The notes under the pieces: generated by a model
Told to the model about the DNA's origin: nothing
Databases searched by the model: none
Seen by the model: only the letters and a program-made list of their open reading frames with translations
Assembly (NCBI GenBank): GCA_000999095.1
Contig: LCFP01000003.1
Span: forward strand, 26,839 to 90,838
DNA length: 64,000 bases
Direction: 5' to 3'
Source of the DNA: Candidatus Gottesmanbacteria bacterium GW2011_GWA2_43_14
GTDB lineage: Bacteria; Patescibacteriota; Microgenomatia; 2-02-FULL-39-11
Translations under genes and position numbers: made by a program
Shown here: in pieces, positions 1 to 64,000 of the stretch
How the letters are laid out: each line of letters starts with the position of its first letter
How positions within the stretch are numbered: the stretch's first letter is position 1

Positions 1-157
1 CCAACGGATTCTCAGTGACGGATGCAATTTGAGTAGAATCATCAGTGTTGCCAACTGTGTAACCGATGGCCGTACCAACGGAAAAGACCAGCAGTCCGCC
101 CGCGAACAGTAAATACCAGGGATAATTTTTTACCGGTTTATCTTTGGGCGTGATCAC
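1..157 (-). CDS. partial CDS, N-terminal part of a membrane-anchored hypothetical protein (gene runs off window start); putative GTG start at 155-157
   Basis: Reverse-complement reading gives VITPKDKPVKNYPWYLLFAGGLLVFSVGTAIGYTVGNTDD... with a TM helix, open to position 1; an in-frame stop lies just upstream of the GTG. Confidence 0.3.
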   Translation of the reverse strand, partial: MITPKDKPVKNYPWYLLFAGGLLVFSVGTAIGYTVGNTDDSTQIASVTENPL

Positions 158-185
158 AATTAATTATTAAAATTAGCCTATTAAA

Positions 186-1022
186 TCAGGTAGGGTTGGC
201 TGTTACTTCTGTCGGAGTCACAGCTTCCGTCGGGAAAATCGATATTGTTTCAGGCGTAGCGGTAATTGATGACGGGGTTGATGAAATCTGCGAATCCTCA
301 TTTAAATTATAAACTCCCACGGCCAGTCCTGGAATGATATGGATTTTCTCTGCCAGAAGAGTCCCGTCTGCCTGCGGCAGGCCGAAAGCGGCAATTCTGG
401 TATCAGGCTCGAGTGCCAATTGCGTACCTGATGAGGTAGCATTTTCTGCATCCGTATCTTCTGTTACCGGCTCAGTTAATTTACCGGTGATAACCGTATT
501 TCCATCCATAACAATGGTATATATCCTATCCGATTGGATCTGATGAGCCAAAGTTATGATATTGCCGGAAATTGAAGTTATTATACCCATAACGGCACGC
601 CGTTTTTTCAAAAGTGAGGAACCGGTCGCCTGTTTCAGTTCCAGTTTATAAAGTTTTTTATTCATATTCTTCAGTTTTCCTGCATCTGTGCCTGCAATAT
701 TTAAAAGATCTTTCATTTGCAACGTACCCAGCTTGGCGGTTTTTAACTTTTTTTCCTGATTTTTCCCGATTGTTATGTTGAGATTTTCATTTCCGGTCTT
801 TTTTATACCTCCGAGACCGTTATTTTCCCTGTCAACGGTTTGCCCCGGTGCTTCCGTTTGTTTATAAATTCCAATATCTTTTTGATTTTCCGCTTTTTTT
901 AGCTGTCCTTGTGAGAGGCTTTTATCGTCTTCCTGTTTGGCCGTGAGGGTGTTTGGCAAAACCAGAAAGATAAGGATAACGGCACTCATTATTAATGATG
1001 CGGATGTTAATCTACGATTCAT
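186..1022 (-). CDS. secreted hypothetical protein with N-terminal signal peptide/TM
   Basis: 278-aa ORF; N-terminal hydrophobic segment SAVILIFLVLPNTLTA; 4-bp overlap (ATGA) with upstream ORF suggests translational coupling. Confidence 0.6.
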   Translation of the reverse strand: MNRRLTSASLIMSAVILIFLVLPNTLTAKQEDDKSLSQGQLKKAENQKDIGIYKQTEAPGQTVDRENNGLGGIKKTGNENLNITIGKNQEKKLKTAKLGTLQMKDLLNIAGTDAGKLKNMNKKLYKLELKQATGSSLLKKRRAVMGIITSISGNIITLAHQIQSDRIYTIVMDGNTVITGKLTEPVTEDTDAENATSSGTQLALEPDTRIAAFGLPQADGTLLAEKIHIIPGLAVGVYNLNEDSQISSTPSSITATPETISIFPTEAVTPTEVTANPT

Positions 1023-1522
1023 AGTTCTTCGGCATTGACATTAATTTCCAGATCCAGTGTTTTTTCCTCGCCTTGGGGTGAAACTGCTGTTACAGAGAGA
1101 ACATCAGAGGTATCAGATAAAACAATAGTCGTTTCAAAATTCCCCTGGCTGTCACTTTGGACAGTTTCCTCATCAGCATCAGTAAATATCAAAACAGTAC
1201 TGCCCGGGAGCGTCCGGCCTTTAACCAGAGTTTCCTGGTCCACGGCGATTGAATCCGCTTCGGGATATTCCAGCGTCAGAAACATATTTGACGGTATTTC
1301 ACGTCCGGTAACTGTCGTTGATAATTCCTCATTCTTTTTAAGGGACGGAACTATTATAAAAACTGAAGCTACAATCAGTAAGACGAGAATAAAAAGGCCC
1401 AGGTAAAGGTAACGAAAATCTCTTTTTTTAACTTGTTGGGATTCAGTCTGCGGATTTGCGTCAAGCGGCTTTTCAATATCTGCCTGATTCTGATCCATAT
1501 ATAATTGATACCACCCTTCCAC
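1019..1522 (-). CDS. membrane-anchored hypothetical protein (single TM, extracytoplasmic C-domain)
   Basis: 167-aa ORF with one TM helix (LGLFILVLLIVASVFIIV); co-oriented with and overlapping the downstream ORF. Confidence 0.55.
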   Translation of the reverse strand: MEGWYQLYMDQNQADIEKPLDANPQTESQQVKKRDFRYLYLGLFILVLLIVASVFIIVPSLKKNEELSTTVTGREIPSNMFLTLEYPEADSIAVDQETLVKGRTLPGSTVLIFTDADEETVQSDSQGNFETTIVLSDTSDVLSVTAVSPQGEEKTLDLEINVNAEEL

Positions 1523-1539
1523 CAGACTGTCAACGTCAA

Positions 1540-2982
1540 TCAGGTCGGCAGTCTTTTGAAAAGAAAAACAGCAAAATTACCGACATCAGTCATCCTTTTA
1601 ATCATGAAATATTCCCCGTATTTTCCCAAAAACTTGGAATGACATTTTTCAATTTTTTCTTTGTCACATACAATAAACAGGTATTCGGGTGTTTCATTAA
1701 TCATATTGATACCGAAATCTGAATCCCCGGAGAATTTACTGAACTGATATTCAAGCTTTTCTTCAAAAAAATACCATAAAGACGGACTGTGGATGTAATT
1801 TCCCAGAACCATCAGGGTGTTGAAATCCTGCAGTTCGTTTTGCCTTACTTCTATTATCATCTGCTCTGCCAATTTCTGTTTTGTTAAGTAATCATCCTGT
1901 TTCCTGTACAAACGGTCATACGAATTTGAAATAAGAGATAAAAAATAAAATAAAAGAAAAAATCCGGACAAGCGGAAAGAGAGTTTTTTTGCACTGATAA
2001 TGTTGATGCCGAGATAACCGATTAATAGATAATAAAATGGAAAAACAGGGGTAAAGTAAGAAGAACAGCAATATTCACTGTTATTGCTTACGGCTATTAA
2101 AAATATTCCAATGGGAAAAAGTAAAAAAGCTATCTTTTTCAGAGAAAGATTATTCAGCAATATGCTGCCGACCAGTAAAATTAACAGGATGATTACCGCG
2201 GGCAAGATGTTTAATTTTTCGATCCTAAAGATACTTTCCAGGTAAAGAGGAACAAAACCGGTAATTTTAAAAATACTGAAATTCGGCCGGAATGAAGGAT
2301 AAACTCCGTCGCGGATATAAGTTTTTATCAACGGGATATTCAACAGTGTAAAAAACAGGAACAGCAATAAATTTGAAAAGAAAACCAACTTATAATTTTT
2401 GGTTTTCAGGTAAGCCCAAACAGCATAGGGAATAAGCAACAGGAACGGTGTGTAATAAATAAAACTTGATATGAAGATGAAAAGATACGACAGAAAGAAA
2501 AAGCCCAATTTCGACTTTTTCAAAAAAATCAGAAAAAAAGCAAAGGAAAAAACCGTCAGCGGGATAATTAAACTGCCACCCAGGATATTTCTTGAATAGA
2601 AAATTTCATTGGTAGCAACGGCAAAAAATAAAGCGGACAAAAGACCCGTCCGGTTATTAAAAAGCAGTTTTCCGATTAAATATATGGGGAAAACGGCAAG
2701 AGCATGAGTTGCGGCAATCAGGGAAATGATAAACTCCAGATTGCTGCTGATCAGCATGGGCAGAGCCAATATATAGTAGCCTATGACCGGATATTGGGAT
2801 TTTATTGCCCAGGCATACGGACCCTTTACCGGATGGTCAGCGTATTGAACTATATGTCTGGCAATCAGATAATAATAAGAGTTGTCACCGTCCCAGAGGG
2901 TCGGCAGTCTTTGCGCCAGACGTAAAATCAATCCCAGGGTAAAGATAAAAAAAAGGAGACGGCGGCTATTTGCCAGCTTCAT
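1540..2982 (-). CDS. polytopic membrane glycosyltransferase, GT-C fold (ArnT/PMT-like, GT39/GT83-type)
   Basis: 480 aa, more than 10 predicted TM helices, N-terminal region typical of dolichyl/undecaprenyl-phosphate-sugar dependent GT-C enzymes (…LWDGDNSYYYLIARHI…). Confidence 0.6.
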   Translation of the reverse strand: MKLANSRRLLFFIFTLGLILRLAQRLPTLWDGDNSYYYLIARHIVQYADHPVKGPYAWAIKSQYPVIGYYILALPMLISSNLEFIISLIAATHALAVFPIYLIGKLLFNNRTGLLSALFFAVATNEIFYSRNILGGSLIIPLTVFSFAFFLIFLKKSKLGFFFLSYLFIFISSFIYYTPFLLLIPYAVWAYLKTKNYKLVFFSNLLLFLFFTLLNIPLIKTYIRDGVYPSFRPNFSIFKITGFVPLYLESIFRIEKLNILPAVIILLILLVGSILLNNLSLKKIAFLLFPIGIFLIAVSNNSEYCCSSYFTPVFPFYYLLIGYLGINIISAKKLSFRLSGFFLLFYFLSLISNSYDRLYRKQDDYLTKQKLAEQMIIEVRQNELQDFNTLMVLGNYIHSPSLWYFFEEKLEYQFSKFSGDSDFGINMINETPEYLFIVCDKEKIEKCHSKFLGKYGEYFMIKRMTDVGNFAVFLFKRLPT

Positions 2983-3032
2983 CTTAATAATTTTAACATT
3001 ACGGCAGAATCAATTTTTAGTATAATTTTCCT

Positions 3033-3722
3033 ATGCTGCGAAAGAATTTTATATATTTGGAAATTGCCTCGCTGATCCTTATGGCATTACACGGTATAAT
3101 TCTTTTCGGACCGCAGATTCTTCTTCTTTTTGCCCTGACTTATATCTCAAGTACTGCCGCGGAGCTTTTGGCACTTAAAACACCAATCGGCTGTTTCGGA
3201 GTCAAATACAAGTATGACCTGAAAAATCCTCGCTTTAGTTCAGGGATTAATTTTTTCGGTGTTTACCCCCTGGAAATTTCTTTGGCCTGGATGGAATTGA
3301 AATATATTTCATTTTGTTTGGGAGTCTTGATCGTTTCGGCTTTTAAATTACCGGAAGCAGCGGCAATCGCTTTAATTCCCCTGATTCTGGTTTCCCTGGA
3401 TTTTATCATTGATCCAGTATCAGTATTCGAAAAAAAACTTTGGAAGTGGGAGAGCGGCAGTTTTTATTTCGGCATCCCGTTGAGTAATTTCACCGGTTGG
3501 TATTTGGTCGGTCTGGCGCCGACATTATTATATGTCATATCGGCCGGTTATCCGGTGGCATCCGGGAAAATTCTGTATCTTTTGCCCGTTATTTTTTACG
3601 CTTTAGTCTTTAGAAATACCCCAGTCATGTTCAAGAAAAACCGTACCTTGGCTCTCTCAGGTACATTTCCGGCATTTTTGTGGCTTTTTTTGAGCACCTT
3701 AAGCCTGATGAGAATATCTTGA
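3033..3722 (+). CDS. hypothetical polytopic membrane protein
   Basis: 229-aa hydrophobic ORF with multiple TM segments; no motif recognised. Confidence 0.5.
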   Translation: MLRKNFIYLEIASLILMALHGIILFGPQILLLFALTYISSTAAELLALKTPIGCFGVKYKYDLKNPRFSSGINFFGVYPLEISLAWMELKYISFCLGVLIVSAFKLPEAAAIALIPLILVSLDFIIDPVSVFEKKLWKWESGSFYFGIPLSNFTGWYLVGLAPTLLYVISAGYPVASGKILYLLPVIFYALVFRNTPVMFKKNRTLALSGTFPAFLWLFLSTLSLMRIS

Positions 3723-4186
3723 CTGATGCAACTGTGTTGCATTATGATTGGAGTGTGGAGAACATCAACAGTTTAATAGCCAAAATAAAAAGCAGGGGAC
3801 ATAAAATTACCAGGGGAAGAAAACGAATTCTGCAAATACTTTTAAACCTGAACGCTCCGGTTACAGCCTCCGAATTAATGAAGCTTCTTGAAGAGAAAGA
3901 GGCAACACTCAACAAAACAACCGTCTACCGGGAGCTGGAATTTCTGCAAAAAGAAGGTTTGGTGAGGACCGTTCAACTGGATGAGAGAAAACAGCGGTTC
4001 GAACTTATAAAAGGCGATCACCACCATCATCTGGTTTGTAAAAACTGTAAGAATGTAGAAGATGTGGCTTTTGCATCTCTGGAGGAACAAATGAAAATGT
4101 TCGAAAAACAGCTGAAGTACAAAAGTCAATTCCGGGAAATCAAACACTCTTTGGAATTCTTCGGACTCTGCAGGCATTGTCAATAA
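3680..4186 (+). CDS. Fur-family metal-responsive transcriptional regulator (Fur/Zur/PerR); true start probably an internal GTG/TTG downstream of 3680
   Basis: N-terminal winged-helix region (KSRGHKITRGRKRILQILL…ASELMKLL), HHHH and CxxC…CxxC metal sites (HHHHLVCKNC … CRHC). Confidence 0.8.
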   Translation: MAFFEHLKPDENILTDATVLHYDWSVENINSLIAKIKSRGHKITRGRKRILQILLNLNAPVTASELMKLLEEKEATLNKTTVYRELEFLQKEGLVRTVQLDERKQRFELIKGDHHHHLVCKNCKNVEDVAFASLEEQMKMFEKQLKYKSQFREIKHSLEFFGLCRHCQ

Positions 4187-4241
4187 CACTCCATTTTGGT
4201 ATTCGTTCCCCGCTTAGCGTAATATTAAATCAGATAAGGAG

Positions 4242-4667
4242 GTGAGACAGATGAATTTAACATTAAAAAGAGGAGTCTTTGCCGGAGCAGCCAATTTGAT
4301 TACCGGGTTGGGACTCGGCTGGCTGATAGGAATTATTCTTCCCGCAATTGCGGAAGAATACCAGAACACGGCTATTTTCCGGCCTTGGAGCGATCCAAGG
4401 ATGATGGTTTATTTCGCCTATCCTTTCATACTCGGTTTGGCTTATGCCTATATCTGGTCGATGGTCGAGAGGCAGTTTAAAGGGAATGACCGGATTGAAC
4501 GGGCAGGCCAGTTTGCCAAACTCTATTTTATTATAGCGACCGTCCCCGGGATGTTTATCACATATACCAGTTTCCAAGTGTCGTTGATGATGGTATTGTT
4601 GTGGACGGTAACCGGATACATGCAGGCCTTTGTCGCCGGCTGGATTTTTGCCTCGGTCAAAAAATAA
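4242..4667 (+). CDS. hypothetical membrane protein
   Basis: 141-aa ORF, strong SD (AAGGAGGTGAG) 7 nt upstream of ATG, 3-4 TM helices. Confidence 0.6.
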   Translation: MRQMNLTLKRGVFAGAANLITGLGLGWLIGIILPAIAEEYQNTAIFRPWSDPRMMVYFAYPFILGLAYAYIWSMVERQFKGNDRIERAGQFAKLYFIIATVPGMFITYTSFQVSLMMVLLWTVTGYMQAFVAGWIFASVKK

Positions 4668-4679
4668 ACAGTCTTTCTT

Positions 4680-5570
4680 ATGTCACGATACAGAAACAAG
4701 ATTTTATTCCTGGTGCTTTTGCTATTGTTTCTTTCACCTGTTTTCATTCCCGGATTGAGAAATATTTTAACGATAGAGGACGGCCGGATTATTTTGCAAT
4801 TTGCTGAATCCGGTGAAAAAGTTACCCGGGAGAGCAATCTAAAGACTATACCAACACCTACCAATATGCCAAGCGCCACACCGCTACCGTACTCAGTCAT
4901 CACGATAAACGGACCATCAGAAATTACCGAGGGAGAAATGGCTGCTTTCACCTGGTATGTCAATGGACAGCCGACAAAGGTGAATTCAACCTCAATCTAT
5001 TACGGCAAAAAAAGCACTGCTGACTGGAATATCAGCGGCATTTCGCCTGAGGATTCAGTTTATACCCAATTTCTCCAGGAATTTATACAAGGCGAATTTA
5101 ATATCCCGCTGACATTCGTGGGAAATTCGAAAACCATTGAGGAGGGAAAATATTATTACAGATCCTATGCTTTGATAAACAACAGGCATTATTGGAGCAG
5201 CGAAAAATCTTTTCTGGTAAAAGCAGTTCCCAAAAATGAAATTAAAGTCATCGATTTTCCCGGGAAAATCCATCCAAATGAGAATGCCGCCTTCACCTGG
5301 GAAATTCTGGGGCCGCAAGCCTCAACCTGGTATACGGTTATAGCCGGAAGCAAAGAGTCAAAATCCGGAGAACTGCCGGTAACCGCTGATTTGGCATCGA
5401 CTCCTTATAAAATTCTGATAAAAGACTTCACTGAGAAGGAGAGCAAAGTCCCCTTAAGATTTATCGGCAATACCTTTTTTCCGGATACGGGCGTCTATTA
5501 TTTCCGTGCTTTAGCGTTTATTAATGATAAAAATATCTGGTCGGAAGAATATTCTTTGACTGTTGAATAA
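4680..5570 (+). CDS. secreted protein with two tandem copies of a ~100-aa domain
   Basis: Signal peptide/TM at N-terminus; internal repeat (AAFTWYVNGQ…YYYRSYALINNRHYWSSEKSFLV vs AAFTWEILGP…VYYFRALAFINDKNIWSEEYSLTV). Confidence 0.6.
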   Translation: MSRYRNKILFLVLLLLFLSPVFIPGLRNILTIEDGRIILQFAESGEKVTRESNLKTIPTPTNMPSATPLPYSVITINGPSEITEGEMAAFTWYVNGQPTKVNSTSIYYGKKSTADWNISGISPEDSVYTQFLQEFIQGEFNIPLTFVGNSKTIEEGKYYYRSYALINNRHYWSSEKSFLVKAVPKNEIKVIDFPGKIHPNENAAFTWEILGPQASTWYTVIAGSKESKSGELPVTADLASTPYKILIKDFTEKESKVPLRFIGNTFFPDTGVYYFRALAFINDKNIWSEEYSLTVE

Positions 5571-5575
5571 AACAT

Positions 5576-6190
5576 ATGAATCGCGAAGGACAAAGTGCAA
5601 TTAAAAATCATTTTGACAGACTGTATAAACAGGGAATTACCCCCTGGAAAAATCATCCGCCGTCATCCCTGCTTATCCGTTTTTTCGCCCTGTTGAAAGC
5701 TTCTGCGGCAAAAGCAAGGCTTCTTGATTTGGGCTGCGGCGACGGTTGGCTGACGATAGAAGCTGCCAGGGTATCTATTGCAGCTTGGGGTATCGACGCT
5801 TCGGAAACAGCCATCGAAAGAGCTGAAAAGTCGGCAAAGTCAACCGGTATTGCCTCCAAAACCAAGTTTGCAGCCGGAGACGCCCTGGATTTACCCTATG
5901 AAGACAATTTTTTCGACGGAATGATTGACCGGGGGCTTTTCCATCATATCCTGACGGAAAACAGGCAGCTTTACTTTGACAATATTTTGCGGGTGTTAAA
6001 AAAAGATGCCCTGGTTTATCTGGCTGTTTTCAGCGAGAATAATCCGGAAGGGATAGGCCAGAGGTTTACCGGGAAAGATATCGCAGCACTTTTCGGCAGA
6101 TATTTCCGTATTATCCAAACAGAGAAGGACAAATTGCCGACTACTGCCCCGGCTCATCTGCTTCATTTAATTCTTAAGAAAACGCAATAA
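5576..6190 (+). CDS. class I SAM-dependent methyltransferase
   Basis: Motif I LDLGCGDGWLT and downstream acidic-loop motifs typical of Rossmann-fold methyltransferases. Confidence 0.75.
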   Translation: MNREGQSAIKNHFDRLYKQGITPWKNHPPSSLLIRFFALLKASAAKARLLDLGCGDGWLTIEAARVSIAAWGIDASETAIERAEKSAKSTGIASKTKFAAGDALDLPYEDNFFDGMIDRGLFHHILTENRQLYFDNILRVLKKDALVYLAVFSENNPEGIGQRFTGKDIAALFGRYFRIIQTEKDKLPTTAPAHLLHLILKKTQ

Positions 6191-6198
6191 ATATTCCC

Positions 6199-6879
6199 AT
6201 GATAAAGGTCAGTTGCATCATCCCTTTTTATAACGAATCCTTAAATCCCCTCTATGTGATTGAGTCAGTCCGGAAATTAAGACCGAGGCCTGAAATCATT
6301 GCCGTCGATGACGGATCGGACGATAATTCTGCCTTCATGGCATTGAAACAAAAGTATAAAGACATTGTTTTATTGAAATTGAGCAAAAACAAAGGTAAAG
6401 CCGGGGCGATAAAATCCGCTTTAGCTCACGTCACCAGCAATTATGTGCTGTTAATTGACGGTGATTTATCGAGCATTAAAGAATATGGGATAACTAAAGC
6501 CGTCGACAGGATTATCAAAAATCCGGAAATCGATATGATTATTCTGCGGCGGACCAACGACAAAACAGCTGCTTACCTTCCTTTTTTAAGAGATGATATT
6601 ATTCTTTCCGGACAGAGAATATTAAAAACTGAAGATCTGAGAAAAGTCTTTGCCAAAACAATTAACGGATATAAATTGGAATCGGAAATAAACAGTTTCA
6701 TGATGAAAAGAAATAAGAAAGTATTTTGGATGCCTTTAAGCATAAAGAACAGGCATAAACAGCATAAGTGGGGTTATTGGGAGGGTATTAAAATCGGACT
6801 GCCGGGCTTTTTCCGCTATATGTTTTCCCCGGAAATGGTTCGGCAGATTTTGTTTTTCTGCAAAGAAGAAGCCATATAG
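6199..6879 (+). CDS. GT2-family glycosyltransferase (dolichol/polyprenol-phosphate sugar synthase-like)
   Basis: N-terminal CIIPFYNE…AVDDGSDD GT-A signature (DxD context). Confidence 0.75.
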   Translation: MIKVSCIIPFYNESLNPLYVIESVRKLRPRPEIIAVDDGSDDNSAFMALKQKYKDIVLLKLSKNKGKAGAIKSALAHVTSNYVLLIDGDLSSIKEYGITKAVDRIIKNPEIDMIILRRTNDKTAAYLPFLRDDIILSGQRILKTEDLRKVFAKTINGYKLESEINSFMMKRNKKVFWMPLSIKNRHKQHKWGYWEGIKIGLPGFFRYMFSPEMVRQILFFCKEEAI

Positions 6880-6940
6880 AAGACTATACAAAATAAGAAC
6901 CGTGCTATAATAAATCTGACTGCCCCCGAAAACCTGATTT

Positions 6941-8140
6941 ATGACTCGAAGCATCTTGGAGCGGCTGACCCTGGTTCATCCTGATTTGGAAATCTGGTGG
7001 GATTCATCACCTCTGGTCTTCAGTTCATGGGTCAGGAAAATGGTCGGAAACGCCCCCCCGACTGAAAAAGAACTTCTTGAAGAACAATTAAACAGAATTT
7101 TTAATACCACTAATCCCTCCGAAAGCATCATACGCGGATGCACCACCAATCCGCCTTTATCCCTGACTGCCGTCAAAACAGACCCTGAAACATGGAATGG
7201 GTGGATCGACCAGTTGATCAGATCCAAAAAAGGCCTGAGCCGGCAAGAGTACAGCTGGCTGACCTATAAGGAAGTCATAAGAAGAGGGGCAAAAATGATG
7301 CTGCCGATCTGGGAAAGCTCCGGCGGCAAGTACGGTTATATTTCCGGCCAGCTTGATCCCAGGCTGTTAACCGAAGGGGAGAAAATGATAAAAATGGCCA
7401 AGGAAATCCGCGCCATTTCACCCAATCTGATGATAAAAGTACCGGCTTCAACGCAAGGGGTGGAAGTTGTTAAAGTCCTGACTTCCCTGGCCATCCCGAC
7501 AAACGTCACTACCTGTTTTACCCTGCCGCAAATTTGGGCTGTTGCCCGTGCTGCCAAGGAAGGAGCGGCCATTGCGGAGAAAAACAAAGTGGACATGACT
7601 AAATGGCGGGCTGTCATAACCATGATGATCGGCCGGCTGACAGAACATCCGGTTTTGGACGAACAGGCAGAAAGGCGGGGAATTAAACTCTCCTGGAGCG
7701 ACAAGCATTGGCTGGGTATTTATGTCTTCAGAAAAGCCTTTAAACTCCTGAAAGAAAATGCCATGCCCAGCAAAATGCTGGCCTGCTCCATGCGGGACGG
7801 ACCCCTCGTTTCCGGCAGTTACCGCTTCTGGGATATCGAAAAAATCGCCGGAGAAATCGTCTATACTATGCCGCCCTACGTTTTGGAACCTCTGTTCCTG
7901 CGCTGCGGAAGTCTCAATTTCAGAGAGGAAGTTCTTTATGATGATGTACCTGAGGAAGTAATCGATAAAATGGGCAAAATTCCCTTCGTCAGGCAATCCT
8001 GGGATGAAAACGGCATGGAAGAAGATCAATTTAACCAGCATCCTTCAACCGTTTCAACCGCGGCAACTTTTGCTCAGGCAACGCTTGGCCTGGAAGAATA
8101 TATCGGTAAAAGGATGTCGGTCAAGGCCCGGAAGAAATGA
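6941..8140 (+). CDS. tal: transaldolase-family protein
   Basis: TTNP(P)LSL motif (IRGCTTNPPLSL) and Schiff-base lysine context IKVPAS-QGVE; 399 aa is longer than classical TalB, so subfamily uncertain. Confidence 0.6.
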   Translation: MTRSILERLTLVHPDLEIWWDSSPLVFSSWVRKMVGNAPPTEKELLEEQLNRIFNTTNPSESIIRGCTTNPPLSLTAVKTDPETWNGWIDQLIRSKKGLSRQEYSWLTYKEVIRRGAKMMLPIWESSGGKYGYISGQLDPRLLTEGEKMIKMAKEIRAISPNLMIKVPASTQGVEVVKVLTSLAIPTNVTTCFTLPQIWAVARAAKEGAAIAEKNKVDMTKWRAVITMMIGRLTEHPVLDEQAERRGIKLSWSDKHWLGIYVFRKAFKLLKENAMPSKMLACSMRDGPLVSGSYRFWDIEKIAGEIVYTMPPYVLEPLFLRCGSLNFREEVLYDDVPEEVIDKMGKIPFVRQSWDENGMEEDQFNQHPSTVSTAATFAQATLGLEEYIGKRMSVKARKK

Positions 8141-9240
8141 AAAAGCAAATCTCCGATTATCTGGTCCCCTATATTAAACCACTGACGATGTACGTTTCAG
8201 GACACATCGATCTGGCCTGGAAAAAACCTTCACTCAAACGCATGATGTCCAATGAAAACCCCCTGCCTCCCTCCAAAAAAGTATTGAAAACCGTGATGAA
8301 GTATGCCTCCATGGCCAACCGCTATCCTGACCAGGGCATCACCGTCCGCACTAAAATTGCAAAAATGAATAAACTGCATGGAGCGGAAAATGTGGTATTG
8401 GGCAACGGCTCCAGCGAGATTTATGACATGATTTTCAGGACTTTTCTTGAGCCGGGGGATGAAGTTATCCAGCAGACGCCCTGTTTCGGAATCTACAAAC
8501 TGAGATGCGAAGTTCTGGGCGGCAAGATCATATCGGTGCCGATGATCTATAGGGACAAAAAACTGCTTTATGATGCAGAGGGTATTATAAATGCAATCAC
8601 CCCTAAAACAAAAATAATCGTTGTCGCCAATCCCAATAACCCGACAGGCAACTTCATGGAAACAGCTGATTTTATCCGCCTGGCTAAAACGGGCATCCCT
8701 TTATGCATAGATGAGGCTTATATTGAATATGAGGGATTTAAAAAGTCACATACGAAACTTATAAGAAAATATAAAAATGTAATCGTTACCAGGACACTTT
8801 CCAAAGCATACGGACTGGCAGGGCTTCGTTTCGGCTACCTTTTGGGAGACAGGGAAGTCGCCATGAAAATAGCGGCAACACTTCTGCCCTGGAATGTCGG
8901 TACGATTTCCATGTGGGCAGCTTTGACAGCATTGGGAGACAAAAAGGGATTGAAAGACAGGGTCAATTACAACAACGGGGAACGTGCGGCTATCATCAAA
9001 GCCCTGAGCAAAATTCCGGGACTGGTCATTTTTCCGTCAAAGGCAAATTATGTGCTTTTCGATAGTGGACCGGCCGGTAAAAAAGGTGAGGACATCATCA
9101 GTTTCGCCCAGAAAAAAGACATTATTTTAAGGGGAGACAAACCCAAGTATGGAAGCGACGGTTGGTTCCGGGTGACCGTCGGCAGTAAAGCGGAAAACCG
9201 CAAATTCGTAAGAGTCATCAAAGAATTCTTTTCCAAATAA
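8137..9240 (+). CDS. hisC: histidinol-phosphate/class II aminotransferase (PLP-dependent)
   Basis: N-terminal NENP motif, PLP-lysine motif SKAYGLAGLRFGY; 4-bp overlap with upstream gene. Confidence 0.65.
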   Translation: MKKQISDYLVPYIKPLTMYVSGHIDLAWKKPSLKRMMSNENPLPPSKKVLKTVMKYASMANRYPDQGITVRTKIAKMNKLHGAENVVLGNGSSEIYDMIFRTFLEPGDEVIQQTPCFGIYKLRCEVLGGKIISVPMIYRDKKLLYDAEGIINAITPKTKIIVVANPNNPTGNFMETADFIRLAKTGIPLCIDEAYIEYEGFKKSHTKLIRKYKNVIVTRTLSKAYGLAGLRFGYLLGDREVAMKIAATLLPWNVGTISMWAALTALGDKKGLKDRVNYNNGERAAIIKALSKIPGLVIFPSKANYVLFDSGPAGKKGEDIISFAQKKDIILRGDKPKYGSDGWFRVTVGSKAENRKFVRVIKEFFSK

Positions 9241-9248
9241 TCCGTTAT

Positions 9249-9851
9249 ATGCTCGATGAACGATTTGTAATTGCCGGAGTTATTTTAAGTCTGGTCGGCG
9301 GATTAAAATACTTAATCGATACGGTTAAAGGTAAAACACAACCCAACAAAGTCACCTGGTTTTTATGGGCTCTGGCTCCTTTGATTGCTTTTGCCGCTGA
9401 GATGAAAGAGGGTGTCGGAATGCAATCATTAATGACATTTATTGTCGGTTTCAATCCCCTGATGATTTTTCTGGCATCTTTTATAAACAGGAAATCTACC
9501 TGGAAATTATCCAGTTTTGATATCATTTGCGGCGGTTTATCTGTTTTGGGGCTTGTGTTGTGGCAAATTACCAAAGTAGGCAATCTGGCGATTGCGTTAA
9601 GCCTTGCCGCAGACGGATTAGCAGGAGTACCGACGATAGTTAAAGCCTACCGCGCCCCTGAAACCGAAAGCGATCTTCTTTACCTGTTGACAGGCATCAA
9701 TGCAATCATAACCCTGGCCACCATAGACAATTGGAATTTTGCACATTTTGCATTTCCCGTTTATATCCTTTTACTCTGTCTGCTACTCTTTATCCTTGTC
9801 AGATTCAGAATCGGCAGACGGAGGGAAGTACAGGGAAATATGGTAAAATAG
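9249..9851 (+). CDS. hypothetical polytopic membrane protein
   Basis: 200-aa ORF, 5-6 TM helices. Confidence 0.5.
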   Translation: MLDERFVIAGVILSLVGGLKYLIDTVKGKTQPNKVTWFLWALAPLIAFAAEMKEGVGMQSLMTFIVGFNPLMIFLASFINRKSTWKLSSFDIICGGLSVLGLVLWQITKVGNLAIALSLAADGLAGVPTIVKAYRAPETESDLLYLLTGINAIITLATIDNWNFAHFAFPVYILLLCLLLFILVRFRIGRRREVQGNMVK

Positions 9852-9859
9852 ACTGCCTC

Positions 9860-10993
9860 ATGGTAAAACCCAGTAAAGAAACAGCCAACAAGCTCCCCGG
9901 TTTAAAAATGCTTAAAAAGCAAAAATTCGGCAGAATACTGATTTTTCTGGGTGTCAACACTTCTTATATTCTGACCTATTACCTGATAAATTTATATTTT
10001 CCGTTTATCCCGAATTATCCCTTCTACTTTGCATTGATCGCCAGCAGTCTCTACTTGGGTGGATTCAGGTTCGGCTTCTTTTCACTAGGGGTCAGCAGTC
10101 TGGCTATGGTTATCATTCAGCCCGATAATATTCCCGTTCTGCCGCTTTTAGCATCAGAAGGACTTATCGTTGTCTATTTTTTTGAAAAGATCAGAAATTC
10201 GTCCATTATAAATAAGCTTGAAGAGAGGGAACAACTCCTGACAAAAAAGTATGAGGAAAATGAACAACTTTTAAAAAGCGCCCAGAAAGAAATCCGCTTC
10301 AGGGATGAATTCCTCTCAATCGCTTCGCATGAGCTGAAGACTCCGCTGACCTCCATGTTGCTGGAACTCCAGCTGATGCTTCACAATGTCAGAAATGTTT
10401 CCCTGGCCAAGTTCTCGGTGCAAAACCTGATGACCATGCTGGAGAGCGCCGAAGACCAGACTAAAAGACTGTCAAAAATGATCAACGATCTTCTCAATGT
10501 TTCACTAATCACCTCAGGCAAATTAACTTTGGAAGCGGAAGAGGTAAGCCTAAATCAAATTGTCGAGGAAGCGGTCAATAAAATAACAACCATTAAAGGA
10601 GGCACCGATATCCAATTCATGAACGGAGTTCCCGTAAAGGGATATTGGGATAAAGTCCGGCTGGAGCAGGTGGTGGTCAATTTCCTGTCCAATGCCGTTA
10701 AATACGGCAACGGCAAACCGATCAAAATCTCCGTCAATAAAAAAGACAATTTCGCTCTTCTGATTATCGAGGACAAGGGAATCGGTATCGCCCGTGACAA
10801 AATGGGCAAAATTTTCGAAAGATTTAAAAGAGGTGTTACCGACAAGGAGTATAAAGGATTGGGAGTAGGTTTATATATCGTTTCACAGATCGTCAAGCAG
10901 CACGGCGGGAAAATCAACGTCCAAAGCAAAATCGGGAAAGGTACGATTTTTACGGTCGAACTTCCCCTTAATATTAAAAGGCGCGAAAAGTGA
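9860..10993 (+). CDS. membrane-bound sensor histidine kinase (start at internal Met; the ORF 9731 extension is likely spurious)
   Basis: TM helices then H-box IASHELKTPLTS and HATPase G-boxes (GLGVGLYIVSQIV…GGKI). Confidence 0.8.
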   Translation: MVKPSKETANKLPGLKMLKKQKFGRILIFLGVNTSYILTYYLINLYFPFIPNYPFYFALIASSLYLGGFRFGFFSLGVSSLAMVIIQPDNIPVLPLLASEGLIVVYFFEKIRNSSIINKLEEREQLLTKKYEENEQLLKSAQKEIRFRDEFLSIASHELKTPLTSMLLELQLMLHNVRNVSLAKFSVQNLMTMLESAEDQTKRLSKMINDLLNVSLITSGKLTLEAEEVSLNQIVEEAVNKITTIKGGTDIQFMNGVPVKGYWDKVRLEQVVVNFLSNAVKYGNGKPIKISVNKKDNFALLIIEDKGIGIARDKMGKIFERFKRGVTDKEYKGLGVGLYIVSQIVKQHGGKINVQSKIGKGTIFTVELPLNIKRREK

Positions 10994-12203
10994 TAATAGA
11001 GTTTAAAAGTTTTTGTATGCGGTAATTCTTAAGTCCCCATAAGACCATAAATCCCCATAAAAATACGGCTGCCGTATCTTTCAGCCAAACAGGCAAGGCC
11101 GGAGGCAGGTAACGGTAATCGAAGATATAAGCGGCATTTAGAACGGTAAAAATGCCGGTTGCCAGGAAAAATTCCGGGACGAGCTTATTTTTATTGACCA
11201 GAAGAAAGGGCAATATCCAGACAAAATAGTGAATGCTCAGTCCGAAAGAAAAAATGTAAAGGATGAAAATGACCAATTGTGCTGACCAGAAGATATTCTT
11301 ATATTTATAAACCGCATATATCCGGATCAGAATTGCCAGTGACAGAAGTTTTGATAAAAAAACAGGCAGCGTAAGAATTTTCCTGTGCCCGCTGAGTAAG
11401 GCTAAATATTTGAACAAAACAGACGGTCCCCACCAGCCGAATGCGCTCTCGTAGAGAACAATCGACCCAACCATGGTAGCAAGGTCAGCATCAGGGATAA
11501 GGATTTTATAAGAGACAATCACAGCCAAAGGCATCAGCGCCATGATTGTCAGAAATTTGATGCGGGGCCGCCAGGCCTTTACCCGCAAAAGCATAAGCGG
11601 TGCGAAAATTACAGGCCATGGTTTGAATGCAATGGCTGTGCCCAGCATTAATGATCCGAGTGAAAGGGATTTCCGGCTAGCCAGATAAAGGGCAGTTACG
11701 GCAAAAAACAACGGGATGGCATCAAATTGTCCGGAAACAGCACAAATCAGACTGACGGGAGACAGGGCATAAACTATGCCCTTTTTTATATCCCGGCAGG
11801 CAGTGGCGATCAAGAGAGCCATAAGCGAATCGAAGAAAACTGCTGCCAACTTGATGCTGATAAAAGCCGGAAGGAAGTTTAACTTTAATAAGGCAGCGGT
11901 AATCATGCCGAAAGTCGGCAGAAAGGCAAAATATTCCCTGGTTCCCAGTCCCCAGTATAGATCCAGGCCTTTGTTGATTTGCCCACCCGCCCAAAGGAAA
12001 GCCTTAATATCCCAACCTACAGCAAAAGGAAACAGCATCATTGTCAGCCTGACTGCCATGGCCAGGGAAAAAAGTTTAATAAGCCGGTTTTTCGATGGCC
12101 TGAAGGAGGGTAAATATAGTAAACAGAGGTAATCCGCTGCCAGGAAAAAAAGGCCGATAATTATAAATAAAATAAAATTAAAATCAGTCGCAGCAAAAAT
12201 CAA
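10974..12203 (-). CDS. polytopic membrane protein, GT-C-like glycosyltransferase (DUF2029/GT87-like)
   Basis: 409 aa, about 10 TM helices; architecture typical of polyprenol-phosphate-sugar dependent mannosyltransferases; no catalytic motif verified. Confidence 0.45.
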   Translation of the reverse strand: MIFAATDFNFILFIIIGLFFLAADYLCLLYLPSFRPSKNRLIKLFSLAMAVRLTMMLFPFAVGWDIKAFLWAGGQINKGLDLYWGLGTREYFAFLPTFGMITAALLKLNFLPAFISIKLAAVFFDSLMALLIATACRDIKKGIVYALSPVSLICAVSGQFDAIPLFFAVTALYLASRKSLSLGSLMLGTAIAFKPWPVIFAPLMLLRVKAWRPRIKFLTIMALMPLAVIVSYKILIPDADLATMVGSIVLYESAFGWWGPSVLFKYLALLSGHRKILTLPVFLSKLLSLAILIRIYAVYKYKNIFWSAQLVIFILYIFSFGLSIHYFVWILPFLLVNKNKLVPEFFLATGIFTVLNAAYIFDYRYLPPALPVWLKDTAAVFLWGFMVLWGLKNYRIQKLLNSIITFRAF

Positions 12204-12310
12204 GGTTTTCCTTTCACAATTGCCCTAATAGCAACTTCTTGCGTTAATCTTAAGATATTTTTACTTAGGTTACTTAATCGAAGTGCTAGGTTGAAATAAC
12301 CCTTAAGTAT

Positions 12311-15300
12311 ATGTCCAAGCTGAAAAAAGTATTTCATATTTCAATCATCATTCCAACTCTTAACGAAGAAAAGAATATCAAACCTTTGCTTGAGAGGATT
12401 GACGGAGCTTTAAAGGAGACGGCAATTGATTATGAGGTTATTTTTATTGATGACAGGTCAACAGACAAGACCTGTCAAATGATTAAGTTCTTCCAGCCTG
12501 CCTATCCAGTTTCCCTTTATCTTAAGAAAGGAAAAAAAGGCAAGGCTTTTTCCATACTAGAAGGCATTGAATATGCCAAGCACGATTTAATCGTGCTTTT
12601 GGACGGTGATTTGCAGTACGGGCCTGAAAATATACCGGTGATGGTGGTGAAAAGCAACAGGTTCGGAGTCGTGGTCGGCAACCGCAGGAAAAACAGGAAC
12701 GGTATTTTCCGTAAAATTGCCTCACGGATTAATACTGTTGTGACAAGTAAAATGCTATTAGGGATTGAGGCTGATACACAATCAGGCCTCAAAGTCGTCC
12801 GTAAAGAAATTTTCAATCATCTGGATCGAAGTAATATCGGCCCCTGGTCTCTGGATATTCCGCTTCTGAATACCGCTTACGAGTTGGGGTATGACATCGG
12901 TTCCGTCGATATAACCTTTGACAAAAGAATAAACGGAACTTCCAAAATAAATTTCCTGACAGCAGCAATTGAAATTCTTTCGGGGGCGGTAAAAGTAAAG
13001 CTTCACAGGAAGAAGGTTTACCCTATTACACCTTTGAAAAACGGGTCAATGCTTGGTGCCGGTATCGTTCATAAACGCCGGAATTACATAACCCATACCA
13101 CTCTTTCCCAAAAACAAAGCGCCATAGCCACTTTGACTTTCCCCCAGTTGATGTTTCTGGCAGTGATTTTCATAATATTTGCCGCCGGACTTCTGTTCAA
13201 CCCGCTGGGTCTTTTGAAGCTGACAGTGGCTATTATATCCTCGGTTTATTTTATTGATGTGATTTTCAACCTGTTCCTGCTTTCCAAAAGTTTAAAAAAA
13301 GATATTGAAATAAAAATATCTTCGGATGAGCTAAGACAATTGGATGTAACAAATTTACCCCTTTATTCAATCCTCTGTCCTTTGTATCGGGAAGCACACC
13401 TTATTCCGCAATTTGTAAAATCTCTTGATCAATTGGATTGGCCAAAAGACAAATTGGAAGTGGTTCTGCTCTTGGAAGCCGATGATTCTGAAACAATTGA
13501 TAAGGTCAGGCAAATCAAGCTGCCCGGCTATATCCGCAGCGAAATTGTTCCCGAATCTGAACCCAAGACCAAACCCAAAGCCTGCAATTACGGTTTAAAT
13601 ATCATCAGGGGTGAATATGTGGTCATTTATGATGCGGAAGACATACCGGATCCGCAACAATTAATGAAAGCCTATCTCGGTTTTGCCAAAGCCGGTCCCC
13701 GCGTCATCTGTCTGCAGGCCAAGCTCAATTATTACAATCCGAACCAGAATCTATTAACCAGATTGTTCACGGCTGAATATTCGTTATGGTTCGATATCAT
13801 CCTGCCGGGACTGCAGTCGATTGAAACCAGCATCCCATTGGGTGGCACTAGCAATCATTTCCGAAGGCAGGATTTGCTCAACCTTAAAGCTTGGGATCCT
13901 TTTAACGTGACGGAAGATTGCGATTTGGGGGTAAGGCTTTTTAAAAAAGGTTTTAAAACAGCCATTTTTGATTCAACCACCATGGAAGAAGCCAACAGCA
14001 ATGCCAAGAATTGGTTAAGACAGCGGTCACGCTGGATAAAAGGTTACATCCAGACATATTTGGTACACATGCGGCATCCTTTCGCCTATCTTAAAGAGCA
14101 CGGAACCCATGCCCTGATTTTCCAGTTGATTATAGGTGGACGTATCGCTTTTCTTTTCATAAACCCCTTTCTTTGGCTGGCTACCATTTCCTATTTTGCC
14201 CTTCGTGCCCAGGTCGGGGCGGCCATTGAAGCAGTTTATCCTGCGGCTGTTTTCTATATTGCCGTTTCTTCCCTGGTTTTCGGCAATTTCATGTACCTCT
14301 ACTATTACATGATCGCCTGCGCTAAAAAAAATCACTGGCATCTGGTGAAATATATCTTCCTGGTTCCTTTTTATTGGCTGATGGCCTCAGTCAGTGCGGG
14401 TCTGGCTCTGGTGCAAATTATCTTCAAGCCGTTTTATTGGGAAAAAACCATCCACGGCTTCCATCTCTCAATCCCGATCCAGGATTTTGTGGCGGCAGAA
14501 AAGCCAAAAAGGGCCAGGTTTTCATATTTGTACAAATTTATGCATATCGGCAGGATGAAGTTCCAAAATATGCTTAATTTTCTCGATTTGATATTTGGCC
14601 AGCAGACACCCGACATAAAACCAAACGGCAAACCGCGGATCCTGATTTTCAATTGGCGCGACATCAGGCATACCTGGGCAGGCGGAGCGGAAAGCTATAT
14701 CCATAATATAGCCGCCCAATGGGTCCGGCAGGGAAGCAAGGTTACCATATTTTGCGGTAATGACGGAACCCAAGAAAAGACTGATGAAATTGACGGAGTC
14801 AGAATTATCAGGCGGGGAGGTTTTTATTCATTATATTTCTGGGCAGTTTTATACTACATTTTCCATCTGCGCCGAAGCGTGGATATAGTGGTGGACTCGG
14901 GTAACGGCATTCCCTTTTTCACTCCGCTTTATGTTTTTAAACCCAAGTACCTGCTGATTTACCACATGCACCAGGAAGTTTTCCGCAGGCACCTGCCTCT
15001 GGTTTTATCAAACCTGGCCCAATTTTTAGAAAGAAGGTTAGTGCCTTTTATTTACAGGAACCAGAAAATAATTACCATTTCCGAATCTTCTAAAGAAGAA
15101 ATTGTCCGCCTTAGACTGGCTGATCCTAACAACGTTTTTATCGTAAATCCGGGCATTGATTTCGAAAAGTTCAATCTGCTGCCCAAAACAGATTTTCCGC
15201 TGATTACTTATTTGGGCAGATTGAAACCATATAAAAACATACATATCGTAATTGAAGCCTTTGTACATATTCTTTACAGGCATCCGGATGCCCAGCTGTT

Positions 15301-15772
15301 TATCGCGGGCAGCGGAGAAAGCCAATTTTTTCTCAATGATCTGGTTGCCAAATTGGGAATAGGTGAGAGCGTCTTTATTATAGGCAAAGTGTCCGAAATG
15401 GAGAAGAGAGCGCTTCTGGCCAGAAGCTGGCTGGTTGTCCAACCTTCTTCTGCTGAAGGATGGGGAATGACCGTCATTGAAGCCAATGCAGCCGGCACAC
15501 CGGTCGTTGCTTCGGATATACCGGGGCTTAGGGATTCAGTCATTCATAAATCCACCGGCATTTTGGTACCGGCAGGAGATATTATGGCTTTTACCGAAGC
15601 TATTAATTCTTTAATCTCCGACCGACGTATCCTGGACCGGTTGGCAATCAGCGCTTACAGCTGGGCGAAAAATTTCAATTGGAAGGAAAGCAGTGAAAAA
15701 TTTTACCGGCTGATAAATTATTCTCCGGAGCCTTACTTTTCCCTGGAATTTAAACGATTGGAACTGAATTAA
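12311..15772 (+). CDS. triple-domain glycosyltransferase: N-terminal GT2 (DPM-synthase-like) + membrane-embedded processive GT2 (cellulose/chitin-synthase-like; DAED, TED, QRSRW motifs) + C-terminal GT4
   Basis: ISIIIPTLNEE…FIDDRSTD (GT-A); YDAEDIPD…TEDCDLGVRL…QRSRWIKGY with flanking TM helices; C-terminal GT-B (E…G…AAGTPVVASDIPG) region. Confidence 0.75.
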   Translation: MSKLKKVFHISIIIPTLNEEKNIKPLLERIDGALKETAIDYEVIFIDDRSTDKTCQMIKFFQPAYPVSLYLKKGKKGKAFSILEGIEYAKHDLIVLLDGDLQYGPENIPVMVVKSNRFGVVVGNRRKNRNGIFRKIASRINTVVTSKMLLGIEADTQSGLKVVRKEIFNHLDRSNIGPWSLDIPLLNTAYELGYDIGSVDITFDKRINGTSKINFLTAAIEILSGAVKVKLHRKKVYPITPLKNGSMLGAGIVHKRRNYITHTTLSQKQSAIATLTFPQLMFLAVIFIIFAAGLLFNPLGLLKLTVAIISSVYFIDVIFNLFLLSKSLKKDIEIKISSDELRQLDVTNLPLYSILCPLYREAHLIPQFVKSLDQLDWPKDKLEVVLLLEADDSETIDKVRQIKLPGYIRSEIVPESEPKTKPKACNYGLNIIRGEYVVIYDAEDIPDPQQLMKAYLGFAKAGPRVICLQAKLNYYNPNQNLLTRLFTAEYSLWFDIILPGLQSIETSIPLGGTSNHFRRQDLLNLKAWDPFNVTEDCDLGVRLFKKGFKTAIFDSTTMEEANSNAKNWLRQRSRWIKGYIQTYLVHMRHPFAYLKEHGTHALIFQLIIGGRIAFLFINPFLWLATISYFALRAQVGAAIEAVYPAAVFYIAVSSLVFGNFMYLYYYMIACAKKNHWHLVKYIFLVPFYWLMASVSAGLALVQIIFKPFYWEKTIHGFHLSIPIQDFVAAEKPKRARFSYLYKFMHIGRMKFQNMLNFLDLIFGQQTPDIKPNGKPRILIFNWRDIRHTWAGGAESYIHNIAAQWVRQGSKVTIFCGNDGTQEKTDEIDGVRIIRRGGFYSLYFWAVLYYIFHLRRSVDIVVDSGNGIPFFTPLYVFKPKYLLIYHMHQEVFRRHLPLVLSNLAQFLERRLVPFIYRNQKIITISESSKEEIVRLRLADPNNVFIVNPGIDFEKFNLLPKTDFPLITYLGRLKPYKNIHIVIEAFVHILYRHPDAQLFIAGSGESQFFLNDLVAKLGIGESVFIIGKVSEMEKRALLARSWLVVQPSSAEGWGMTVIEANAAGTPVVASDIPGLRDSVIHKSTGILVPAGDIMAFTEAINSLISDRRILDRLAISAYSWAKNFNWKESSEKFYRLINYSPEPYFSLEFKRLELN

Positions 15773-15776
15773 TTTT

Positions 15777-16892
15777 ATGAAAATCTGTTTTTTCGGTACT
15801 TACTTCGCCAATTACGCCAGAAACACATCCATTAGGGAAGGGTTAAAAAGGTGTGGAATTGAAGTCGCGGAAGTCCATGCTGAAATTGCCAATATCCCCA
15901 TGGATCAATCAAACGACGTCACGCTTTTCAAAGTATTCTACCGGTTTGCCAGAAAAATCAAGGTGTACATACGGCTTTTATCACGGTACCGGGAAGTATT
16001 GTCGGCTGATTATATTTTTGTCCTGCATCCCGGCCATTTTGATCTGCCGTTTGCCTGGATACTGTCAAAACTCGGGGGTAAAAAGCTGTTTTTTGACTCC
16101 AGCATTTCCCACTATGACACGATGTTCGTCGGCGAGACGATCGGCAATCGCAGAACCCTCAAAGCCAAAATCATCAAATTGGCGGAAAAATTCTGCCTTC
16201 TGTTTCCCGATAGAATCTTTGTTGATACCGAAGCGATGAAGGATTTTATGGTCAGTGAGTTCAAAATCAGTGAGGAAAAAATATTCGTTGTTCCCCTCGG
16301 GGCAAATGACACTCTCTATAAACCAAACGGTAAAGTAAAACATAACGGCACAACTGATGTCTTTTTTTTCGGACTTTACAACCGGATGCAAGGCGCCGAT
16401 ATCATTATGAAAGCTATCAATCTCCTCAAAGAAGACAGCGATATTGCATTCACCATGCTCGGCGACGGATCTCTGAAAACCGAATTTGTTGAATTTGCCA
16501 GGAATCATAATCTGACTAATGTCCATTTCGTTGGTTTCGTCCCGGAAAAAGAACTTGTTTCCCACTTGCAGCAGGCTGATATAGCCCTAGGTGTGTTTTC
16601 CAACAGCCCTGTTTTTCAGAGAGTTATACCGAATAAAGTTTTTGCTGCCTTGGCTTGCGCCAAACCCCTTATCACAGCAAGGTATCAAGTACTGGAAGAA
16701 GTTTTGCATCACGAATATAATGTCTTTTTCTGTAAACCGGAGAATCCGGAGGATCTGGCAAAGGCAATCAGGAGTGTATCCCGCAACAGACGTCTGCAGG
16801 AAACTCTGTCGCAAAACGGCTATGTACTTTATAAAAGAAACTTTACACCCGATAAGATCGGAAAAACGTTAGCGGATCATCTTCATAACTGA
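15777..16892 (+). CDS. GT-B-fold glycosyltransferase (GT4-like C-terminal domain)
   Basis: C-terminal region LGVFSNSPVFQRVIPNKVFAALACAKPLI…; paralogue of 21840..22979. Confidence 0.6.
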   Translation: MKICFFGTYFANYARNTSIREGLKRCGIEVAEVHAEIANIPMDQSNDVTLFKVFYRFARKIKVYIRLLSRYREVLSADYIFVLHPGHFDLPFAWILSKLGGKKLFFDSSISHYDTMFVGETIGNRRTLKAKIIKLAEKFCLLFPDRIFVDTEAMKDFMVSEFKISEEKIFVVPLGANDTLYKPNGKVKHNGTTDVFFFGLYNRMQGADIIMKAINLLKEDSDIAFTMLGDGSLKTEFVEFARNHNLTNVHFVGFVPEKELVSHLQQADIALGVFSNSPVFQRVIPNKVFAALACAKPLITARYQVLEEVLHHEYNVFFCKPENPEDLAKAIRSVSRNRRLQETLSQNGYVLYKRNFTPDKIGKTLADHLHN

Positions 16893-16904
16893 TATGAAAA
16901 TCTT

Positions 16905-18530
16905 ATGAAAAGACTTCTCGGTTATGCCATCTTTACAGTGTATTGTATCTTTATTCTCGTCCTCTCGATCAGGGGTATACCGGGTAATCCGGCGGAAAAA
17001 ACACTCAATGACCCGCGTTGGGGGGAAGAAGGGCCGTTTGAGCTTTCACCCGAACGCGGAAGGTTTGCACTTCTCGTCTCGCTTATAGAGAATAAATCAT
17101 TTCATTTTTCACTACCCATTGCCAGGTTCGCCATTCCTGATCTTGGATATACCCAGGGGAATTATGTTTCATTGTTTGCTCCCGGACTTTCGATTATCTC
17201 CATTCCCGGATACCTCATCGGAAAATACTACAATAATTCACAGATAGGCACTTATGCCGTAGTAAGCTTGTTTGCCGTATTGAATGCCATTTTAATCAGA
17301 GCGCTGGCGCAACGCGCTGGGAGTACGAGCATTGCCTCCTCGCTTGCGGCACTAGTTTTTCTGTTTGCCACACCTGCTTATGCCTACGCCGTCTCTTTTT
17401 ACCAGCATCATCTTTCAACTTTTTTAATTCTAATTTCAATTTACCTCCTGATAACACTTAAAGGCGTCTTACCGCTTTATCTTCTGTGGATTCTCTTCGG
17501 AATTGCCCTTATTACCGATTATCCGAATGTTATTCTGATGCTTCCGATACTGTTATTTGCTTTAAAGAATTTAATTTATTTGGTAAATGACAACGGCAAA
17601 ACAATTGTAAATGTCAGAATTCTTGGTTTTATTTCATTAATAACAATTCTTATCCCTTTGTTTTTTCTGTTTTGGTTTAATCAAAATTCGTACGGCAATC
17701 CCATGAGTTTGGCCGGAACAGTTACTGCTGTTAAATCAATAGACAAGTCCGGAAGACCGGAGTTACCCAAAGTAGCTGGAGGTCAAAAAACAGCGGTCGG
17801 TTTTTTTAAATCCCGAAATATGTTCAACGGGATAAATATACTTCTGTTCAGTCCAGACAGGGGATTGTTTATTTATACTCCGGTTGTCCTGTTCAGTTTA
17901 TTTGGTATATGGGCAGCTTATAAAAAAAACCTGTATCTTTATCCGCTGTTCACAGCCCTTATCAGTATCAATATACTGCTATATTCCATGTGGGGAGATC
18001 CCTGGGGAGGTTGGGCATTCGGCTCCCGTTATCTTATCCCCGGTTTTGCCATAGCCTCCATATTTATAGCCATAGCCCTTACCCGTTATCACAGAAATAT
18101 TATCTTTTTTTTAATCTTTTTTATAACTTTAAGCTATTCTTTAGCAATTAATACATTGGGTGCTTTGACTTCCAACCGAAATCCTCCCCTGTCAGAAATA
18201 AAAGCATTGGAAAAGCTGTCGGGGAAAGCGGAAAAATATACTTACGAACGAAATTTAGATCTGTTATTAAACGGGGTATCAAAATCATATTTATTCCAAT
18301 CCTATGGTTCTAAATTTTTCAGTCCGGTTGAATATTACCGCCTGATTGTTTTTATGTTGGCGGCAGTCTGTTTTTTTCTGATTGTCGCGGATAACCTGTC
18401 TATTTTTAAAAATTACCATATGGAAAAAAGAGGCTGGCAAAAACTCATAATATATAAGAAACAACCGACGAAATACCAGCTTTCACATTTAGTAAATTTG
18501 TTCTTTATCAAAATAATGAAGCCAATCTAA
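16905..18530 (+). CDS. polytopic membrane glycosyltransferase, GT-C fold (PMT/ArnT-like); paralogue of 24074..25642
   Basis: 541 aa, more than 10 TM; shared motif MWGDPWGGWAFGSRYLIPG with paralogue. Confidence 0.6.
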   Translation: MKRLLGYAIFTVYCIFILVLSIRGIPGNPAEKTLNDPRWGEEGPFELSPERGRFALLVSLIENKSFHFSLPIARFAIPDLGYTQGNYVSLFAPGLSIISIPGYLIGKYYNNSQIGTYAVVSLFAVLNAILIRALAQRAGSTSIASSLAALVFLFATPAYAYAVSFYQHHLSTFLILISIYLLITLKGVLPLYLLWILFGIALITDYPNVILMLPILLFALKNLIYLVNDNGKTIVNVRILGFISLITILIPLFFLFWFNQNSYGNPMSLAGTVTAVKSIDKSGRPELPKVAGGQKTAVGFFKSRNMFNGINILLFSPDRGLFIYTPVVLFSLFGIWAAYKKNLYLYPLFTALISINILLYSMWGDPWGGWAFGSRYLIPGFAIASIFIAIALTRYHRNIIFFLIFFITLSYSLAINTLGALTSNRNPPLSEIKALEKLSGKAEKYTYERNLDLLLNGVSKSYLFQSYGSKFFSPVEYYRLIVFMLAAVCFFLIVADNLSIFKNYHMEKRGWQKLIIYKKQPTKYQLSHLVNLFFIKIMKPI

Positions 18531-18540
18531 AGTTATAATT

Positions 18541-19449
18541 GTGAAAAAACTCACGGTTACCATAGGAATTTCGGCTTATAACGAGGAAGGAAATATCGCT
18601 AAAATCCTAAAGTCGGTTATTTCTCAAAAGGAAAAAACGATTCAAATCAGCGAAATCCTTGTTTATTCTGACGGATCGACAGATCGGACTGTTCCAACTG
18701 CCAAGTCATTTAAGGACAAACGGATCCGGGTCGTCAATGACAAAATTCGACGCGGGAAAGCATTCCGGCTGAATCATATATTTTCTGTTATGAAAGGTGA
18801 TGTGCTCGTTCTTTTTGATGCCGATACGGTTCCTGTCAATTCCGAGATGCTTGAGTATATCTGCCGTCCATTCCATAGAAGATCATTCATTGGGCTTGCC
18901 GGAGGCCGTAGATATTCAATTCCTACGACTTCACTTACGGGTACCTCTTTGGCTAACTTATTTCACGCTTATGATGTGGTCCGGAAGGAGCTGCGAAACG
19001 GCATTAACATATATTGCTTTTTAGCCGGCATCACTGCTCTCTCACGTGATTTTGCCAAAGCGTTAACTCTTCCTCTTGATTCACCCTGTGATGATAATTT
19101 CATCTATCTTGAAGCGAAAAAGCGAGGGTTTTCCTTAGCATATGTACCCGAGGCGATCGTTTGGTTTTCCCCTCCGCAATCTGCATCCGATCAAATTTCG
19201 CAGGGTTCAAGATACCTGGCCAGCAGTTCGATATTAAGCAGATATTTTAATTCGACGTACGTCAAAGGCGAATTTTACGTTCCTTTTTATCTTCGCCTGA
19301 AAGTTTTCCTTTATCAGGTAAGACATAATCCCATTGCATTTCTGTGGTTAAAATGCTTGGCAGCCGTTTGCCACATACAAAACTTCAAAACCCAAAGACA
19401 TGTGAACGGTCTATACAGGAATGTATATTCAACTAAGAGATTGACATGA
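18541..19449 (+). CDS. GT2-family glycosyltransferase (GTG start)
   Basis: TIGISAYNEEGNI…VYSDGSTD GT-A signature. Confidence 0.7.
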   Translation: MKKLTVTIGISAYNEEGNIAKILKSVISQKEKTIQISEILVYSDGSTDRTVPTAKSFKDKRIRVVNDKIRRGKAFRLNHIFSVMKGDVLVLFDADTVPVNSEMLEYICRPFHRRSFIGLAGGRRYSIPTTSLTGTSLANLFHAYDVVRKELRNGINIYCFLAGITALSRDFAKALTLPLDSPCDDNFIYLEAKKRGFSLAYVPEAIVWFSPPQSASDQISQGSRYLASSSILSRYFNSTYVKGEFYVPFYLRLKVFLYQVRHNPIAFLWLKCLAAVCHIQNFKTQRHVNGLYRNVYSTKRLT

Positions 19450-20354
19450 AAACGCCGGCCGTTTCCATAGGCATTCCCACATATGAAGCGGGAATAAGCC
19501 TGATCAGAACTCTGAATTCAATTTTCAATCAATCCGCATTTTCCCAAATACGGGAAGTCATTATCGTAGTTGACGGAAATACTCTCACTCCCCAAGTTAG
19601 AAACAGATTGCGACATCCTAAAGTGCGCATTGTCATGCGACCCGAAAGAATGGGTCAATCTTCTTGCCTGAATTACATTTTTTCCCGGGTTCATAACGGG
19701 TTGCTTCTACTGACCAATGACGATGTTGTTCTTGATAAGCATGCTACCAAGAACTTCATAGAATGCTATATAGCACAAAGACCTGATTTTTTGGCGGCAC
19801 AAGCCAAGCCGTTACCGCCCAAAAGTCTGTTTGAGCGTATATTGTTTGCCGGTCAAACGATTAATACGCGTATCGCTTCGCGCTGGTTAAATGGTGATAA
19901 TTATCTGTCGGTGAACGGAAGAATGATCGCACTCTCCAGACGATTGTATTCAAATATATCTATCCCACCCGGATTATGGAATAACGATGCTTATATCTAT
20001 CTATACGCAAAATTGAAAAACCTAGGGTTTATTAATGTCAACAACGCGAGAGTATATTATAAACTTCCCGGAAACGTGGCAGACCATCTGCGTCAAAGTT
20101 ATAAATTTCACCTGTCGCAACGCGAAAACGAAATCTACTTTCATGATTCACTTACACGATTCTACAAAATTCCCGTATCACTTTCGATAAAGGCTATGAT
20201 ACATACACTTTTTGATCAACCGGTTTTTACTCCGCTTTATATAGTTTTTTCGGCTCTGACCCGTATATGGTTAACGATATCTCATCAATCACTTCCCAAT
20301 ACCGGATATTGGAATACTGACAGGTCGACAAAACTGCTGGGAGGTAAGTTATGA
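19446..20354 (+). CDS. GT2-family glycosyltransferase, tandem paralogue of upstream gene
   Basis: SIGIPTYEAG…VVDGNT; 4-bp overlap; same length (302 aa) as neighbour. Confidence 0.7.
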   Translation: MKTPAVSIGIPTYEAGISLIRTLNSIFNQSAFSQIREVIIVVDGNTLTPQVRNRLRHPKVRIVMRPERMGQSSCLNYIFSRVHNGLLLLTNDDVVLDKHATKNFIECYIAQRPDFLAAQAKPLPPKSLFERILFAGQTINTRIASRWLNGDNYLSVNGRMIALSRRLYSNISIPPGLWNNDAYIYLYAKLKNLGFINVNNARVYYKLPGNVADHLRQSYKFHLSQRENEIYFHDSLTRFYKIPVSLSIKAMIHTLFDQPVFTPLYIVFSALTRIWLTISHQSLPNTGYWNTDRSTKLLGGKL

Positions 20355-20476
20355 ATTCATTTTTTACCGATAGGTGTGATTTTCTTAAGAAGTTATTACC
20401 AATGTAAAGTATGAATCAGGCATAAAATTGTCATAAATGAATGATACGGAGGGGTTTATCCTCTCCTTATTAATCT

Positions 20477-21769
20477 ATGTACGATATCATCCTGCAAAAA
20501 CTGGAATCGAGAAAAAAACCGATAGAAGTGATTGTTTCGGGTTTGGGTTTTGTTAGTTTCGGTTTCATCTCATCAATCCGTAACTTCAAAGGTCTAAAAG
20601 TTCCCTTGGTCATTACCAGAAGACCGGCAGCCGCCCGCAGTTTTCTGGAAAAAAAAGGATTAAAAGCGGTTCTGGAAAACAATCCGGACAAAATTAAAGA
20701 CAATTCGAATCTGGGGATCATTTCCCTGACTGATGATTTAGAGCTTATCAATAATTATGAAAATGAAGTTGTAATAGAAATGACAGGTACGATTGCCTAC
20801 GGTACGAAAATTGCCTTAAAGACAATCAAGGCCGGGAAGCATCTGGTGACTATGAATCCGGAGCTTCAGGCGACCGTCGGAGCGGAACTTCATACATTGG
20901 CCAGCCGCAAAAAAGTGGTGGTAACAGATATCATCGGCGACCAGCCGGGCAGCCTGGCACGGTTGATAAACCAGGCGAAAGTGATGGGCTTCCGTGTTTT
21001 ACTGGCCGGTAATATGAAGAGGTTTTTGAACAGACATGCCACTCAGTCCGAAATGCAGAACTGGGCTGATAATAAGGGTTTGTCAGTCAAACAGACGGTT
21101 TCTTTTACCGACGGTACCAAACAATCGATAGAAATGAATCTGGTAGCCAATTATTTCAATATGGATATCCTGGAATTCGGCATGCATGGGCCAACAGTCG
21201 AAACTGTTCATGATTCGTTAAACTCTTTTCACTGGGACAAGTTACCCCGGGAAGGCATTGTTGACTACGTTATAGGAAAAAAATTGTTTCCGGGTGTTTT
21301 TCTCATCGCCGAACATCCGGACAAAAACCAAAAACCATACCTATCTTATCTCGGTTTGGGAGAGGGACCCCGTTATGTCCTTTTTGAGCCTTATCATTTG
21401 TGCCATCTGGAGGTTGCGGGCTCAATCGCCAAAGTAATTCTGACCAAAAAGGAAATAATCAGCAATACTTACCCGAAAACCAGGACGATCGCCGTAGCGA
21501 AATACAGGCTTTACCCGGGGCAGAAATTGGATGGTATCGGCGGTGATCTTATTTACGGGAATATTGATAAAGATGAATATGCAAAAGATTTTCTGCCCGT
21601 CGGTCTAACCGAAGGGGCTGTTCTTAAAAAAGCTTTACATCAGGACCAGCCGATCAAAATCTCTGATGTTATTTTGCCACAAAACGCCGCCACTATTTTA
21701 ACCGGATTGGCAGAAAGCCCAAGAGGAAAGGAAAAAATAGATTATGAATTCCCGTCAGTTAAGGTTTAA
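20477..21769 (+). CDS. NAD(P)-binding oxidoreductase with C-terminal SAF-like domain (COG4091 'predicted homoserine dehydrogenase'-like)
   Basis: N-terminal Rossmann GxGxxG (VSGLGFVSFG); size and domain order match COG4091; assignment by recall only. Confidence 0.4.
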   Translation: MYDIILQKLESRKKPIEVIVSGLGFVSFGFISSIRNFKGLKVPLVITRRPAAARSFLEKKGLKAVLENNPDKIKDNSNLGIISLTDDLELINNYENEVVIEMTGTIAYGTKIALKTIKAGKHLVTMNPELQATVGAELHTLASRKKVVVTDIIGDQPGSLARLINQAKVMGFRVLLAGNMKRFLNRHATQSEMQNWADNKGLSVKQTVSFTDGTKQSIEMNLVANYFNMDILEFGMHGPTVETVHDSLNSFHWDKLPREGIVDYVIGKKLFPGVFLIAEHPDKNQKPYLSYLGLGEGPRYVLFEPYHLCHLEVAGSIAKVILTKKEIISNTYPKTRTIAVAKYRLYPGQKLDGIGGDLIYGNIDKDEYAKDFLPVGLTEGAVLKKALHQDQPIKISDVILPQNAATILTGLAESPRGKEKIDYEFPSVKV

Positions 21770-21838
21770 ATGTCCAGAAAATACCAGCTAAGAGTACTTC
21801 TTTTACTGCTTATATCTGCCGGCCAAATATTGATCTAA
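21770..21838 (+). CDS. possible 22-aa hydrophobic micro-ORF (MSRKYQLRVLLLLLISAGQILI) at the boundary of an AT-rich segment
   Basis: ATG abuts the upstream stop and its own stop is followed by the next ATG; no SD; may be non-coding. Confidence 0.2.
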   Translation: MSRKYQLRVLLLLLISAGQILI

Positions 21839-21839
21839 A

Positions 21840-22979
21840 ATGAAAATTCTTTACTTCGGCTCTTATGACAATGATTACATTAGAAACGTTATTAATATAA
21901 AAGGTCTCAGATTAAACCTAGTTGATGTAATAGTATGTAATTTTTATAAAAGAAAATTATTTATAGCATCTGAATATTCGAAAATTACTTATCTAATTAG
22001 AATTTCTACTTCATTGTTTTACCGTTCGATTTATCTTTTTTTTAAAGGAATAATTATTATTATTAAGCAAAAAATTTCATATATCATTATTGGATTTCCT
22101 GGTCATCTTGATATTCCGATAGGCTATCTTATCGCAAAAATAACCGGTAGCAAAATAATTTTTGATCCTTTTATATCGCTATATGATACCTTTGTAACTG
22201 ACAGAAAAATTTTTAGCACTGACTCCTTAATTTCAAAAAGCATAAAAAAGTACGAAACCGCAATATATAAACTTCCAGATTTAATTTTGACACATACAGA
22301 GACTGATAAGTTATATTTCTCAAAAAGTTTCAAGATCCCCTTGAATAAGATCAAAGTTCTTTACATTGGAAGTGATAATTTAACGCAAAAAACCACTGCG
22401 CTCACCGGGAAATCTTCCGATTTTTCAGTTGTATATCAAGGCAACTTTATTCCATTACACGGAATTGAACATATTATTCATTCTGCATTTATTCTGAGTC
22501 AAATAGATAAAAAAATTAAATTTATATTCGTTGGAAACGGACAAACATATCAAGAAAATTTTAATCTCGCAAACATATTAAAACTTAGAAATGTTGTTTT
22601 TAAAGGATTCGTTTCAATATATGACTGGAAAAAAACAATTAATAAGGCCGATATTATATTAGGGATTTTCCAAAATTCGGTGAAGGCTTCTAAATCGATA
22701 CCAAATAAAGTAATTCAAGGAATTGCAGCTAAAAAAGCCGTAATTACCGCAGAAACTACAGCAATTAAAGAATTATTTAATCACTTTGAAAATATGTATT
22801 TCTGCAAACCAGCAGATCCTCTCTCTTTAGCGAACGGAATATTAGAACTAAAAAGAAATTCGAATCTAAGGAATAAAATCGCTTATAACGGGAATAAAAT
22901 ATACAAAAATAAACTAACGCCAATTTCAGTAGGGCGTGAGTTACTGACTATTTGTAACGAGTTTCAAAATTCAAATTAA
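21840..22979 (+). CDS. GT-B-fold glycosyltransferase, AT-rich paralogue of 15777..16892
   Basis: Aligned N-terminus MKILYFGSYDNDY vs MKICFFGTYFANY and C-terminal …IPNKV…FCKPADP; local GC about 28%. Confidence 0.6.
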   Translation: MKILYFGSYDNDYIRNVINIKGLRLNLVDVIVCNFYKRKLFIASEYSKITYLIRISTSLFYRSIYLFFKGIIIIIKQKISYIIIGFPGHLDIPIGYLIAKITGSKIIFDPFISLYDTFVTDRKIFSTDSLISKSIKKYETAIYKLPDLILTHTETDKLYFSKSFKIPLNKIKVLYIGSDNLTQKTTALTGKSSDFSVVYQGNFIPLHGIEHIIHSAFILSQIDKKIKFIFVGNGQTYQENFNLANILKLRNVVFKGFVSIYDWKKTINKADIILGIFQNSVKASKSIPNKVIQGIAAKKAVITAETTAIKELFNHFENMYFCKPADPLSLANGILELKRNSNLRNKIAYNGNKIYKNKLTPISVGRELLTICNEFQNSN

Positions 22980-22980
22980 A

Positions 22981-24069
22981 ATGAAAATAATAATTTCTAA
23001 TTACGATGAAATAAAAAATCCTTATTATGGCGGAGGAGGAGCTATGAGTAATCATAAAATCGGTAAATATTTAGCGGAAAAAAATGAAGTAATGATTATT
23101 TGTGGCGCATTTAAAGGCTGCAGGAACGGTGTTGTAGAAGGTGTATTTTATAAACATATTGGTATAAAAAGATTTGGTCCAATTTTGGGACAGATATTCT
23201 TTTCGTTATTACTGCCCGTATTCGCGTTGATAGAAAATTATGATTTATGGGTAGAAAATTTTGTACCGCCTCATTCTACCAATTTCATTCCAATTTTCAC
23301 CAATAAACCCGTCGTGGGGGTCAGTTCACTCTTGCACGCAAAAGAATTTAGTCAAAAATATGGAATCCCGTTTTATTTAATAGAAAATTTAGGTCTAAAA
23401 TTCTATAAGAATATCCTTGTATTGAGTAATGAATATGCTAAAAAAGTCCAAAAAATCAATAAAAAAGCGAAAATAGTAGAAATTCCAAGGGGGGTAGATG
23501 ACGCTTATTTTGAAATTAAAGGAAATGAGAACAACTATATATTGTATTTAGCGCGAATTGATATTTTCCAAAAAGGTTTAGATTTATTGTTGAAAGCATG
23601 GAAAAAAGTAGTTTATAGGTATCCGCATATCAAATTAGTTATAGCAGGAAATACTACATTTGCAGAAGAAAGAAAATTCAAGCAAATCGTTGATCAACTT
23701 TCATTAGATAAAAATGTTAAGTATATAGGATTGGTAAAAGGAGAAAAAAAAAGAACCCTATTATCAAACTCTCTTTGTGTGATCAGTCCATCACGGTTTG
23801 AAAGCTTCGGCAATTCATCATTGGAAACATTAGCAGCAGGGAAATGCTTAATAGTATTTGATATACCCGGTTATTGCTGGATACCGGAAAATGTTTCAGT
23901 AAAAATAAAGTCGGTAAATTTCAATTTGTTAGCTGTGGCAATTGAAAGAGTCATTTCCAATAAAGAATTAAGAATTAAGTACGGAAAACTAGCAAGGAAT
24001 TTTGCTGAAAATTATAGATGGAAAAAAATATTTAAATTGTACGAAGCTTATTTTTTAAATGTAAATTAA
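22981..24069 (+). CDS. GT4-family glycosyltransferase
   Basis: GT4 motifs (…ESFGNSSLETLAAGKCLIVFDIPG…); AT-rich. Confidence 0.7.
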   Translation: MKIIISNYDEIKNPYYGGGGAMSNHKIGKYLAEKNEVMIICGAFKGCRNGVVEGVFYKHIGIKRFGPILGQIFFSLLLPVFALIENYDLWVENFVPPHSTNFIPIFTNKPVVGVSSLLHAKEFSQKYGIPFYLIENLGLKFYKNILVLSNEYAKKVQKINKKAKIVEIPRGVDDAYFEIKGNENNYILYLARIDIFQKGLDLLLKAWKKVVYRYPHIKLVIAGNTTFAEERKFKQIVDQLSLDKNVKYIGLVKGEKKRTLLSNSLCVISPSRFESFGNSSLETLAAGKCLIVFDIPGYCWIPENVSVKIKSVNFNLLAVAIERVISNKELRIKYGKLARNFAENYRWKKIFKLYEAYFLNVN

Positions 24070-24073
24070 ATAT

Positions 24074-25642
24074 ATGAAGCTCTTAAAAGCAATTAGTTTT
24101 ATTTCATTTTGCATTGCGATATCCGTCTTATTAACTCTCACAATAAAGGGTAACGAAGGTAACCCTTTACCCTTTCAAAACGATCATAATACTAAGGTGG
24201 GGGGGCCATTTGAAGCATCCAACACAACTTCAAGGTATGCTTTAACTTTGGCAATTGCTGAAAACGGATCATTTTTTCTCAATGAAGATTTGGCCAAGTT
24301 TGCTTCACCTGATGTAGTCAAATATAAAGACATGTATATGTCAATCTTTGCGCCCGGAGTATCATTTATAGTAATTCCATTTTATCTTTTTGGAAAAAAA
24401 CTGGGACTTCCTCAGGTAGTTACATTTTTAAGCGTAACTTTCTTTGCCTTATTCAATCTTTTTTTAATAGCCTGGATTTCCATAAAACTGGGATCCGGAT
24501 TCTGGACGGGTTTTTTGGGCGGATTTATTTTCTTATTCGGTACCAATGCCTTGTCATATGCACAAACACTTTCCCAGCACCATTTTACTGTGACAGTTGC
24601 ACTCCTGGCAATAATTACGGCCATGGGTAAACGGACCCTTATCAAAAATATCTGGTTCGGGATATTGTTTGGACTTGGTGTATTGGTAGATATTCCCAAT
24701 GTTTTTCTACTGGCTCCGATTCTTATTTATATTCTGTACAGGCAATTCTATCGGGAGATTTCTGCTGAAATTATTCGAGTCAACATGTCCTTAAATTTTA
24801 TCGGGTTAATTTTAGGAGTGCTGCCGTTTATTGCCTTATTTGCCTGGTATAACAGAGCTACCACCGGTTCATACACAATGCTTGCGCAATCAATCGGTCG
24901 GATGGAAGAGCATGGGGAAACGTTCTCTCAAAGTGATTCAGTAATCCTTCGGGAACAAAAAGATGTCAGAGCTCCGAAAGGAATCCGATTACCTTTTAAT
25001 CCAAGAAAACAGTTAGCCGGAGCGTACACATTATTTATAAGTGATGAAAGATCATGGATATATTACAGTCCGGTAGTCCTTTTAGGTATTTTTGGTCTTT
25101 TTAAACTTCTTAAAAATCAAAAATACAGAGAATTTGCAGCAGTTTCATTGTCAGTGATTTTTCTTAACGGTATTATGTATTCCATGTTTGGAGACCCCTG
25201 GGGGGGTTGGGCATTCGGACCCAGGTATTTAATTCCGGCGGGAGCGCTGTTGTCTATCGGATTAAGCATAATTTATACCAATTGGAACAGGAATATTCTT
25301 TTTATGTTGATTTTTGTGATTTTGGCTATTTATAGTCTGCGCATCAATACTCTCGGTGTGACAACAACCACTATGATTCCGCCGAAGATAGAGGCAATTA
25401 ATCTTCCTAAACCTATACCTTACACCTACGACTATAACTTCCAGCTTCTGAATAAGAATATCTCCAGTTCACTAATTTATAATCGCTTCTTGTCTAAAAA
25501 ACTGACTGCCACAGATTATTCTTACAGGCTCTTCATATCTGTTTCTTCGGTTTTTCTATTACTCACAATAGCTTCTTATTTCGAAATAAAAACATTAATT
25601 AAGAAATCTCATTACAGGAAGATATATATAAATAACATATGA
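24074..25642 (+). CDS. polytopic membrane glycosyltransferase, GT-C fold; paralogue of 16905..18530
   Basis: 522 aa, more than 10 TM; MFGDPWGGWAFGPRYLIPAG motif shared. Confidence 0.6.
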   Translation: MKLLKAISFISFCIAISVLLTLTIKGNEGNPLPFQNDHNTKVGGPFEASNTTSRYALTLAIAENGSFFLNEDLAKFASPDVVKYKDMYMSIFAPGVSFIVIPFYLFGKKLGLPQVVTFLSVTFFALFNLFLIAWISIKLGSGFWTGFLGGFIFLFGTNALSYAQTLSQHHFTVTVALLAIITAMGKRTLIKNIWFGILFGLGVLVDIPNVFLLAPILIYILYRQFYREISAEIIRVNMSLNFIGLILGVLPFIALFAWYNRATTGSYTMLAQSIGRMEEHGETFSQSDSVILREQKDVRAPKGIRLPFNPRKQLAGAYTLFISDERSWIYYSPVVLLGIFGLFKLLKNQKYREFAAVSLSVIFLNGIMYSMFGDPWGGWAFGPRYLIPAGALLSIGLSIIYTNWNRNILFMLIFVILAIYSLRINTLGVTTTTMIPPKIEAINLPKPIPYTYDYNFQLLNKNISSSLIYNRFLSKKLTATDYSYRLFISVSSVFLLLTIASYFEIKTLIKKSHYRKIYINNI

Positions 25643-27258
25643 ATATTCTAAATTTGCGGTTTTCCATAAAAAAAGGCTCATTAGATAAAATAAGCGAATG
25701 GGAAAGCAGGATGCCGTTATTACTTCTGGGTATTTTAGCGATCTTGTCCATTGTCTGTTTTTACATTTTTTATGATAACGGGCTCGGACTTTCCTACAAC
25801 GATGCCCGGTCGCATCTGGACATCGGAAGACGCGTGGTTGAAGGATTAAAACCCGGGTTGGCCCAACTCGGATCAGTCTGGCTGCCTCTGCCTCACCTTC
25901 TTATGATTCCGACAATTTGGCATGATTTTATGTGGCATACCGGGCTTTCGGGAGCATTGCCCTCGATGCTTTCATTTGTGGCTACATCTCTCTTGATCTA
26001 TTTTTTTCTGCAAAAACTGGGTGTCGGCTTATCCGGAAAAATACTGGGGGTTGCCGTATTTGTCGCCAATCTCAATGTCCTGTATCTCCAGTCAACAGCC
26101 ATGACGGAACTGCTTCTCCTGGCAACCATGACTGCCGGTATGTATGAGCTTTTAAAGTGGAGCATGGATGAAAATTTCCTCAATCTTATTAAATCCGCTT
26201 TTTGGATCATGCTTTCCTCCCTTGTCAGATATGAAGGCTGGTTTCTGCTGCTTTATGCAGCCTTTCTGATAATTTTCATTATGGTGAGGAAAAAAGGCTA
26301 TAAAGTAACGGAAGGCACCTTGATTCTTTTCGGAACTTTGGCAGGAGTTGGTATTCTGTTATGGTTTCTCTGGAATACTTTGATTTTCAATGATCCCTTA
26401 TATTTTGCCTACGGTCCTTTCTCAGCCCGCACCCAGCAGAAACAAATGGAACTGGCCGGTGTCTTATCTACAAAAAACAATTTATTGTTATCCCTGAAAG
26501 TCTATCTATTTGCCTTAATCTATAATTCTTATGCCTATAATGCCGTTTTGGGACTTATAGGAGCAATAGTATTTTTCACCGATAAAAATATTAAACCTCA
26601 TGTCAGGTTTGCAGCTACTGTTTTGCTTACTCCATTAATATTCAACGTTTTAGCACTTTTCATGGGTCACTCTGTTCTATTTATACAGGGAATTTCAGGC
26701 GATACCTGGTTTAACGTCCGTTACGGTCTGATGATGCTGCCTTCAATTGCCATTTTTGCGGGCTACCTCGTCCATAAAGCCAAGTCATTAAGAGTAACCA
26801 TAATCGGATTATTTGTCTTTGTTATTTTTTTTGCATTTACCAACGGTGATGCAGTCACAATTGATGATGCAAGAGTCGGCTCCAGCCAGAAAAATGTCTC
26901 AGAGGTAAGCGGTTATCTGAACACCCATGCCAAAAATACAAAGGGATTTGTGCTTATTTCGGCAGCTTCACACGACGCCATTATTTTTTCATCAGGACTT
27001 CCCATGAAAAGATTTATCCATGAAGGAACAGGCGGCTATTGGGAATCGGCAACAGGCAGTCCTGACAGATGGGCGCGCTGGATAGTCGTACGCACCAACG
27101 ACAATAATGACTTAACCTGGAAATCCCTTTCCGAAGCACCGGATTCCATATCAAAATACAAACTGGCCGCCAAATATCCTTTTGCCGATGTTTACGAATT
27201 GAAAAAAGAATACCTGGCGGAATTAATCACGGAGCCGATTCTCGGAAAACAAAAATAA
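25639..27258 (+). CDS. polytopic membrane protein with C-terminal extracytoplasmic domain (possible GT-C-like)
   Basis: 539 aa, about 11 TM then soluble domain; 4-bp overlap with upstream GT-C gene. Confidence 0.45.
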   Translation: MNILNLRFSIKKGSLDKISEWESRMPLLLLGILAILSIVCFYIFYDNGLGLSYNDARSHLDIGRRVVEGLKPGLAQLGSVWLPLPHLLMIPTIWHDFMWHTGLSGALPSMLSFVATSLLIYFFLQKLGVGLSGKILGVAVFVANLNVLYLQSTAMTELLLLATMTAGMYELLKWSMDENFLNLIKSAFWIMLSSLVRYEGWFLLLYAAFLIIFIMVRKKGYKVTEGTLILFGTLAGVGILLWFLWNTLIFNDPLYFAYGPFSARTQQKQMELAGVLSTKNNLLLSLKVYLFALIYNSYAYNAVLGLIGAIVFFTDKNIKPHVRFAATVLLTPLIFNVLALFMGHSVLFIQGISGDTWFNVRYGLMMLPSIAIFAGYLVHKAKSLRVTIIGLFVFVIFFAFTNGDAVTIDDARVGSSQKNVSEVSGYLNTHAKNTKGFVLISAASHDAIIFSSGLPMKRFIHEGTGGYWESATGSPDRWARWIVVRTNDNNDLTWKSLSEAPDSISKYKLAAKYPFADVYELKKEYLAELITEPILGKQK

Positions 27259-27264
27259 CAGATT

Positions 27265-28500
27265 ATGCGTAAAATTGCCGTTTTCAGTTTAAGCCTTTTT
27301 TTAATTGCCGTTTTGTTTAAAACAAACGGCATGACGCAAACCCCAAGACCGTCCTGGTGGGAGTTCCAATCAATAGACACGATGAAGTATTCCCGGGATA
27401 CGGCACGGGAAAAAAATAACGACAGGGAATTTGCCAAAACAATCGATGAGCAAATAAAAGCAATCGGCCAAACCGGGGCAACCCATGTTGCCATAGCTAC
27501 CCCCTATGATGATGAATTTTTACCTTTTCTGACACTCTGGGTAAATACTGCCAGAAAATACGGACTAAATATCTGGTTCCGGGGAAATTGGTCCGGTTGG
27601 GAGCAGTGGTTCGGCTACGGCAAAATAAACCGGGAGGAACATCTGATAAAAACAGCAGAATTCATAAATAAAAATGCCGGATTATTCCGCGACGGTGACG
27701 TATTTACAGCCTGTCCTGAATGTGAAAACGGGGGACCGGGGGATCCGAGATTTAATAATGACGCTAACGGACACAGGCTGTTTTTGATAAAAGAATACGA
27801 GCTGACGAAAGGCCTATTTAATAAACTTAATAAAAAAGTAAAATCAAATTACCTGTCAATGAACGGGGATGTAGCCAGGTTAATTATGGATGAGGAAACG
27901 ACAAGCAAACTTGACGGACTGGTAGTCATCGACCATTACGTTTCCTCACCGGAAATACTGGCAAATGATATTAAAAATATAGCTGTAAAAAGCAAGGCTA
28001 AAATTGTTCTCGGAGAATTCGGTACCCCCATTCCCGATATTCACGGAAAAATGACCGATGAGGAGCAGTCGAAGTGGATTAAAGAAGCGCTTGAAAAACT
28101 GTCGGCCATACCTGAAGTAATCGGCCTTAACTACTGGGTAAGTTACGGCGGATCGACAGAAATTTGGCGGCCTGATAACAGCGAAAAAGCTGCTGTTTCT
28201 GTTTTATCCTCTTTTTTTAAACCCCAGGTCTTAAATGGGAAAATAGTCAATGAGTTGGACTGGCCTGTAGAAAATGCCATGGTAGAGACAAGGGGTCGAA
28301 AGGAAACGACAGACGCCCAGGGTATGTTTAGCCTTCCTTTTATCGGAGAGAATTCGCAGGTCGAGATAAGCCATAAGGATTATGAGAAAATACAATTAAC
28401 GGTAAGTGAGTTTAAAAATAATCAGTCTGCCGTGCTGATAAAGACTTCCGAGAGTTTTGTTTATAAGCTGCTTAAAAAAATAAAAGAATTAATAGACTGA
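27265..28500 (+). CDS. secreted putative glycoside hydrolase (TIM-barrel, GH5-like clan GH-A) with C-terminal beta-sandwich domain
   Basis: Signal peptide; candidate acid/base …CPECENGG… and nucleophile …VLGEFG… motifs; assignment tentative. Confidence 0.4.
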   Translation: MRKIAVFSLSLFLIAVLFKTNGMTQTPRPSWWEFQSIDTMKYSRDTAREKNNDREFAKTIDEQIKAIGQTGATHVAIATPYDDEFLPFLTLWVNTARKYGLNIWFRGNWSGWEQWFGYGKINREEHLIKTAEFINKNAGLFRDGDVFTACPECENGGPGDPRFNNDANGHRLFLIKEYELTKGLFNKLNKKVKSNYLSMNGDVARLIMDEETTSKLDGLVVIDHYVSSPEILANDIKNIAVKSKAKIVLGEFGTPIPDIHGKMTDEEQSKWIKEALEKLSAIPEVIGLNYWVSYGGSTEIWRPDNSEKAAVSVLSSFFKPQVLNGKIVNELDWPVENAMVETRGRKETTDAQGMFSLPFIGENSQVEISHKDYEKIQLTVSEFKNNQSAVLIKTSESFVYKLLKKIKELID

Positions 28501-28728
28501 TTGGCGGTGGGTGACGGAAATAATGATTATTTTTTTACCCTTGATTTCATAAACAATCCGGTAAGGCCAGGCACGCAGCGATCTTAGGCCTTCAAGTTCG
28601 ACTCTTAGCGGTTTTCCGACGAGGGGATTTTCAGGAACCATCTCTATTTTTTTAAGGATTTTCCGGATTTCAGTTGCAGGGATTTTTTTAAACTGTTTTA
28701 AAACCGTGCTTTTATATTCAATCCGCAT
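28489..28728 (-). CDS. type II toxin, RelE/ParE family
   Basis: 79 aa, …RVELEGLRSLRAWPYRIVYEIKGKKIIIISVTHRQ… typical RelE/ParE fold sequence. Confidence 0.8.
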   Translation of the reverse strand: MRIEYKSTVLKQFKKIPATEIRKILKKIEMVPENPLVGKPLRVELEGLRSLRAWPYRIVYEIKGKKIIIISVTHRQSVY

Positions 28729-29005
28729 TTTCGATTCCGAGGCTTTTCATCAGTTTACCGTGCGAAACAGTTTTTCTGAGTTTTTTTGCCCTTCTGATTG
28801 CCTCGATTTCTTTTTTATTTGACAGAATATCAAAAGTTTCAGCCCAGGACTCCAGATCATCTTTGCTTATCATAATGACTGATTTTTCTCCCCGCAACTT
28901 AATCTCATAGGCTTCCAACCCGTTGGCGGCAGATTTAATCAACTCATATAAATTATCCCTGGCTTCACTGGCAGTATAGGTTTTTAGATTGGAAATGATG
29001 CTCAT
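28718..29005 (-). CDS. type II antitoxin, Phd/YefM family
   Basis: 95 aa, N-terminal …ASEARDNLYELI… Phd/YefM signature; overlaps toxin gene by 11 bp. Confidence 0.75.
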   Translation of the reverse strand: MSIISNLKTYTASEARDNLYELIKSAANGLEAYEIKLRGEKSVIMISKDDLESWAETFDILSNKKEIEAIRRAKKLRKTVSHGKLMKSLGIENAD

Positions 29006-29061
29006 TGTAAATCTAATCGTACGATATTACGTACGAGTTGTCAATAACCTCAATTATATAT

Positions 29062-29772
29062 TTATTTGGCCATGGCCTGTTTCCGCATTGTCTCCGGCAT
29101 TTTTTCGATTGCGTATCTCAGGGCAGTTCTCGGCATGACTTTCTTATTTTTCATTACATAACCGAAAATTTCTTTCTGATTTTTGCGGCTGGCTACTTTC
29201 AGCATCCAGCCGTAACCTTTTTGCACCAGATCCTCTTCGTCCAAAAGTAAAATGCCGGCAATTTCGAGAATATCTTCAAGAAACTCACCTTTTTTGGCGG
29301 GAATAATCAAGGAAACCGCTGCAGCACGCCGCAGCCATTTATTTTCTGCCGCAGCCCACTTTTTCAGGCGTATCAAATGCACCGGAAATTTTTCGATTAA
29401 AGCTCCGACTGCATGATTGCAGAGTGTGTCGCATTCCGCCCAATTATCGATATAGAGACTAACCCAGCGCTCAAATATTTCAATGTCTTCTTTTTGGAAA
29501 TCGCGGCTGACCCGATCCGCCCAATTGGCGGAGATCCAGGCTTCTTCGCAGTAGCCTGATTTCAACAATTCTTCGCATAGTACAAATATCTCCTGATTAT
29601 TTTTATTTTTTATTTTTTCAAAAAATTCCCTGGCGATTTTTGAAACAGTAGACGATTTAACACCGTGGAATTTAACTTCTTCCTTGAAAAACCGCTGAAA
29701 ACCGCTTTTAGTTTTCTCATCACTGCTTTTTTGCAGAGCAAGCCGGATTTGCAAAATGATTTTTGCTTTCAT
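29062..29772 (-). CDS. DNA alkylation repair enzyme (AlkD/HEAT-repeat-like)
   Basis: 236 aa, N-terminal …KSGFQRFFKEEVKFHGVKS… and HEAT-like repeats resemble pfam DNA_alkylation family. Confidence 0.55.
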   Translation of the reverse strand: MKAKIILQIRLALQKSSDEKTKSGFQRFFKEEVKFHGVKSSTVSKIAREFFEKIKNKNNQEIFVLCEELLKSGYCEEAWISANWADRVSRDFQKEDIEIFERWVSLYIDNWAECDTLCNHAVGALIEKFPVHLIRLKKWAAAENKWLRRAAAVSLIIPAKKGEFLEDILEIAGILLLDEEDLVQKGYGWMLKVASRKNQKEIFGYVMKNKKVMPRTALRYAIEKMPETMRKQAMAK

Positions 29773-29850
29773 AATTGATTATAATATATTCTTAAAATTA
29801 CTCAGTTTATTTTCAGGAAAATATTGATATAATTCTATATTTCCAGGGAC

Positions 29851-30909
29851 ATGAAGAAAATACTTATAGCGGTCATACTTATAGTTACAGCAGGACTTTT
29901 GCAGGCTAAAATAACCACAAAATCCCAAATCCTGTCTCCGGCGACTGACATGCCGCAAATACAGCTCGATGATCAAAGCCCTCTCGAAGAGGCTCATGTA
30001 CTTTCAATTGCCTCACTCAGGCAGCAGTCATTCCCCGGAAGCGAGATTACGATTGAGGAAACTTTACCGCCCGGCAGCAATTACAAGCGCTATTTAACCT
30101 CATACCTATCTGAAGGGTTGAAAATCTTTGCCTTGTTGACCATTCCCAATGCCGAACCTCCGGCTGCAGGATTCCCGGCCATTATCTTCAATCACGGCTA
30201 TATCCCGCCGGCCCAATACAGGACCACCGAAAGATATGTCGCTTACACAGATGCTTTCTCCCGGAACGGATACATTGTTTTTAAACCCGATTACCGGGGA
30301 CATGGATCTTCCGAGGGTAACCCAGCCGGAGCCTACGGTTCCAACGCTTATACAATTGACGTTCTGAACGCCGCCTCATCAATTCAAAAACATCCTCAAG
30401 TTGACGCCGGTAAAATCGGTATGTGGGGACATTCCATGGGCGGACACATAACTCTGCGATCCATGGTGGTGTCCAAGGACATCAAAGCCGGAGTTATCTG
30501 GGCGGGAGTGGTTGCTTCTTATCCCGATTTAGTAAATAATTGGCGCAGAAGAAATCCGTCCGCAACTGCTGTTGTTTCCGGAGCCCCGGTACCGGCAGGC
30601 GGCAGACGCTGGCGCGACCAGTTGGCAGCCCGGTACGGGGCTCCCGAACAAAATCCTGATTTCTGGAATTCCATCTCAGCCAATCATTATTTGAGTGATA
30701 TTTCCGGTCCTATTCAGCTTCACCACGGGACAGCGGACGCATCCGTTCCCGTCAGGTTCAGTCTTACTCTTAATAAACAGATGGAGAATGCAGGACGAAC
30801 TGTTGAACTGTTTACCTATCCCGGAGACGACCATAACATTGCGGCTAATTTATCCACCGCCTTAAACAGGTCGGTTGCTTTTTTCGATAAATATCTCAAA
30901 GCAATTTAA
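29851..30909 (+). CDS. secreted alpha/beta hydrolase (S9 prolyl-oligopeptidase/dienelactone-hydrolase-like)
   Basis: Signal peptide; nucleophile elbow GMWGHSMGG; catalytic D/H downstream. Confidence 0.7.
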   Translation: MKKILIAVILIVTAGLLQAKITTKSQILSPATDMPQIQLDDQSPLEEAHVLSIASLRQQSFPGSEITIEETLPPGSNYKRYLTSYLSEGLKIFALLTIPNAEPPAAGFPAIIFNHGYIPPAQYRTTERYVAYTDAFSRNGYIVFKPDYRGHGSSEGNPAGAYGSNAYTIDVLNAASSIQKHPQVDAGKIGMWGHSMGGHITLRSMVVSKDIKAGVIWAGVVASYPDLVNNWRRRNPSATAVVSGAPVPAGGRRWRDQLAARYGAPEQNPDFWNSISANHYLSDISGPIQLHHGTADASVPVRFSLTLNKQMENAGRTVELFTYPGDDHNIAANLSTALNRSVAFFDKYLKAI

Positions 30910-31983
30910 TTGAGTTTAATGCTTAAGAAGAAAAACATAATTCTCCTGACATCTTTTTTTCTGCTTACCGGCGTTTTAATCCGGTTGTATTTTGTTTTAC
31001 AAAGTGAGACTCCGATTAAGACTGTTTTAAACAGCCGGCAGATATTCAACCGGTCCAACCCCGGTCTTTCTCCGACACCGATGCCATTCAGTGAATTGAC
31101 AATAGATTATTTACGGACCAGAGAGTATGTCAGCAGTTTGGGTTCATTAAATCAACTGAATGATTTTGCCGACTACACCTCTTATTTAACGAGTTTTGAT
31201 TCAGAAGGATTTAAAGTTAATGCTCTCATGACCCGGCCAAAAGGGCTAATGCCTGCCGGCGGCTGGCCGGCGGTAATCTTTATCCACGGTTATATCCAGC
31301 CGCGGCAATATTCTACCTCCCAAAATTATTATGACTATGTGGACTATCTGGCCCGAAACGCCCTGGCTGTTTTTAAGATAGATCTGCGCGGGCACGGTAC
31401 ATCGGAAGGCGAACCGGGCGGAGCTTATTACAATTCGGATTACATCATCGACGTCCTGAACGCTTACAGCGCTTTGGGAAAAGCGGACTTTATAAACGGA
31501 AATAAAATCGGGCTTTGGGGGCACAGCATGGCCGGCAATGTGGTTATGAGGAGTTTGGCTGCCAAGCCGTCAATTCCGGCGGCGGTCATCTGGGCAGGAG
31601 CCGTCTATACGTATACCGATTTGGCCGAATACGGCATTGATGACAACAGTTACCGGCCGCCTGAGAATGATTCCGAAAGGCAAAGGCGGCGGCGGGAATT
31701 ATTTGCAAACTACGGGCAACCGGCAGAAGGGCATGCCTTCTGGAAACTTGTAGCTCCGACAAACTACTTATCGGATCTGAAAGGAGCTGTTGAGATCCAC
31801 CATGCCGTAAACGATAACGTGGTTGATATCGGATACAGCCGGAATCTGAGCAATTTGTTGAAAGAAGCCGGCATTCCGGCTGAACTGCATGAATACAATT
31901 CGGGAGGCCATAACCTGACCGGTCCGGTTTTCGGAAAGGCAATGCAGAGAACTGTCAATTTTTTCCTTGAATATTTAAAATAG
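30910..31983 (+). CDS. alpha/beta hydrolase, tandem paralogue of upstream gene
   Basis: GLWGHSMAG elbow; co-linear similarity to 29851..30909; abuts upstream stop. Confidence 0.7.
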   Translation: MSLMLKKKNIILLTSFFLLTGVLIRLYFVLQSETPIKTVLNSRQIFNRSNPGLSPTPMPFSELTIDYLRTREYVSSLGSLNQLNDFADYTSYLTSFDSEGFKVNALMTRPKGLMPAGGWPAVIFIHGYIQPRQYSTSQNYYDYVDYLARNALAVFKIDLRGHGTSEGEPGGAYYNSDYIIDVLNAYSALGKADFINGNKIGLWGHSMAGNVVMRSLAAKPSIPAAVIWAGAVYTYTDLAEYGIDDNSYRPPENDSERQRRRRELFANYGQPAEGHAFWKLVAPTNYLSDLKGAVEIHHAVNDNVVDIGYSRNLSNLLKEAGIPAELHEYNSGGHNLTGPVFGKAMQRTVNFFLEYLK

Positions 31984-33046
31984 CTTCCCTGGTGGGAGTA
32001 AAATTCACGTTATAGTAAACCGCTTTTTCAAATTCTTCCCCGGCCGCCTCCAAATTCTGCTGTTTCCGATAGATTTGTCCACGCAGGTAGTAAAGCTCGG
32101 AAAAAGCCCGGTTGTAGTTATTGAGCACTTTATCGGTCAGTGAAAAAACTTTGGAGTAATCGTTGAGTTGAAAGTAAGCTTCGATAGGCTCAATCTGGTA
32201 CCAGAGCATCCGCCAGGGAAGCATATTTTCAACCTGTTCAAAATAGTTAACCGATTCCTTAAAACGCCCGAGATGATAATTGGCCACGCTTAAATTGAAA
32301 AGGCGGTAAATATCAGATGTTTCCCTATTTACCTCAAGCTGCTGTCTGGCATTATCCCAGGCAGTGGTTTCGTCCAGATTTTCACCTAAAATTGCTTCGG
32401 CAATTTCCACTTTTGACCCTGGGAGCAAAACCAAAAATTCATAATTAAACGGTTCCCATATTTTCACAAGATCGGTAAAGCTGAAGCTCAAATTTTTATT
32501 TTGGAGGGAATCATCCTGGATAAAAACACGGGTGGATAAATCATAACCTCTGATTAAACGGTAATGTCCGATATCTTCACCTTCTTTAAGCCAGGTTCTG
32601 ATGACTACCGGGATGCCTTCCGCTATAAACTGCTGCAGGATTTGCGGGTTGCCGTTGGGCCGGTGATATGCCGTTAAGCCGTAATTTTCCGCTTCTTTGG
32701 CCAGCTCAGCCAAAGTCACTGATTTGTCGTCATTGTTGCCCTGCGGATGCTGAAAAGGCCTGAGTTTCCGGCCCAGCTCTTCCTGTGAAACAGTTATTTC
32801 AAAATAAGACAGCAGCATTGACAGGCTGGCCGGACCGCAATTATTGAATGTCTGGAAGACGTGATTTTTTATGGGAATTATTTTCCGCGGCGGGACGGTG
32901 GGAGTCGGCCGGGGGGAGGCTGTAGGTGAGGCAATTAAAGGCAGATTGTCAGCAATAATTGTAACCGGGGGAGACTTTTCAAAATAGCCTGTCAAGAGAA
33001 ACAGTAAAATTATGAAACTTGCTATCAGGGTAAAAATCCGTATCAT
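31955..33046 (-). CDS. secreted C39-like cysteine peptidase domain protein with C-terminal TPR repeats
   Basis: TM/signal; NCGPASLSML motif of peptidase_C39-like domains; TPR-like YYLRGQIYRKQQNLEAAGEEFEKAV. Confidence 0.55.
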   Translation of the reverse strand: MIRIFTLIASFIILLFLLTGYFEKSPPVTIIADNLPLIASPTASPRPTPTVPPRKIIPIKNHVFQTFNNCGPASLSMLLSYFEITVSQEELGRKLRPFQHPQGNNDDKSVTLAELAKEAENYGLTAYHRPNGNPQILQQFIAEGIPVVIRTWLKEGEDIGHYRLIRGYDLSTRVFIQDDSLQNKNLSFSFTDLVKIWEPFNYEFLVLLPGSKVEIAEAILGENLDETTAWDNARQQLEVNRETSDIYRLFNLSVANYHLGRFKESVNYFEQVENMLPWRMLWYQIEPIEAYFQLNDYSKVFSLTDKVLNNYNRAFSELYYLRGQIYRKQQNLEAAGEEFEKAVYYNVNFTPTREAILNIQGKN

Positions 33047-33064
33047 AAGAATGAATATTGTACC

Positions 33065-33658
33065 ATGAGAAAAACACTGATTTTAGTCTGGTTTATGCTT
33101 TTTTTGTCGCTGGCTGCAGTCACGGCTACGCTCTTTTTTTACCGGCAACTGGAAAATAAAAATAAAAAAGAGAGGATAAACAAGGAGAACTTTTGGTTTC
33201 TTTTGGAAAGGCAATCCAACCTTGAAACACTTTATTACGGACAGCCGGGGAGAGTCACCGACAGTAAAATTGTCAGGCAGTTTAAAGTCAAAACAGGCAG
33301 GCCAAATGAGCGACCGACGCCCCTGCCTCAACTTTTGGGTAGGGAATACTGGCTGATCAGCGGTAAAACCGAGACAAAAGATAATCCGGAGACCGGACCA
33401 TATTTCATTTCCCTGGACATCCCCGTAACTGACGATGAACCGTACGGTCCGGAAAAATATCCGGAATGCGAAGGCCGATGCAACTGGGTTCTGCCGGGGG
33501 CATTCGGTTTGCACGGAATAGGCGGAGATGACAGTAAATTAACGGAGAGCGATCCGGGATCTTCAGGCTGCATCAGACACACGGACGAAGATATAACTCA
33601 TCTATACAATTTGATTGATCCCACAAAGTCAATCCGCTATTACATAGAAAACAGCTGA
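33065..33658 (+). CDS. L,D-transpeptidase (YkuD-family)
   Basis: Catalytic motif HGIGGDD…SSGCIRH (H…SxGC). Confidence 0.75.
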   Translation: MRKTLILVWFMLFLSLAAVTATLFFYRQLENKNKKERINKENFWFLLERQSNLETLYYGQPGRVTDSKIVRQFKVKTGRPNERPTPLPQLLGREYWLISGKTETKDNPETGPYFISLDIPVTDDEPYGPEKYPECEGRCNWVLPGAFGLHGIGGDDSKLTESDPGSSGCIRHTDEDITHLYNLIDPTKSIRYYIENS

Positions 33659-33727
33659 ATATTTTCTTACTTTTTGCGCCAAACCTGATTATTGCCGGGC
33701 TTATCGGCCTGGGGTTTCTGGGTTAAG

Positions 33728-34249
33728 TCATTTGGAACAGTTGGGCCAGGCGACCCGGCCGTTTATTGCCAGTTTGTATGCTGCAGTTTTGATGGCTTCC
33801 TCCGCATTAAAGCGCAATTCCGGATCTGTATTGAGATTCATCAGGAGCCTTAAATTTTTCCACGAATTTTCAGAGAATTGGAACATGCCTCCGTAAATGC
33901 CGTTTCGAGCCTGCGGGTTAAAAGAGGATTCACAGGCGGCGATCTTTTTCAAAAGCTCCCGGTTCACGCTTTCTTTATCAGCGTATCTGGTAAAGTAATT
34001 TTCCAGGTCGCCTGAGGTTATTTTTGGCAGCGGAGTCGGAGTCGGGGTAGCGGTCGGGCGGGGAGTGTTGGTGGGAACCGGCGTTTCAGTTATGACGGAA
34101 TATTCCACAGGTAATATTGGAGCTGTCAAAGGCGAGGGAGTCGGGGAAATTATCCGGATATTTTTTTGGCCGGAATTTTGAATTTTAAAAGTTATGGCCG
34201 GGATAACCGACAACAGAACAAGAGTAATGCCGAGAATGGAGATTTTCAT
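33728..34249 (-). CDS. secreted transglycosylase-like domain protein (Rpf/SLT-like) with Pro/Thr-rich linker
   Basis: …IAACESSFNPQARNGIYGGMFQFSENSW… transglycosylase-like motif; signal peptide. Confidence 0.6.
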   Translation of the reverse strand: MKISILGITLVLLSVIPAITFKIQNSGQKNIRIISPTPSPLTAPILPVEYSVITETPVPTNTPRPTATPTPTPLPKITSGDLENYFTRYADKESVNRELLKKIAACESSFNPQARNGIYGGMFQFSENSWKNLRLLMNLNTDPELRFNAEEAIKTAAYKLAINGRVAWPNCSK

Positions 34250-34274
34250 TTGATTCTTTCGTTCATATACGGAA

Positions 34275-34799
34275 TTATTTTACTATTTCTTCGGGGAAAC
34301 TTCTCTCGAGTTTAATAATTTTCGGGTCAATTACCAGACGGCAGTATGGAGCTTGACGGTTCCTGCCGTAAAAATCCTGGTGATAGCTTTCCGCGGGGAA
34401 AAACTTGCCAAAGGGGACGATTTCCGTTACTACCGGACCGGTCAGATCTGCAGTAATTTTTTCTTTAATTTCCTTTGCCGTTTTTTCCTGAATCGCGTCA
34501 TGATAAAAAACAGCACTCCGGTACTGGCTGCCGACATCAGCTCCCTGACGGTTCAGAGAAGTCGGATCATGAGTTTTGAAAAAAACTTCCAGAATTTTTC
34601 CGTAACTGATAATTTGCGGGTTGAAGGTAACTTGAATTGCTTCAGCATGTCCTGTCCGGCCCGAATAGACTTCATCGGATGAAGGATTGTCGATTGTCCC
34701 GCCGGTAAAACCGGAGATGACGGAATCAACGCCCTTCAGTCTATTGAAGACGGCTTCAGTACACCAGAAACATCCGCCGGCTAATGTGGCTGTTTCCAT
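34275..34799 (-). CDS. msrA: peptide methionine-S-sulfoxide reductase MsrA
   Basis: Canonical GGCFWCTEAVF active-site motif at N-terminus. Confidence 0.9.
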   Translation of the reverse strand: METATLAGGCFWCTEAVFNRLKGVDSVISGFTGGTIDNPSSDEVYSGRTGHAEAIQVTFNPQIISYGKILEVFFKTHDPTSLNRQGADVGSQYRSAVFYHDAIQEKTAKEIKEKITADLTGPVVTEIVPFGKFFPAESYHQDFYGRNRQAPYCRLVIDPKIIKLERSFPEEIVK

Positions 34800-35110
34800 T
34801 ATTCCTCGTCTCTTTTGATGAAGCGGTAGGAATTGATTGGGATTTCCGCCTGGGGATTTTCCTCATACAGAAATGCCAATTGTTGATCTTCAAATATTCT
34901 GAAAAATTCATTCCAATCGATATTCTGGCCTTTTTTTGCATCGCTGAGATAAATCTCATCATCTTTGCCCGGAAAATCAATTCTCAGGCCGGTTTTATCC
35001 GAAGCATAAGGATCCTCGATTTTTTGCGGACGTCCCCTTACTTTTTCTACCCAGGTAATTATAAATTGATGGTCTGTCGTTTTTTTCAATGCATTTAACA
35101 TAGAAGACAA
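34799..35110 (-). CDS. hypothetical cytoplasmic protein, translationally coupled to msrA
   Basis: 103-aa ORF; stop overlaps msrA start by 1 nt. Confidence 0.5.
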   Translation of the reverse strand: MSSMLNALKKTTDHQFIITWVEKVRGRPQKIEDPYASDKTGLRIDFPGKDDEIYLSDAKKGQNIDWNEFFRIFEDQQLAFLYEENPQAEIPINSYRFIKRDEE

Positions 35111-35262
35111 AAATAAGAATAATACGGGAAAAAGATGAAAATAACTTAAAAAGATTCTTACATTTCTATTGGCCCTTTTTTACTCCATGCTCATCAAAAC
35201 GGATTACCATGACAATTCAATTAGAAATCTTAAGCAGAATAAAGGAGGTGAGAAAAGGCAAG

Positions 35263-35493
35263 ATGCGAAATTTATTTGCAGTTTTATTAATGGCAGTTAT
35301 GGTTGGTTTTGCGGGCAGTTCAGTTCTGGCGCAAACACCTACCGACACGACTAACAATACCACCAATAACACAACCGGAAACCTTACGGATAATGTGACA
35401 GAAAATACAACCGGAGAAGCCGGAGTGGGCGCAGCGCCTGAAGATGAACCTGACGGAGCTCCCAGCACAGGATTGGGTGGTATGCCCCATTAA
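35263..35493 (+). CDS. small secreted Asn/Thr-rich low-complexity protein (start at internal Met after SD)
   Basis: SD AAGGAGGTGAG upstream of MRNLFAVLLMAVMVGFAGSSVLA signal peptide; TNNTTNNTTGN low-complexity. Confidence 0.55.
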   Translation: MRNLFAVLLMAVMVGFAGSSVLAQTPTDTTNNTTNNTTGNLTDNVTENTTGEAGVGAAPEDEPDGAPSTGLGGMPH

Positions 35494-35572
35494 CCGTAAA
35501 TAAAACTAACAGAGATAAAGTATACATGAGGGTGGGAGATCCGCCCTCATGTACAAAGAATAGGATAACAAT

Positions 35573-36142
35573 ATGAAAAAACTGCTTTTAACCCCTTTTT
35601 TAATTTCCGGTCTTTTTATCGGATTAAATTTAACCTCAGCAGCCGAAAGGCCTCTTATTAAAAATACAGCAGGTTACGTATTGCGTCCTCAGGAAATCGA
35701 AATACCTGACCTTAAGATTAAAACAGAAATTGAATGGGTTGCCGAAGATACTGACGGAAATATGGCAAGTCCCGAGGATACAAACAGGGTTGCCTGGTAT
35801 ATGGACGGTTTTTTACCCGGAGAAAAAGGCAATATGGTTATTGCCGGCCATCGCGACTCCAAAAGCGGACCGGCCGTGTTTTATGAGCTGGAAAAACTGG
35901 ATACAGGGGACACCGTCAAGCTGAAAGACATAAAGGGAACGGTATATGTTTACCGGGTAACGGATGAAAAAGTATATTCAGATGAAAATTTTCCCGTTAA
36001 AGAAATTTTCGGCCGCTCCGACAGGAAAAAACTGAATTTAATCACCTGCAAAGGCTCTTTCGACAAATCACTTCAGCAATACTCCCACCGTGTCGTTGTG
36101 GAAGCAGAACTGTCCTACAGCTATTGGTCTGGATTTTTATAA
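35573..36142 (+). CDS. sortase-family transpeptidase
   Basis: N-terminal TM, catalytic His (VIAGHRDSK), TLxTC-type motif NLITCKG, conserved Arg (HRVVV). Confidence 0.75.
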   Translation: MKKLLLTPFLISGLFIGLNLTSAAERPLIKNTAGYVLRPQEIEIPDLKIKTEIEWVAEDTDGNMASPEDTNRVAWYMDGFLPGEKGNMVIAGHRDSKSGPAVFYELEKLDTGDTVKLKDIKGTVYVYRVTDEKVYSDENFPVKEIFGRSDRKKLNLITCKGSFDKSLQQYSHRVVVEAELSYSYWSGFL

Positions 36143-36167
36143 CTGCACCTTCTAAGATAGAAGGAAA

Positions 36168-36827
36168 ATGGCCGTTAAAATCAACCGAGTAGTGATTTTT
36201 GCCAACGGTTTCCTTTATCCAGAATATCTGGAAAACATCAGCAAAAAAGATACCGTAATCTGTGTTGACGCTGCCTGCATCTGGCTTCTCAGGCAGGGGA
36301 TCAAAGCAGATTACGCGATCGGGGATTTCGACTCGGTAACTAAGGAAGAATTAGCAGAGATAAAAGCTGCATTAAAAAAGATCCAAATTTACCCGCAAGA
36401 CAAGAATGCCACCGATTTTGAGTTGGCAGTCGAACTGGCCATCCATATTAAACCTTCCGATGTTTTAATTTTCGGCGCACTCGGCAGCCGGCTGGACCAC
36501 AGCCTCTCAGCTATTTTTCTTTTGGAGCGTTTTTTAAATAAAAATATTCAGGCTGAAATCAGGGATTTGAACAACCTTTTAACGTTAATTGCAGGCAGCT
36601 ATGAAATAAGGAACTTACGGCAGTATAATTATTTTTCCCTGCAACCTCTGACTGATACGGCCGTAGTAACTGTGACAGGCTGCCGATATCCCCTTTCACT
36701 TAAAAAAATCCACAGATCCAGTTCATTGACCATCAGTAACCGCAAAAAGAAAAAGAACTGTCTGATAAAGGTGCACCGCGGACTAGTCAGTCTGATCCTG
36801 AGCCGGGACACTGTTAACCGGCAATAA
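36168..36827 (+). CDS. thiamine pyrophosphokinase
   Basis: VVIFANG… and GDFDS motif characteristic of TPK catalytic domain. Confidence 0.6.
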   Translation: MAVKINRVVIFANGFLYPEYLENISKKDTVICVDAACIWLLRQGIKADYAIGDFDSVTKEELAEIKAALKKIQIYPQDKNATDFELAVELAIHIKPSDVLIFGALGSRLDHSLSAIFLLERFLNKNIQAEIRDLNNLLTLIAGSYEIRNLRQYNYFSLQPLTDTAVVTVTGCRYPLSLKKIHRSSSLTISNRKKKKNCLIKVHRGLVSLILSRDTVNRQ

Positions 36828-37590
36828 TCAGAAAAAAAATAACAGCCAGAATAATCCGGTAAACACCGAAGGCCAGGAAAGTATGCCTTTTCAGGTAGGC
36901 CAAAAGAATTCGGATGCTGAGTAAAGCTGTCAGGTAAGCTCCTGCAAAACCTGCCGTCAAAAGAATAATCTCCTGTTTTTGGGCCACCCAGTTACTTTTA
37001 AAAATGTCGAGAAGGGAGGCTGCCAAAATGGTCGGTACGGCCAGAATAAAGGAATATTCAGTGGCTGTTTTCCTGTTTAATCCGAGAAAAAGTCCGCCAA
37101 TAATGGTAGCGGCTGCCCGGGAAACTCCGGGAACCATGGAAACGGTCTGGATTGTGCCTATCAGCAAAGCTTTTTTTATGCCAATGTGCTGAAGCTGCAT
37201 AACTGATTTACCTTTTCGAGGTATCTGCCAAAGTTCCAATAAAATCATGATAATACCCCCAAGAAAGAGCATTATTACCGTAAGCAGGGTATTTTCAAAA
37301 AGATGTTTGACGTAGGGGTAAAAAAATAAGCCGGCGGCCCCTGTAGGGATAAATCCGGCCATGGCAAGCATAAATATTTTCCTATCGGATATTTTTTTCA
37401 TGTAAAGTGTAGCAACTGCCAAAATAGCTCCCAATTGGATAATAATTTCGAAACTTTTCACAAAAGCTGACTGGCTTATTTTTAATAAATAGGAAGTTAA
37501 AATAAGGTGACCGGTCGAGGAAACCGGTAAAAACTCCGTCAGACCTTCGACCGCGGACAGGATTAGTGCATCAAGAATGGTCATAAACAA
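36814..37590 (-). CDS. uppP: undecaprenyl-diphosphate phosphatase UppP/BacA
   Basis: N-terminal …VEGLTEFLPVSSTGHLIL… signature, 8 TM. Confidence 0.9.
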   Translation of the reverse strand: MFMTILDALILSAVEGLTEFLPVSSTGHLILTSYLLKISQSAFVKSFEIIIQLGAILAVATLYMKKISDRKIFMLAMAGFIPTGAAGLFFYPYVKHLFENTLLTVIMLFLGGIIMILLELWQIPRKGKSVMQLQHIGIKKALLIGTIQTVSMVPGVSRAAATIIGGLFLGLNRKTATEYSFILAVPTILAASLLDIFKSNWVAQKQEIILLTAGFAGAYLTALLSIRILLAYLKRHTFLAFGVYRIILAVIFFLIIAG

Positions 37591-37649
37591 GATGATAACA
37601 TCCGGAAACAGTTGAAACCAGGAATCAGACGGAGCTAAAATAGGTTAGG

Positions 37650-37964
37650 ATGCTATTGCTGCTTATTACGTTGATTATTTTATTGTGGCTGGTGGGCTTT
37701 ATTTCCGTACCCTCGACCTCTTTTTTTACCCTGCCTGTCATGTTCCTTAACGGCCGGGCTATCGGACTTTGGGATATCATAATTTTTTTAGTGTTGATTT
37801 GGGTGGTAGGTATCCTTCCCCAGCCGCTTAAAGGCGCCGTTTTAATTCTTCTCCTGTTGTGGATTCTTTCACTTATGGGGATAGTAGTAATTTCGGGAAT
37901 GGGCAACGTACTGCTCTTGTTGCTTTTGGCAGCACTAATCCTGCATATAATGGGGTTTGTCTGA
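37650..37964 (+). CDS. small hydrophobic membrane protein (hypothetical)
   Basis: 104 aa almost entirely TM; the overlapping minus-strand ORF 37625..37906 is an alternative. Confidence 0.4.
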   Translation: MLLLLITLIILLWLVGFISVPSTSFFTLPVMFLNGRAIGLWDIIIFLVLIWVVGILPQPLKGAVLILLLLWILSLMGIVVISGMGNVLLLLLLAALILHIMGFV

Positions 37965-37970
37965 TTTTAT

Positions 37971-38360
37971 TTATTTCTTTTTCACCAGGTAAACCGCAAG
38001 GGTAAGGATAATTCCCAGTATCACGGCTATCCAGAATGAAGAAATACCGAATCCGCTGAATCTGGCAAATCTGCCGACCAACCAAACACCCGCAATATTC
38101 ATTACCGCCATTCCGGTCAATTTAACTGTTTCTGATTTGTATTTCCTTATATATGAGGTTGTGACCAAAGAGATTGACAGATATTGGAATAAAAAGACAA
38201 CACATAAGGCAATCAGAAATCCAATAAAAGGACTTACAAGGTCATTGCCAAATACCATATTTTCCGGATAAAGCATCAGGCCGAGAAAGATTATTAGTAT
38301 GTCCAGACCGGCTATCATCAGATAGCGGCTTGAGGTTTTATTTAATTTAATATAAATCAC
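37971..38360 (-). CDS. hypothetical membrane protein (4 TM)
   Basis: 129-aa hydrophobic ORF. Confidence 0.5.
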   Translation of the reverse strand: MIYIKLNKTSSRYLMIAGLDILIIFLGLMLYPENMVFGNDLVSPFIGFLIALCVVFLFQYLSISLVTTSYIRKYKSETVKLTGMAVMNIAGVWLVGRFARFSGFGISSFWIAVILGIILTLAVYLVKKK

Positions 38361-38506
38361 CCCCCCTCGGTAGTCCGTTCAACTTAAGTTTATTAATTTA
38401 AAGCAGTTTCCGCAACCCTTTTCTTACCCAGGTCTTACCGACCGAAGAACCTCTGTTTACAGGTGACGGATATATTGTTTCCAGATTAAGAGGAGGTGAG
38501 TTTTTT

Positions 38507-38716
38507 ATGGCAACGGTAATTAACAATCCTGGTGAAAACAACAATTCATGGGGATATTCGGTCGGCGTGGTTCTATTGTTAGCCGTTGTTTTAATTTTTG
38601 TCATTTACGGCCTGCCTATCCTTAGACAATCTCAAATCGAACAGGCACCGCAAATCAATGTACCGGGTGAAATAGATGTCAATATCAATGAAGGACAGGG
38701 TGGCGGAGGTAATTAA
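38507..38716 (+). CDS. small single-TM protein, paralogue of 40921..41142
   Basis: Strong SD AAGAGGAGGTGAG; TM then Q-rich tail ending GQGGGGN; similar to the other copy (…GLPILRQSQIEQ… vs …GLPLIEQTGQLN…). Confidence 0.6.
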   Translation: MATVINNPGENNNSWGYSVGVVLLLAVVLIFVIYGLPILRQSQIEQAPQINVPGEIDVNINEGQGGGGN

Positions 38717-38751
38717 CATCTGACATATCGAAAGGGGGTGATGACCCAATC

Positions 38752-39006
38752 ATGAATATTTTATTATGGATTCTGTTCGGAGCATTAGCCGGCTGGATAG
38801 CTTCTCTGGTTATGAAGAATGATGCCAGTCAGGACATCCTTATGGATATCGTCATGGGTATTGCCGGTGCCTTGGTCGGCGGTTTCCTGATGCAATTGTT
38901 CGGCGTCCCCGGAGTCACCGGATTTAACCTGTACAGTTTATTGGTTGCCGTTGTCGGAGCCAGTATCCTGATTTATTTGGGAAGATTGTTGAGAAGAAGT
39001 GCATAA
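38752..39006 (+). CDS. GlsB/YeaQ/YmgE-family stress-response membrane protein (transglycosylase-associated protein)
   Basis: 84 aa; WILFGALAGWIAS…GIAGALVGG signature. Confidence 0.8.
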   Translation: MNILLWILFGALAGWIASLVMKNDASQDILMDIVMGIAGALVGGFLMQLFGVPGVTGFNLYSLLVAVVGASILIYLGRLLRRSA

Positions 39007-39078
39007 GTTATTAATTTTTTTACATACTCTGGGAGCCCCCAAAATATATAAGAGGCGGGCTCCCGGAAAACTGCTCTT

Positions 39079-39582
39079 ATGAATTTTAGATATATAACTT
39101 TATTTATTTTTATTGCCATGGTCGCCCTGTTATTTATGCCTGCCGAAAGTCTGGCCAATGAATGCGGTTTAATGAGCGAGTCCAGCTGTCTTATCAGAGA
39201 TAATACCCTCCACCGTTTTTCCCCGGAGGGTGTTATTGCCGATGATATGCAATTTAATTCCGGGGATGAAAAGATAAATTCCGAAAGTTCCGGCTTTGCG
39301 GAGCTGACCACTTTAAAGCCTGATTTTTCCGTTAAACAAATCTTTTCACCAGATGGCCAAATAATACAAACAACCAGCGTCGGACCTGCAGAGGATACGG
39401 AGCGGGCAAGTTATAGCGGTAAATCGCTCACCGTCACCGTCATTTCCGGCGGCAAGAAAAAAACTATACATGCTTATATGGCGGGAGGAATAATTAAAAC
39501 TTCATCTGATGCGGATGAATTTGAAGAATTGGATATATCATTTACAACGTCCACCAATGTCATCAATATCATCGGTCATTGA
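39079..39582 (+). CDS. secreted hypothetical protein
   Basis: Signal peptide …MVALLFMPAESLA; no motif. Confidence 0.5.
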   Translation: MNFRYITLFIFIAMVALLFMPAESLANECGLMSESSCLIRDNTLHRFSPEGVIADDMQFNSGDEKINSESSGFAELTTLKPDFSVKQIFSPDGQIIQTTSVGPAEDTERASYSGKSLTVTVISGGKKKTIHAYMAGGIIKTSSDADEFEELDISFTTSTNVINIIGH

Positions 39583-39597
39583 GAAGGGAAAATACAG

Positions 39598-39849
39598 ATG
39601 ATAGCTGCCATAGATTTTTTTTATATTGCCATAGGTTTCGGTTTTCTCATCGCTTCTGTCAGTCTAGCCGTGACGCTGGTCGCTTTAACAAGAACAGTCA
39701 TGGTTGCTAAAAAAATTATTGAGGATGTGGAGGATACAACCCGCGATATCAAACTGTTGAAAAGCGGACTTAAAGTCGGATTATTGTCAATGGCAACAAA
39801 AGTAATCGGTTATTTCGCTAATAAAAAGAGTCAAAATGAAAGGGGGTGA
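39598..39849 (+). CDS. small membrane protein, DUF948-like
   Basis: N-terminal TM then coiled-coil; classic neighbour of YtxH-like genes. Confidence 0.45.
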   Translation: MIAAIDFFYIAIGFGFLIASVSLAVTLVALTRTVMVAKKIIEDVEDTTRDIKLLKSGLKVGLLSMATKVIGYFANKKSQNERG

Positions 39850-40136
39850 ACAAAAGATATATGAACACAAATAATGTTAATAAAAATAATTCGGGAGGCA
39901 GTAAAATGCTGATTTCGGCAGCTTTAGGTGCTGCCTTCGGTGCGGCTGCGGTTGTACTGTCGGACAGAAAAAAGAGGGAAAAAATCAAAAAAGCCGTCGA
40001 CGAAATCATTACCAAAGGCAATCAGCAGATAGACAGGATCAGGGAAACCGCGGAAATCGCCACAGACAAGGGGCGGAAAATTCTTAACGACGAACTTGAC
40101 AAGCAGAAACATCTGATCAGCAAGAAATCAGAGTAA
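39846..40136 (+). CDS. YtxH-like general stress protein
   Basis: TM (MLISAALGAAFGAAAVVL) followed by amphipathic Lys/Glu helix; 4-bp overlap with upstream gene. Confidence 0.5.
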   Translation: MNKRYMNTNNVNKNNSGGSKMLISAALGAAFGAAAVVLSDRKKREKIKKAVDEIITKGNQQIDRIRETAEIATDKGRKILNDELDKQKHLISKKSE

Positions 40137-40216
40137 GGAAATTTTACGGCAGAAACCCGAAATAAAAAACAAACATCTTATTGTTTTTTTACTTCCTTCA
40201 ATGTCTAAATTAACCT

Positions 40217-40669
40217 TTGTTTGTTATGCTTCGGGCTATGTCAAAAAATTCCTTTCTTATTTTGACCGTGGGCTTGGCTGCATTGATACTTGTTATCGGT
40301 GCAACCGGTTTAAAGCGGGAGACTGACCTTAATAATTATGCGGTCGGCGGAGGCCCCCCTGAAGTAATTGAAAGTCCGACTCAAACAACAACGACAAGTG
40401 CAGTTATAGTGGTGTATTTAACTGCCGGTTATGAGCCGGTTATAGTTACTATCAGAAAGGGAGAAACCGTCAGTTGGATAAACAGGTCTGAAGAAATGAT
40501 GCAGGTGGCTTCAGATCCTCACCCCACCCATGACTTTTACCCGGGATTTGACCAGTTATACGGTGTCGGACAAGGCCAGACGTATACTTTTACTTTTGAT
40601 AAACCCGGAATTTGGAATTACTATAATCATTTAAATCCGGCACATGCAGGCAGGATTGTCGTTATCTGA
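40217..40669 (+). CDS. membrane-anchored cupredoxin-like domain protein
   Basis: …VIVTIRKGETVSWINRSEEMMQVASDPHPTHDFYPGF… plastocyanin-like beta-sandwich pattern; no Cys copper ligand seen. Confidence 0.4.
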   Translation: MFVMLRAMSKNSFLILTVGLAALILVIGATGLKRETDLNNYAVGGGPPEVIESPTQTTTTSAVIVVYLTAGYEPVIVTIRKGETVSWINRSEEMMQVASDPHPTHDFYPGFDQLYGVGQGQTYTFTFDKPGIWNYYNHLNPAHAGRIVVI

Positions 40670-40808
40670 AAATCAGCTTAATTTCTTACACAGCTCTTAC
40701 CGGTCCGGCCGATTAATCTTAAACCCCTCCCATAAACTCTCATTTGTTGAAGATGCTGTTACAGGAATTTTCCATAACATACTCATCTTCTCTAAATAAA
40801 CTTTAAAC

Positions 40809-40849
40809 GCTTTCGAATAGCCAATTTGACTATCGAAAGCGTTTTTTTA
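40809..40849 (+). terminator. rho-independent terminator
   Basis: GCTTTCGaATAG-loop-CTATCGAAAGC stem followed by GTTTTTTTAT. Confidence 0.6.
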
Positions 40850-40920
40850 TATAACATTTCTTACCGCTATCTTATCAGCCTGAAGAGTTTTTTTAATGCC
40901 CCCAAGTTAGAATATGGGGT

Positions 40921-41142
40921 ATGGTAAATAAATACCCCCAGGCAGCTGAAAAGGAAGAAAATATAGGTTTCCTCTCGGGAATAATGATTTTGATTGTAGC
41001 CGTTTTCCTGTTTTTGTATTTCGGTTTGCCCCTGATTGAACAAACAGGACAGTTAAATACGATGTTAAATGAAGAGCAGGGGGTGGGCGGAAATTTTTAT
41101 GTGCCTGAAGAATTTGCGGTCCATGAAAATAGTCTTAAATAG
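40921..41142 (+). CDS. small single-TM protein, paralogue of 38507..38716
   Basis: TM then Q/E-rich tail with GVGGN; preceded by TCTTACC direct repeat. Confidence 0.5.
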   Translation: MVNKYPQAAEKEENIGFLSGIMILIVAVFLFLYFGLPLIEQTGQLNTMLNEEQGVGGNFYVPEEFAVHENSLK

Positions 41143-41233
41143 TGAGTTGGGTAAATCTTCTTACCGTAAATTTACATAATTCTCACGTTCTACTTACGGG
41201 ATTTAAATACCCTCAATTTATCCTTTTATTTGC

Positions 41234-43786
41234 ATGATACCGGGAAAAGTGGCTATGATTTCTCCAGCTCACCTTGACTTAGTCATAAACAGTATTGCAG
41301 AAGGTATTACCGTTCAGGATATGCGAGGAAACTTAATTTACGTAAATGAGGCAGCTGCCAGATTGACTGGTTTTAAGAGTGCAAAAGAGTTGCTTTCAAC
41401 ACCGCGCGAAAAAATCCTGGAAAAGTATGAATTGCTGGATGAAGCCAGGCGGCTTATACGCGCAGGCCGTTTGCCGGGAAGAATGGTAATCAGTTCGGGA
41501 AAACCCCAGGAGGAAGTCATTCAGTTTCGGATACTCGCAACCGGCGAAAAACGGTGGTCGACCGTTAAATCCAGACCGGTTAACGATAAACAAAAAAAAC
41601 TGAAGGTCATCGTAAATGTTTTCAGGGATATTACCCGTGAAAAAGTTACCCAAGACCAATTGATACATAAGATCAGACAGCAGGAATCAGTTTCCCTATT
41701 GGGGCAAAAATCGCTGGAAGGTGCATCAAGCAGTAAAATCATGCAGTTTGCCCTGGAAATTCTCTCCCTGCGGCTGCCTATTGAATACTCGAAAATCGCT
41801 CGGATGGATGACGACGGTAAAAGCCTGCTAATAATCTACGGAAAAGGCTGGAGGAAAGGGAATATAGGGACAGTTCGCGAGGCAAGCGACATATATTCTC
41901 CGGCAGGATATACCCTGAAATCGAGGAAACCGGTGATCATGAATAACTTGGCTGAGGAAAAAAGGTTTAAAATTCCGGCTTTTCTCAAAGATCACGGGAT
42001 AAACAGCGGAATGAGTGTCATAATTCATGGTGAGCAGAAACCCTTCGGAGTTCTCGGAGTCTATTCCAATTCAGCAGTCAAATTCAACCGCGATGACATT
42101 TATTTCCTGTCCCAGGTCTCAAATATAATCGCGGAAAGCATAGAGGGGGAAAAGAAAGTAGAAGAGATAAAATTCCAGACAAAACTAATAAATGCTGTTG
42201 AAGAGGCAGTAATTGCAACTGATCCGGATGGGAAAGTAATTTTTTGGAATGACTATGCTTCAAAACTATACGGCTGGAAAATGTCGGAAATGAAAGGTAA
42301 AAATTTAATGAAAATAATTCCCGATTGGGAGAAAAATAAAACAAAATTTGCCATGGCCGCCGTTAGAAAATCCGACAGCTGGTCCGGAGAAATGCAACTT
42401 CTCAATAAAAACGGCAAAGTCTTCACTGCCTCGGTTTCTGATTATCCGGTCATGGGAAATAACGGAAAACTTATTGGTATGGTGGGTGTTTCCCGAAATA
42501 TTTCAATAGAAAAACGGCAGGAAATAAGTCTGCTGTTTTTGGAAAGGGCCACTGCCATGATGGGTTCATCATTGGAATACGAGAAAACATTAGCGGAAGT
42601 TTGCCGCCTCGCCGTTTCTGAATTTTGCGAGTGGTGTGTAGTTGATTTATGGGAAGACGGTAAATTAAGACAACTCTCGGTCAGCCATTTCCGGAAATCG
42701 ATGGTTGATAAAGCCCTGATTTTTCAAAAACAATACCCACCGAACTTAAATAAAACTGAAGGCAGGCTGATAATTGCCCGAAGCGGAAAACGCATATTCA
42801 TACCTGAAATTAATAAGTTGATGTTAAAGAAATATGCCATGTCTGCCGAACAGCTGAAGCAGTTGGAATCTTTTAATTTTAACTCTTACATAGGAATTCC
42901 GATCAAATACCAGGAAAAAACATTAGGCGTCCTAAGTTTTATCAACACCGGGGGAAACAGAATTTTTTCAAGGGCGGATTTATCAATAGCCCAAAATGTA
43001 GCTAACCGGGCCGGTGTAGCCATCGAAAACGCCAGATTGTACAACCTGGCGCAGGAAAAGATAAGTGAAAAGGAAGAGATAGAAAAAAGAAAGGATGAAT
43101 TTATATCCATTGCTTCTCATGAGTTGAAAACACCTTTAACTTCAATCAAAGCCTTCACCCAAATTCTGTTAAAGAGCGTGTCTGACGACGAAATCAAACA
43201 TAAGAAATATCTCACAAGAATGGACCAGCAGCTGGACAAGCTGACAGAACTCATAAATGATCTTCTGGATGTTTCCAGAATTAAATCAGGAGTGTTGGAG
43301 CTTCGGGAGGAAATTTTTCCCCTGGATATATTTGTCAGGGAAGTCGTAGAGGATGTGGCCAGCATTGTACCCAATAATGACATAGTCGTTGTCGGCAGGA
43401 CAGGCAGGCTGATCAAATCGGATAAAAATAGAATCAGCCAGGTGCTCACAAATCTATTAACCAATGCCGGTAAGTATTCTCCAAACGGCCGCGAAATCCT
43501 GGTCAGGCTTGATTATTCCGACAAGGAGGTCACTATTCATGTGGAAGATTTCGGGATAGGTATTGCTAAAAACAAAATAAATAAAATATTCCAAAGGTTT
43601 ACCAGGATCAACAATCCGAAAAATGAAAAATCTCCCGGTTTAGGATTGGGCCTTTACATATCATCCCAAATCATCAACCGGCTGGGAGGGGAACTCCGTG
43701 TTAAAAGTGAACCAGGAAAAGGTTCCGTTTTCAGTTTCAACCTGCCTACTCTTAAAGAAAAGCAACTGTTATTATCATATAATTAA
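41234..43786 (+). CDS. cytoplasmic multi-domain sensor histidine kinase (PAS-GAF-PAS-GAF-HisKA-HATPase)
   Basis: No TM; H-box ISIASHELKTPLTSIKAF; HATPase G1/G2 (GLGLGLYISSQII…GGEL). Confidence 0.8.
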   Translation: MIPGKVAMISPAHLDLVINSIAEGITVQDMRGNLIYVNEAAARLTGFKSAKELLSTPREKILEKYELLDEARRLIRAGRLPGRMVISSGKPQEEVIQFRILATGEKRWSTVKSRPVNDKQKKLKVIVNVFRDITREKVTQDQLIHKIRQQESVSLLGQKSLEGASSSKIMQFALEILSLRLPIEYSKIARMDDDGKSLLIIYGKGWRKGNIGTVREASDIYSPAGYTLKSRKPVIMNNLAEEKRFKIPAFLKDHGINSGMSVIIHGEQKPFGVLGVYSNSAVKFNRDDIYFLSQVSNIIAESIEGEKKVEEIKFQTKLINAVEEAVIATDPDGKVIFWNDYASKLYGWKMSEMKGKNLMKIIPDWEKNKTKFAMAAVRKSDSWSGEMQLLNKNGKVFTASVSDYPVMGNNGKLIGMVGVSRNISIEKRQEISLLFLERATAMMGSSLEYEKTLAEVCRLAVSEFCEWCVVDLWEDGKLRQLSVSHFRKSMVDKALIFQKQYPPNLNKTEGRLIIARSGKRIFIPEINKLMLKKYAMSAEQLKQLESFNFNSYIGIPIKYQEKTLGVLSFINTGGNRIFSRADLSIAQNVANRAGVAIENARLYNLAQEKISEKEEIEKRKDEFISIASHELKTPLTSIKAFTQILLKSVSDDEIKHKKYLTRMDQQLDKLTELINDLLDVSRIKSGVLELREEIFPLDIFVREVVEDVASIVPNNDIVVVGRTGRLIKSDKNRISQVLTNLLTNAGKYSPNGREILVRLDYSDKEVTIHVEDFGIGIAKNKINKIFQRFTRINNPKNEKSPGLGLGLYISSQIINRLGGELRVKSEPGKGSVFSFNLPTLKEKQLLLSYN

Positions 43787-43793
43787 ATTTAAT

Positions 43794-44186
43794 ATGAACG
43801 GAAAGAAGCATATTCTGATTGTTGACGATGACTCGGCAATTCTTGATGTCATTCAGATCATTCTCAATGACGCCGGATATGCGACCCATATCATTTCAGA
43901 CGGGGATCAGGTGAGAAATTTCCTTAACAGGCAACGGGTGGATTTAATTCTTCTTGATATCTGGATGTCAGGCATGGACGGATCGGAAATTACAAAAATG
44001 CTGAAAGATGATAATGGCACTAAAAGCATCCCCGTTATCATGATTTCGGCCAACAATCAGGGGATGAATATTGCCAAGTCTTCCGGAGCTGACGGTTTTA
44101 TCGCTAAACCGTTCGAAATTGACCAACTTTTAAATGTGGTAGCCAAATTTATCAACGGAAAAAAGCTTTTAACCGAAAACTACTAA
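43794..44186 (+). CDS. single-domain response regulator (CheY-like receiver)
   Basis: ILIVDDD…DLILLDIWMSGMDG…KPF; start at internal ATG 7 nt after kinase stop. Confidence 0.75.
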   Translation: MNGKKHILIVDDDSAILDVIQIILNDAGYATHIISDGDQVRNFLNRQRVDLILLDIWMSGMDGSEITKMLKDDNGTKSIPVIMISANNQGMNIAKSSGADGFIAKPFEIDQLLNVVAKFINGKKLLTENY

Positions 44187-44367
44187 GACTGCTGCGAAAA
44201 AAGGGATGACTACAGTCACTACGCTGATAAAAATTTTGTTAAGCATATTTGCTTATCTTGCCATAAACGCATAAACCGGACTTCAGAAGTTCTGTAATAA
44301 AATAATAATAAATTTTTTCTTACAAATCTCTTACCCTCAAACTTATATATTTTATTAAAAATACCTC

Positions 44368-44397
44368 TTGACATACCGCAAAAGCTGATGGTATATT
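44368..44397 (+). promoter_or_regulatory. sigma70-type promoter (TTGACA-18 nt-TATATT) for GH18 gene
   Basis: Near-consensus -35/-10 with 18-nt spacer about 60 nt upstream of start codon; TCTTAC repeats 33 nt upstream of -35. Confidence 0.55.
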
Positions 44398-44456
44398 GGC
44401 AACTCTCTTAAGGTAATAAAAAAGTTAAAAACATGTAAGGAATTGTTAAGAAACAA

Positions 44457-45776
44457 GTGCCTGTCCAAAAACTAATCAGCAAATTATCGCAAAATAAAGA
44501 AAAATATTTAATCTTTGCCCTGATTGAATCAATACTTCTCCTCCTCCTATTTATTCACCGCTTAACTGACGTAAAACAAATCTTAAGTCCGCTTGTTTTT
44601 CCGGATACAGCCAACCAGGAAAGAATCCTGCAGAAAAACCAACGCGAAGTATTCGGATTCGCACCTTATTGGGTATTTGACCGGCGATTGGATAATGTTG
44701 ATTTCAGCGTCCTGACTACATTCGCTTATTTCGGTATTGACGTACTGGATACAGGCTACCTCAATAAAAAAAATGATGCCTACCGCGTCTTTAACAGTCG
44801 TAGGGCAACCGATATTTTCAGTAAGGCGCATCGGAACGGTACCAAAGTAGTTTTGACTTTGACCCAGATGGATAACGCGACCATCACAAAATTTCTGGAT
44901 AATCCGTCCGCCTGGAAAAGATCCTCAACCGAAGCTGCAGCCGAAGTGAAACGCCGGGGGATCGACGGAGTCAATGTTGATTTTGAATATGTCGGCAATC
45001 CTGGTTCGAGCTACCGCCGGAAATTCAGCGATTTTGTCCGGATTCTGACAACGGAGATGCACAGGAATCTGCCTGACTCCCGGGTTACTGTTTCCGTTTA
45101 TGCTTCATCAGCCAAGGAACCCAAGCTTTATGATATCGGCGCTTTAGCCAATGACAGTGACGGCATTTTCATGATGGCCTATGATTACGCCACAACAACG
45201 GCCGAAAAGGTAATGCCTACTTCGCCTCTTTACGGTTATAAAGAAGGAAAATACTGGTATGATGTATCGACAGCCATCGAGGATTTTCTGAAAGAGATGC
45301 CGGCGGAAAAGCTGATTTTGGGAGTACCCTGGTACGGTTACAATTATGCGGTAGCTTCTCCTGAAATTAATGCTTCTGTCAACCGCGGATATTATACCTG
45401 GCGGAGAATCGGCAGGCGGAATATAAGAGTTTTTAATCCCCAAAGAGGAACAGCCCAGACATATTCGGCCCTTAAAAATAAAATCAGCGTCACGCCCCAA
45501 GAAGGAGAAACTTTACTTTCCGGATGGGACGATATCGGCCAGGTCGGCTGGCAGGCATACAAGAGCAGAGGAGTCTGGAGAATGATTTTCATCGAAGACA
45601 GCCGTTCTCTGGGTGTGAAATACGATTTTGCCATAAGCAAGAATTTGGGCGGGATAGGTATTTGGGCTTTGGGTTTTGACCAGGGAGGTGAATTTTGGCA
45701 GGTGCTGGCTGAAAAGTACGGACGCAAATTGGCCGAAAACAACCGTGTCAGTAAAAAAATAAATAAGAATATATGA
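44457..45776 (+). CDS. glycoside hydrolase family 18 (chitinase/peptidoglycan hydrolase-like)
   Basis: DGVNVDFEY catalytic DxxDxDxE motif; N-terminal TM; GTG start. Confidence 0.75.
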   Translation: MPVQKLISKLSQNKEKYLIFALIESILLLLLFIHRLTDVKQILSPLVFPDTANQERILQKNQREVFGFAPYWVFDRRLDNVDFSVLTTFAYFGIDVLDTGYLNKKNDAYRVFNSRRATDIFSKAHRNGTKVVLTLTQMDNATITKFLDNPSAWKRSSTEAAAEVKRRGIDGVNVDFEYVGNPGSSYRRKFSDFVRILTTEMHRNLPDSRVTVSVYASSAKEPKLYDIGALANDSDGIFMMAYDYATTTAEKVMPTSPLYGYKEGKYWYDVSTAIEDFLKEMPAEKLILGVPWYGYNYAVASPEINASVNRGYYTWRRIGRRNIRVFNPQRGTAQTYSALKNKISVTPQEGETLLSGWDDIGQVGWQAYKSRGVWRMIFIEDSRSLGVKYDFAISKNLGGIGIWALGFDQGGEFWQVLAEKYGRKLAENNRVSKKINKNI

Positions 45777-46858
45777 AAGATTTTGAAGTTAAATTCGATC
45801 TAACTTACGATAAACAGAAATTCAGGACGCTAAACTGGAAAATATTTCTGGTAAGCATGGCCGTATCCGCCCTGCTCTCAGTGTTCACCTCCTCTATTCC
45901 CCGAATCAGCCTTCTGTCACCGGCTATCGATAATATGCGGATTGATGTATTTTCCGTTGTTTTGCCGAAACTTAAAGAAATACCCAATGAATTCATACTC
46001 CGTAAAAAATCTTCTTTGGTTTCCTCGGCTTATGCCACAGGAGAGTTGGATAAGGCGAAAGCCTACGGTATTATCAATTTTGAAACGGGAGAAATAATCA
46101 GGGAGAAAAACCTGGATAAAATACTGCCGATTGCCTCTTTGACCAAAGTCATGACAGCTGTGGTTGCAATGGACCTGGCAGATAAAGATGAAACATTTAC
46201 CGTCTCAAGGAATGCTGCCAATAAGATTCCAACCAAAATCGGGGTAGTGCCCGGCCAAAAACTCTCCCTCGAAGAACTTTTGAATGCTCTCCTTTTGACC
46301 AGCGCCAATGATGCGGCTGAAGTTATAAAGGAAGGCATTGACAGTAAATACGGGGCTGAAATATTTATCAGAGCCATGAATGCCAAGGCTGAATTTTTAG
46401 GACTCCGTCACAGTACTTTCCAGAATCCCCAGGGATTTGATGCGCCAAATCACTATTCCAGTGCCGGTGATATGACTGTTTTAAGCCATTATGCGTTGGA
46501 AAATTATCCAGTGATATCACAAATCGTGGTCAAGGACTTTCAAAGACTGTCACAAACCAGGCAGCACAAAAAATACGACCTTTATAACTGGAACGGCCTG
46601 ATCGGGGTATACCCTAATGTTTTCGGAGTAAAGATCGGTTATACGGGAAAAGCCGGGAAAACAACCGTTGTCGTATCCCAAAGGGACGGCGTTAAAATTA
46701 TGGCAGTTGTTCTGGGAGCGCCGACGGTTCTCGCGCGCGACCTCTGGGCGGGGCAGGCATTGGACATTGGTTTTGAAGAAACGGCAGGCCTGCCTGCCAT
46801 AAATATTTCCGAGCAGCAATTAAAAGCGAAATATTTGACCTGGAATAACTGGCCATAA
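45773..46858 (+). CDS. D-alanyl-D-alanine carboxypeptidase (S11, PBP5/DacA-like)
   Basis: SxxK (ASLTK), SxN (TSAND) and KTG-like motifs; 4-bp overlap with GH18 gene. Confidence 0.75.
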   Translation: MKDFEVKFDLTYDKQKFRTLNWKIFLVSMAVSALLSVFTSSIPRISLLSPAIDNMRIDVFSVVLPKLKEIPNEFILRKKSSLVSSAYATGELDKAKAYGIINFETGEIIREKNLDKILPIASLTKVMTAVVAMDLADKDETFTVSRNAANKIPTKIGVVPGQKLSLEELLNALLLTSANDAAEVIKEGIDSKYGAEIFIRAMNAKAEFLGLRHSTFQNPQGFDAPNHYSSAGDMTVLSHYALENYPVISQIVVKDFQRLSQTRQHKKYDLYNWNGLIGVYPNVFGVKIGYTGKAGKTTVVVSQRDGVKIMAVVLGAPTVLARDLWAGQALDIGFEETAGLPAINISEQQLKAKYLTWNNWP

Positions 46859-46924
46859 CTTCTTTCTTACCAACTCTAACTATCTCCTTTAAATGAAACA
46901 TCCATAATCTGAAAACGCTAACCT

Positions 46925-48865
46925 ATGACCAAATTCAGGCTGACAGTTTTTTTTTGCGGTTTTTTATCTTTCATTATATTTATTGCCGTTTTGACATACC
47001 TGAATTTCCACAGTGTTTACCGCTTCAAGGAGAAACTGCTTCAGTATAACGACCGCGGACTGATACTGTTTGATGTGGCCGGCAGGCCATTTTTTGAATT
47101 CGGTGAATCAAAAGTCAGACAATACATCTCATGGCAGGAAATTCCAAAGTATGCAAAAAGCGCGGTTGTGGCTGCCGAAGACAAAGATTTTTACCGGCAT
47201 CCGGGTTTTTCAGTTAAAGCCATAGCCAGGTCAATATGGAAAAATTTAAAATCAGGCTCTATATCCTACGGAGCCTCCACTTTGACGCAGCAATTGGTCA
47301 AAAATAACCTTTTATACCAGGATAAGAAACTGCTCAGAAAATACCAGGAAATTCTTATCGCTTTGCTTTTGGAACAACGCTACTCCAAAACTGAGATTCT
47401 GGAAATGTATTTGAACAGTGTTTATTTCGGCCAGGGTGCCTGGGGCATCGGCGAGGCTGCTGAAACCTATTTCGGGAAAAATGCCCATGATCTGACTCTG
47501 GCTGAAACGACTGTTTTAATAGCTGTTTTGCCTTCACCTTCACTTTACGACCCTTTAAAAAGTGACAACTATAAAAAGCGCCAGCAAACCACCCTATCAA
47601 GCATGGTCGAGCAAGGCGCAATTACCAGGGAAATGAAAAGTCAGGCGTTAGCGGAAAAGCCCGATTTTCAAAATCAGACTTCCAAGTTAAACAAGAATGC
47701 CCCTCATTTTGCCCTGATGGTTCGTGATTTTTTAAAGGAAAAATGGGGAGAGAGGGCGGAAAGTTCGGGCTGGAAAGTGCAGACTACTTTAAATCTTGAC
47801 TGGCAGAAATTTGTAGAAAATGATCTCAAGAACCAGGTGATCTTGTTAAAGCAAAAAAAGGTTTCCAACGGCGCCGCTGTAGTTTTGGACACACGAAGCG
47901 GGGCTGTCAGAGCTTTGGCGGGCAGTTACGATTGGAATGACAACCGCGTCGGCCGGATTAATATGGTTTTAAAACCCCGGCAATCGGGATCAGCCTTTAA
48001 ACCGCTGGTTTATCTGGCGGCACTTGAGGCCGGCTGGCTTACACCAGCCTCTATCCTTAATGACCGGCCTGCAAACTACAGTACGCCAACTGGTTTTTAC
48101 AAGCCTAAAAATTACGACCGGCGTTTCCGGGGTAATGTAACCGTAAGACGAGCCCTGGCTAATTCTTTAAATGTACCGGCCGTTGAAGTCATGTCTAAAT
48201 TAGGCGTTTATGATGCTCTCCGGTTTGCAGGTAAAATGGGTATTACCAGTTTAAAAGGAGCTGACAACTACGGCCTCTCTTTGGTCTTGGGCACCGGGGA
48301 AGTCAGCCTTCTGGAGCTGGCCGGAGCTTACTCTGTTTTGGGCAATAACGGCAGTTTGCATAATACATTTACGGTTATCTCCATAAGGGACAATCAGAAC
48401 AGAGAGATCTACCGGGTAAAGGATAAACCGCAACAGGTCGTAAGTCCGGAATCATCTTATTTGGTCACTTCCATTTTGTCGGATGAAAAGACTAGACGGG
48501 AAATTTTCGGCCGCCTGCTGGATACGGATACCCCTGCAGCTGTCAAAACCGGCACAACCGATGATTACCGTGATTCGGTGACTGCAGGATACACTCCTTT
48601 TATCACAGCAGCTGTCTGGGTAGGCAACAATGACAACAGTCCCATGACGGCAGTAGCCGGTTCATTGGGGGCAGCTCCTGCCTGGAAAAAGATAATTGAC
48701 GGTTTATCAAAAAGTTTTCCTGTCACGGATTTTTCCCCTCCGGAGTCTGTTGTGAAATTGAAAGTCTGTTCACCTGCCGGATTTTCGGAGCCAAATGCGG
48801 AAACAGGTGGAGGCAAAGTAGAATATTTTATGGCCCAAACGGCAAACCGCATTAAAACGTGCTAG
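46925..48865 (+). CDS. class A penicillin-binding protein (GT51 transglycosylase + transpeptidase)
   Basis: GT51 motif AAEDKDFYRHPG; SGSAFKP (SxxK); KTGTTDD. Confidence 0.85.
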   Translation: MTKFRLTVFFCGFLSFIIFIAVLTYLNFHSVYRFKEKLLQYNDRGLILFDVAGRPFFEFGESKVRQYISWQEIPKYAKSAVVAAEDKDFYRHPGFSVKAIARSIWKNLKSGSISYGASTLTQQLVKNNLLYQDKKLLRKYQEILIALLLEQRYSKTEILEMYLNSVYFGQGAWGIGEAAETYFGKNAHDLTLAETTVLIAVLPSPSLYDPLKSDNYKKRQQTTLSSMVEQGAITREMKSQALAEKPDFQNQTSKLNKNAPHFALMVRDFLKEKWGERAESSGWKVQTTLNLDWQKFVENDLKNQVILLKQKKVSNGAAVVLDTRSGAVRALAGSYDWNDNRVGRINMVLKPRQSGSAFKPLVYLAALEAGWLTPASILNDRPANYSTPTGFYKPKNYDRRFRGNVTVRRALANSLNVPAVEVMSKLGVYDALRFAGKMGITSLKGADNYGLSLVLGTGEVSLLELAGAYSVLGNNGSLHNTFTVISIRDNQNREIYRVKDKPQQVVSPESSYLVTSILSDEKTRREIFGRLLDTDTPAAVKTGTTDDYRDSVTAGYTPFITAAVWVGNNDNSPMTAVAGSLGAAPAWKKIIDGLSKSFPVTDFSPPESVVKLKVCSPAGFSEPNAETGGGKVEYFMAQTANRIKTC

Positions 48866-48874
48866 TATAGATGA

Positions 48875-49060
48875 ATGGTTAAAGGGGACTTTGCACTGAA
48901 AAAATTACGGCATGACATCAAAAATTATTTGACGGTGATAAGATTAAATCTGTTTTTACTGAAAAAGGATTTACCTCCGGAAAAAGAACAGTTTGCAGTC
49001 AAGATTGAGGAAAAATTGGAGCTGATTTTACGGGACCTGGAAAAAAGCAAAAAAGGATAA
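48875..49060 (+). CDS. 61-aa protein with H-box-like motif (possible stand-alone DHp/phosphotransfer helix hairpin)
   Basis: …LRHDIKNYLTVIRLNL… resembles HisKA H-box; no ATPase domain. Confidence 0.3.
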   Translation: MVKGDFALKKLRHDIKNYLTVIRLNLFLLKKDLPPEKEQFAVKIEEKLELILRDLEKSKKG

Positions 49061-49066
49061 AACGGT

Positions 49067-49738
49067 TTATTCTTTGATGACGTAACCGAATCCGCGAACG
49101 GTATTAATAAGAAGCTTTTTGGAGTTTTGATCGATTTTTTTCCTTAAATAACCGATGTAGACATCAACTACCCGGGGCTCAATATAGTCAGCCGTCAGCC
49201 AGATGCGTTGAAGAATCATGTCCCTTGTCAGTACCCGTCCGGCATTAATCATCAGATACTGCAGGAGCTCATATTCCTTATGGGAAAGGCTTATTATCCG
49301 GTCACCCCTTTTTACCTCAAAGGTTTTGGTATTAAGCTCCAGGTCTGCAACTTTGAGGGATGTGCCGTTATGCTCCAAGTGGCGCAGCCTGGCTTTTATC
49401 CGGGCGATGAGCTCTTCGCCTTTGAAAGGTTTGGTAATGTAATCATCAGCACCCAGATTTAATCCTTTAACGATATCGGTCACATCATCTTTGGCAGTGA
49501 GAATGATAACCGGGAGGTCGGGAAACTTTTTTCTGATTTCCGTCATGACTGATTCACCGCTTAATTTGGGCAAACCCAAGTCCAGGATGACCAGGTCCGG
49601 CCGGCGGCTTTCCACCAGATCCAGAGCTTTTACACCGTCCGGTGCTTCTACTACTGAATAGCCTATATCAAGGAGTAAAGTGTTGATGTATTTGCGGATG
49701 TCATTGTCGTCTTCAATAACCATTACCGTTTTGATCAT
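49067..49738 (-). CDS. OmpR/PhoB-family response regulator (receiver + winged-helix)
   Basis: VMVIEDD…DLVILDLGLPKLSG…; C-terminal wHTH …RVLTRDMILQRIW…VDVYIGYLRKKI. Confidence 0.85.
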   Translation of the reverse strand: MIKTVMVIEDDNDIRKYINTLLLDIGYSVVEAPDGVKALDLVESRRPDLVILDLGLPKLSGESVMTEIRKKFPDLPVIILTAKDDVTDIVKGLNLGADDYITKPFKGEELIARIKARLRHLEHNGTSLKVADLELNTKTFEVKRGDRIISLSHKEYELLQYLMINAGRVLTRDMILQRIWLTADYIEPRVVDVYIGYLRKKIDQNSKKLLINTVRGFGYVIKE

Positions 49739-49784
49739 AGGGGAATCATTCTAACACATTCTTACAATTTGTAAATCGGCAAGT

Positions 49785-50201
49785 TCAGCTTTTTGAAGGG
49801 TCAGGAACAGGGTTGACCTGGTTATTATCGAGTAGCGTGAAAAAATTATTAATTTCATTAACTATGTCTTTCGGGACGAGGTGGGCTTTTAAAAAAAATC
49901 CTTCAGCTCCGATTTTAAAGGCTTTTTTGATAATTTCATCCTGGCCCAAATTTGTAATCAGAAAAACGGGTGTGTTTTTGTTTTTAGATTCAGGTTTTTT
50001 TATTTCGATCAGGACATCAATACCGGTGACTTTTGGCAGCATGATATCCAAAAGAATCACGTCAAATATTTGCTGGGAAATCTTGTTTTCCGCTTCAGCG
50101 CCGTCTATCGCCAGAGTTACATCATATCCGGCTTTGCAGAACGCCCGTTCATACAGTTCCCTGATAAACTCCTCATCTTCGACAATCAGGACTTTCTTCA
50201 T
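49785..50201 (-). CDS. single-domain response regulator (CheY-like receiver), paralogue of 57553..58092
   Basis: VLIVEDEEFIRELY…DVILLDIMLPKVTGIDVL…. Confidence 0.8.
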   Translation of the reverse strand: MKKVLIVEDEEFIRELYERAFCKAGYDVTLAIDGAEAENKISQQIFDVILLDIMLPKVTGIDVLIEIKKPESKNKNTPVFLITNLGQDEIIKKAFKIGAEGFFLKAHLVPKDIVNEINNFFTLLDNNQVNPVPDPSKS

Positions 50202-50206
50202 ATCCT

Positions 50207-52498
50207 TTACTTTAACAGAATACCATTCATATTCACCTGTGACAACTTATCACCGGTTTTTATTTCATTAAAATGTTTAATACTGTCATCCGTCAAAATC
50301 GGCAGGGCAAAATAAAAAGTAGAGCCTTTACCCAATTCACTCCGGACCCATATATTTCCGTGATGCATCTCGATTATTGATTTGGAAATGAATAAGCCTA
50401 GCCCGGTCCCTTTTGACCCCTGTTCCAGCGCTCCCGACACACGGTAAAATTTGCTGAATAATTTCGGAATGGCTTCCTTGGGGATTCCCTGTCCGGTATC
50501 CATGATGGAAACAACCAGTCTTGACTTGCCGTTTATGTCGGGATTAGATTCGATTGACTCCTTTACCTTTATTGTGCCCCCCGATTGCGTGTAAGCGACA
50601 GCGTTTGACAAAAGATTTGACAGTACCTGGGAAATGCGGAAGCTGTCCGCCAAGACATGAGGAAATTTGGTAGTCAAGGGCAGGTATTCAACCGTTTGAT
50701 TTTTTGTGTGGGCAATTTCTTTAAACCCGGATACGGTATTGGAAATTGTTTCGCTCAGGTCTACGGGACTGACATCAACTTTAAAAGCATCCCGTTCAAT
50801 CCGGGCGACATTCAACAGATTGTCTATCAGGCTGTTTAAATTTCTGGTGCTGACGACCAGACGTTCAACATACCGCTTGTGTTCATCAGACAGTTGCGGG
50901 GCAATTTCGTCGCTGATGATCTGCACGTATCCCCTGATTGAAGTCAGCGGCGTCCGAAGTTCATGGGCTGCCATCGAGACAAAATCCACTTTCATCTCTT
51001 CAAGCTTTAATTCTTCGGTCACATCATGAACAGTTATAATGCAGCCTAAATTTCCGGCCCGGCTTTCGGTGATTTTGCCGGTCACCAGATTGACGCATGA
51101 CTCTTTTTGGTTAGCGACTAATCTGAGATTTTTTTTGTTAAAGATGACTCCTTCAAACGTATCATTACGGATAGGGGCATATCTGTCCGGCAGCAATTCT
51201 TCCTCTTTGTCATAAAGCCTGAAAACCTCCTTCAGGTACCGGCCGATCACCTGTTTCGATTCAGTCCCGGTGATTTTTTCGGCGGCCGAGTTAAATTGTG
51301 TTATACACTGATTCAGATCCGTGGCGATAACTCCGTCCTCGATTGCCGAAAGGATGACCGCCAGTTTATTCCTTTCGGAAGATATATTTTCTTTTTCCCG
51401 CTCCAGCTGGGAGCGGTTTGTTTTCAACTGTAAAGCCATGATATTGAGGCTTTTACCCAAATCTTCTATTTCATCCCCGCTGGTTATTTCCACTTCGGTA
51501 TCCAGATTTCCCTGCTTAATCAGATCGGTAAAATAAATAAGCTTGAGAATCGGCTGGATAAAGCGGGTGCTTAATACAATCGAACTTGCGACCAGCAACA
51601 ATAATGAGAAAGCGGCGGTCGTGAAGTAAAGATTTCGCAACATGGTAAGCTGGGCGAATATTTCCGCTTCCGGCTGTTCGACAACGACTATCCACTCCAA
51701 TCCGGGAATTTTTAAGCTGTCGGAAACGACGCGGACATTGTCTTCGTTGGTATAGACATCCGATGATTCAGGTAAAAGCTGTTCATTGTCCTCACCAGAG
51801 TCCAATTGCCGCTTGATTACCGGTCTGTCTGAAAAATTCGGTCCGGACAGGACAAGTTCGTGCTTGGGATGCATAATCAGACGGCCTTCATCATCAACTA
51901 CATAGGCAAACCCGCTTTTTCCAAGCTTCACCTGGGCAATAACGTCCGACAGCCTGTCTAACCGAAGCTGGCTTTTAACTACACCTGCAACCAAACCCAG
52001 TTCGGATACTACCGGAGTAAAAACTGAAAGATAGGGCATAGAGTCTGATTCGGAAAAATAAACTTTGGAGACGGCTGTTCTGCCGGATAAAGCGGACTTA
52101 AAAGGATCAGTCGGGATTTCAATGCTGAGGTTTTCGTCCCTTGAGACAGAATATCTGTCGGCTTTAATTAATTCCCTGCCGGTTGGGGATAAAATGCTGA
52201 TATTCTGGTAGAAAAATTTTTGGCGGATTGAGTATTTTATGACTTCGACAACTTTGTCCGGGTCAGATTCATAGTTCAGCTGAAATTCGCGTCCTATACC
52301 CAAATGGTCCAATTCAATTGACGAAGTCAGATTATTAATATATGAGGCGGCATCCCGGGCTTTCTCCTTTAGGATTTGGTTATTCTGGTTGCGGATGTAC
52401 TTTTCCGTGAGTTTAAATCCGAATGTCTGGGAAATGAAAAAGAGAACAAGAACTACGGCATATCCCAGGAGAATTTTGCTGCGGATAGACAGTTTCAT
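50207..52498 (-). CDS. membrane sensor histidine kinase with extracytoplasmic Cache-like and PAS domains
   Basis: Two TM flanking about 270-aa sensor domain; HAMP-like; H-box [16 protein letters not shown]; HATPase. Confidence 0.85.
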   Translation of the reverse strand: MKLSIRSKILLGYAVVLVLFFISQTFGFKLTEKYIRNQNNQILKEKARDAASYINNLTSSIELDHLGIGREFQLNYESDPDKVVEVIKYSIRQKFFYQNISILSPTGRELIKADRYSVSRDENLSIEIPTDPFKSALSGRTAVSKVYFSESDSMPYLSVFTPVVSELGLVAGVVKSQLRLDRLSDVIAQVKLGKSGFAYVVDDEGRLIMHPKHELVLSGPNFSDRPVIKRQLDSGEDNEQLLPESSDVYTNEDNVRVVSDSLKIPGLEWIVVVEQPEAEIFAQLTMLRNLYFTTAAFSLLLLVASSIVLSTRFIQPILKLIYFTDLIKQGNLDTEVEITSGDEIEDLGKSLNIMALQLKTNRSQLEREKENISSERNKLAVILSAIEDGVIATDLNQCITQFNSAAEKITGTESKQVIGRYLKEVFRLYDKEEELLPDRYAPIRNDTFEGVIFNKKNLRLVANQKESCVNLVTGKITESRAGNLGCIITVHDVTEELKLEEMKVDFVSMAAHELRTPLTSIRGYVQIISDEIAPQLSDEHKRYVERLVVSTRNLNSLIDNLLNVARIERDAFKVDVSPVDLSETISNTVSGFKEIAHTKNQTVEYLPLTTKFPHVLADSFRISQVLSNLLSNAVAYTQSGGTIKVKESIESNPDINGKSRLVVSIMDTGQGIPKEAIPKLFSKFYRVSGALEQGSKGTGLGLFISKSIIEMHHGNIWVRSELGKGSTFYFALPILTDDSIKHFNEIKTGDKLSQVNMNGILLK

Positions 52499-52502
52499 TC
52501 AT

Positions 52503-53420
52503 TTATTCCAGCCATTTCTGCTTCAGTAAAACCAGGTACCCCTGTTGTCTCAGGCTGTTCAGAGCAGTATTAATTTCCGCGATCAAATCATCCTCATTTT
52601 TCCGGAAGACCACACCGTATTCTTCCTCCGTAAAGGGTTCTCCCGCTATTTTAAGTTCCTGATTACTGTCAACAATTCCTTTGGCATTGGTCAGATCGGT
52701 GATAATGGCGTCGGCTTCCCCTTTTATCAACGCATCAGTAGCTCCGATAAAATCGTCAAAAAGAAGTACTTGATCGGGAGGGGCAGCCTTGAGAGCTTCA
52801 TCTTCACTGGTGGTTCCCTTTTGAACGGCTATCCTTTTAGCCGACAAATCATTTTCCGACTTGATGGAGTTTTCTGTTTCCAAAGTGATGATCACCTGGC
52901 CGGCATTTAAATAAGGAATGGAAAAATCAACGGTTTGTTTCCGTTCTTCATTGATGGTCACGCTCGAGAGGATAATGTCGGCTTCCCTCCTGTTCAAAGA
53001 ATTGAAAATGTCATCAAAGAGAATTGATGAGAATTCAGCTTTAACACCAAGCTTTTCGGCAATTTTATTCCCCAAGTCGATATCATATCCGGCCATCATT
53101 TGGTTGTCATCAACAAATTCCATCGGAGGATATGTTGCGTCCGTGGCGATAATGATTTTCCCGGCATTTTTAATGCGTTCTACATTCGGCAGGGACGGCT
53201 TTTCCTCCACCACCAGTTTTCTGCTTAGGGAACTTATGTAAAATAACCCGGCCCCTAATAAAACGATGAACCATAAACCAAGCACAATCAGCCATAAGTG
53301 ATGCCGTTTCGGTACGACAGGGGGTTGGGAAGGAATAGGGGAAGCGGCCGAAAGGACGGAGGACGGTTCAGGAGGGACAGTTTGATCCTGATCGGACGGC
53401 ATACTTTTACCATATATCAA
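52503..53420 (-). CDS. membrane-anchored family-3 solute-binding protein (amino-acid ABC-type SBP fold), likely kinase co-sensor
   Basis: Pro-rich N-terminus + TM then SBP_bac_3-like domain; stop 4 nt from kinase start. Confidence 0.6.
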   Translation of the reverse strand: MIYGKSMPSDQDQTVPPEPSSVLSAASPIPSQPPVVPKRHHLWLIVLGLWFIVLLGAGLFYISSLSRKLVVEEKPSLPNVERIKNAGKIIIATDATYPPMEFVDDNQMMAGYDIDLGNKIAEKLGVKAEFSSILFDDIFNSLNRREADIILSSVTINEERKQTVDFSIPYLNAGQVIITLETENSIKSENDLSAKRIAVQKGTTSEDEALKAAPPDQVLLFDDFIGATDALIKGEADAIITDLTNAKGIVDSNQELKIAGEPFTEEEYGVVFRKNEDDLIAEINTALNSLRQQGYLVLLKQKWLE

Positions 53421-53665
53421 TCACTTCGTTGCGTCAATTGTTTTTTACTTAAATCTCATAATCTATCCGGTAGCTTATTACATCCAGAGTATAACATCTG
53501 TTAGCCCATTTTTTTTCCGTTCCTACGCCAGAAATTAACAGTAATTACTCTTTCTTCTTACTGTCATCTTACATTTTTCTGCCTGGTGTCTAATTTCCTG
53601 AAATTAGTATTTTCATTCCTAATAAAAAATTCAAACATAAGGAGAAAGGAGGTGAAAAAAAACAA

Positions 53666-54253
53666 ATGAAGAAAGCTATTGGATCAATGGCCTTTGCAGC
53701 CGGACTGCTTCTGATGAGCGGTGTCCCTGCCATGGCCAAGGAATACTGCGGTAATAAAATTACAGGCCCTTTCAGTTATAACCGCTGCAAAATCGATAAT
53801 GAAAAGAAAATTTATATCGATTTAGATCAAAGAGCCAAGGTTAAGAATTATGTTCATACCGATTTCAATACCGGAAATAATTCGGAATACACAACCAAAG
53901 CCAAAGGAGGTCACACAAGCGGTGATGTTGATGCTGATGTAAAAATATACAATGACGTTAACAGCGCTAATCTCCTTATAGCACAGGGCGGAGACGGTAA
54001 CGGACAAAAAGGAAGTAATTATGTTACCGGTCCGTTTTCTCTAAACACAGTCGAAATAAAAGACAAAGCCAAGATTGACGTGGATTTGAATCAGAACGCG
54101 TATGTTAAAAACGATGTCACTGTCAACGCGAATACCGGAAGTCAATGCAAATTTACCACAATTTGCAACACCGGAAGTTCAGGCGACATTGATTCGGACG
54201 TGAAGATTGTAAATAAAGTTAACGATGCGGTATTGACTGTTGTTCAAAACTAG
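53666..54253 (+). CDS. secreted protein with two tandem ~70-aa repeats
   Basis: Strong SD GGAGAAAGGAGGTG; signal peptide; repeat (NKITGPFSYNRCKID…DVDADVKIYNDVNSANLLIAQ vs NYVTGPFSLNTVEIKD…DIDSDVKIVNKVNDAVLTVVQN). Confidence 0.65.
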   Translation: MKKAIGSMAFAAGLLLMSGVPAMAKEYCGNKITGPFSYNRCKIDNEKKIYIDLDQRAKVKNYVHTDFNTGNNSEYTTKAKGGHTSGDVDADVKIYNDVNSANLLIAQGGDGNGQKGSNYVTGPFSLNTVEIKDKAKIDVDLNQNAYVKNDVTVNANTGSQCKFTTICNTGSSGDIDSDVKIVNKVNDAVLTVVQN

Positions 54254-54274
54254 GTAACAACAATTACCTTTAAG

Positions 54275-54314
54275 CAAACTCTCCAAGGTACCTGCCTGGG
54301 AGAGTTTGTTTTTT
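54275..54314. terminator. bidirectional rho-independent terminator between convergent genes
   Basis: CAAACTCTCC-loop-GGAGAGTTTG followed by TTTTTT (and preceded by A-rich tract on the other strand). Confidence 0.65.
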
Positions 54315-56553
54315 ATAAGGTCGGTAATAATCCGGTAGGCAGAGGTACTTCTTCGGTTGGCAAAAGTTCCGGTGTAGCCGAAGGATCGACGGTCGGGGTC
54401 GGCACCGGAGTTAAAGTAGGATCATTTTCCTCTTCTTCTGGCTCATCTTCATTATCATCATTATTTTCTTCCGGGATATTTTCATCTTCTGATTCCGGTG
54501 TGGGAGTGGGACAATCAACGGCACTTACAGTGTCTTCATCAAAAACTTCCTCTATTTTATCGGCACAATCACATCCGGGCAACAGCGTTTCACGGCAAAC
54601 AGCCAACCGGATAATTCCGGATGGTTCGCTAAAATTATTTTGAGGCAGACGGCGATGTGCTGCTTCCATGACATCATGCCAAATGGGAGCCGCTCCGACA
54701 GAACCGGCGACGCGGCTCATAGGCCTGTTGTCATTATTGCCGATCCAGACTCCAGTGACCAGATCAGGAGTATAGCCAATTGTCCAGGCATCGCGGTAAT
54801 CATCGGTCGTGCCCGTTTTAACAGCTGCCTGACGTGAAAGATTCAAGGCGCTGACACTGCCGAAAATTTCCGCTCTGGCGAAGCTGTCTGAAAGAATATC
54901 TGTTGTCAGATAGGCATATTTTTCCCGGATGATACGTTTGCTGCCGCTGCCGTTGATATTTTTTTCCTTCATAACAGATTCATAGTCGGAGAGTTCGCTA
55001 TTGGTAAAAATTTTATCTTCAATCAAGGTTTGAGGGTTGTAAGCATAAATCAGATTTCCGAATTTATCCTTTATTTCCAAAAAGAAATGGCTGGGGACTG
55101 AATTGCCCATTTGGGAAAAAATGCCGTAAGCCCTGGTTAGCTCAAATAATTCGACTTCGCCGCCTCCCAGGGTCAACGATAAGCCGTATCTTTCCGCTTC
55201 AGTCAAACTGGTAATACCCAGATCCCCGGCCAGTGACAAAGCCGCATCCACACCAATCATGCTTAAAAGCTCAACAGCTGGAATGTTCAGTGAATTGGCT
55301 AAAGCCCTTCTTAAGGTGACATCCCCCCGGAAACGGTTGTCGTAATTTTTCGGGCTGTAGTTACCAAAATCAGTTGGCCGGTCATGAAGTATATCGGTTG
55401 TCTTGAAACCTTCCATAAAAGCTTTGGTATAAACTACCGGTTTGAATGCAGAACCAGGCTGGCGTTTGGAAAAAACGACGTTAAATTTGCCAAACGTTTC
55501 ATTATTCCAGTCATAGCTTCCGACCATAGCCAATATTTCTCCTGTTGAAGGTTTGATTACCACCAGTCCGCCGTTTTCAACATTCTGGGGTGCCAGCCTG
55601 TCGACGTGACCGGATAAAATATTCTGCGCTTCCTCCTGCAAAGACAAATCAAGTGAGGTAGTTACCTGAAAACCGTTGCGGATTACGGTGTCTTCTCCGT
55701 ACATGTCAATCAGGAGTGATTTGACATAAACCGCAAAATGCGGAGCCGTAAAGGTCTCTTCCGGTTGATTTTCCAGAAAGTCCGGCGGACTCCCTACGGC
55801 TTCCCGGTATTCTTCATTTTCGATTATTTTTGCTTCTAAAAGTCTGTCCAGGATAAGCTTTTGCCTTTCAAAAAGCTGCTGCCGGTCGCCTGTTATGGGT
55901 GATAAGCGTGACGGAGCTTGAGGTAAAGCGGCCAAAATGACCGCTTCGGATAAATTTACCTCATTGATGTTTTTGCCGAAATAGGTTTCTGCAGCGGCGG
56001 CTACACCGTAGGCGCCTTCACCGTAATAAATGGAGTTAAGATACATTTCCAGAATTTTATCTTTGTCATATCTCCTTTCGACTTCGAAAGAGAGGATCAA
56101 TTCCTGGAATTTGCGCCTGATGGTTTTGTCAGCCGTTAAAAGGGAATTTTTAACTAACTGCTGGGTAATGGTTGAACCTCCGTATGTTAGATCCTGGACT
56201 TTCAGATTTAAAAGGATTGACCTGGCTATGCCGGTGAAAGAAAAGCCTGGATGATCGTAAAATTCCCTGTCTTCGATTTGGATTGTAGCCTGCCTCAAAA
56301 GGAGGGGTGTCTCATTTAAAGGAACGGGTTCCAGCTCTTTTAATTGTCCGCTTTTATAAAAAACTTTGCCGTTTCTGTCGGTCAGGACCAAACCGGTGTT
56401 ATTGCTGTTCATCAGCCGTTCGGGTGTGGCCAGATTGGCGATAAAGATAATATAGGTATACAGGCCGAATAAAAAAACCAGGAATACCACAACTACCGAT
56501 ATGAAAAACCAGTAAGGCAGGATTTTTTTGACGACAGATAGAAGCTTTTTCAT
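54313..56553 (-). CDS. class A penicillin-binding protein (second copy) with acidic/Pro-rich C-terminal tail
   Basis: QIEDREFYDHPG (GT51); SGSAFKP; KTGTTDD; C-terminal EDENIPEENNDDNEDEPEEEEND…PTLTPVPTPT. Confidence 0.85.
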   Translation of the reverse strand: MKKLLSVVKKILPYWFFISVVVVFLVFLFGLYTYIIFIANLATPERLMNSNNTGLVLTDRNGKVFYKSGQLKELEPVPLNETPLLLRQATIQIEDREFYDHPGFSFTGIARSILLNLKVQDLTYGGSTITQQLVKNSLLTADKTIRRKFQELILSFEVERRYDKDKILEMYLNSIYYGEGAYGVAAAAETYFGKNINEVNLSEAVILAALPQAPSRLSPITGDRQQLFERQKLILDRLLEAKIIENEEYREAVGSPPDFLENQPEETFTAPHFAVYVKSLLIDMYGEDTVIRNGFQVTTSLDLSLQEEAQNILSGHVDRLAPQNVENGGLVVIKPSTGEILAMVGSYDWNNETFGKFNVVFSKRQPGSAFKPVVYTKAFMEGFKTTDILHDRPTDFGNYSPKNYDNRFRGDVTLRRALANSLNIPAVELLSMIGVDAALSLAGDLGITSLTEAERYGLSLTLGGGEVELFELTRAYGIFSQMGNSVPSHFFLEIKDKFGNLIYAYNPQTLIEDKIFTNSELSDYESVMKEKNINGSGSKRIIREKYAYLTTDILSDSFARAEIFGSVSALNLSRQAAVKTGTTDDYRDAWTIGYTPDLVTGVWIGNNDNRPMSRVAGSVGAAPIWHDVMEAAHRRLPQNNFSEPSGIIRLAVCRETLLPGCDCADKIEEVFDEDTVSAVDCPTPTPESEDENIPEENNDDNEDEPEEEENDPTLTPVPTPTVDPSATPELLPTEEVPLPTGLLPTL

Positions 56554-56640
56554 ATTTTCATATATGTATTTAAGTGAAGTGATCTGATTTTATAATAAAG
56601 GCGACAGATTGCCAAAATACTGATGAGGCCAGCGCTTAAT

Positions 56641-56669
56641 TTGTATCCTTGAGCCGGATTCACTATACT
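56641..56669 (+). promoter_or_regulatory. candidate sigma70 promoter (TTGTAT-17-TATACT) giving a very short leader for dsbB
   Basis: -10 ends 16 nt before ATG; no SD present. Confidence 0.35.
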
Positions 56670-56685
56670 AATAGAAACAAAATTT

Positions 56686-57234
56686 ATGAATCCGGCAGCA
56701 GTAACAACCTTTCTGTCAGTCTTAACGGTTGCAGGCTTAGTGGGAGCAGTTTTTCTGGCCTTAATTTATCTATTACCAAAAAACTCCAAAAAAACCGGGA
56801 AAAAGCTTGTTCCGCTTAAACAGTGGTTATCCCAATACGCTTTTCATCTGGCGCTGATCGTTTCTTTAACGGCGACCATGGGCAGTTTATATTTTTCTGA
56901 AATTGCAGGGTATGAACCGTGCAAACTGTGCTGGTACCAGCGTATTTTGATGTACCCGCAAGTTTTATTGCTGGGATTAAGCCTGATCATGAAAGATAAG
57001 AATATCGGCCGGTATCTGTTGATGCTTTCTCTTATCGGTTTACCTGTGGCCGTCTACCATTACTACCTGCAATGGGGAGGCAATCCGTTGGTTCCCTGTT
57101 CCACTGTCGGCATATCGGTTGACTGTTCCGACAGGTTTGTGATGCAGTTTGGGTTTGTTTCCATCCCTTTTATGTCTTTTACTTCATTTTTGCTGATTGC
57201 CCTTTTAATGCTTTTCCCCAAAAAAAGCAGGTAA
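56686..57234 (+). CDS. dsbB: disulfide bond formation protein B (DsbB/BdbC family)
   Basis: 4 TM; CKLCWYQR first Cys pair and second Cys pair in periplasmic loop (C…C at PCSTVGISVDC). Confidence 0.7.
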   Translation: MNPAAVTTFLSVLTVAGLVGAVFLALIYLLPKNSKKTGKKLVPLKQWLSQYAFHLALIVSLTATMGSLYFSEIAGYEPCKLCWYQRILMYPQVLLLGLSLIMKDKNIGRYLLMLSLIGLPVAVYHYYLQWGGNPLVPCSTVGISVDCSDRFVMQFGFVSIPFMSFTSFLLIALLMLFPKKSR

Positions 57235-57285
57235 AATCTCCTTCTCTTTTCCTTGCCGGGATTTTGATTTAAAATACCAACCGCT

Positions 57286-57552
57286 ATGGCAGAAAAGGAA
57301 AAAAAAGGCTGGGGCACGAAAATCCTGGAAGTTTCCCAGAAAGTAGATAAATATGTAATAGTCGCGGGTCTTGGCATGATTGCCTACGGTTTAATCGCAG
57401 CCTCATCAGCTGCGGTAGGATGGGGGGCGTTGGCTGCAGGTACGAGTGCAGCGACCTATGCCGGAGCCGAATACATAAAAAACAGAAAGAAAAGAAAGCA
57501 AGGATCAGTCAGAGTCAACCGCAGGTCTAAGGCAATCTATAATGATGTCTGA
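57286..57552 (+). CDS. small membrane protein (hypothetical)
   Basis: 88 aa, two TM, basic C-terminus. Confidence 0.4.
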   Translation: MAEKEKKGWGTKILEVSQKVDKYVIVAGLGMIAYGLIAASSAAVGWGALAAGTSAATYAGAEYIKNRKKRKQGSVRVNRRSKAIYNDV

Positions 57553-58092
57553 TTATTGGGGTTTATCGGGAGATGGAGCAGTTGCCGGCGAAGAAGGGGG
57601 AGGAGTAACCGGTTGAACCTGAGGGGGTACGGCTGGGGTTATGTCAGCCGGAGCGGGAGCCGGAGATGCCACAGGCTCTGCTGCCGCCGGTGCCGCTGAC
57701 TGATTCTGTAAATCCGCCATCTGCTGGAAAAATGCATCCACTTCCCTGACAACGTCCATGGGTGTAAATTGGGCTTTGATCAGATAACCGTCAGCCCCGA
57801 TTTTGAAGGCTTCCTTGATGATATCTTCCTGGCCAAGATTGGTGATCAGAATGATAGGTGTATTTTTCGTCGGAGAAGTAGGGGCTCTCATGGCCCGCAG
57901 GACATCGATGCCGGTAACCTTTGGCAGCATGATATCCAAAAGAATCAGATCGTATACATGGCTGCTTAATTTAACCAGAGCTTCTTGTCCGTCCGAAGCA
58001 GTTTCGACCGAATAATTGCCGGTTTTAACGAAAGACATGCGGTAGATTTCCTGAATGTGGAAATCGTCCTCAACCAATAACAGGGTTTTCAT
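57553..58092 (-). CDS. single-domain response regulator with Pro/Ala-rich C-terminal tail
   Basis: LLLVEDDFHIQEIY…DLILLDIMLPKVTGIDVL…; tail …PAPAPADITPAVPPQVQPVTPPPSSP. Confidence 0.8.
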   Translation of the reverse strand: MKTLLLVEDDFHIQEIYRMSFVKTGNYSVETASDGQEALVKLSSHVYDLILLDIMLPKVTGIDVLRAMRAPTSPTKNTPIILITNLGQEDIIKEAFKIGADGYLIKAQFTPMDVVREVDAFFQQMADLQNQSAAPAAAEPVASPAPAPADITPAVPPQVQPVTPPPSSPATAPSPDKPQ

Positions 58093-58095
58093 AAT

Positions 58096-59613
58096 TTAAT
58101 TGCTGCCTGAATTGCCGGCCATCCTCTGGGAAATTCTTTCAGGATTAATCATAATACCTTTTCCGGTTTTAGACAAACTGCCGAACTGGGCTGCCGGTTG
58201 GGATGCCTGGATATTGGAAGCGATAGGCAGGGTAAAAGTGAAAGTTGAGCCTTTGCCAAGTTCGCTTTCAACTGAAATTTCTCCACCATGCATGGTAATA
58301 ATGGATTTGGAAATGAATAATCCTAAACCTGTGCCCTTGGATCCCTGTTCCAGGACGCTGGAAACCCGGAAAAATTTGGTAAAAAGCTTGGCAAGGGCTT
58401 CTTTGGGAATGCCGATGCCGGTGTCCCTGACGGAAACGGAGACGAATGAATCCTTTTTGGTAAGATAGATCTTTATTGATTCGCCAACAGGAGTATAGGT
58501 TATGGCGTTTGTTATCAAATTGGAAATAACCTGATTGATACGCGAAGAGTCAGCCATTACCAGGGGCAATTTTTCCAGCGGCTCTTCAAAAGTCAGTGTT
58601 TGTCCTTTGCTGTTTGCCTGGTCTATCATATCGGTAACGGTATTTTTCACAAGAGAGGTCAAATCCAAGGCTGCAGGTTCAATTTTATAGGACCCTCTTT
58701 CAATCCGCGAGACGTTTAACAGATTATCGATGAGAGTTCCCAAATTTGCAGCATTATATTCGAGTCGATGCAGATGCTCCTGATGTTCCGGAGACAGTTT
58801 TTCGCCCAGTTCGGAGTTCAGAAGTTCGGCATATCCCCTGATGACTGTCAAAGGCGTCCGAAGTTCATGGGCTGCCATGGAAACGAAGTCTAGCTTCATT
58901 TCCTCCAGGGCTTTTTGATTGGTTTCGTCATAGAATGTCAGAATAAAACCGTGGTTTTCCTCTTCCTGGAAAGTGACTGTAGTAATGGAAACAGATACAT
59001 GGAATATCTTGCCGTCCTGCGATCTGATTTGCAGGCCGTGTTCACGATGGATTGTCGCCAGCTCATCCGGTTTGACAAAGTAATTGGAAACTATGATTTT
59101 TTCATCGCCCCCGTAAATATGAAGTATTTCATCAATATGTTTTCCGGTAACCATTTGCTCCGTAAAACCCGTGAATTTCTCGGCCGTTTTATTGAAAATC
59201 AGGACTTTGCCGCCCTGGTCCAGAGCAATTACTGCTTCAGATAAAGAAGCCAGCAGGGTTTCCATTTTCTTTTCCTGCCTGTTGAATTGCGCTTCACGCT
59301 GTCCGATTTGTTCGGTTATCAAAGTAAAAGTGGTTGACAGATGTTCTAAATCCTGACCGGCGATGCCTATGCCGGAATTGAATTTTTCCTTTTCCAGTTT
59401 TTCCAAAGCTGAGGCCATTTTGTTGCCTATCGAGCTGTAAAATAAGTTTATTACCAATATCGAAGCTAAAATAAGCAGATTACCGGCTACTAAAACCAGC
59501 CAAAAACCGGGAAGCGGTCCTCCTAAAAGATAAGCAATCAGGGCAAGTGCGGTGAAAAGGCCGGTCAGGATTACGGCTGTTATAAGGGATTTTGCTCTCA
59601 AGCTTATTTTCAT
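58096..59613 (-). CDS. membrane sensor histidine kinase (2 TM, PAS domains)
   Basis: H-box [16 protein letters not shown]; HATPase; 3-nt gap to downstream receiver gene. Confidence 0.85.
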
Positions 59614-59685
59614 AAGAAGAAGAATCCAGTTAAAACGGATTCATAATCAGCATAAGCCAAATTAAAGCAATTTGTAAACCTCCAA

Positions 59686-60189
59686 TTGATCTGCTATCTT
59701 CAATTTATGAATAAAAGACTTAAGTTGGGATGGTTTTCATTTTCCTGCTGTGAAGATTCAACTATTATCTTTACAGAGCTTCTGAATGATCACTATTTAA
59801 CCTGGAAGAAATTGATTGATTTTCGGTCAATTTCGGTTCTTCAGAAGAAAGAAGATCTGACGGATTTGGATGTAGCCTTTGTTGAAGGAGCCATAACTTC
59901 AGGCGGGCAGTCGGATAGGCTAAAGGTGATCCGCGAAAACAGCAAAAAACTGGTGGCCGTAGGGAGTTGTGCCTGTGTCGGTATGCCGTCAGCCCAGAGG
60001 AATCTTTTTAACACAGAAACAAATACAGAAATTGAGGCTATCCTGACCCGATTCAAGTACTTGCCTAAAGTACAAAAATTGTCAGAAATTGTGACTGTTG
60101 ACGATCAGGTGCCAGGCTGTCCGATGAACGAAAAAATATTCCTGACTTTAGTTGATAAATACTTAAAGGAGTTTAAGATAATTTCCTAA
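59686..60189 (+). CDS. [NiFe]-hydrogenase small subunit, group-3-like (single proximal FeS-cluster domain); start may be ATG at 59707
   Basis: …GWFSFSCCEDS…GSCACVGMP…VPGCPMNE matches small-subunit proximal-cluster motifs (GxCAxxGG, PGCPP). Confidence 0.7.
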   Translation: MICYLQFMNKRLKLGWFSFSCCEDSTIIFTELLNDHYLTWKKLIDFRSISVLQKKEDLTDLDVAFVEGAITSGGQSDRLKVIRENSKKLVAVGSCACVGMPSAQRNLFNTETNTEIEAILTRFKYLPKVQKLSEIVTVDDQVPGCPMNEKIFLTLVDKYLKEFKIIS

Positions 60190-61479
60190 ATGCATAATCT
60201 TGATTTGACGCTTTCCGACATCTCCAAAATTGAAGGCAAAGCAGGCTGTGACATCAAAATCCGCGACGGTCTTGTCAAAGAAGTAAAATTCTCCATAGCT
60301 GAATTTAAGCGGTTCTATACCCAGGCAATCCGAGGGAAGGACATAGCTGCCCTGCCTCAACTGACAGCCAGGATTTGCGGCACCTGCTCCAACGCCCATT
60401 TGCTGTGCGCCATCAAAGCCTGTGAAAATATTTTGGGCATTAAAGTCAGCCAACAAACACTCCTGCTCCGGCAACTTTTGAACTTCGGCTTAATAATCAG
60501 GGATCATGCTTTACATTTATATATATTCGTCCTACCTGATTTTTTCGGCCGGGATTCGATTTTGGATTTTAAAGAAGATGACGGCCCGGAGCATAAATTT
60601 CTACATGATGCTTTCGCGGTAAAGTCTGCCGGGAATCATTTAAGCATAGCTGTTGGCGGCAGAAGCGTTCATGCACCGTATCCGATGGTGGGCGGTTTTA
60701 CCAGGCTCCCGGATAAGGCGGAACTCATTAAATGCCTGCAGGAATTAAAAGGGATCAGATCACGGGTAATTGATCTGGTAAAGTTATTCTTGGAAAAAGA
60801 CAAAACACTGGTCCGGAACAACCTGCAGTTTGCCGCTCTTCTGGACGAATCATATTCCTTTCTGGATGGAGAAATTTATCATACGGACGGCAAAGAAGCA
60901 CCGGAAAAATACGGAGATAATCTGAAATATGTATCCATCCCGTATTCACATGCCTCCGGATTCCGTTTCAGAGGCAAAACCTTCATGACAGGTGCCCTGG
61001 CCCGGCTGAACCTGGGGAAAGAAAAACTGCATAAAAAATCCAAGCAAAGTTTGGGGCCAATTTTGGACATTTTTCCGTCCCAAAATATATATCATAACAA
61101 TTTAGCCCAAGCCATAGAGATTCTCCACAGCATCGATTCGGCGGCTGATATTATTGAAAATCTGGATATCAAAGAGGAGAAACAACTGCCTATAACCAGA
61201 AAGGCCGGGGAAGGAGTGGGAGTCATTGAAGCACCGAGGGGGATACTTTATTACCGCCTGGCAATTGACGGAACCGGCCGGATAATCAAAGGGCAGATTG
61301 TTGTTCCTACAGGCCAAAATCAGATCGGCATCGAAGAGTCTATCCGGGTTTATCTGGAAAACAATCTTGAAAAATTAAATGACAGGGAAATATTGGAAAA
61401 AGAAATCGAATCAATAGTCCGGGCATATGACCCCTGCATGAGCTGCGCCTCACATTTCCTCAAAATCCGCTACAGCTGA
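60190..61479 (+). CDS. [NiFe]-hydrogenase large subunit (group 3-like)
   Basis: N-terminal RICGTCSNAH (RxCGxCxxxH) and C-terminal DPCMSCASH Ni-binding motifs; stop 1 nt after small subunit stop. Confidence 0.85.
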   Translation: MHNLDLTLSDISKIEGKAGCDIKIRDGLVKEVKFSIAEFKRFYTQAIRGKDIAALPQLTARICGTCSNAHLLCAIKACENILGIKVSQQTLLLRQLLNFGLIIRDHALHLYIFVLPDFFGRDSILDFKEDDGPEHKFLHDAFAVKSAGNHLSIAVGGRSVHAPYPMVGGFTRLPDKAELIKCLQELKGIRSRVIDLVKLFLEKDKTLVRNNLQFAALLDESYSFLDGEIYHTDGKEAPEKYGDNLKYVSIPYSHASGFRFRGKTFMTGALARLNLGKEKLHKKSKQSLGPILDIFPSQNIYHNNLAQAIEILHSIDSAADIIENLDIKEEKQLPITRKAGEGVGVIEAPRGILYYRLAIDGTGRIIKGQIVVPTGQNQIGIEESIRVYLENNLEKLNDREILEKEIESIVRAYDPCMSCASHFLKIRYS

Positions 61480-61847
61480 TTTACCAGAATTTCACATAAT
61501 TCCGCAACAGCTTTATCAGGAAGTATATGGTCCGGAACTCCGATGATGAGAAAATCGTTCAGCTTTCTTAATTTTTTTCTTAAGGATAATTCCAAAAAAA
61601 GATCGTAATCATGAACGCTGACATTCGGAGTAGGGGAAAAGGCGGACAGGGAATTAAAGATAGTGATTTTCTTAATACCCAGAACCGTATCAATCAAAAC
61701 CAGTTTTTCCGCTTCATCCGGCAGTTCTTCGGTCGGGTCGTATTTTATGAAATTAAATCCGGGCAATTTTCTTTTAAGACGCGGCAGAATTTTAAGGGGC
61801 AGGGAATCCCGGGGTAAAAGCATATTGCCCAAACAATAAACATTCAT
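61470..61847 (-). CDS. hydrogenase maturation endopeptidase (HycI/HoxW/HybD-like)
   Basis: …VYCLGNMLLPRDSLPLKI…LVLIDTV…HDYDL…IIGVP pattern of hydrogenase maturation proteases. Confidence 0.6.
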   Translation of the reverse strand: MNVYCLGNMLLPRDSLPLKILPRLKRKLPGFNFIKYDPTEELPDEAEKLVLIDTVLGIKKITIFNSLSAFSPTPNVSVHDYDLFLELSLRKKLRKLNDFLIIGVPDHILPDKAVAELCEILVNQL

Positions 61848-62605
61848 GAGTTAATAACCTGCAGGGATAGATTTGTATAATATTTAAGATTTATTAGCTG
61901 CCGGACTTCCAGCTTCTGGCAGAAATAGCCCCAGTGGTAGGAAAGGTAATCGCCTTTTACGAGATCTGACTTTAAAGCGTCGCTCTTACCCTGGTATTTA
62001 ATGTTTCTGGTTATTTTTTTCGTCAGATGCAGTTTTCCCGCCACATCTTCCAGTTTTTGCGTCGTGACTTTGATTGTGCCGTCCTCGTTAAAAGCAATAA
62101 TTTTACCCCAATTGATAAGGCAGGCATCCATAGTTTCCAAAGTATGTGGAATATTGAGATGCCCGGTTCTTCGCCAGACTGCCAGGACATGAAAGGAATG
62201 GTGGGGTTTGGGGGACCTTGGGAAAAAGTTTACCAGCCGCTTCAGCTCCCCCGGACTCTTTTTTTTCAGTTCCATTTTATCAATCAGATGATCCGCGTAA
62301 CTTTTGATCCTGACCTTCTCCAGAAGCTGATTTCCCAGCCAGTATGCTTCGACCACCAGCGGATCAAATGGATCAGAGAAATTATTCTGGTAGGCAATCA
62401 GACAAAGATAAGGATATAAAGTTGAAAAATTCCCTAAAATCTCTGAGGCACCCAGGTCAAGTATGGCAGTTTCCGAATAGTAGGCCATGTCTTTTTTTTT
62501 GTTCAAGGGTCCGCATAAAGAAAGCGAGTTGGGAGGATATGCATAGCGGCTGCAGAGAAAGATGCCGCTAGACGACGATGCTGCGGTTTTTTGGTCGGAA
62601 AACAT
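61844..62605 (-). CDS. hypothetical protein embedded in hydrogenase maturation operon
   Basis: 253 aa, CxxxxxxxxxxxxC near N-terminus; overlaps both neighbours. Confidence 0.5.
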   Translation of the reverse strand: MFSDQKTAASSSSGIFLCSRYAYPPNSLSLCGPLNKKKDMAYYSETAILDLGASEILGNFSTLYPYLCLIAYQNNFSDPFDPLVVEAYWLGNQLLEKVRIKSYADHLIDKMELKKKSPGELKRLVNFFPRSPKPHHSFHVLAVWRRTGHLNIPHTLETMDACLINWGKIIAFNEDGTIKVTTQKLEDVAGKLHLTKKITRNIKYQGKSDALKSDLVKGDYLSYHWGYFCQKLEVRQLINLKYYTNLSLQVINS

Positions 62606-63449
62606 AAATCAGCATAATGCCTGAAAGCGAGAGAATCAGGTTGTTTAATTGCAGTCCGGAAATGAATTGACGTGTCCAAAACATATTTAAGAGATTGGTG
62701 ACAGGGGTGGCCAGAATCAGAATGGCGGTCACCTGGGTAGCTGGGGCATACTTTAAGGCTGAAAAAAGACCGGTGACATAAAGAGTCAGAAGCACAATAG
62801 AAGGTATTACCGGCAGCAGGGTGGTCCAATCAAGCAAAAATAATAATCTGAGTTTTGACTGCCAGGCGGCAATTCCGATTAAAATCAGACTTCCCAAAAA
62901 CATCCGGCTCCAGGAAACCGTCAGACTTCCGGATTTGCGTAATACTTTTTTTGCCACTATATATTCACAAGACCATAATAAAGTAGCCAGAAGAATGAGA
63001 GCTTCGCCGCTGTTGAATGCAAAGCCGTTAAAACCCAGGAAGATATTTGACAAGGCTATCAGGACAAATCCGGCCACCTGAAGCATGCCCAGTTTTTCTT
63101 TCAAAAATGGAATAGCCAGAAAGGCCACCCAAATAAAAAGCGATTTATGGATCAGGTTGGCATTTATGGCCGAAGCCGATACCAGGCCGGCAAAATATAA
63201 AATAAATGGCAGACTGCCGCCGGCAACAGCAATAATTAAAAGCCCCTTCCAGTTTTTTTTAAAATCCTCAGTTATCCTGCCTCTTCGTCCGGTAAAAAGC
63301 GCCAGTGACAAAATGACGGCCGTCCCTCCGTTTTTAACGATATTAAAGATCAGGGGATCAATGCCTTTTACCAATACCTGTTTATTGTAGAAGATGGAAA
63401 CACCCGATATTAATGCTGTCAGTATGGCCCATTTGATTCCTTTATTCAT
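62568..63449 (-). CDS. EamA/DMT-superfamily transporter
   Basis: 293 aa, 10 TM, duplicated EamA-like halves. Confidence 0.7.
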   Translation of the reverse strand: MNKGIKWAILTALISGVSIFYNKQVLVKGIDPLIFNIVKNGGTAVILSLALFTGRRGRITEDFKKNWKGLLIIAVAGGSLPFILYFAGLVSASAINANLIHKSLFIWVAFLAIPFLKEKLGMLQVAGFVLIALSNIFLGFNGFAFNSGEALILLATLLWSCEYIVAKKVLRKSGSLTVSWSRMFLGSLILIGIAAWQSKLRLLFLLDWTTLLPVIPSIVLLTLYVTGLFSALKYAPATQVTAILILATPVTNLLNMFWTRQFISGLQLNNLILSLSGIMLIYVFRPKNRSIVV

Positions 63450-63453
63450 AAAA

Positions 63454-63672
63454 TCAGGAGAGTGATTTGATCAATAAGCGCACTTTCATTCCTTCCTCCC
63501 GGCTGAGCCTGGCAACAGCCAAGCCGCCTGCGACCTGCAAATATTCGCCTTTTTTTACGGTCAGATCTCCTGTCAATGATACGGTCCGGCCACCTTCTAT
63601 CATTGCTTTATTGCCGACAACCTGCAGCACTTTTACGGGAACGGTAAAACACATATTTGAATTAAAGTACAC
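63454..63672 (-). CDS. hypC: [NiFe]-hydrogenase assembly chaperone HypC/HupF
   Basis: N-terminal MCFTVPVKV (MC(L/F)xxP) signature, 72 aa. Confidence 0.8.
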   Translation of the reverse strand: MYFNSNMCFTVPVKVLQVVGNKAMIEGGRTVSLTGDLTVKKGEYLQVAGGLAVARLSREEGMKVRLLIKSLS

Positions 63673-63704
63673 CTAATATATAATATTCCAATCAATAAAT
63701 AAAT

Positions 63705-64000
63705 ATGCCCGTTCGCATAAATACCGTTTTATACAACCGCATTATTTTCGCTTTGTCGCTTTTAGGCATTATTTTAGCGGTTTATGTCCTCCAAAGTTTT
63801 CTCAGGCAAACCCCGATTGTCTGTTTGAATTCGGGCTGCGAACTGGTCAGGAAAAATCCTTTAAGCTATCCCCTTGGGATTCCGGTGCCCGCTGTCGGGC
63901 TGGTAGGTTATTCTATCCTGGCTGTTTTGGCTTTTTTAAAAACTGCTTCGACCAAGCGGAATCTGCTTTATGCTATCCTGGGCATGTCCGCTTTCGGTGT
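63705..64000 (+). CDS. vitamin K epoxide reductase (VKOR)-family membrane protein, 3'-truncated by window end
   Basis: TM helices and CxxC (VCLNSGC) in first periplasmic loop typical of bacterial VKOR. Confidence 0.5.
   Translation, partial: MPVRINTVLYNRIIFALSLLGIILAVYVLQSFLRQTPIVCLNSGCELVRKNPLSYPLGIPVPAVGLVGYSILAVLAFLKTASTKRNLLYAILGMSAFG

Follow-up and report, generated by a model that had tools for sequence, protein, structure and literature searches.

The window analysed here is a stretch of 64,000 nucleotides from a contig of the groundwater candidate-phylum organism Candidatus Gottesmanbacteria bacterium GW2011_GWA2_43_14 (LCFP01000003.1). It encodes five polytopic membrane proteins with 9-12 hydrophobic segments each, which we refer to as A (1540-2982, minus strand), B (10974-12203, minus strand), C (16905-18530, plus strand), D (24074-25642, plus strand) and E (25639-27258, plus strand). 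The original prediction had placed all five exactly, and its inventory of accessory enzymes also holds: five GT2 domains (6199-6879, 18541-19449, 19446-20354 and two inside a 1153-aa fusion protein), four GT4 (GT-B) domains (the C-terminus of the fusion, and genes starting at 15777, 21840 and 22981), the triple fusion itself, a SAM methyltransferase (5576-6190) and a DRL/COG4091-type oxidoreductase (20477-21769). What does not hold is the idea of a single island of ∼25 kb. Because the interval 3033-10993 also contains unrelated genes (Fur, transaldolase, class I/II aminotransferase and histidine kinase by Pfam), the 25 kb does not form a single block but consists of a conserved core locus and two unrelated modules, containing A and B, with housekeeping genes in between. 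The appearance of one island with five GT-C genes is due in part to juxtaposition, and synteny in related genomes limits the non-random co-location to the 11 co-directional genes at 12311-28500.

The core begins with the fusion protein, encoded on the plus strand. Its N-terminal domain (12311-13000, residues 1-230) is a polyprenyl-phosphate sugar synthase-like GT2 of the DPMS/ArnC/GtrB type, for which homology suggests a role as the GT-A that synthesizes a polyprenyl-phosphate sugar. Phmmer comparison with PDB sequences matches it to Pyrococcus DPMS (5mlz, 7.9e-21), ArnC (9bhc, 1.6e-18) and GtrB (5ekp, 5.8e-13), and it scores under the cutoffs of the NCBIfam models for ArnC (86.4 bits), Streptococcus mutans PgfS (78.2 bits) and AglJ (52.8 bits). 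Two TM helices follow at residues 277-324. The second domain (13328-14440, residues 340-710) is a cellulose-synthase-like membrane GT2 with the full D, DxD, TED, QxxRW signature (DDS391, DAED441, TED534 and QRSRW571), which is retained in 21/21 homologs and followed by about four TM helices (segments at 599-708). It matches Glyco_tranf_2_3 and Glyco_trans_2_3 in Pfam, CelA in NCBIfam (68.7 bits), and PcManGT (6yv7, 1.3e-7) and BcsA (7.5e-6) in the PDB over residues 425-656. These motifs and membrane helices are those expected of a processive β-glycan synthase, and the enzyme is predicted to be processive. The third domain (14648-15730, residues 780-1140) is a GT4 (GT-B) glycosyltransferase (Glycos_transf_1, 150.3 bits; Glyco_transf_4, 54 bits).

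The remaining glycosyltransferases of the core are soluble GT2 and GT4 enzymes, all encoded on the plus strand. A soluble GT-B enzyme (15777-16892; Glycos_transf_1, 79.4 bits) precedes C, and two 302-aa GT2 enzymes (18541-20354; Glycos_transf_2, 75.5 and 41.1 bits), in which no TM segment was found, form part of the variable portion of the locus, their family varying in copy number across 61 related loci. The proposal that multiple DPM-synthase-like GT2s could supply the lipid-linked donors is supported by homology for the first domain of the fusion; in all, only one or two of the GT2s have this appearance, the 302-aa enzymes being soluble. An NAD-dependent oxidoreductase of the DRL/COG4091 type with a SAF domain (Pfam DRL_cat, 150.9 bits; NAD_binding_3; SAF) is an optional member of the locus, present in 21-23 of 80 related loci, where its gene lies either in the variable portion or after E and ahead of the gene for the secreted protein described below. 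It is followed by two GT-B enzymes (21840-24069; Glycos_transf_1, 58.5 and 88.2 bits) with G+C contents of 0.282 and 0.305, compared with 0.421 for the window; such very low values indicate that they were probably acquired horizontally.

C (541 aa) belongs to a family that lacks a Pfam model. In a three-dimensional fold test its predicted structure is of the GT-C type with high confidence, and its best structural matches are the monosaccharide transferases ALG12, ArnT and PMT, not oligosaccharyltransferases. Residues 23-87 form the first extracytoplasmic loop, which links TM1 to TM2; among 121 sequences, its positions E46 and D79 never vary and E62 hardly does. The co-encoded DPMS/ArnC-like domain is what suggests that C uses a polyprenyl-phosphate-linked sugar donor. 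D (522 aa) is a paralog of C (35% identity, E 6e-80) that retains all 28 invariant residues of the C/D family alignment, and this homology, with the predicted structure of C, places both in the GT-C fold. D occupies the canonical position directly upstream of E; elsewhere this position is filled by either a C-type or a D-type gene, with one copy each. The C/D family comprises >1200 homologs.

E is a 539-aa protein with a basic N-terminus, ∼11 hydrophobic segments and a C-terminal soluble domain of ∼130 aa. It is highly conserved across Microgenomates (61-73% identity), with 2349 homologs and occurrence in 366 species genomes of this group. An invariant YNDARSHL loop follows TM1, and the first outside loop (residues 46-101) contains the invariant acidic residues D55 and E68 within YNDARSHLDIGRRVVEG. 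No Pfam domain was found among the best 120 of the 2349 homologs, a PMT_2 match appears in 2/50 family members (at 0.003), and E itself has no match among PDB sequences. Comparison by hhalign was negative, and the C-versus-B positive control fails in hhalign too. The sole curated family matched by C, D and E together is NF047440 (LA_3751/LA_3752 family putative glycosyltransferase, from Leptospira), on which we found no publication. C scores 33.6 bits, and the family of C matches in 48/48 members; D scores 35.6 bits (E 4.8e-9); and E scores 25 bits (E 7.6e-6), with matches in 27/50 members of its family (best 3.8e-9). These scores of 25-36 bits, where the curated cutoff is 200 bits, make the three proteins distant relatives of the family and not members of it. 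Through this shared distant link E is probably a GT-C, and its hydropathy layout resembles that of C.

Directly downstream of E lies a conserved secreted protein (27265-28500, plus strand) with a C-terminal CarboxypepD_reg-like domain, 54% identical to the product of the gene 3′ of E in a Daviesbacteria genome. Its family has the invariant residues E152/E154/N155 and G250-E251-x-G253, CarboxypepD_reg matches in 14/29 members (best 8e-9) and weak Glyco_hydro_cc matches in 6/29 (best 0.004); the protein has no match in the PDB. From these sequence features it is possibly a clan GH-A glycoside hydrolase. In related genomes, the C/D-family gene is directly upstream of the E homolog in 73/73 loci and the secreted protein downstream of E in 62/63, giving a conserved order of fusion (DPMS/ArnC-like, cellulose-synthase-like and GT4 domains), 1-5 variable glycosyltransferase genes, one C/D-type gene, E and the secreted protein. 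A LAxTG protein and a sortase come next in most of the 80 relatives that were examined. The LAxTG protein in 48 related loci is a 198-aa secreted protein with a Ser/Thr/Gly-rich linker, which has the sorting signal in 47/48 and is followed by the sortase in 46 loci. The window has no homolog of the 198-aa protein, and its sortase-like gene (35573-36142, plus strand; E 2.7e-17 to an HMM of the locus-downstream sortase family) is 7 kb from the locus, whereas in many relatives the sortase gene adjoins it. As it lacks BLASTP similarity to one Pfam-labelled Daviesbacteria sortase, this sortase is assigned to a different subtype. Further downstream, an UppP/BacA undecaprenyl-diphosphate phosphatase (36814-37590, minus strand; 58% identical to a BacA labelled as such by Pfam, E 7e-104) provides a context of lipid-carrier recycling.

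A (480 aa) is the first gene of a separate three-gene operon on the minus strand. It has 10 hydrophobic segments and matches Pfam PMT_2 (PF13231) over residues 65-206 with 27.0 bits (E 5.9e-6), only 0.9 bits above the gathering threshold of 26.1; it also has a local match to the archaeal STT3 model TIGR04154 (E 3.1e-6). The two following genes (186-1522, minus strand), spaced by an 18-bp gap and a 4-bp overlap, encode a membrane-anchored protein of 167 aa and a secreted one of 278 aa whose translation ends in a C-terminal tail rich in Ser/Thr/Pro. Pfam matches of these two proteins are weak (Big_6, DUF5666), and they are possible acceptors.

The module of B includes a six-gene operon on the plus strand (3033-6879), encoding by Pfam a Caroten_synth-family membrane protein (starting at 3033), Fur (3680), the SAM methyltransferase (5576-6190) and a small soluble 226-aa GT2 (6199-6879), together with a 141-aa protein with ∼4 TM segments (4242), a flippase candidate by size and topology only, and a 296-aa anchored surface protein (4680). 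The 226-aa GT2 scores under all relevant NCBIfam cutoffs (AglJ 47.5, ArnC 40.7, PgfS 35.1 and PpgS 27.1 bits). B itself (409 aa) is a polytopic GT-C related to GT87 (PimE-like) and GT50 (PIG-M). The single sequence has no Pfam match even at E values up to 10 and no NCBIfam match, and an AlphaFold model from 8 sequences has a pLDDT of 46. An exhaustive profile search returned 1747 relatives; among those aligned, GT87 is matched in 35/75 (best 8.6e-11) and PMT_2 in 6/75, and the family profile aligns over its full length with GPI mannosyltransferase 1 (PIG-M, 23gx_B, E 8.6e-12). Near-invariant residues are D65, D125 and GQFD158-161. On these profiles B is a relative of GT87/PIG-M, below threshold-level membership. 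In GCA_000998355.1, the order Caroten_synth-138aa-286aa-134aa-GT2 is repeated convergent to a B ortholog, with a GT2 64% identical to the 226-aa enzyme; the linkage of B to a small GT2 is known from just these two Gottesmanbacteria genomes. Taken together, the notion that the five polytopic proteins are GT-Cs and not transporters is secured by structure for C and D, strongly by profile for B and narrowly, above the Pfam threshold, for A; for E it is only probable.

Multi-component transmembrane glycosylation systems of Gram-positive bacteria (CsbB/GtcA/YfhO, GacI-L, CsdAB and GtsABC; PMC8035078) provide one close parallel. In these, a membrane-linked GT-A makes a polyprenyl-phosphate sugar and a polytopic GT-C works outside. 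Many of these GT-Cs carry no domain that can be recognised and are found by structure only, with the same top structural homologs as here (ArnT, STT3, AglB, PglB and AftD). Likewise, C, D and E are co-encoded with the GT-A-containing fusion in one co-directional array conserved in relatives. The locus differs in lacking a GtrA/Wzx flippase gene, in the fusion of the GT-A to a cellulose-synthase-like GT2 and a GT4, and in having two GT-C families (C/D and E) that always occur together, neither of which is YfhO or clearly PMT_2. In ArnC-ArnT lipid A modification and among the Dol-P-sugar enzymes of eukaryotes and archaea (DPMS with ALG12, ALG9, ALG3, PMT and PIG-M; AglJ/AglD with AglS/AglB), the counterparts are DPMS and ArnC for the first fusion domain, ALG12 and ArnT structurally for C, and PIG-M by profile for B; however, identities are only 10-15%, NCBIfam scores are far under equivalog cutoffs, and the acceptors of these systems (lipid A, N-glycan and GPI) would be unexpected in a member of the CPR. 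B shares with mycobacterial GT87 enzymes (PimE and relatives, acting with Ppm1) the GT87 matches of its relatives and, in two genomes, the pairing with a soluble GT2 of the size of the Ppm1 catalytic domain or PpgS, but it is below every Pfam threshold, and genes of a phosphatidylinositol mannoside pathway did not turn up.

The core is best read as a pathway for extracytoplasmic glycosylation that depends on polyprenyl-phosphate sugars. On the inner side of the membrane, the first fusion domain would put a sugar on polyprenyl phosphate; the other two fusion domains, together with the soluble GT2/GT4 enzymes of the variable set, would then build a glycan chain or lengthen the lipid-linked sugar. 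The lipid-linked donor would pass across the membrane via a flippase, although Pfam detects no GtrA, Polysacc_synt/Wzx or MurJ in 186-33046. Outside, the two GT-Cs, one of the variable C/D type and the near-invariant E, would move the sugar to the acceptor, and trimming or other processing of the product may fall to the secreted protein. In this pathway the synteny, the identity of the domains and the GT-C fold in C and D are established; the donor lipid, direction of flow, acceptor, sugars and the GT-C nature of E are what we infer, and no sugar-nucleotide synthesis gene that would identify the sugar occurs in the window. The evidence throughout consists of sequences and predicted structures from uncultured organisms. 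We put at roughly 60% the probability that the region contains three neighbouring glycosylation modules, the main one of which (12311-28500), matching the locus conserved in Microgenomates, most likely builds a strain-variable cell-surface glycoconjugate via polyprenyl-phosphate-linked sugars. A (PMT_2 type) and B (GT87/PIG-M type, with its small GT2) each form a two-part system of their own, similar in general type. Counting against this reading are the missing flippase, the links of E far under the curated cutoff, the 0.9-bit margin of A, the weak hydrolase matches of the secreted protein and the need of the soluble GT2/GT4 enzymes for an acceptor on the cytoplasmic face.

Protein O-mannosylation, one of the pathways originally proposed, finds no mannose marker, and PMT (PF02366) and MIR domains are absent from all five proteins by Pfam; an S-layer glycan or lipoglycan pathway, the other, finds no S-layer gene or lipoglycan anchor enzyme. 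A Wzx/Wzy-dependent O-antigen or capsule locus was considered and rejected: Pfam detects no Wzx, Wzy or initiating phosphoglycosyltransferase in the region, which sets it apart from EPS loci of the classical Wzy type. The broader claim that it is no simple EPS locus survives to that extent, but through the cellulose-synthase-like GT2 with all its motifs the core may yet make a polysaccharide. Synthase-dependent operons have secreted partners such as BcsZ, PgaB and PslG, which the secreted protein of the locus resembles. An ordinary pathway of this kind, in which the second fusion domain makes and exports a β-glycan, the secreted protein is a hydrolase and the polytopic proteins are accessory non-transferases, would account for the complete motif signature, membrane helices and BcsA match of that domain, features shared with BcsA/BcsZ operons and the minimal PcManGT, and for the conserved, possibly GH-A-like partner. 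We nevertheless hold it to be highly improbable: C has its high-confidence GT-C fold and conserved acidic first-loop residues, the synthase domain sits between the GT4 domain and a DPMS/ArnC-like domain that has no role in a plain synthase pathway, and no PilZ or BcsB-like partner is reported by Pfam.

Streptococcal protein O-glycosylation by the Pgf operon (PgfS, PgfE, PgfM1 and PgfM2) or by GtrB-PgtC2 (PMC12041528) offers another model, in which C/D and E would pass the lipid-phosphate sugar from the first fusion domain to the Ser/Thr-rich linkers of sortase-anchored LAxTG proteins. The Pgf operon likewise combines one GtrB-like GT-A with two GT-Cs and encodes its own LPXTG substrates (PMC12041528), the first fusion domain matches PgfS, 198-aa LAxTG proteins and sortases adjoin the locus in most relatives, and the operon of A encodes a protein with a Ser/Thr/Pro-rich tail. 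However, PgfM/PgtC2 belong to the YfhO family, to which C, D and E have no Pfam match; the window contains no YfhO or epimerase by Pfam and no LAxTG-protein homolog, and so lacks a Pgf-type operon; and the cellulose-synthase-like domain, the 1-5 soluble glycosyltransferases and the secreted enzyme would have no role. The sortase is 7 kb away here, and its adjacency elsewhere may reflect merely a common cell-wall neighbourhood. We regard this model as unlikely. Slightly better placed, though still rather doubtful, is en-bloc transfer, in which the first fusion domain would prime a polyprenyl-monophosphate sugar and the variable soluble enzymes would add to it until an oligosaccharide is complete, as in Haloferax AglJ and the Lactococcus PSP pathway, E would be the ligase or oligosaccharyltransferase, and C/D a polymerase or side-chain transferase; it is at odds with the resemblance of C to monosaccharide transferases, needs a flippase for the lipid-linked oligosaccharide that was not found, and leaves the role of the processive GT2 domain unexplained. 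Finally, the density of five GT-Cs may be a chance juxtaposition without common function, an explanation that we consider evenly balanced overall. It holds for A and B relative to the core, since in 80 related loci the 10 kb around E contain no homolog of either, the modules are kept apart by housekeeping genes and B is linked to its GT2 so narrowly; it fails for C, D and E, given their linkage in 73/73 loci.

CPR bacteria are ultrasmall, uncultured and thought to be host-attached, and their envelope chemistry is hardly known. The protein families enriched in Microgenomates are reported to be mostly hypothetical, many of them membrane proteins (PMC6744442). The locus is a sugar-coat gene cluster present in hundreds of related uncultured bacteria and seemingly never described before; it defines a conserved 10-20 kb unit with a serotype-like variable centre, and allows a fold and likely role to be proposed for two Pfam-less families, C/D and E (>2300 homologs). 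A more speculative extension, which we think has a small chance of being correct, is that the fusion, the C/D-type protein, E and the secreted enzyme form a Microgenomates-specific machine for the principal secondary cell-wall glycopolymer, which would take the place of teichoic acids and be attached either to sortase-anchored LAxTG proteins or to peptidoglycan. In that scheme the acceptor of E, a GT-C ligase of a new type, would never change, and the mutually exclusive C- and D-types, with the swappable glycosyltransferase cassette, would give these episymbionts a serotype-like surface identity that matters for host attachment. The locus supplies concrete candidates for the surface glycoconjugate of a whole bacterial class, at which lectin or antibody probes, glycoproteomics and reconstitution in a heterologous host can be aimed.

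The ORFs of the window taken as genes for the Pfam and NCBIfam scans (29 of at least 100 aa, 186-33046) include five polytopic membrane proteins, which the ORF table places exactly where they had been predicted: A (1540-2982, -), B (10974-12203, -), C (16905-18530, +), D (24074-25642, +) and E (25639-27258, +), each with 9-12 hydrophobic segments. The remaining predicted inventory was likewise recovered by these scans, comprising five GT2 domains (at 6199, 18541 and 19446, and two within a triple fusion), four GT4 domains (the fusion C-terminus, 15777, 21840 and 22981), the 1153-aa fusion itself (12311-15772), a SAM methyltransferase (5576) and a DRL_cat/NAD_binding_3/SAF oxidoreductase (DRL, 20477). 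The original prediction joined these into one 25-kb glycosylation island. The region is one conserved locus (12311-28500) and two outsiders, A and B; the span 3033-10993 also includes other genes, among them those for Fur, transaldolase, an aminotransferase and a histidine kinase.

In a pattern scan, the E family was found in 366 species-representative genomes, with named carriers among the Gottesman-, Chisholm-, Davies-, Woese-, Curtiss-, Levy-, Ames- and Shapirobacteria. Local phmmer mapping over 80 E-containing loci revealed a nearly constant gene order of fusion, variable genes, a gene of the C/D family (to which the paralogs C and D belong), E, and a homolog of the secreted protein 27265-28500. 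In the relatives, the locus starts with a GT2-GT2-GT4 fusion of 1100-1600 aa, followed by 1-5 GT2, GT4 or DRL genes (median 2), and a DRL gene sometimes lies after E. Each related locus has a single C/D-family gene, which immediately precedes E in 73/73, and the 27265-28500 homolog is downstream of E in 62/63 loci. The pattern recurs on two long contigs annotated with Pfam, where other modifying enzymes, namely deacetylases, acetyltransferases, methyltransferases and a kinase, occupy the middle.

The position upstream of E is taken by a C-type gene in ∼40 loci and by a D-type gene in ∼31, one per genome, a bimodal distribution. The two types are clearly separated and elsewhere mutually exclusive, and the window is unusual in carrying both. 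Its locus looks like two merged cassettes, the first consisting of the fusion, the GT4 at 15777 and C, and the second of two 302-aa GT2s (18541 and 19446), DRL, two GT4s (21840 and 22981) and D. The latter two GT4 genes (21840-24069) have G+C contents of 0.282 and 0.305, compared with 0.421 for the window, which fits a horizontally exchanged cassette and suggests that they entered the variable central part of the locus recently by horizontal transfer.

In the 80 loci, neither A nor B has a homolog closer than 10 kb to E. In another Gottesmanbacteria genome (contig L003), the B ortholog is convergent to an operon encoding Caroten_synth, proteins of 138, 286 and 134 aa, and a small GT2, colinear with window 3033-6879. 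A Caroten_synth (PF04240) membrane protein heads the small-GT2 operon in both genomes (window 3033-3722; L003:16188-16874). A metagenome scan with the B family yielded no further independent genome with the arrangement of B and small GT2. NiFe-hydrogenase large-subunit-like genes also lie a few kb from the glycosylation modules in both genomes (window 59686-61479; L003:2227-3988), which is probably merely a conserved genome neighbourhood. The product of the last gene of the A operon (186-1022, -) is secreted and ends in a Ser/Thr/Pro-rich tail (SSTPSSITATPETISIFPTEAVTPTEVTANPT), and disordered regions of the same kind are O-glycosylated by GT-C enzymes in streptococci.

Of the five GT-C enzymes originally proposed, the assignment is supported for A, B, C and D, in the case of A narrowly (Pfam PMT_2, 27.0 bits vs a threshold of 26.1), while E is a probable member only. 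Single-sequence phmmer searches of the PDB with A, B, C or E as query found nothing even at E 10, and the family profiles (B, built from 8 sequences; C/D; E) likewise had no PDB match. B has no direct family match and only eight close homologs, and its AlphaFold2 model built from the 8-sequence alignment (pLDDT 45.9) was unusable; its assignment came instead from an exhaustive profile search, which retrieved 1747 relatives. Among 75 aligned relatives, 35 match Pfam GT87 and six PMT_2, and their profile matches the solved GPI mannosyltransferase 1 (PIG-M) over its full length (E 8.6e-12), with the nearly invariant D65 of B aligning within the acidic motif of the PIG-M first loop. The deposited B protein has 361 aa (88% coverage); homologs of 402-404 aa align starting at residue 2 of the 409-aa ORF, and the annotated start thus seems too late. 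Three metagenome contigs (L097-L099, ∼9900-12500) carry distant B-family (GT87-like) genes whose immediate downstream neighbour is a 441-aa GT2 similar to fusion domain 2, which hints at another recurrent pairing of GT-C with cellulose-synthase-like GT2.

Pfam searches with 48 C/D-family members (E up to 1) returned noise only, and with 50 E-family members noise and weak PMT_2 matches in 2/50. NCBIfam NF047440 is matched by 48/48 C/D members (best 7.8e-18), and also by E (7.6e-6) and 27/50 members of its family (best 3.8e-9). The hydropathy layout of E resembles that of C, with TM1, a ∼55-aa loop containing invariant acidic residues, approximately seven TM helices, a 42-56-aa loop and four TM helices, and E is probably a GT-C enzyme. 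Comparisons among the B, C/D and E families by hhalign found nothing; C vs B, both GT-C, was also missed, and the negative result is therefore uninformative for E. Because E lacks a GT2 domain, its GenBank name, 'family 2 glycosyl transferase', finds no support.

The first fusion domain (aa 1-230), which precedes two TM helices, is similar to the dolichol-phosphate mannose synthase of Pyrococcus (7.9e-21), to ArnC (1.6e-18) and to GtrB (5.8e-13), GT-A enzymes charging polyprenyl phosphate with sugars. The second (aa 340-710) has matches in BcsA and in PcManGT, a minimal cellulose-synthase-like enzyme, and contains the motifs DDS391, DAED441, TED534 and QRSRW571 together with C-terminal membrane helices, the motifs being kept in 21/21 homologs. 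Domain 3 is a GT4. The 226-aa GT2 at 6199 gave AglJ, ArnC, PgfS and PpgS matches, all sub-threshold, and neither the two 302-aa GT2s nor the three free GT4s have convincing membrane segments. Rather than the several DPM-synthase-like GT2s anticipated, sequence similarity thus points to one good candidate lipid-phosphate-sugar synthase, fusion domain 1, and possibly one more.

The secreted protein 27265-28500 has invariant acidic and GEFG-like motifs; its family profile found nothing meaningful in the PDB and weak Glyco_hydro_cc matches in Pfam, and it is tentatively assigned as a hydrolase. All-against-all clustering of locus ORFs identified two further conserved downstream families, a secreted LAxTG protein and a sortase. 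In 48 related loci (among L004-L083), the glycan locus is followed by a 198-aa secreted protein (e.g. in the region of L004:14788-15342 and 15347-15886) with a domain containing four conserved Cys, a Ser/Thr/Gly-rich linker and, in 47 of the 48 copies, an LAxTG sorting signal (most commonly LASTG); a sortase gene follows in 46 loci. The LAxTG protein may serve as a glycosylation substrate or as an anchoring partner. The window contains no homolog of it; in place of these genes are overlapping ORFs of 79 and 95 aa (28489-29005, -), which by eye look like a RelE/ParE-type toxin and a Phd/YefM-type antitoxin. A sortase-like gene (35573-36142) and UppP (36814-37590) lie further downstream. Directly upstream of the former is a small ORF (35209-35493, +) without a C-terminal membrane anchor, which from an internal Met, if this is the real start, encodes a signal peptide and then repeated Asn-x-Thr sequons (TTNNTTNNTTGNLTDNVTENTTG); the product may be a glycosylated peptide, or the ORF may be no gene at all.

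The neighbourhood is crowded with cell-wall enzymes (31955-34249 and 44457-56553). Pfam identified two class A PBPs, a DD-carboxypeptidase and a GH18 in the remainder of the window, as well as a C39-like peptidase with TPR repeats. Inspection by eye alone pointed to a YkuD-like L,D-transpeptidase at 33065 and, at 33728, to an SLT-like protein whose linker is rich in Pro and Thr. The window also carries four sensor histidine kinases. No tRNA genes were found, and promoter and terminator scans gave signal at or near shuffle expectation.

The system combines a DPMS/ArnC/GtrB-like GT-A with GT-C enzymes having conserved acidic first loops, and includes no ABC exporter and, by the Pfam scans, no Wzx, Wzy or phosphoglycosyltransferase, a combination that favours a polyprenyl-phosphate-sugar pathway. 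In this predicted pathway, fusion domain 1 would make the polyprenyl-phosphate sugar, which C/D and E would use outside the membrane, building or decorating a strain-variable surface glycoconjugate whose chain may come from the cellulose-synthase-like domain, the variable soluble glycosyltransferases, or both. The conserved ends and variable middle of the locus, together with the alternation of C-type and D-type, suggest en-bloc transfer by the near-invariant E as a possible refinement of this pathway. A second possible refinement is O-glycosylation of LAxTG proteins, which would resemble the Pgf and GtrB-PgtC2 systems of streptococci (PMC12041528). Protein O-mannosylation, one of the pathways originally suggested, is not supported, and no evidence singles out mannose.

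Families enriched in Microgenomates are mostly hypothetical and often membrane proteins, sortase is near-ubiquitous there (PMC6744442), and one Microgenomates genome is reported to have 29 glycosyltransferase genes (PMC7143001). A literature search found no description of the C/D or E families or of the core locus. The system would work in the same mode as known GT-A/GT-C glycosylation systems; what sets it apart from them is the triple-fusion enzyme, the two GT-C families that lack a classification and a conservation that spans the lineage.

What the first reader, a model, noticed from the sequence alone, without database searches (positions are those of the whole stretch)
12311..15772. 1153-aa single-polypeptide GT2 + processive membrane GT2 (TED/QRSRW) + GT4 fusion
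Three catalytic glycosyltransferase modules are fused in one protein. The first is a DPM-synthase-like GT-A domain. The second is a cellulose/chitin-synthase-like processive GT2 core with YDAEDIPD, TEDCDLG and QRSRW motifs flanked by TM helices. The third is a C-terminal GT4 GT-B domain. This arrangement could carry out initiation, polymerisation and decoration of a polysaccharide within one enzyme.
Basis: partly seen in the sequence, partly recalled or inferred. Interest (0 to 1): 0.65.

Follow-up and report, generated by a model that had tools for sequence, protein, structure and literature searches.

The report
Three-module membrane glycosyltransferase fusion, CPR bacterium
The 1,153-residue protein is a real fusion of three sugar-transferring enzymes in a candidate-phyla-radiation bacterium. 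It is a trimmed version of a four-part protein common in that lineage, and it most likely builds, and helps decorate, a cell-surface sugar polymer.

Summary
Window 12311-15772 (+) is one uninterrupted 1,153-aa ORF, identical to a Candidatus Gottesmanbacteria protein named only 'family 2 glycosyl transferase'.

It has three intact catalytic modules:
- d1: a DPMS/ArnC/GtrB-like GT2.
- d2: a membrane-embedded GT2 like BcsA, NfrB or HAS, carrying DAED, TED and QRSRW.
- d3: a GT4 with an EX7E motif.

The fusion is not an assembly artefact.
- This is the minority short form. Most relatives (~1,560 aa) carry a ~400-aa MOP (MurJ/Wzx-fold) flippase-like module between d2 and d3. That site is a disordered linker here.
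- d2 is the conserved core. Orthologs at 43-52% identity occur in Bacillota, Actinomycetota and Chloroflexota, fused there to c-di-GMP-binding MshEN domains or to a GT-C-like membrane domain. That domain is homologous to window gene 25639-27258.

In Paenibacillus macquariensis the same parts form an operon: MshEN-d2, a small GtrB-type GT2, GtrA and a PMT_2 enzyme.

Best reading (inferred): d2 polymerises, and probably exports, a glycan; d1 makes a polyprenyl-phosphate sugar for outside-facing GT-C partners; the GT4 role is unclear. 'Initiation, polymerisation, decoration' is only partly supported. This is a new variant of known kinds; interest is moderate.

The parts
12311..15772 (+). Complete ORF of the 1,153-aa tri-modular glycosyltransferase (stop codon included).
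   Evidence: Identical to P0001.
12311..13015 (+). Module d1 (res 1-235): a GT-A domain like DPMS, ArnC or GtrB, with invariant D48, D98-x-D100, D155 and Q157, plus an amphipathic helix at 215-231.
13016..13138 (+). Conserved linker between d1 and d2 (res 236-276), with a beta-hairpin and invariant G251 and H262 (T261 is nearly invariant).
13139..13297 (+). N-terminal transmembrane hairpin of d2 (res 277-329), containing the conserved YFIDV motif (Y313, D316). NfrB shows the same motif.
   Evidence: Hydropathy. Helices 277-296 and 298-329 in the model. NfrB alignment. d2-only relatives start just before this hairpin.
13328..14068 (+). Module d2 catalytic core (res 340-586). It carries DAED 441-444 (nt 13631-13642), PLGGTSNHF 509-517, TED 534-536 (nt 13910-13918), and QRSRW 571-575 (nt 14021-14035) on the interface helix 565-586.
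14105..14425 (+). C-terminal membrane helices of d2 (res 599-630, 645-672, 676-705). The last one is probably an interface helix equivalent to BcsA IF3.
   Evidence: Topology is inferred, not resolved.
14426..14458 (+). Conserved motif KPFYWEKTIHG (res 706-716), with P707, W710, K712, T713, H715 and G716 invariant. It is proposed to be the counterpart of the BcsA gating loop FxVTxKG.
   Evidence: Invariance. Pattern and spacing match E. coli BcsA FNVTAKG. The equivalence is an inference.
14474..14611 (+). Disordered linker (res 722-767). This is the site where about 95% of close relatives carry a ~400-aa MOP flippase-like module. Only the post-MOP amphipathic helix (739-762) is retained here.
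   Evidence: pLDDT below 50. Alignment gap. Insert identified as PF01943 in 6 of 18 relatives and as a MurJ/WzxE/MATE fold.
14636..15718 (+). Module d3 (res 776-1136): a GT4 GT-B glycosyltransferase with an EX7E motif at E1049-E1057 (nt 15455-15481).
25639..27258 (+). Conserved partner gene: a 539-aa polytopic membrane protein with a soluble C-terminal part, GT-C-like (PMT_2-related).
   Evidence: Present in 39 of 83 loci, 57-70% identical in Microgenomates. Fused to d2 in Chloroflexia (E = 2.6e-46) and Ktedonobacteraceae, where Pfam calls it PMT_2. Matches the Paenibacillus operon PMT_2 protein at E = 7e-12. Weak NF047440 hit. No Pfam hit of its own.
16905..18530 (+). 541-aa membrane protein with about 10 TM helices, a paralog of 24074-25642. 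Putative GT-C-like glycosyltransferase.
   Evidence: 35% identity to 24074-25642. Weak NF047440 hit, E = 1.9e-8. Co-occurs in 30 of 83 loci.
24074..25642 (+). 522-aa membrane protein with about 10 TM helices, a paralog of 16905-18530.
15777..16892 (+). Separate 371-aa GT4 gene starting 4 nt after the stop codon of the fusion gene.
18541..20354 (+). Two soluble-type GT2 genes (18541-19449 and 19446-20354). Relatives of these occur in 25 and 18 of the 83 loci.
21840..24069 (+). Two further GT4 genes (21840-22979 and 22981-24069), lying in a low-GC stretch.
27265..28500 (+). 411-aa protein with one N-terminal hydrophobic helix (probable signal peptide or anchor) that closes the cluster. It co-occurs in 15 loci at 29-59% identity.

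Best explanation
The gene encodes an intact cytoplasmic-membrane protein of a Candidatus Gottesmanbacteria (Microgenomates, CPR) bacterium. It heads a conserved cell-surface glycan gene cluster.

Shown:
- The protein has three catalytically intact modules.
- It is a natural variant, lacking the MOP module, of a ~1,560-aa family protein with the order GtrB/DPMS-like GT2, BcsA/NfrB-like membrane GT2, MOP flippase-like module, GT4.

Inferred mechanism:
- d2 uses a nucleotide sugar at the cytoplasmic face to polymerise a beta-linked glycan. It probably threads the glycan across the membrane, as the synthases BcsA, HAS, PgaC and NfrB do.
- d1 transfers a sugar from a nucleotide sugar to polyprenyl (undecaprenyl) phosphate.
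- That lipid-linked sugar is flipped. The MOP module would do this in long relatives and a GtrA protein in Paenibacillus. The flippase in this organism is unidentified.
- The flipped sugar is used outside the membrane by GT-C-like partners (25639-27258, probably also 16905-18530 and 24074-25642) to decorate or extend the exported glycan. This is the logic of GtrA/GtrB/GtrC and of CsbB/GtcA/YfhO.
- d3, a retaining GT4, adds an alpha-linked sugar on the cytoplasmic side, either as a primer or anchor or as a second backbone residue. This is the least certain step.

The sugars and the final acceptor are unknown.
For: Architecture and intact active sites.

d2 as a synthase-type enzyme:
- Profile versus BcsA E = 7.8e-19, with DxD, TED and QxxRW in register.
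- hhalign probabilities: BcsA 98%, NfrB 95%, PgaC 91%.
- NCBIfam PgaC aligned end to end, including the membrane helices.
- A conserved WEKTxHG motif with the pattern and spacing of the BcsA gating loop.
- Orthologs at 43-52% identity in other phyla are fused to MshEN c-di-GMP receptor domains. That arrangement is known from the c-di-GMP-activated exopolysaccharide synthase NfrB (PMC8669469; PMC5013675).

d1 as a polyprenyl-phosphate sugar synthase.

Link between d1, d2, a flippase and GT-C:
- d1-d2 fusions in the CPR. d2 fused to GT-C in Chloroflexia (E = 2.6e-46) and in Ktedonobacteraceae, where Pfam calls the domain PMT_2.
- The MOP module lies between d2 and d3 in most relatives.
- The Paenibacillus macquariensis operon reads NTP-transferase, MshEN-d2, small GT2, GtrA (PF04138), PMT_2. 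Its PMT_2 protein matches window gene 25639-27258.
- The 25639-type gene co-occurs in 39 of 83 loci and is 57-70% identical across Microgenomates.
- Split-gene relatives keep the module order d1, d2, MOP, d3.

Lipid carrier: undecaprenyl-diphosphate phosphatase BacA is encoded in the window, so a polyprenyl-phosphate carrier pool is expected.
Against: - There is no biochemical or genetic evidence for any member of this family. All public names are generic.
- d2 has few membrane helices (2 + 2-3). I could not inspect the model for a channel.
- Hydropathy predicts three hydrophobic helices after the catalytic core. If all three cross the membrane, the GT4 would lie outside the cell. A cytosolic GT4 depends on my inference that helix 676-705 is an interface helix.
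- The window has no recognisable flippase, neither MOP nor GtrA.
- The GT-C assignment of the partner proteins rests on weak family hits and on homology to PMT_2-annotated domains, not on a structure.
- The cluster holds five further soluble GT2 and GT4 genes. That would fit stepwise assembly of a lipid-linked oligosaccharide at least as well.
Confidence: 0.45

Rival explanations
1. A lipid-linked oligosaccharide assembly line, similar to archaeal Agl glycosylation or a Wzx-type pathway. d1 puts the first sugar on polyprenyl phosphate, as AglJ does. d2, d3 and the neighbouring GT2 and GT4 enzymes each add one or a few sugars to the lipid-linked glycan at the cytoplasmic face, so d2 would be non-processive like PcManGT. 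The MOP module flips the finished lipid-linked glycan. A GT-C enzyme (25639-27258, or the PMT_2/STT3-like 1540-2982) transfers it en bloc to a protein, the wall or a lipid.
For: - MOP-family proteins (Wzx, MurJ) typically flip lipid-linked oligosaccharides. The insert has that fold and PF01943 signature.
- NCBIfam hits to AglJ for d1 and to full-length Agl16 for d3.
- There are five extra GT2 and GT4 genes in the cluster.
- A PMT_2 protein with a weak STT3 hit lies at 1540-2982.
Against: - d2 orthologs elsewhere are fused to c-di-GMP receptor domains, as the polymer synthase NfrB is.
- d2 keeps QRSRW, the G-x-x-x-F-R-type motif and a motif like the gating loop. Its best structural match is BcsA, including the membrane helices.
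- In Paenibacillus the associated flippase is of GtrA type. By established knowledge of Gtr and GtcA systems, that type serves polyprenyl-phosphate monosaccharides.
- The MOP module has been lost at least twice without loss of the rest of the protein.
Confidence: 0.25
2. A lipoglycan pathway of the mycobacterial PIM/LM/LAM type. The GT4 module and the neighbouring GT4 enzymes glycosylate a membrane lipid anchor in the cytoplasm. The intermediate is flipped. d1 supplies polyprenyl-phosphate sugar, and the several GT-C-like proteins extend the glycan outside the cell. d2 contributes a further membrane-associated transfer step.
For: - d3 hits PimA and PimB'.
- d1 resembles Ppm1/DPMS-type enzymes.
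- There are four to five GT-C-like membrane proteins in the window.
- Relatives carry a flippase module.
Against: - GT4 similarity is generic. SPS, BshA and PglA score higher than PimA.
- This model gives no role to the best-conserved module, d2. It also does not explain d2's fusion to MshEN or to GT-C in other phyla.
- No lipid-anchor-specific feature was found.
Confidence: 0.1
3. An artefact: the long ORF arises from a frameshift, a misassembly or a chimeric contig that joins separate GT genes, or from an assembly deletion that removed the MOP segment.
For: - Split versions exist in some relatives' assemblies.
- The short form is rare, 5 of the 120 closest clusters.
Against: - The identical protein is on 3 contigs in several repositories.
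- A 61%-identical sister protein (P0002) from a different sample has the same short architecture and the same downstream genes.
- Further short forms occur in Woesebacteria and other MAGs.
- The deletion is in frame and retains the conserved post-MOP helix.
- All modules keep their invariant catalytic residues.
- The AF2 model is confident across the domain junctions, except for the linker.
Confidence: 0.01

Closest known systems
Membrane-integrated processive GT2 synthases: BcsA (cellulose), NfrB (c-di-GMP-activated ManNAc-polymer synthase), PgaC/IcaA (PNAG), class I hyaluronan synthase
   Same: - d2 has a GT-A core between an N-terminal TM hairpin and C-terminal membrane helices.
- DxD (DAED), TED and QxxRW (QRSRW) align in register.
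- There is a G-x-x-x-F-R-type motif (LGGTSNHFR) and a motif like the gating loop.
- NfrB shares the YFIDV, DAED, TEDxDxG and RQ[KR]SRWI motifs.
   Different: - d2 has no PilZ or MshEN regulatory domain in the CPR protein. Non-CPR orthologs have MshEN at the N-terminus, whereas NfrB has it at the C-terminus.
- It has fewer TM helices than BcsA (8), and there is no BcsB, PgaD or NfrA-type partner.
- It is fused to two further glycosyltransferases and, in most relatives, to a MOP module.
- All NCBIfam equivalog scores are far below their cut-offs (for example CelA 72 bits against 699, PgaC 58 against 422). It is therefore not a member of any named synthase family.
Three-component extracytoplasmic glycosylation systems: GtrA/GtrB/GtrC (O-antigen glucosylation) and CsbB/GtcA/YfhO (teichoic acid glycosylation); ArnC/ArnT
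   Same: - d1 is a GtrB/ArnC/DPMS-type GT2.
- GT-C-like membrane partners are conserved next to the gene.
- Relatives carry a flippase module, and the Paenibacillus operon has a true GtrA plus a PMT_2 enzyme.
   Different: - d1 has no TM helices of its own and is tethered to the synthase module.
- The flippase in the CPR family is MOP-type rather than GtrA or SMR-type, and it is absent from this protein.
- The system is physically fused to the enzyme that presumably makes its substrate polymer.
PcManGT (PDB 6YV7), a crenarchaeal membrane mannosyltransferase with a 'minimal cellulose-synthase-like fold'
   Different: The sequence match covers only the N-terminal half of the GT-A core. A profile search places BcsA far ahead (7.8e-19 against 4.9e-9). 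From my own knowledge of the 2020 paper, PcManGT is linked to N-glycan assembly rather than polymer export; I did not read that paper here.
Archaeal Agl N-glycosylation pathway (AglJ, AglD, AglR, AglS, AglB)
   Same: The set of parts is the same: a DPMS-like initiating or donor-forming GT2, further GT2 and GT4 enzymes, a MOP-family flippase (AglR), and GT-C enzymes. NCBIfam gives AglJ and Agl16 hits.
   Different: In archaea these are separate genes and there is no synthase-type QxxRW enzyme. The scores are far below the equivalog cut-offs. The comparison rests partly on my own knowledge of the pathway.
Multi-domain polysaccharide polymerases such as K4CP/KfoC chondroitin polymerase and Cps3D
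   Same: Several glycosyltransferase domains sit on one polypeptide. K4CP appears as a weak hit to d1 and Cps3D as a weak hit to d3.
   Different: Those enzymes are soluble or peripheral bi-functional polymerases of ABC-transporter-dependent capsule pathways. They have no integral membrane synthase core or flippase module.

Membership tests
Processive membrane GT2 synthases (BcsA/HAS/CHS/PgaC/NfrB type) | Catalytic signature D, DxD, TED and Q(R/Q)xRW. | tested here: met
   D392, D441-A-E-D444, T534-E-D536 and Q571-R-S-R-W575. These residues are invariant in 120 relatives except A442, which is nearly invariant. They align with the BcsA, NfrB and PgaC motifs.
Processive membrane GT2 synthases (BcsA/HAS/CHS/PgaC/NfrB type) | GT-A domain embedded between transmembrane helices, with the QxxRW motif on an interface helix. 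| tested here: met
   Helices 277-329 lie before the core and helices 599-705 after it. QRSRW sits on helix 565-586. BcsA aligns over 391-495 positions, which is beyond the soluble core.
Processive membrane GT2 synthases (BcsA/HAS/CHS/PgaC/NfrB type) | A continuous transmembrane channel that conducts the nascent polymer. | not testable with these tools
   Model coordinates cannot be inspected. Only 2 + 2-3 membrane helices are present. The topology after the core is unresolved.
Processive membrane GT2 synthases (BcsA/HAS/CHS/PgaC/NfrB type) | Processive polymer synthesis. | not testable with these tools
   This needs an enzyme assay.
Named synthase equivalogs (CelA TIGR03030, PgaC_IcaA TIGR03937, NfrB-type PRK15489) | Score at or above the curated NCBIfam cut-off. 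| tested here: not met
   For d2 alone: CelA 71.9 bits against a cut-off of 699.1, PgaC 58.4 against 422.3, PRK15489 21.6 against 537.
Polyprenyl-phosphate glycosyltransferases (DPMS/GtrB/ArnC, GT2) | GT-A domain with DxD and significant similarity to solved members. | tested here: met
Polyprenyl-phosphate glycosyltransferases (DPMS/GtrB/ArnC, GT2) | Own C-terminal TM helices and interface helices that bind the lipid phosphate. | tested here: inconclusive
   An amphipathic helix at 215-231 is present. The following TM hairpin belongs to the d2 family, because d2-only relatives and NfrB also have it.
Polyprenyl-phosphate glycosyltransferases (DPMS/GtrB/ArnC, GT2) | Score at or above the curated equivalog cut-off (ArnC, AglJ, PgfS). 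| tested here: not met
   ArnC 86.4 bits against 529, PgfS 78.2 against 500, AglJ 52.8 against 325.
Three-component Gtr-type glycosylation system | A GtrB-type synthase, a flippase and a GT-C transferase encoded together. | tested here: inconclusive
   The GtrB-type module is met. GT-C-like partners are present but rest on weak hits. No flippase was found in this window. Relatives have a MOP module or GtrA.
GT4 retaining GT-B glycosyltransferases | Two Rossmann-like halves (PF13439 plus PF00534) and an EX7E motif. | tested here: met
MOP (Wzx/MurJ/MATE) flippase superfamily | A ~12-TM MOP fold within the protein. | tested here: not met
   It is absent from the window protein, where the site is a 46-residue disordered linker. 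It is present in about 95% of close relatives: PF01943 in 6 of 18, and Foldseek hits to MurJ, WzxE and MATE with TM-scores 0.6-0.73.
GT4-conflict (PF20706, glycosyltransferases of conflict/defence systems) | Best-scoring family on the region, plus a defence-island context. | tested here: not met
   PF20706 gives E = 7.4e-10 and lies under the much stronger PF00534 hit (5e-44). The context is a glycan cluster. PADLOC was not run.

The most novel reading that the evidence does not exclude
The conserved pair of d2 (a synthase-type GT2) and the 25639-type GT-C-like membrane protein, together with a GtrB-type enzyme and a flippase, may define a previously unrecognised glycan system spanning several phyla of monoderm-type bacteria. 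In this system, export of a polymer would be mechanistically coupled to its extracytoplasmic glycosylation from polyprenyl-phosphate sugars. It would be under c-di-GMP control (MshEN) in Bacillota, Actinomycetota and Chloroflexota. In Microgenomates it would be condensed into a single four-module polypeptide that makes a major envelope glycan of these ultrasmall cells.
Probability: 0.35. Interest if true: 0.7.

Novelty: new variant of a known kind. Interest (0 to 1): 0.5.

Why it matters
Almost nothing is known about the cell envelope of CPR/Patescibacteria, which is their interface with host cells.

- A single, highly conserved polypeptide that combines a synthase-type enzyme, a lipid-sugar donor synthase, usually a flippase, and a GT4 is a compact, testable entry point to a major surface glycan of Microgenomates.
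- The partner gene is 65-73% identical among its closest relatives in Microgenomates and other Patescibacteria MAGs.
- The cross-phylum link makes the system experimentally tractable. Orthologous parts form a c-di-GMP-receptor-linked operon in cultured, genetically accessible Paenibacillus, Cohnella and Desulfitobacterium.
- That operon points to an uncharacterised c-di-GMP-regulated exopolysaccharide pathway in Gram-positive bacteria.
- The natural series of fused, split and MOP-less variants is a ready-made dissection of which modules must act together.

Tried and rejected
- Missing MOP module. I looked for it as a separate gene in the window by tblastn with the P0010 insert. Only the retained linker matched.
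- Stand-alone flippase. Pfam scans of 48 other window ORFs found none.
- GtrA homolog. tblastn with the Paenibacillus protein and a scan of small multi-TM ORFs found nothing convincing. The only candidates are a 200-aa 6-TM ORF at 9249-9851 and a 115-aa ORF at 37974-38318, both without family assignment.
- RNA genes. tRNA and Rfam scans of the window found nothing.
- Promoters and terminators. The scan was uninformative: promoter-like sites were fewer than in shuffles. One terminator-like hairpin at 20448-20466 may split the cluster into two transcription units.
- Partner proteins versus solved structures. Sequence searches for 25639-27258 and 16905-18530 gave no hits.
- Literature. Searches for this architecture in CPR or Patescibacteria, and for synthase/GT-C or flippase-fusion terms, found nothing relevant. 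The one candidate paper (PMC11340318) was unrelated.
- Artefact reading. Rejected (see rival explanations).
- Defence-system reading. The PF20706 hit lies under the generic GT4 hit, so I rejected it.
- Four-domain GT2-GT2-GT4-GT4 idea. I first suspected that the longer relatives carried a second GT4 equal to the downstream gene 15777-16892. Pfam and the alignment showed instead that the extra length is a membrane insert.
- Oversized job.

Full report
**Observation**

Window 12311-15772 (+) is a single ATG-started ORF of 1,153 codons with no internal stop. The next gene starts 4 nt after its stop codon. A divergently oriented membrane-protein gene lies 107 nt upstream. The protein is identical to a public entry called only 'family 2 glycosyl transferase [Candidatus Gottesmanbacteria bacterium GW2011_GWA2_43_14]', seen on three contigs. 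The window therefore comes from a Microgenomates (CPR/Patescibacteria) genome.

Pfam gives three separate glycosyltransferase regions with very strong scores:
- PF00535 at 11-170.
- PF13641 and PF13632 at 352-631.
- PF13439 plus PF00534 at 791-1116.

An AlphaFold2 model built on 45 relatives is confident (mean pLDDT 84.7). The only long disordered stretch is 722-767.

**The three modules**

d1 (residues 1-235):
- It matches dolichol-phosphate mannose synthase (5mlz, E = 8.5e-22), ArnC and GtrB by sequence.
- The NCBIfam hits are ArnC, PgfS and AglJ, all far below their equivalog cut-offs.

d2 (about 262-720):
- A profile of d2 hits E. coli BcsA at E = 7.8e-19 and Rhodobacter BcsA at 5e-12, with DxD, TED and QxxRW in register.
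- hhalign gives 98% probability against BcsA, 95% against NfrB and 91% against PgaC.
- The NCBIfam PgaC model aligns end to end, including the membrane helices.
- Detailed motifs (YFIDV in the second TM helix, DAED, TEDxDLG, RQRSRWIKG) look most like NfrB.

d3 (776-1136):
- It has an invariant EX7E motif at E1049-E1057.

The key catalytic residues of all three modules are invariant or nearly invariant across 120 relatives, so none of the modules is degenerate.

**Not an artefact, but a reduced form**

More than 2,000 homologs were found. All 120 best clusters are co-linear fusions.
- 114 of them are 1,500-1,650 aa long.
- Only five, including this one, are about 1,150-1,200 aa.

The difference is a ~400-aa polytopic insert between d2 and d3. 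It falls exactly where the window protein has its disordered linker.
- The insert matches Pfam Polysacc_synt (PF01943) in 6 of 18 relatives (best E = 2.7e-9).
- An AF2 model of it (pLDDT 82, pTM 0.81) matches MurJ, WzxE and MATE transporters with TM-scores of 0.6-0.73.

The canonical family protein is therefore GtrB/DPMS-like GT2, then synthase-like GT2, then a MOP flippase-like module, then GT4.

A distance tree places the short forms in at least two separate positions, so the MOP module was lost more than once. The closest short relative (P0002, 61% identical, from a different sample) has the same downstream genes. The module is not encoded elsewhere in the window.

**Variation in relatives**

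A scan of one genome per species confirmed 595 relatives, and 80 loci were kept. Patescibacteria show every combination:
- d1-d2-MOP-d3.
- d1-d2-d3.
- d1-d2.
- d2-MOP-d3.
- d2-d3.
- d2 alone.

Split-gene versions keep the same module order. Several record titles carry labels such as Gammaproteobacteria or Bdellovibrionales. I treat these automated MAG labels with caution.

d2 is the constant core. Orthologs at 43-52% identity occur in Chloroflexota, Actinomycetota, Bacillota and other phyla.
- Many of them have one to six N-terminal MshEN domains, the c-di-GMP receptor domain, often together with DUF4388.
- MshEN fused to a DxD/TED/QxxRW glycosyltransferase is the arrangement of E. coli NfrB, a c-di-GMP-activated exopolysaccharide synthase (PMC8669469). 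MshEN-glycosyltransferase fusions were also noted when the domain was defined (PMC5013675).
- These Gram-positive orthologs are all named only 'glycosyltransferase family 2 protein'.

**The conserved partners**

Across the 83 loci, the gene that most often accompanies d2 is a homolog of window gene 25639-27258. It is present in 39 loci and is 57-70% identical across Microgenomates. Among its closest public homologs it is 65-73% identical, and it carries no Pfam domain and no informative name.

The next most frequent companions are the two paralogous ~10-TM proteins (16905-18530 and 24074-25642; 30 loci each), followed by small GT2 and GT4 genes.

The 25639-type protein is linked to d2 by three further observations:
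- In Chloroflexia the d2 ortholog is fused at its C-terminus to a 25639-type domain (34% identity, E = 2.6e-46).
- In Ktedonobacteraceae the same fusion is recognised by Pfam as PMT_2, a GT-C family.
- The PMT_2 protein of the Paenibacillus operon described below matches window gene 25639-27258 (E = 7e-12).

The three window membrane proteins also give weak hits to a putative membrane glycosyltransferase family (NF047440).

In cultured Paenibacillus macquariensis the parts are separate genes in one operon:
- A sugar-phosphate nucleotidyltransferase.
- MshEN-d2.
- A small PF00535 GT2.
- A GtrA-family flippase (PF04138).
- A PMT_2 protein.

Three kinds of evidence therefore tie together a synthase-type GT2, a GtrB-type GT2, a flippase and a GT-C-like enzyme: fusions in the CPR, fusions in Chloroflexota and an operon in Bacillota.

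**Mechanism**

What is shown: the architecture, the intact active sites, the homologies and the conserved partnerships.

What is inferred:
- d2 polymerises a beta-linked glycan at the cytoplasmic face and probably exports it.
- d1 makes a polyprenyl-phosphate sugar.
- That sugar is flipped and is used outside the membrane by the GT-C-like partners to decorate or extend the glycan.
- The GT4 adds an alpha-linked sugar in the cytoplasm. Its role is unclear.

The window encodes BacA/UppP, which fits use of undecaprenyl phosphate as the carrier.

One open point is topology. Hydropathy finds three hydrophobic helices after the d2 core. If all three cross the membrane, the GT4 would be on the wrong side. 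I propose that helix 676-705 corresponds to interface helix IF3 of BcsA, for these reasons:
- The conserved motif YWEKTxHG that follows it (W710, K712, T713, H715 and G716 are invariant) has the same aromatic-x-x-T-x-[K/H]-G pattern as the BcsA gating loop FNVTAKG.
- Its distance from QxxRW is similar: 139 residues here against 124 in BcsA.
- Both flanks of the helix are rich in positive charge.

This is an inference and was not tested on coordinates.

**Rivals**

The main rival is a stepwise lipid-linked oligosaccharide pathway.
- In it, d1 initiates on polyprenyl phosphate, d2 acts non-processively like PcManGT, the MOP module flips the product, and a GT-C enzyme transfers it.
- It is favoured by the MOP module, the many extra glycosyltransferase genes and the AglJ/Agl16 hits.
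- It is disfavoured by the synthase-specific motifs, the c-di-GMP-receptor fusions and the GtrA-type flippase in Paenibacillus.

A lipoglycan pathway of the PIM/LM type is a weaker variant of this idea. An assembly artefact is effectively excluded.

**Comparison with known systems, and novelty**

Each module belongs to a well-known fold class, but none reaches the curated cut-off of any named equivalog family.

I found no paper describing this fusion, the four-module family, or the pairing of d2 with a GT-C-like protein.

I rate it as a new variant of known kinds. It is a real and widespread architecture in the CPR whose specific instance here is a reduced form. It also carries an unexpected link to uncharacterised glycosyltransferase operons in Gram-positive bacteria that are associated with c-di-GMP receptor domains.

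Interest is moderate (0.5). Multi-domain glycosyltransferases are common and the function is inferred. However, the system is highly conserved in a poorly understood lineage and can be tested in cultured relatives.

Noticed in passing
window 22001-24000: GC content drops to 0.30 against about 0.42 for the rest of the window. The dip lies over the two GT4 genes 21840-22979 and 22981-24069. This may be a horizontally exchanged or variable part of the glycan cluster.
   Followed up: no
window 25639-27258: A 539-aa membrane protein with no Pfam domain, named 'hypothetical' or mislabelled 'family 2 glycosyl transferase'. It is 65-73% identical to its closest homologs in Microgenomates and other Patescibacteria MAGs, so it is better conserved than the enzyme modules next to it. 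It is homologous to PMT_2-type domains fused to d2 in Chloroflexota.
   Followed up: partly
window 16905-18530 and 24074-25642: Two paralogous membrane proteins with about 10 TM helices, 35% identical to each other. They have only weak hits to the LA_3751/LA_3752 putative glycosyltransferase family, and both are conserved in 30 of 83 related loci.
   Followed up: partly
window 10974-12203 (-): A 409-aa protein with about 8 TM helices and no hit in Pfam or NCBIfam. It is transcribed divergently from the fusion gene and was not found in the related loci.
   Followed up: partly
window 27265-28500: A 411-aa protein with one N-terminal hydrophobic helix (probable signal peptide or anchor) and a weak C-terminal match to a CarboxypepD_reg-like domain. 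It closes the cluster and co-occurs with the fusion gene in 15 loci at 29-59% identity. Its function is unknown.
   Followed up: partly
window 1540-2982 (-): A 480-aa membrane protein with a PMT_2 hit (E = 5.9e-6) and a weak archaeal STT3 hit. This is a further GT-C-type enzyme, about 9 kb upstream of the cluster.
   Followed up: no
L076 40-4990 and 5525-12471 (Paenibacillus macquariensis): The module NTP-transferase, MshEN-GT2, small GT2 is duplicated in tandem. Only the second copy is followed by GtrA and PMT_2 genes. A DUF4004 gene and a bactofilin gene lie immediately downstream.
   Followed up: partly
L021 25-13405 (MAG labelled Saccharimonadales): Three paralogous d1-d2 genes lie in one locus. 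Two of them are each followed directly by a 25639-type gene. In the third copy the MOP module is encoded after d3 rather than before it.
   Followed up: no
L051 5256-9395 (Chloroflexi MAG): A 1,380-aa d2 ortholog carries six MshEN repeats at its N-terminus. Many ~1,200-1,335-aa representatives with d2 at the C-terminus appear in the 50%-identity library.
   Followed up: no
window 33065-37590 and 44457-56553: A dense set of envelope genes: a YkuD L,D-transpeptidase, a sortase, BacA/UppP, a GH18 enzyme, an S11 D-Ala-D-Ala carboxypeptidase and two class A penicillin-binding proteins. This fits a Gram-positive-type wall.
   Followed up: no
window 60190-61479 and 3033-3722: A 429-aa protein resembling a NiFe-hydrogenase large subunit (PF00374), and a carotenoid-biosynthesis-family membrane protein (PF04240). 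Neither is obviously expected in a reduced CPR genome.
   Followed up: no
window 9249-9851 and 9731-10993: The listed TTG start of the histidine-kinase ORF overlaps the preceding 6-TM ORF by about 120 nt, so the true kinase start is probably further downstream. The 200-aa 6-TM protein has no family assignment.
   Followed up: no

Follow-up and report, generated by a model that had tools for sequence, protein, structure and literature searches.

An AT-rich pair of GT4 glycosyltransferase genes in a variable surface-glycan locus of a Gottesmanbacteria genome is probably xenologous

Organization of the glycan locus

The window analysed here is a stretch of 64,000 nucleotides (42% GC) from Candidatus Gottesmanbacteria GW2011_GWA2_43_14, a groundwater CPR bacterium. 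Genes are designated by their first position in this window, and their coordinates are collected in Table 1. An AT-rich pair of GT4 genes, 21840 and 22981, lies in the variable slot of a surface-glycan gene cluster that is common to Microgenomates. Comparison of ~100 related loci reveals a cluster order of giant GT, 1–6 variable GT2/GT4 genes, GT-C membrane enzyme, P539 and P411, in which the GT2/GT4 genes occur in differing combinations between conserved flanks. Identity across loci is 42–69% for the giant GT, 61–74% for P539 in 406 genome loci, and 39–59% among full-length homologues of P411. A profile–profile comparison of P539 with the GT-C enzymes gave a weak match (probability 16%). Among 30 proteins scanned around the cluster, Pfam recognised no Wzx/Wzy or ABC exporter families, and a literature search for this glycan locus in CPR found nothing specific.

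Table 1. Coordinates of the genes and features at the glycan locus
Feature	Position	Strand	Basis or remark
Giant GT2-GT2-GT4 fusion glycosyltransferase	12311..15772	+	Pfam; conserved 5' anchor
GT4A_up, 43% GC, deep-branching paralogue of 21840	15777..16892	+	Pfam, pairwise comparison, tree
GT-C-fold membrane protein, type U	16905..18530	+	Paralogue of 24074; non-canonical position
Two GT2 genes	18541-19449 and 19446-20354	+	Pfam; variable-region GTs, host-like GC
Terminator-like hairpin	20448..20466	+	Consensus scan only; 122-nt gap 5' of DRL
DRL-type NAD oxidoreductase	20477..21769	+	PF21135 E 4e-44; left flank, host-like GC
AT-rich block, about 29-30% GC	21732..24111	.	Likelihood change points and GC profile
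Hydrophobic micro-ORF, 22 codons, MSRKYQLRVLLLLLISAGQILI	21770..21838	+	Fills DRL-GT4A spacer
GT4A_dn, GT4 (GT-B fold) glycosyltransferase, 379 aa	21840..22979	+	PF00534 58.5 bits, cutoff 26.4
GT4B, second GT4 glycosyltransferase, 362 aa	22981..24069	+	PF00534 88.2 bits, cutoff 26.4
GT-C-fold membrane glycosyltransferase (predicted), type D	24074..25642	+	Right flank; directly upstream of P539
P539	25639-27258	+	Conserved 3' anchor gene
P411	27265-28500	+	Conserved 3' anchor gene

The DRL gene borders the pair on its left, and the DRL family co-occurs with the GT4A family (Fisher p = 5e-4). In other genomes, close DRL orthologues (56–67%) sit between P539 and P411, with another ~1.3–2 kb separating DRL from P411 in most relatives. 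The terminator-like hairpin upstream of DRL is a possible operon boundary. Both junctions of the pair show operon-style stop–start spacing, and the spacers of only 1–4 nt suggest translational coupling, through which 21840 and 22981 appear to be expressed within a DRL-to-P411 operon.

The micro-ORF begins with an ATG placed directly after the DRL TAA, and a single nucleotide separates its own TAA from the ATG of 21840. Its shuffle probability is 0.017 per spacer; as a gene it is unproven, with no support beyond its existence. Its derivation from the 5' end of P411 as a relic is likewise unsupported, given the distance that mostly separates DRL and P411 in relatives, and signal-peptide-like N-termini are too short and degenerate for alignment.

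Composition and borders of the AT-rich block

The original prediction for this stretch described two genes of about 28% GC, with a codon style of their own, between flanks of 42–48% GC, and the measurements bear out both properties of the pair. Gene 21840 has 28.2% GC and 23.4% GC3, and 22981 has 30.5% GC and 25.3% GC3. Relative to the 48 other window genes (mean GC 43.2 ± 2.8%), the respective z scores are −5.4 and −4.6 for GC and −5.3 and −4.9 for GC3, and no others among the 50 window genes deviate strongly in composition. Codon-bias B is also raised (z = +2.0 and +2.7), the FYMINK amino-acid fraction reaches 0.466 and 0.421 compared with 0.315 ± 0.038, and GC1 and GC2 are shifted as well. 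In the proposed sliding-window check GC is not uniform: calculated in 500-nt windows, it dips to 0.27–0.32 between 21750 and 24500, against 0.43–0.46 upstream. The expected flank composition is thus found on the upstream side, whereas downstream 24074 has only 37% GC.

Both likelihood change points (21732 and 24111) lie at most 40 nt from a gene border, namely the DRL stop at 21769 and the start of 24074, respectively. The micro-ORF had been placed exactly at the upstream compositional boundary; a 22-codon ORF does exist there, but the border is situated ~38 nt 5' of its start, within the 3'-terminal part of DRL.

Per-family regression of gene GC on host GC, performed over ~100 related loci, yields residual z scores of −4.6 for 21840 and −2.7 for 22981, compared with −0.8 for 24074 and −0.1 for 16905, and implies a donor reference GC of 31–34%. 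The GC3 slopes of GT4A and GT2 genes (0.41–0.54) are shallow relative to those of conserved genes (0.79–0.90), which indicates incomplete equilibration to the host. Variable GTs are nevertheless AT-rich as a class: 92–100% of 176 such genes fall below the host reference GC, with mean deficits of −4.2 to −7.4 points, and 21840 ranks only 9th lowest of 190. At one related locus (L007), the homologues of 21840 and 22981 are AT-rich (38% and 41%) against 52–57% GC in the other genes.

This near-universal AT-richness means that part of the deficit is a property of the gene class, and endogenous bias accordingly stays a rival explanation. Under endogenous drift, variable GTs would be intrinsically AT-rich because selection is relaxed, mutation is AT-biased or low expression is selected for, and the pair would represent the extreme tail of that distribution, with no transfer involved; that neither a donor nor a mobility signature was found is in keeping with such an origin. 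Drift is nonetheless rather unlikely. The residuals of both genes persist once family trends are removed, the borders are sharp at gene edges, and within the same locus the paralogue 15777 (43%) and the two GT2 genes (18541, 42%; 19446, 41%) lack the deficit. Moreover, the joint shift of GC1, GC2 and amino-acid content is that expected from a long stay in a low-GC genome, and the conserved residues kept by both proteins give no visible sign of relaxed selection.

The paired GT4 glycosyltransferases

Both cassette proteins carry the Glycos_transf_1 C-terminal domain that they share with GT4 glycosyltransferases of exopolysaccharide and cell-wall-glycan synthesis (WcaI-, EpsE-, PglJ/H- and TuaC-like). 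The NCBIfam models of these enzymes match weakly and below threshold, and no equivalog-level match was obtained for either protein. Both ORFs are intact, 21840 keeping 16 of 17 family-conserved columns (at least 85% conserved) and 22981 keeping 35 of 38 subfamily-conserved columns (at least 90% conserved). Since their Pfam scores exceed the threshold and conserved residues are kept, both enzymes look functional.

The original prediction regarded 21840 as a paralogue of 15777, a relationship that is real but ancient, with 31% identity over 376 aa (E 5e-54). In the NJ tree, 21840 falls inside the main Microgenomates GT4A clade as sister to L007/P0002, while the copy with host-like GC, 15777, is the deep-branching member; the latter is 49% identical to a gene in another locus (L117). 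Gene 22981 shows no significant similarity to 15777 and belongs to a different GT4 subfamily, so that it duplicates nothing upstream. A search of 5.8 billion proteins returned a best homologue 42% identical to 21840, and best homologues 51–52% identical to 22981 in Microgenomates contigs of 33–37% GC. The closest relatives of 22981 share its placement 5' of a GT-C gene. The nearest homologues of both proteins are all CPR/Microgenomates-like, the trees being NJ only.

GT-C enzymes and the relation of the two modules

Gene 24074, on the right flank of the pair, encodes a protein whose AF2 model (pLDDT 89.7, pTM 0.90) has GT-C proteins as all of its top 14 Foldseek matches in the PDB. ArnT (5ezm) scores best (E 1.9e-5, TM 0.47), and the top matches comprise ArnT, STT3, ALG3/9, AftA/B and Emb (E 1.9e-5 to 7e-2, TM 0.36–0.47). 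The predicted structure thereby identifies 24074 as a membrane glycosyltransferase of GT-C fold, and the folds that it matches first are those of the polyprenyl-phosphate-sugar GT-Cs (ArnT, AftA/AftB/Emb, PMT/GT39, STT3). This GT-C family has invariant acidic and aromatic residues (E47, D80, D206; GDPWGGWAFGPRY); E47 and D80, which do not vary among 42 sequences, are placed by the predicted model after helix 1 and ahead of the membrane helices that follow. Unlike those known enzymes, the window GT-C proteins have no match in curated sequence families: none was found in Pfam at E ≤ 0.01, NCBIfam NF047440 gave 34–36 bits against a cutoff of 200, and at sequence level no PDB chain was matched. 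The Pfam domain PF13231 (PMT_2) is present in some GT-C homologues only.

A paralogous relation between 24074 and 16905 had also been proposed, and it too is genuine but old, with 35% identity over 523 aa (E 1e-70). The GT-C family comprises two deep types, and the two window copies lie on opposite sides of the split, with 96% bootstrap for the U clade. The presence of both types in this genome is unusual, and two GT-C genes per locus are rare (2/63).

The two modules, 5 kb apart, lie on one strand and share both gene families and their order, an arrangement that would result if 15777-18530 had recently been duplicated within the genome and the copy had then diverged quickly and decayed towards AT. 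Such a duplication is excluded for practical purposes by the paralogue identities of 31% and 35%, by the closer relatives in other genomes (42–53%; within this range, 42% for 21840, 49% for 15777 and 52% for either GT-C gene) and by the bootstrap-supported GT-C split; 22981, moreover, lacks an upstream counterpart. The phylogeny proposed for the paralogue pairs therefore speaks against recent duplication, but it also places 21840 in the mainstream of Microgenomates GT4A proteins. The upstream 15777/16905 pair is an ancient alternative version, of type U, of such a unit rather than a duplication source.

The original prediction further held that the GT/GT-C module is present twice, with one copy foreign. 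The GT4A and GT-C paralogies and the foreign composition of 21840 agree with this statement, whereas the unmatched 22981 and the family-normal GC of 24074 do not. A related possibility is that a larger foreign unit, the whole GT4/GT4/GT-C module (21840-25642, perhaps with P539), arrived as a second module copy. Gene 24074 is indeed somewhat AT-rich within the window (37%, z = −2.2; ~33% in its first 400 nt), adjacency of GT4A and MEM recurs in some loci, and the rarity of two GT-C genes per locus would suit a second copy. This larger unit is improbable, however: the change point at 24111 falls right at the start of 24074, the GC of 24074 is typical of its family, as is that of 16905, and related loci canonically carry a GT-C gene immediately 5' of P539, which makes 24074 the copy expected to be resident. 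Its family-normal GC and its canonical position in nearly all related loci indicate that 24074 flanks the foreign block and is not part of it.

Assembly integrity and population evidence

The metagenome source of the sequence raises the question of an assembly or binning artefact, in which an AT-rich segment of another organism was joined in silico. The ends of several short contigs fall close to the block (at 21646, 21689, 21812 and 23363-23603), and clustered mismatch tracts in flanking conserved genes point to chimeric assembly among co-occurring relatives. Two contigs from different assemblies (L001 and L002) nevertheless reach across the left junction, from within DRL to within 22981, at 99–100% identity; no independent short contig showed the right junction. 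Together with the operon-like spacing at both junctions and the record of the cassette protein on five contigs of 50–200 kb, this coverage makes an artefact very improbable.

The cassette is identical in strain contigs L001–L006 and L116, and their differences form clustered tracts in flanking conserved genes, so that these strains carry no information on cassette gain or loss. An 8-bp deletion at 23083-23090 is a candidate population allele. Exact-protein lookup for DRL and 24074, in search of cassette-less strains, found neither protein on record. Anchored on P539, no close host relative exceeded 74% identity in 185,579 species genomes and the metagenome collection, same-population contigs aside.

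Signs of mobility and exchange

No integrase was found, the window contains no tRNA, flanking repeats occur at chance level only, and promoters or terminators at the block borders do not rise above chance. A phage origin of the cassette was rejected, as viral homologues are absent. Among the 5.8 billion proteins searched there is neither a donor nor a near-identical copy of the cassette. A direct signal of recent exchange among the loci sampled, defined as gene pairs exceeding their own P539 identity by >5 points, was obtained for 2 of 13,207 pairs, both between L024 and L072; a general exchange model consequently rests mainly on composition and patchy distribution.

Proposed origin of the AT-rich pair

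The evidence favours, with some reserve, a xenologous origin in which the AT-rich GT4 pair entered by recombination within the locus, with a phylum member of lower GC as its source, probably replacing the resident GT4A and adding 22981. The donor was probably another Microgenomates bacterium of lower GC, a relative of ~31–34% GC; we infer both the direction and the timing of this transfer. The displaced GT4A would have been the partner of the adjacent DRL and of the type-D GT-C enzyme, and 22981 would have been gained as a second transferase. The predicted xenologous insertion is thereby supported as regards the compositionally foreign pair, but a xenologous replacement in a variable slot would fit better than the insertion of a duplicate module, because 21840 is a mainstream GT4A by phylogeny and synteny and stands beside the co-occurring DRL and a type-D GT-C gene.

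Functionally, the two enzymes may extend a lipid-linked glycan intermediate by two sugars taken from nucleotide-sugar donors; the GT-C enzymes would then elaborate this intermediate or transfer it outside the membrane. A swap of the pair would then change the structure of the cell-surface glycan, in a manner similar to a serotype switch.

Comparison with known glycan loci

Decades of O-antigen and capsule work lead one to expect a foreign GT pair in the variable part of a glycan locus. The context of the pair is more useful than the pair itself, in that a conserved-flank, AT-rich-variable-core architecture also operates in CPR/Microgenomates bacteria. Next to nothing is known of the cell-surface chemistry of these bacteria, which are ultra-small, have not been cultured and probably live as episymbionts. 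Hosts and phages probably meet them at their surface glycans, and the P539 anchor, conserved across the phylum, offers a handle to retrieve the locus from any Microgenomates genome and to catalogue glycan 'serotypes'.

A broader reading, offered tentatively and itself doubtful, is that Microgenomates possess a phylum-wide, O-antigen-like hypervariable locus built on unfamiliar machinery (giant GT, dimorphic GT-C, P539, P411), whose GTs are continually exchanged from an AT-rich pool. If this reading is true, the combination of both GT-C types with a freshly swapped GT pair would yield two glycans or a hybrid glycan in this genome, and the micro-ORF would be a junction relic that now couples translation of the host DRL to that of the foreign genes.

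Salmonella O-antigen clusters contain GT, wzx and wzy genes of low GC (28–37% vs 51–52% for the genome), a feature attributed to lateral transfer (PMC3715488). Enterobacterial O-antigen (rfb) and capsule clusters likewise display conserved flanks around a variable GT set, variable genes far below genome GC (here 28–30% vs 42%) and segments of mixed GC within one cluster, as at the present locus; their donors are usually unidentified, and the pattern is read as lateral replacement altering the glycan. In contrast to those loci, the CPR/Microgenomates host is without LPS, Wzx, Wzy and an ABC exporter were not recognised in the cluster, and the conserved machinery consists of GT-C-fold membrane enzymes together with the uncharacterised conserved P539 and P411. 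As far as tested, the locus falls outside the Wzx/Wzy and ABC classes, but it works like the variable region of an O-antigen or capsule cluster.

Composition and gene content of the AT-rich block

Gene assignments from Pfam identify a glycan-biosynthesis cluster encoded on the + strand (Table), in which the glycosyltransferase (GT) genes starting at 21840 (GT4A) and 22981 (GT4B) stand apart in base composition. In 500-nt windows, GC is 0.27–0.32 from approximately 21750 to 24500 compared with 0.43–0.46 upstream, and the overall window GC is 42.1%. Relative to the 48 other window ORFs (GC 43.2 ± 2.8%, GC3 45.8 ± 4.2%), 21840 and 22981 have GC z-scores of −5.4 and −4.6 and GC3 z-scores of −5.3 and −4.9, respectively. 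The two genes also deviate in codon usage (distance z = +2.0 and +2.7), and amino acids with AT-rich codons (FYMINK) make up 0.466 and 0.421 of the products compared with 0.315 ± 0.038. None of the 48 other ORFs is a comparable compositional outlier. The AT-rich dip and the distinct codon style described in the original prediction are therefore real, and the dip is large. Two-segment likelihood places change points at 21732 and 24111, at most 40 nt from the stop of the oxidoreductase gene DRL (21769) and the start of 24074, respectively; as these are gene borders, the block consists of exactly 21840 and 22981.

Features of the glycan-biosynthesis cluster and its surroundings, in window coordinates
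Feature	Position	Strand	Basis	GC (%)	GC1 / GC2 / GC3
Third GT-C-type gene, PMT_2	1540-2982	-	PF13231	36.6	
Short GT2, 226 aa	6199-6879	+			
Giant GT, GT2-GT2-GT4 fusion, 1153 aa	12311-15772	+	Pfam		
GT4	15777-16892	+	Pfam		
Membrane protein, 541 aa	16905-18530	+	no Pfam match		
GT2	18541-19449	+	Pfam		
GT2	19446-20354	+	Pfam		
Terminator-like hairpin	20448-20466	+			
DRL-type NAD oxidoreductase	20477-21769	+	PF21135		
Micro-ORF, 22 codons	21770-21838				
12-mer, first copy	21836-21847				
GT4, AT-rich (GT4A)	21840-22979	+	Pfam	28.2	0.33 / 0.29 / 0.23
12-mer, second copy	22977-22988				
GT4, AT-rich (GT4B)	22981-24069	+	Pfam	30.5	0.38 / 0.28 / 0.25
Membrane protein, 522 aa	24074-25642	+			
P539, 539 aa	25639-27258	+	no Pfam match		
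P411, secreted, 411 aa	27265-28500	+			

Both AT-rich ORFs are intact, score above the Pfam threshold and retain 16 of 17 (21840) and 35 of 38 (22981) family-conserved residues; groundwater metagenomes from project PRJNA268031 contain exact copies of the 21840 product. A Pfam scan of neighbouring proteins recognised no Wzx/Wzy or ABC exporter near the cluster. Upstream of the cluster lie a third GT-C-type gene and a short GT2, the latter of which could be a polyprenyl-phosphate sugar synthase feeding GT-C donors.

A conserved locus with a variable slot

A P539-anchored search found 406 loci among species-representative genomes, and 80 of these were retrieved; 27 loci from a metagenome collection and 5 from exact-protein look-ups were added. 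Across Gottesman-, Woese-, Levy-, Ames-, Davies-, Curtiss-, Shapiro- and Chisholmbacteria, among others, P539 identity is 61–74% and gene order is conserved: the giant GT is followed by one to six GT2/GT4 genes, one GT-C gene, P539, sometimes DRL, and P411. The GT2/GT4 combinations between giant GT and GT-C differ from locus to locus. The direct upstream neighbour of GT-C is most often a GT2 (42 loci), less often a GT4B resembling 22981 (13 loci) or a GT4A resembling 21840 (5 loci); any GT4A is present in only 14 of 63 loci. This architecture places the AT-rich pair in the standard variable slot. Specifically, 24074 is the resident GT-C gene at its canonical place, and 15777 and 16905, following the giant GT, are a non-canonical addition.

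P539 is a membrane protein found in all Microgenomates classes and conserved far beyond its neighbours; profile comparison relates it only weakly to the GT-C family (hhalign probability 16%), with which it has the motif GD(P/T)W..RY in common. P411, secreted or anchored and likewise lacking a Pfam family, carries a near-invariant W(W)xFQSIDTMKYSRD directly after its signal anchor. In one related locus (L007, 12668–15499), P411 is apparently fused to a P539-like part in a single 943-aa protein. Titles of many public MAG records (for example L010, L012, L014, L017 and L042) name 'uncultured Gammaproteobacteria', 'Bathyarchaeia archaeon' or 'Eisenbacteria', although the locus they carry is clearly of Microgenomates type; the taxonomy in such titles is unreliable.

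Deep paralogy of the two GT modules

The predicted paralogies hold for 21840 and 15777 (31% identity over full length, E 5e-54) and for 24074 and 16905 (35% identity, E 1e-70). Similarity between 22981 and 15777 is not significant, 22981 belonging to a different GT4 subfamily, and the GC of 24074 is normal for its family; the proposed paralogy of the GT/GT-C module thus stands, and a foreign origin of one whole copy is not supported.

The GT-C label of the membrane proteins is borne out at the level of fold. The AlphaFold2 model of 24074 (pLDDT 89.7, pTM 0.90; alignment of 42 homologues) has only GT-C enzymes among its best 14 Foldseek PDB matches, led by ArnT (E 1.9e-5, TM 0.47) and followed by STT3, ALG3, ALG9, AftA/B, EmbA-C and Pmt4. 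By sequence, neither 24074 nor 16905 falls in a curated GT-C family, and both are therefore classed as GT-C fold, unclassified family. GT-C genes adjoining P539 form two deep types, U and D, with a few outliers that fit neither well. Type U shows about 42–53% identity to 16905 and about 32–38% to 24074, and type D the reverse; identity averages 0.47 among type-U sequences, 0.44 among type-D sequences and 0.31 between the two types. GT-C type is scattered nearly randomly over the P539 tree (25 Fitch changes compared with 28.7 ± 2.5 for shuffled labels), which indicates that U and D behave as alternative forms, often switched or lost. The window genome has both types, and its locus is one of only 2 among 63 with two GT-C genes.

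Phylogenies of both paralogue pairs bear directly on a recent in-genome duplication as the source of the second GT module. The GT-C copies belong to the separate deep types, with the U clade monophyletic at 96% NJ bootstrap. In the GT4A tree, 21840 lies within the main Microgenomates clade as sister to the L007 gene, whereas 15777, of host-like GC, branches deeply with genes of loci L018 and L066; its closest relative is a gene of L117 (49% identity). Together, the type split and the GT4A tree exclude recent duplication and indicate deep paralogy.

Origin of the AT-rich pair

Gene GC was regressed, per family and across loci, on host reference GC (P539 + P411). For the window host, this regression predicts 35.1% for GT4A and 38.2% for GT4B, so that 21840 and 22981 lie 4.6 and 2.7 SD below expectation; their GC contents would be typical in a host of about 31–34% GC. 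In contrast, 24074 (−0.8 SD), 16905 (−0.1 SD) and DRL (+0.1 SD) are as expected. The foreign part of the predicted second GT/GT-C module accordingly contracts to the two GT4 genes. Host-like GC in 15777 (43.0%) and the GT2 genes (42.0% and 41.0%) of the same locus also counts for transfer. The nearest relatives of 22981 (51–52% identity, gene GC 32–36%) reside on contigs of 33–37% GC, where they too occupy the variable region ahead of GT-C, and in L118, a locus with a 49% identical relative, the order GT4B, GT-C, P539, P411 matches the window.

Purely endogenous AT bias without transfer would draw on the behaviour of the variable GTs as a class. Between 92 and 100% of them fall under host GC, which amounts to a systematic AT bias, and 21840 is only the ninth most extreme of 190. 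Two further observations count for transfer. GC3 slopes against host are 0.41 for GT4A and 0.54 for GT2, compared with 0.79–0.90 for GT-C, giant GT and DRL, indicating that variable GTs follow host composition less closely than conserved genes (incomplete equilibration). In L007 (6759–11146), neighbours have 52–57% GC compared with 38% for the 21840 homologue (42% identity) and 41% for the gene directly upstream, which joins a C-terminal homologue of 22981 to GT2 and pyruvyl-transferase domains; GC3 of both homologues is about 30 points under that of their neighbours.

The transfer claim is further limited by closest homologues of only 42% (21840) and 52% (22981) identity. The P539-anchored search found no close relative of the host in the species-representative genome or metagenome collections; no mobility signatures of the block were found in the window, and no phage relatives were found. 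Variable GTs are more alike than P539 in only one sampled genome pair (L024/L072). On balance, transfer from a lower-GC Microgenomates bacterium is moderately favoured, and purely endogenous bias is considered less likely.

Proposed replacement within the locus, and the micro-ORF

DRL occurs in 7 of 8 GT4A-bearing loci and in 8 of 41 without GT4A (Fisher p = 5e-4). Its close orthologues (56–67% identity; L014, L026, L027, L066 and L071) all lie in type-D GT-C loci that also carry GT4A, split into two ORFs in L014. This co-occurrence makes DRL, GT4A and type-D GT-C look like a functional trio. In these five loci DRL lies between P539 and P411, so the window locus is rearranged and, DRL having moved, the left edge of the block is a synteny breakpoint. 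In the window the trio is contiguous, and only GT4A, with the extra 22981, is compositionally foreign. In place of the predicted insertion of a duplicate module, the co-occurrence and the canonical position of 24074 favour replacement in the variable slot; on the simplest reading, recombination within the locus would have let a xenologue displace the resident GT4A, with 22981 added.

The micro-ORF predicted at the boundary exists (MSRKYQLRVLLLLLISAGQILI) and fills the DRL–21840 spacer exactly, with a weak AAGG motif 7–10 nt 5′ of it. Shuffling its 81-nt region yields an ORF of at least 22 codons in 1.7% of cases, a rate that is unremarkable across about 50 window spacers. Derivation from the 5′ end of P411, which lies downstream of DRL in relatives, was not supported. 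The micro-ORF may be a junction relic incidentally coupling ribosomes from DRL into 21840; that it is functional appears quite improbable.

Proposed expression and role

Block genes are tightly packed, with stop–start spacers of 1–4 nt: TAA-A-ATG at both AT-rich gene starts and TAA-ATAT-ATG ahead of 24074. Both AT-rich starts carry the identical 12-mer TAAAATGAAAAT (stop, A, ATG AAA AT); by chance, 3 kb of AT-rich DNA would give roughly one exact match of this length, but here both copies are in register with the start codons. The only sizeable spacer of the cluster, 122 nt separating DRL from the second GT2, contains a GC-rich hairpin with a T-rich tail, and the cluster may therefore be two transcription units. 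From this arrangement, 21840 and 22981 would be expressed from a DRL-to-P411 operon through translational coupling. As putative cytoplasmic GT-B enzymes, they would each add a sugar, two in all, to a lipid-linked intermediate, after which the GT-C enzymes would finish the glycan, or transfer it, on the outer side of the membrane. A swap of the GT pair would then alter surface-glycan structure.

Possible variants among independent contigs

One contig (L006:1271, JGI sample 3300025309) matches the window throughout but lacks 8 bp (23083–23090), which frameshifts 22981; the deletion reflects either a null allele present in the population or a mistake in assembly. Three otherwise identical contigs from other assemblies (L002, L001 and L116) show clustered differences in conserved genes: 11 SNPs in 67 nt (21487–21553), a 22-nt stretch replaced in frame by 10 nt (21666–21688), and growing divergence inside P539 from 25816 onward. 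Two independent contigs share an exact start at 21689. The probable cause is chimeric assembly, or recombination, involving relatives that co-occur.

Comparison with known systems

Literature searches found no paper describing this glycan locus in CPR bacteria. The phylum-wide locus, its dimorphic GT-C and the highly conserved P539 are by-products of greater interest than the AT-rich pair itself. The pair matches the classic pattern of enterobacterial O-antigen clusters and is a further example of that familiar type, of modest interest. In operation the window locus resembles those clusters, but on the tests made it belongs to neither the Wzx/Wzy nor the ABC class, and its host is a CPR bacterium.
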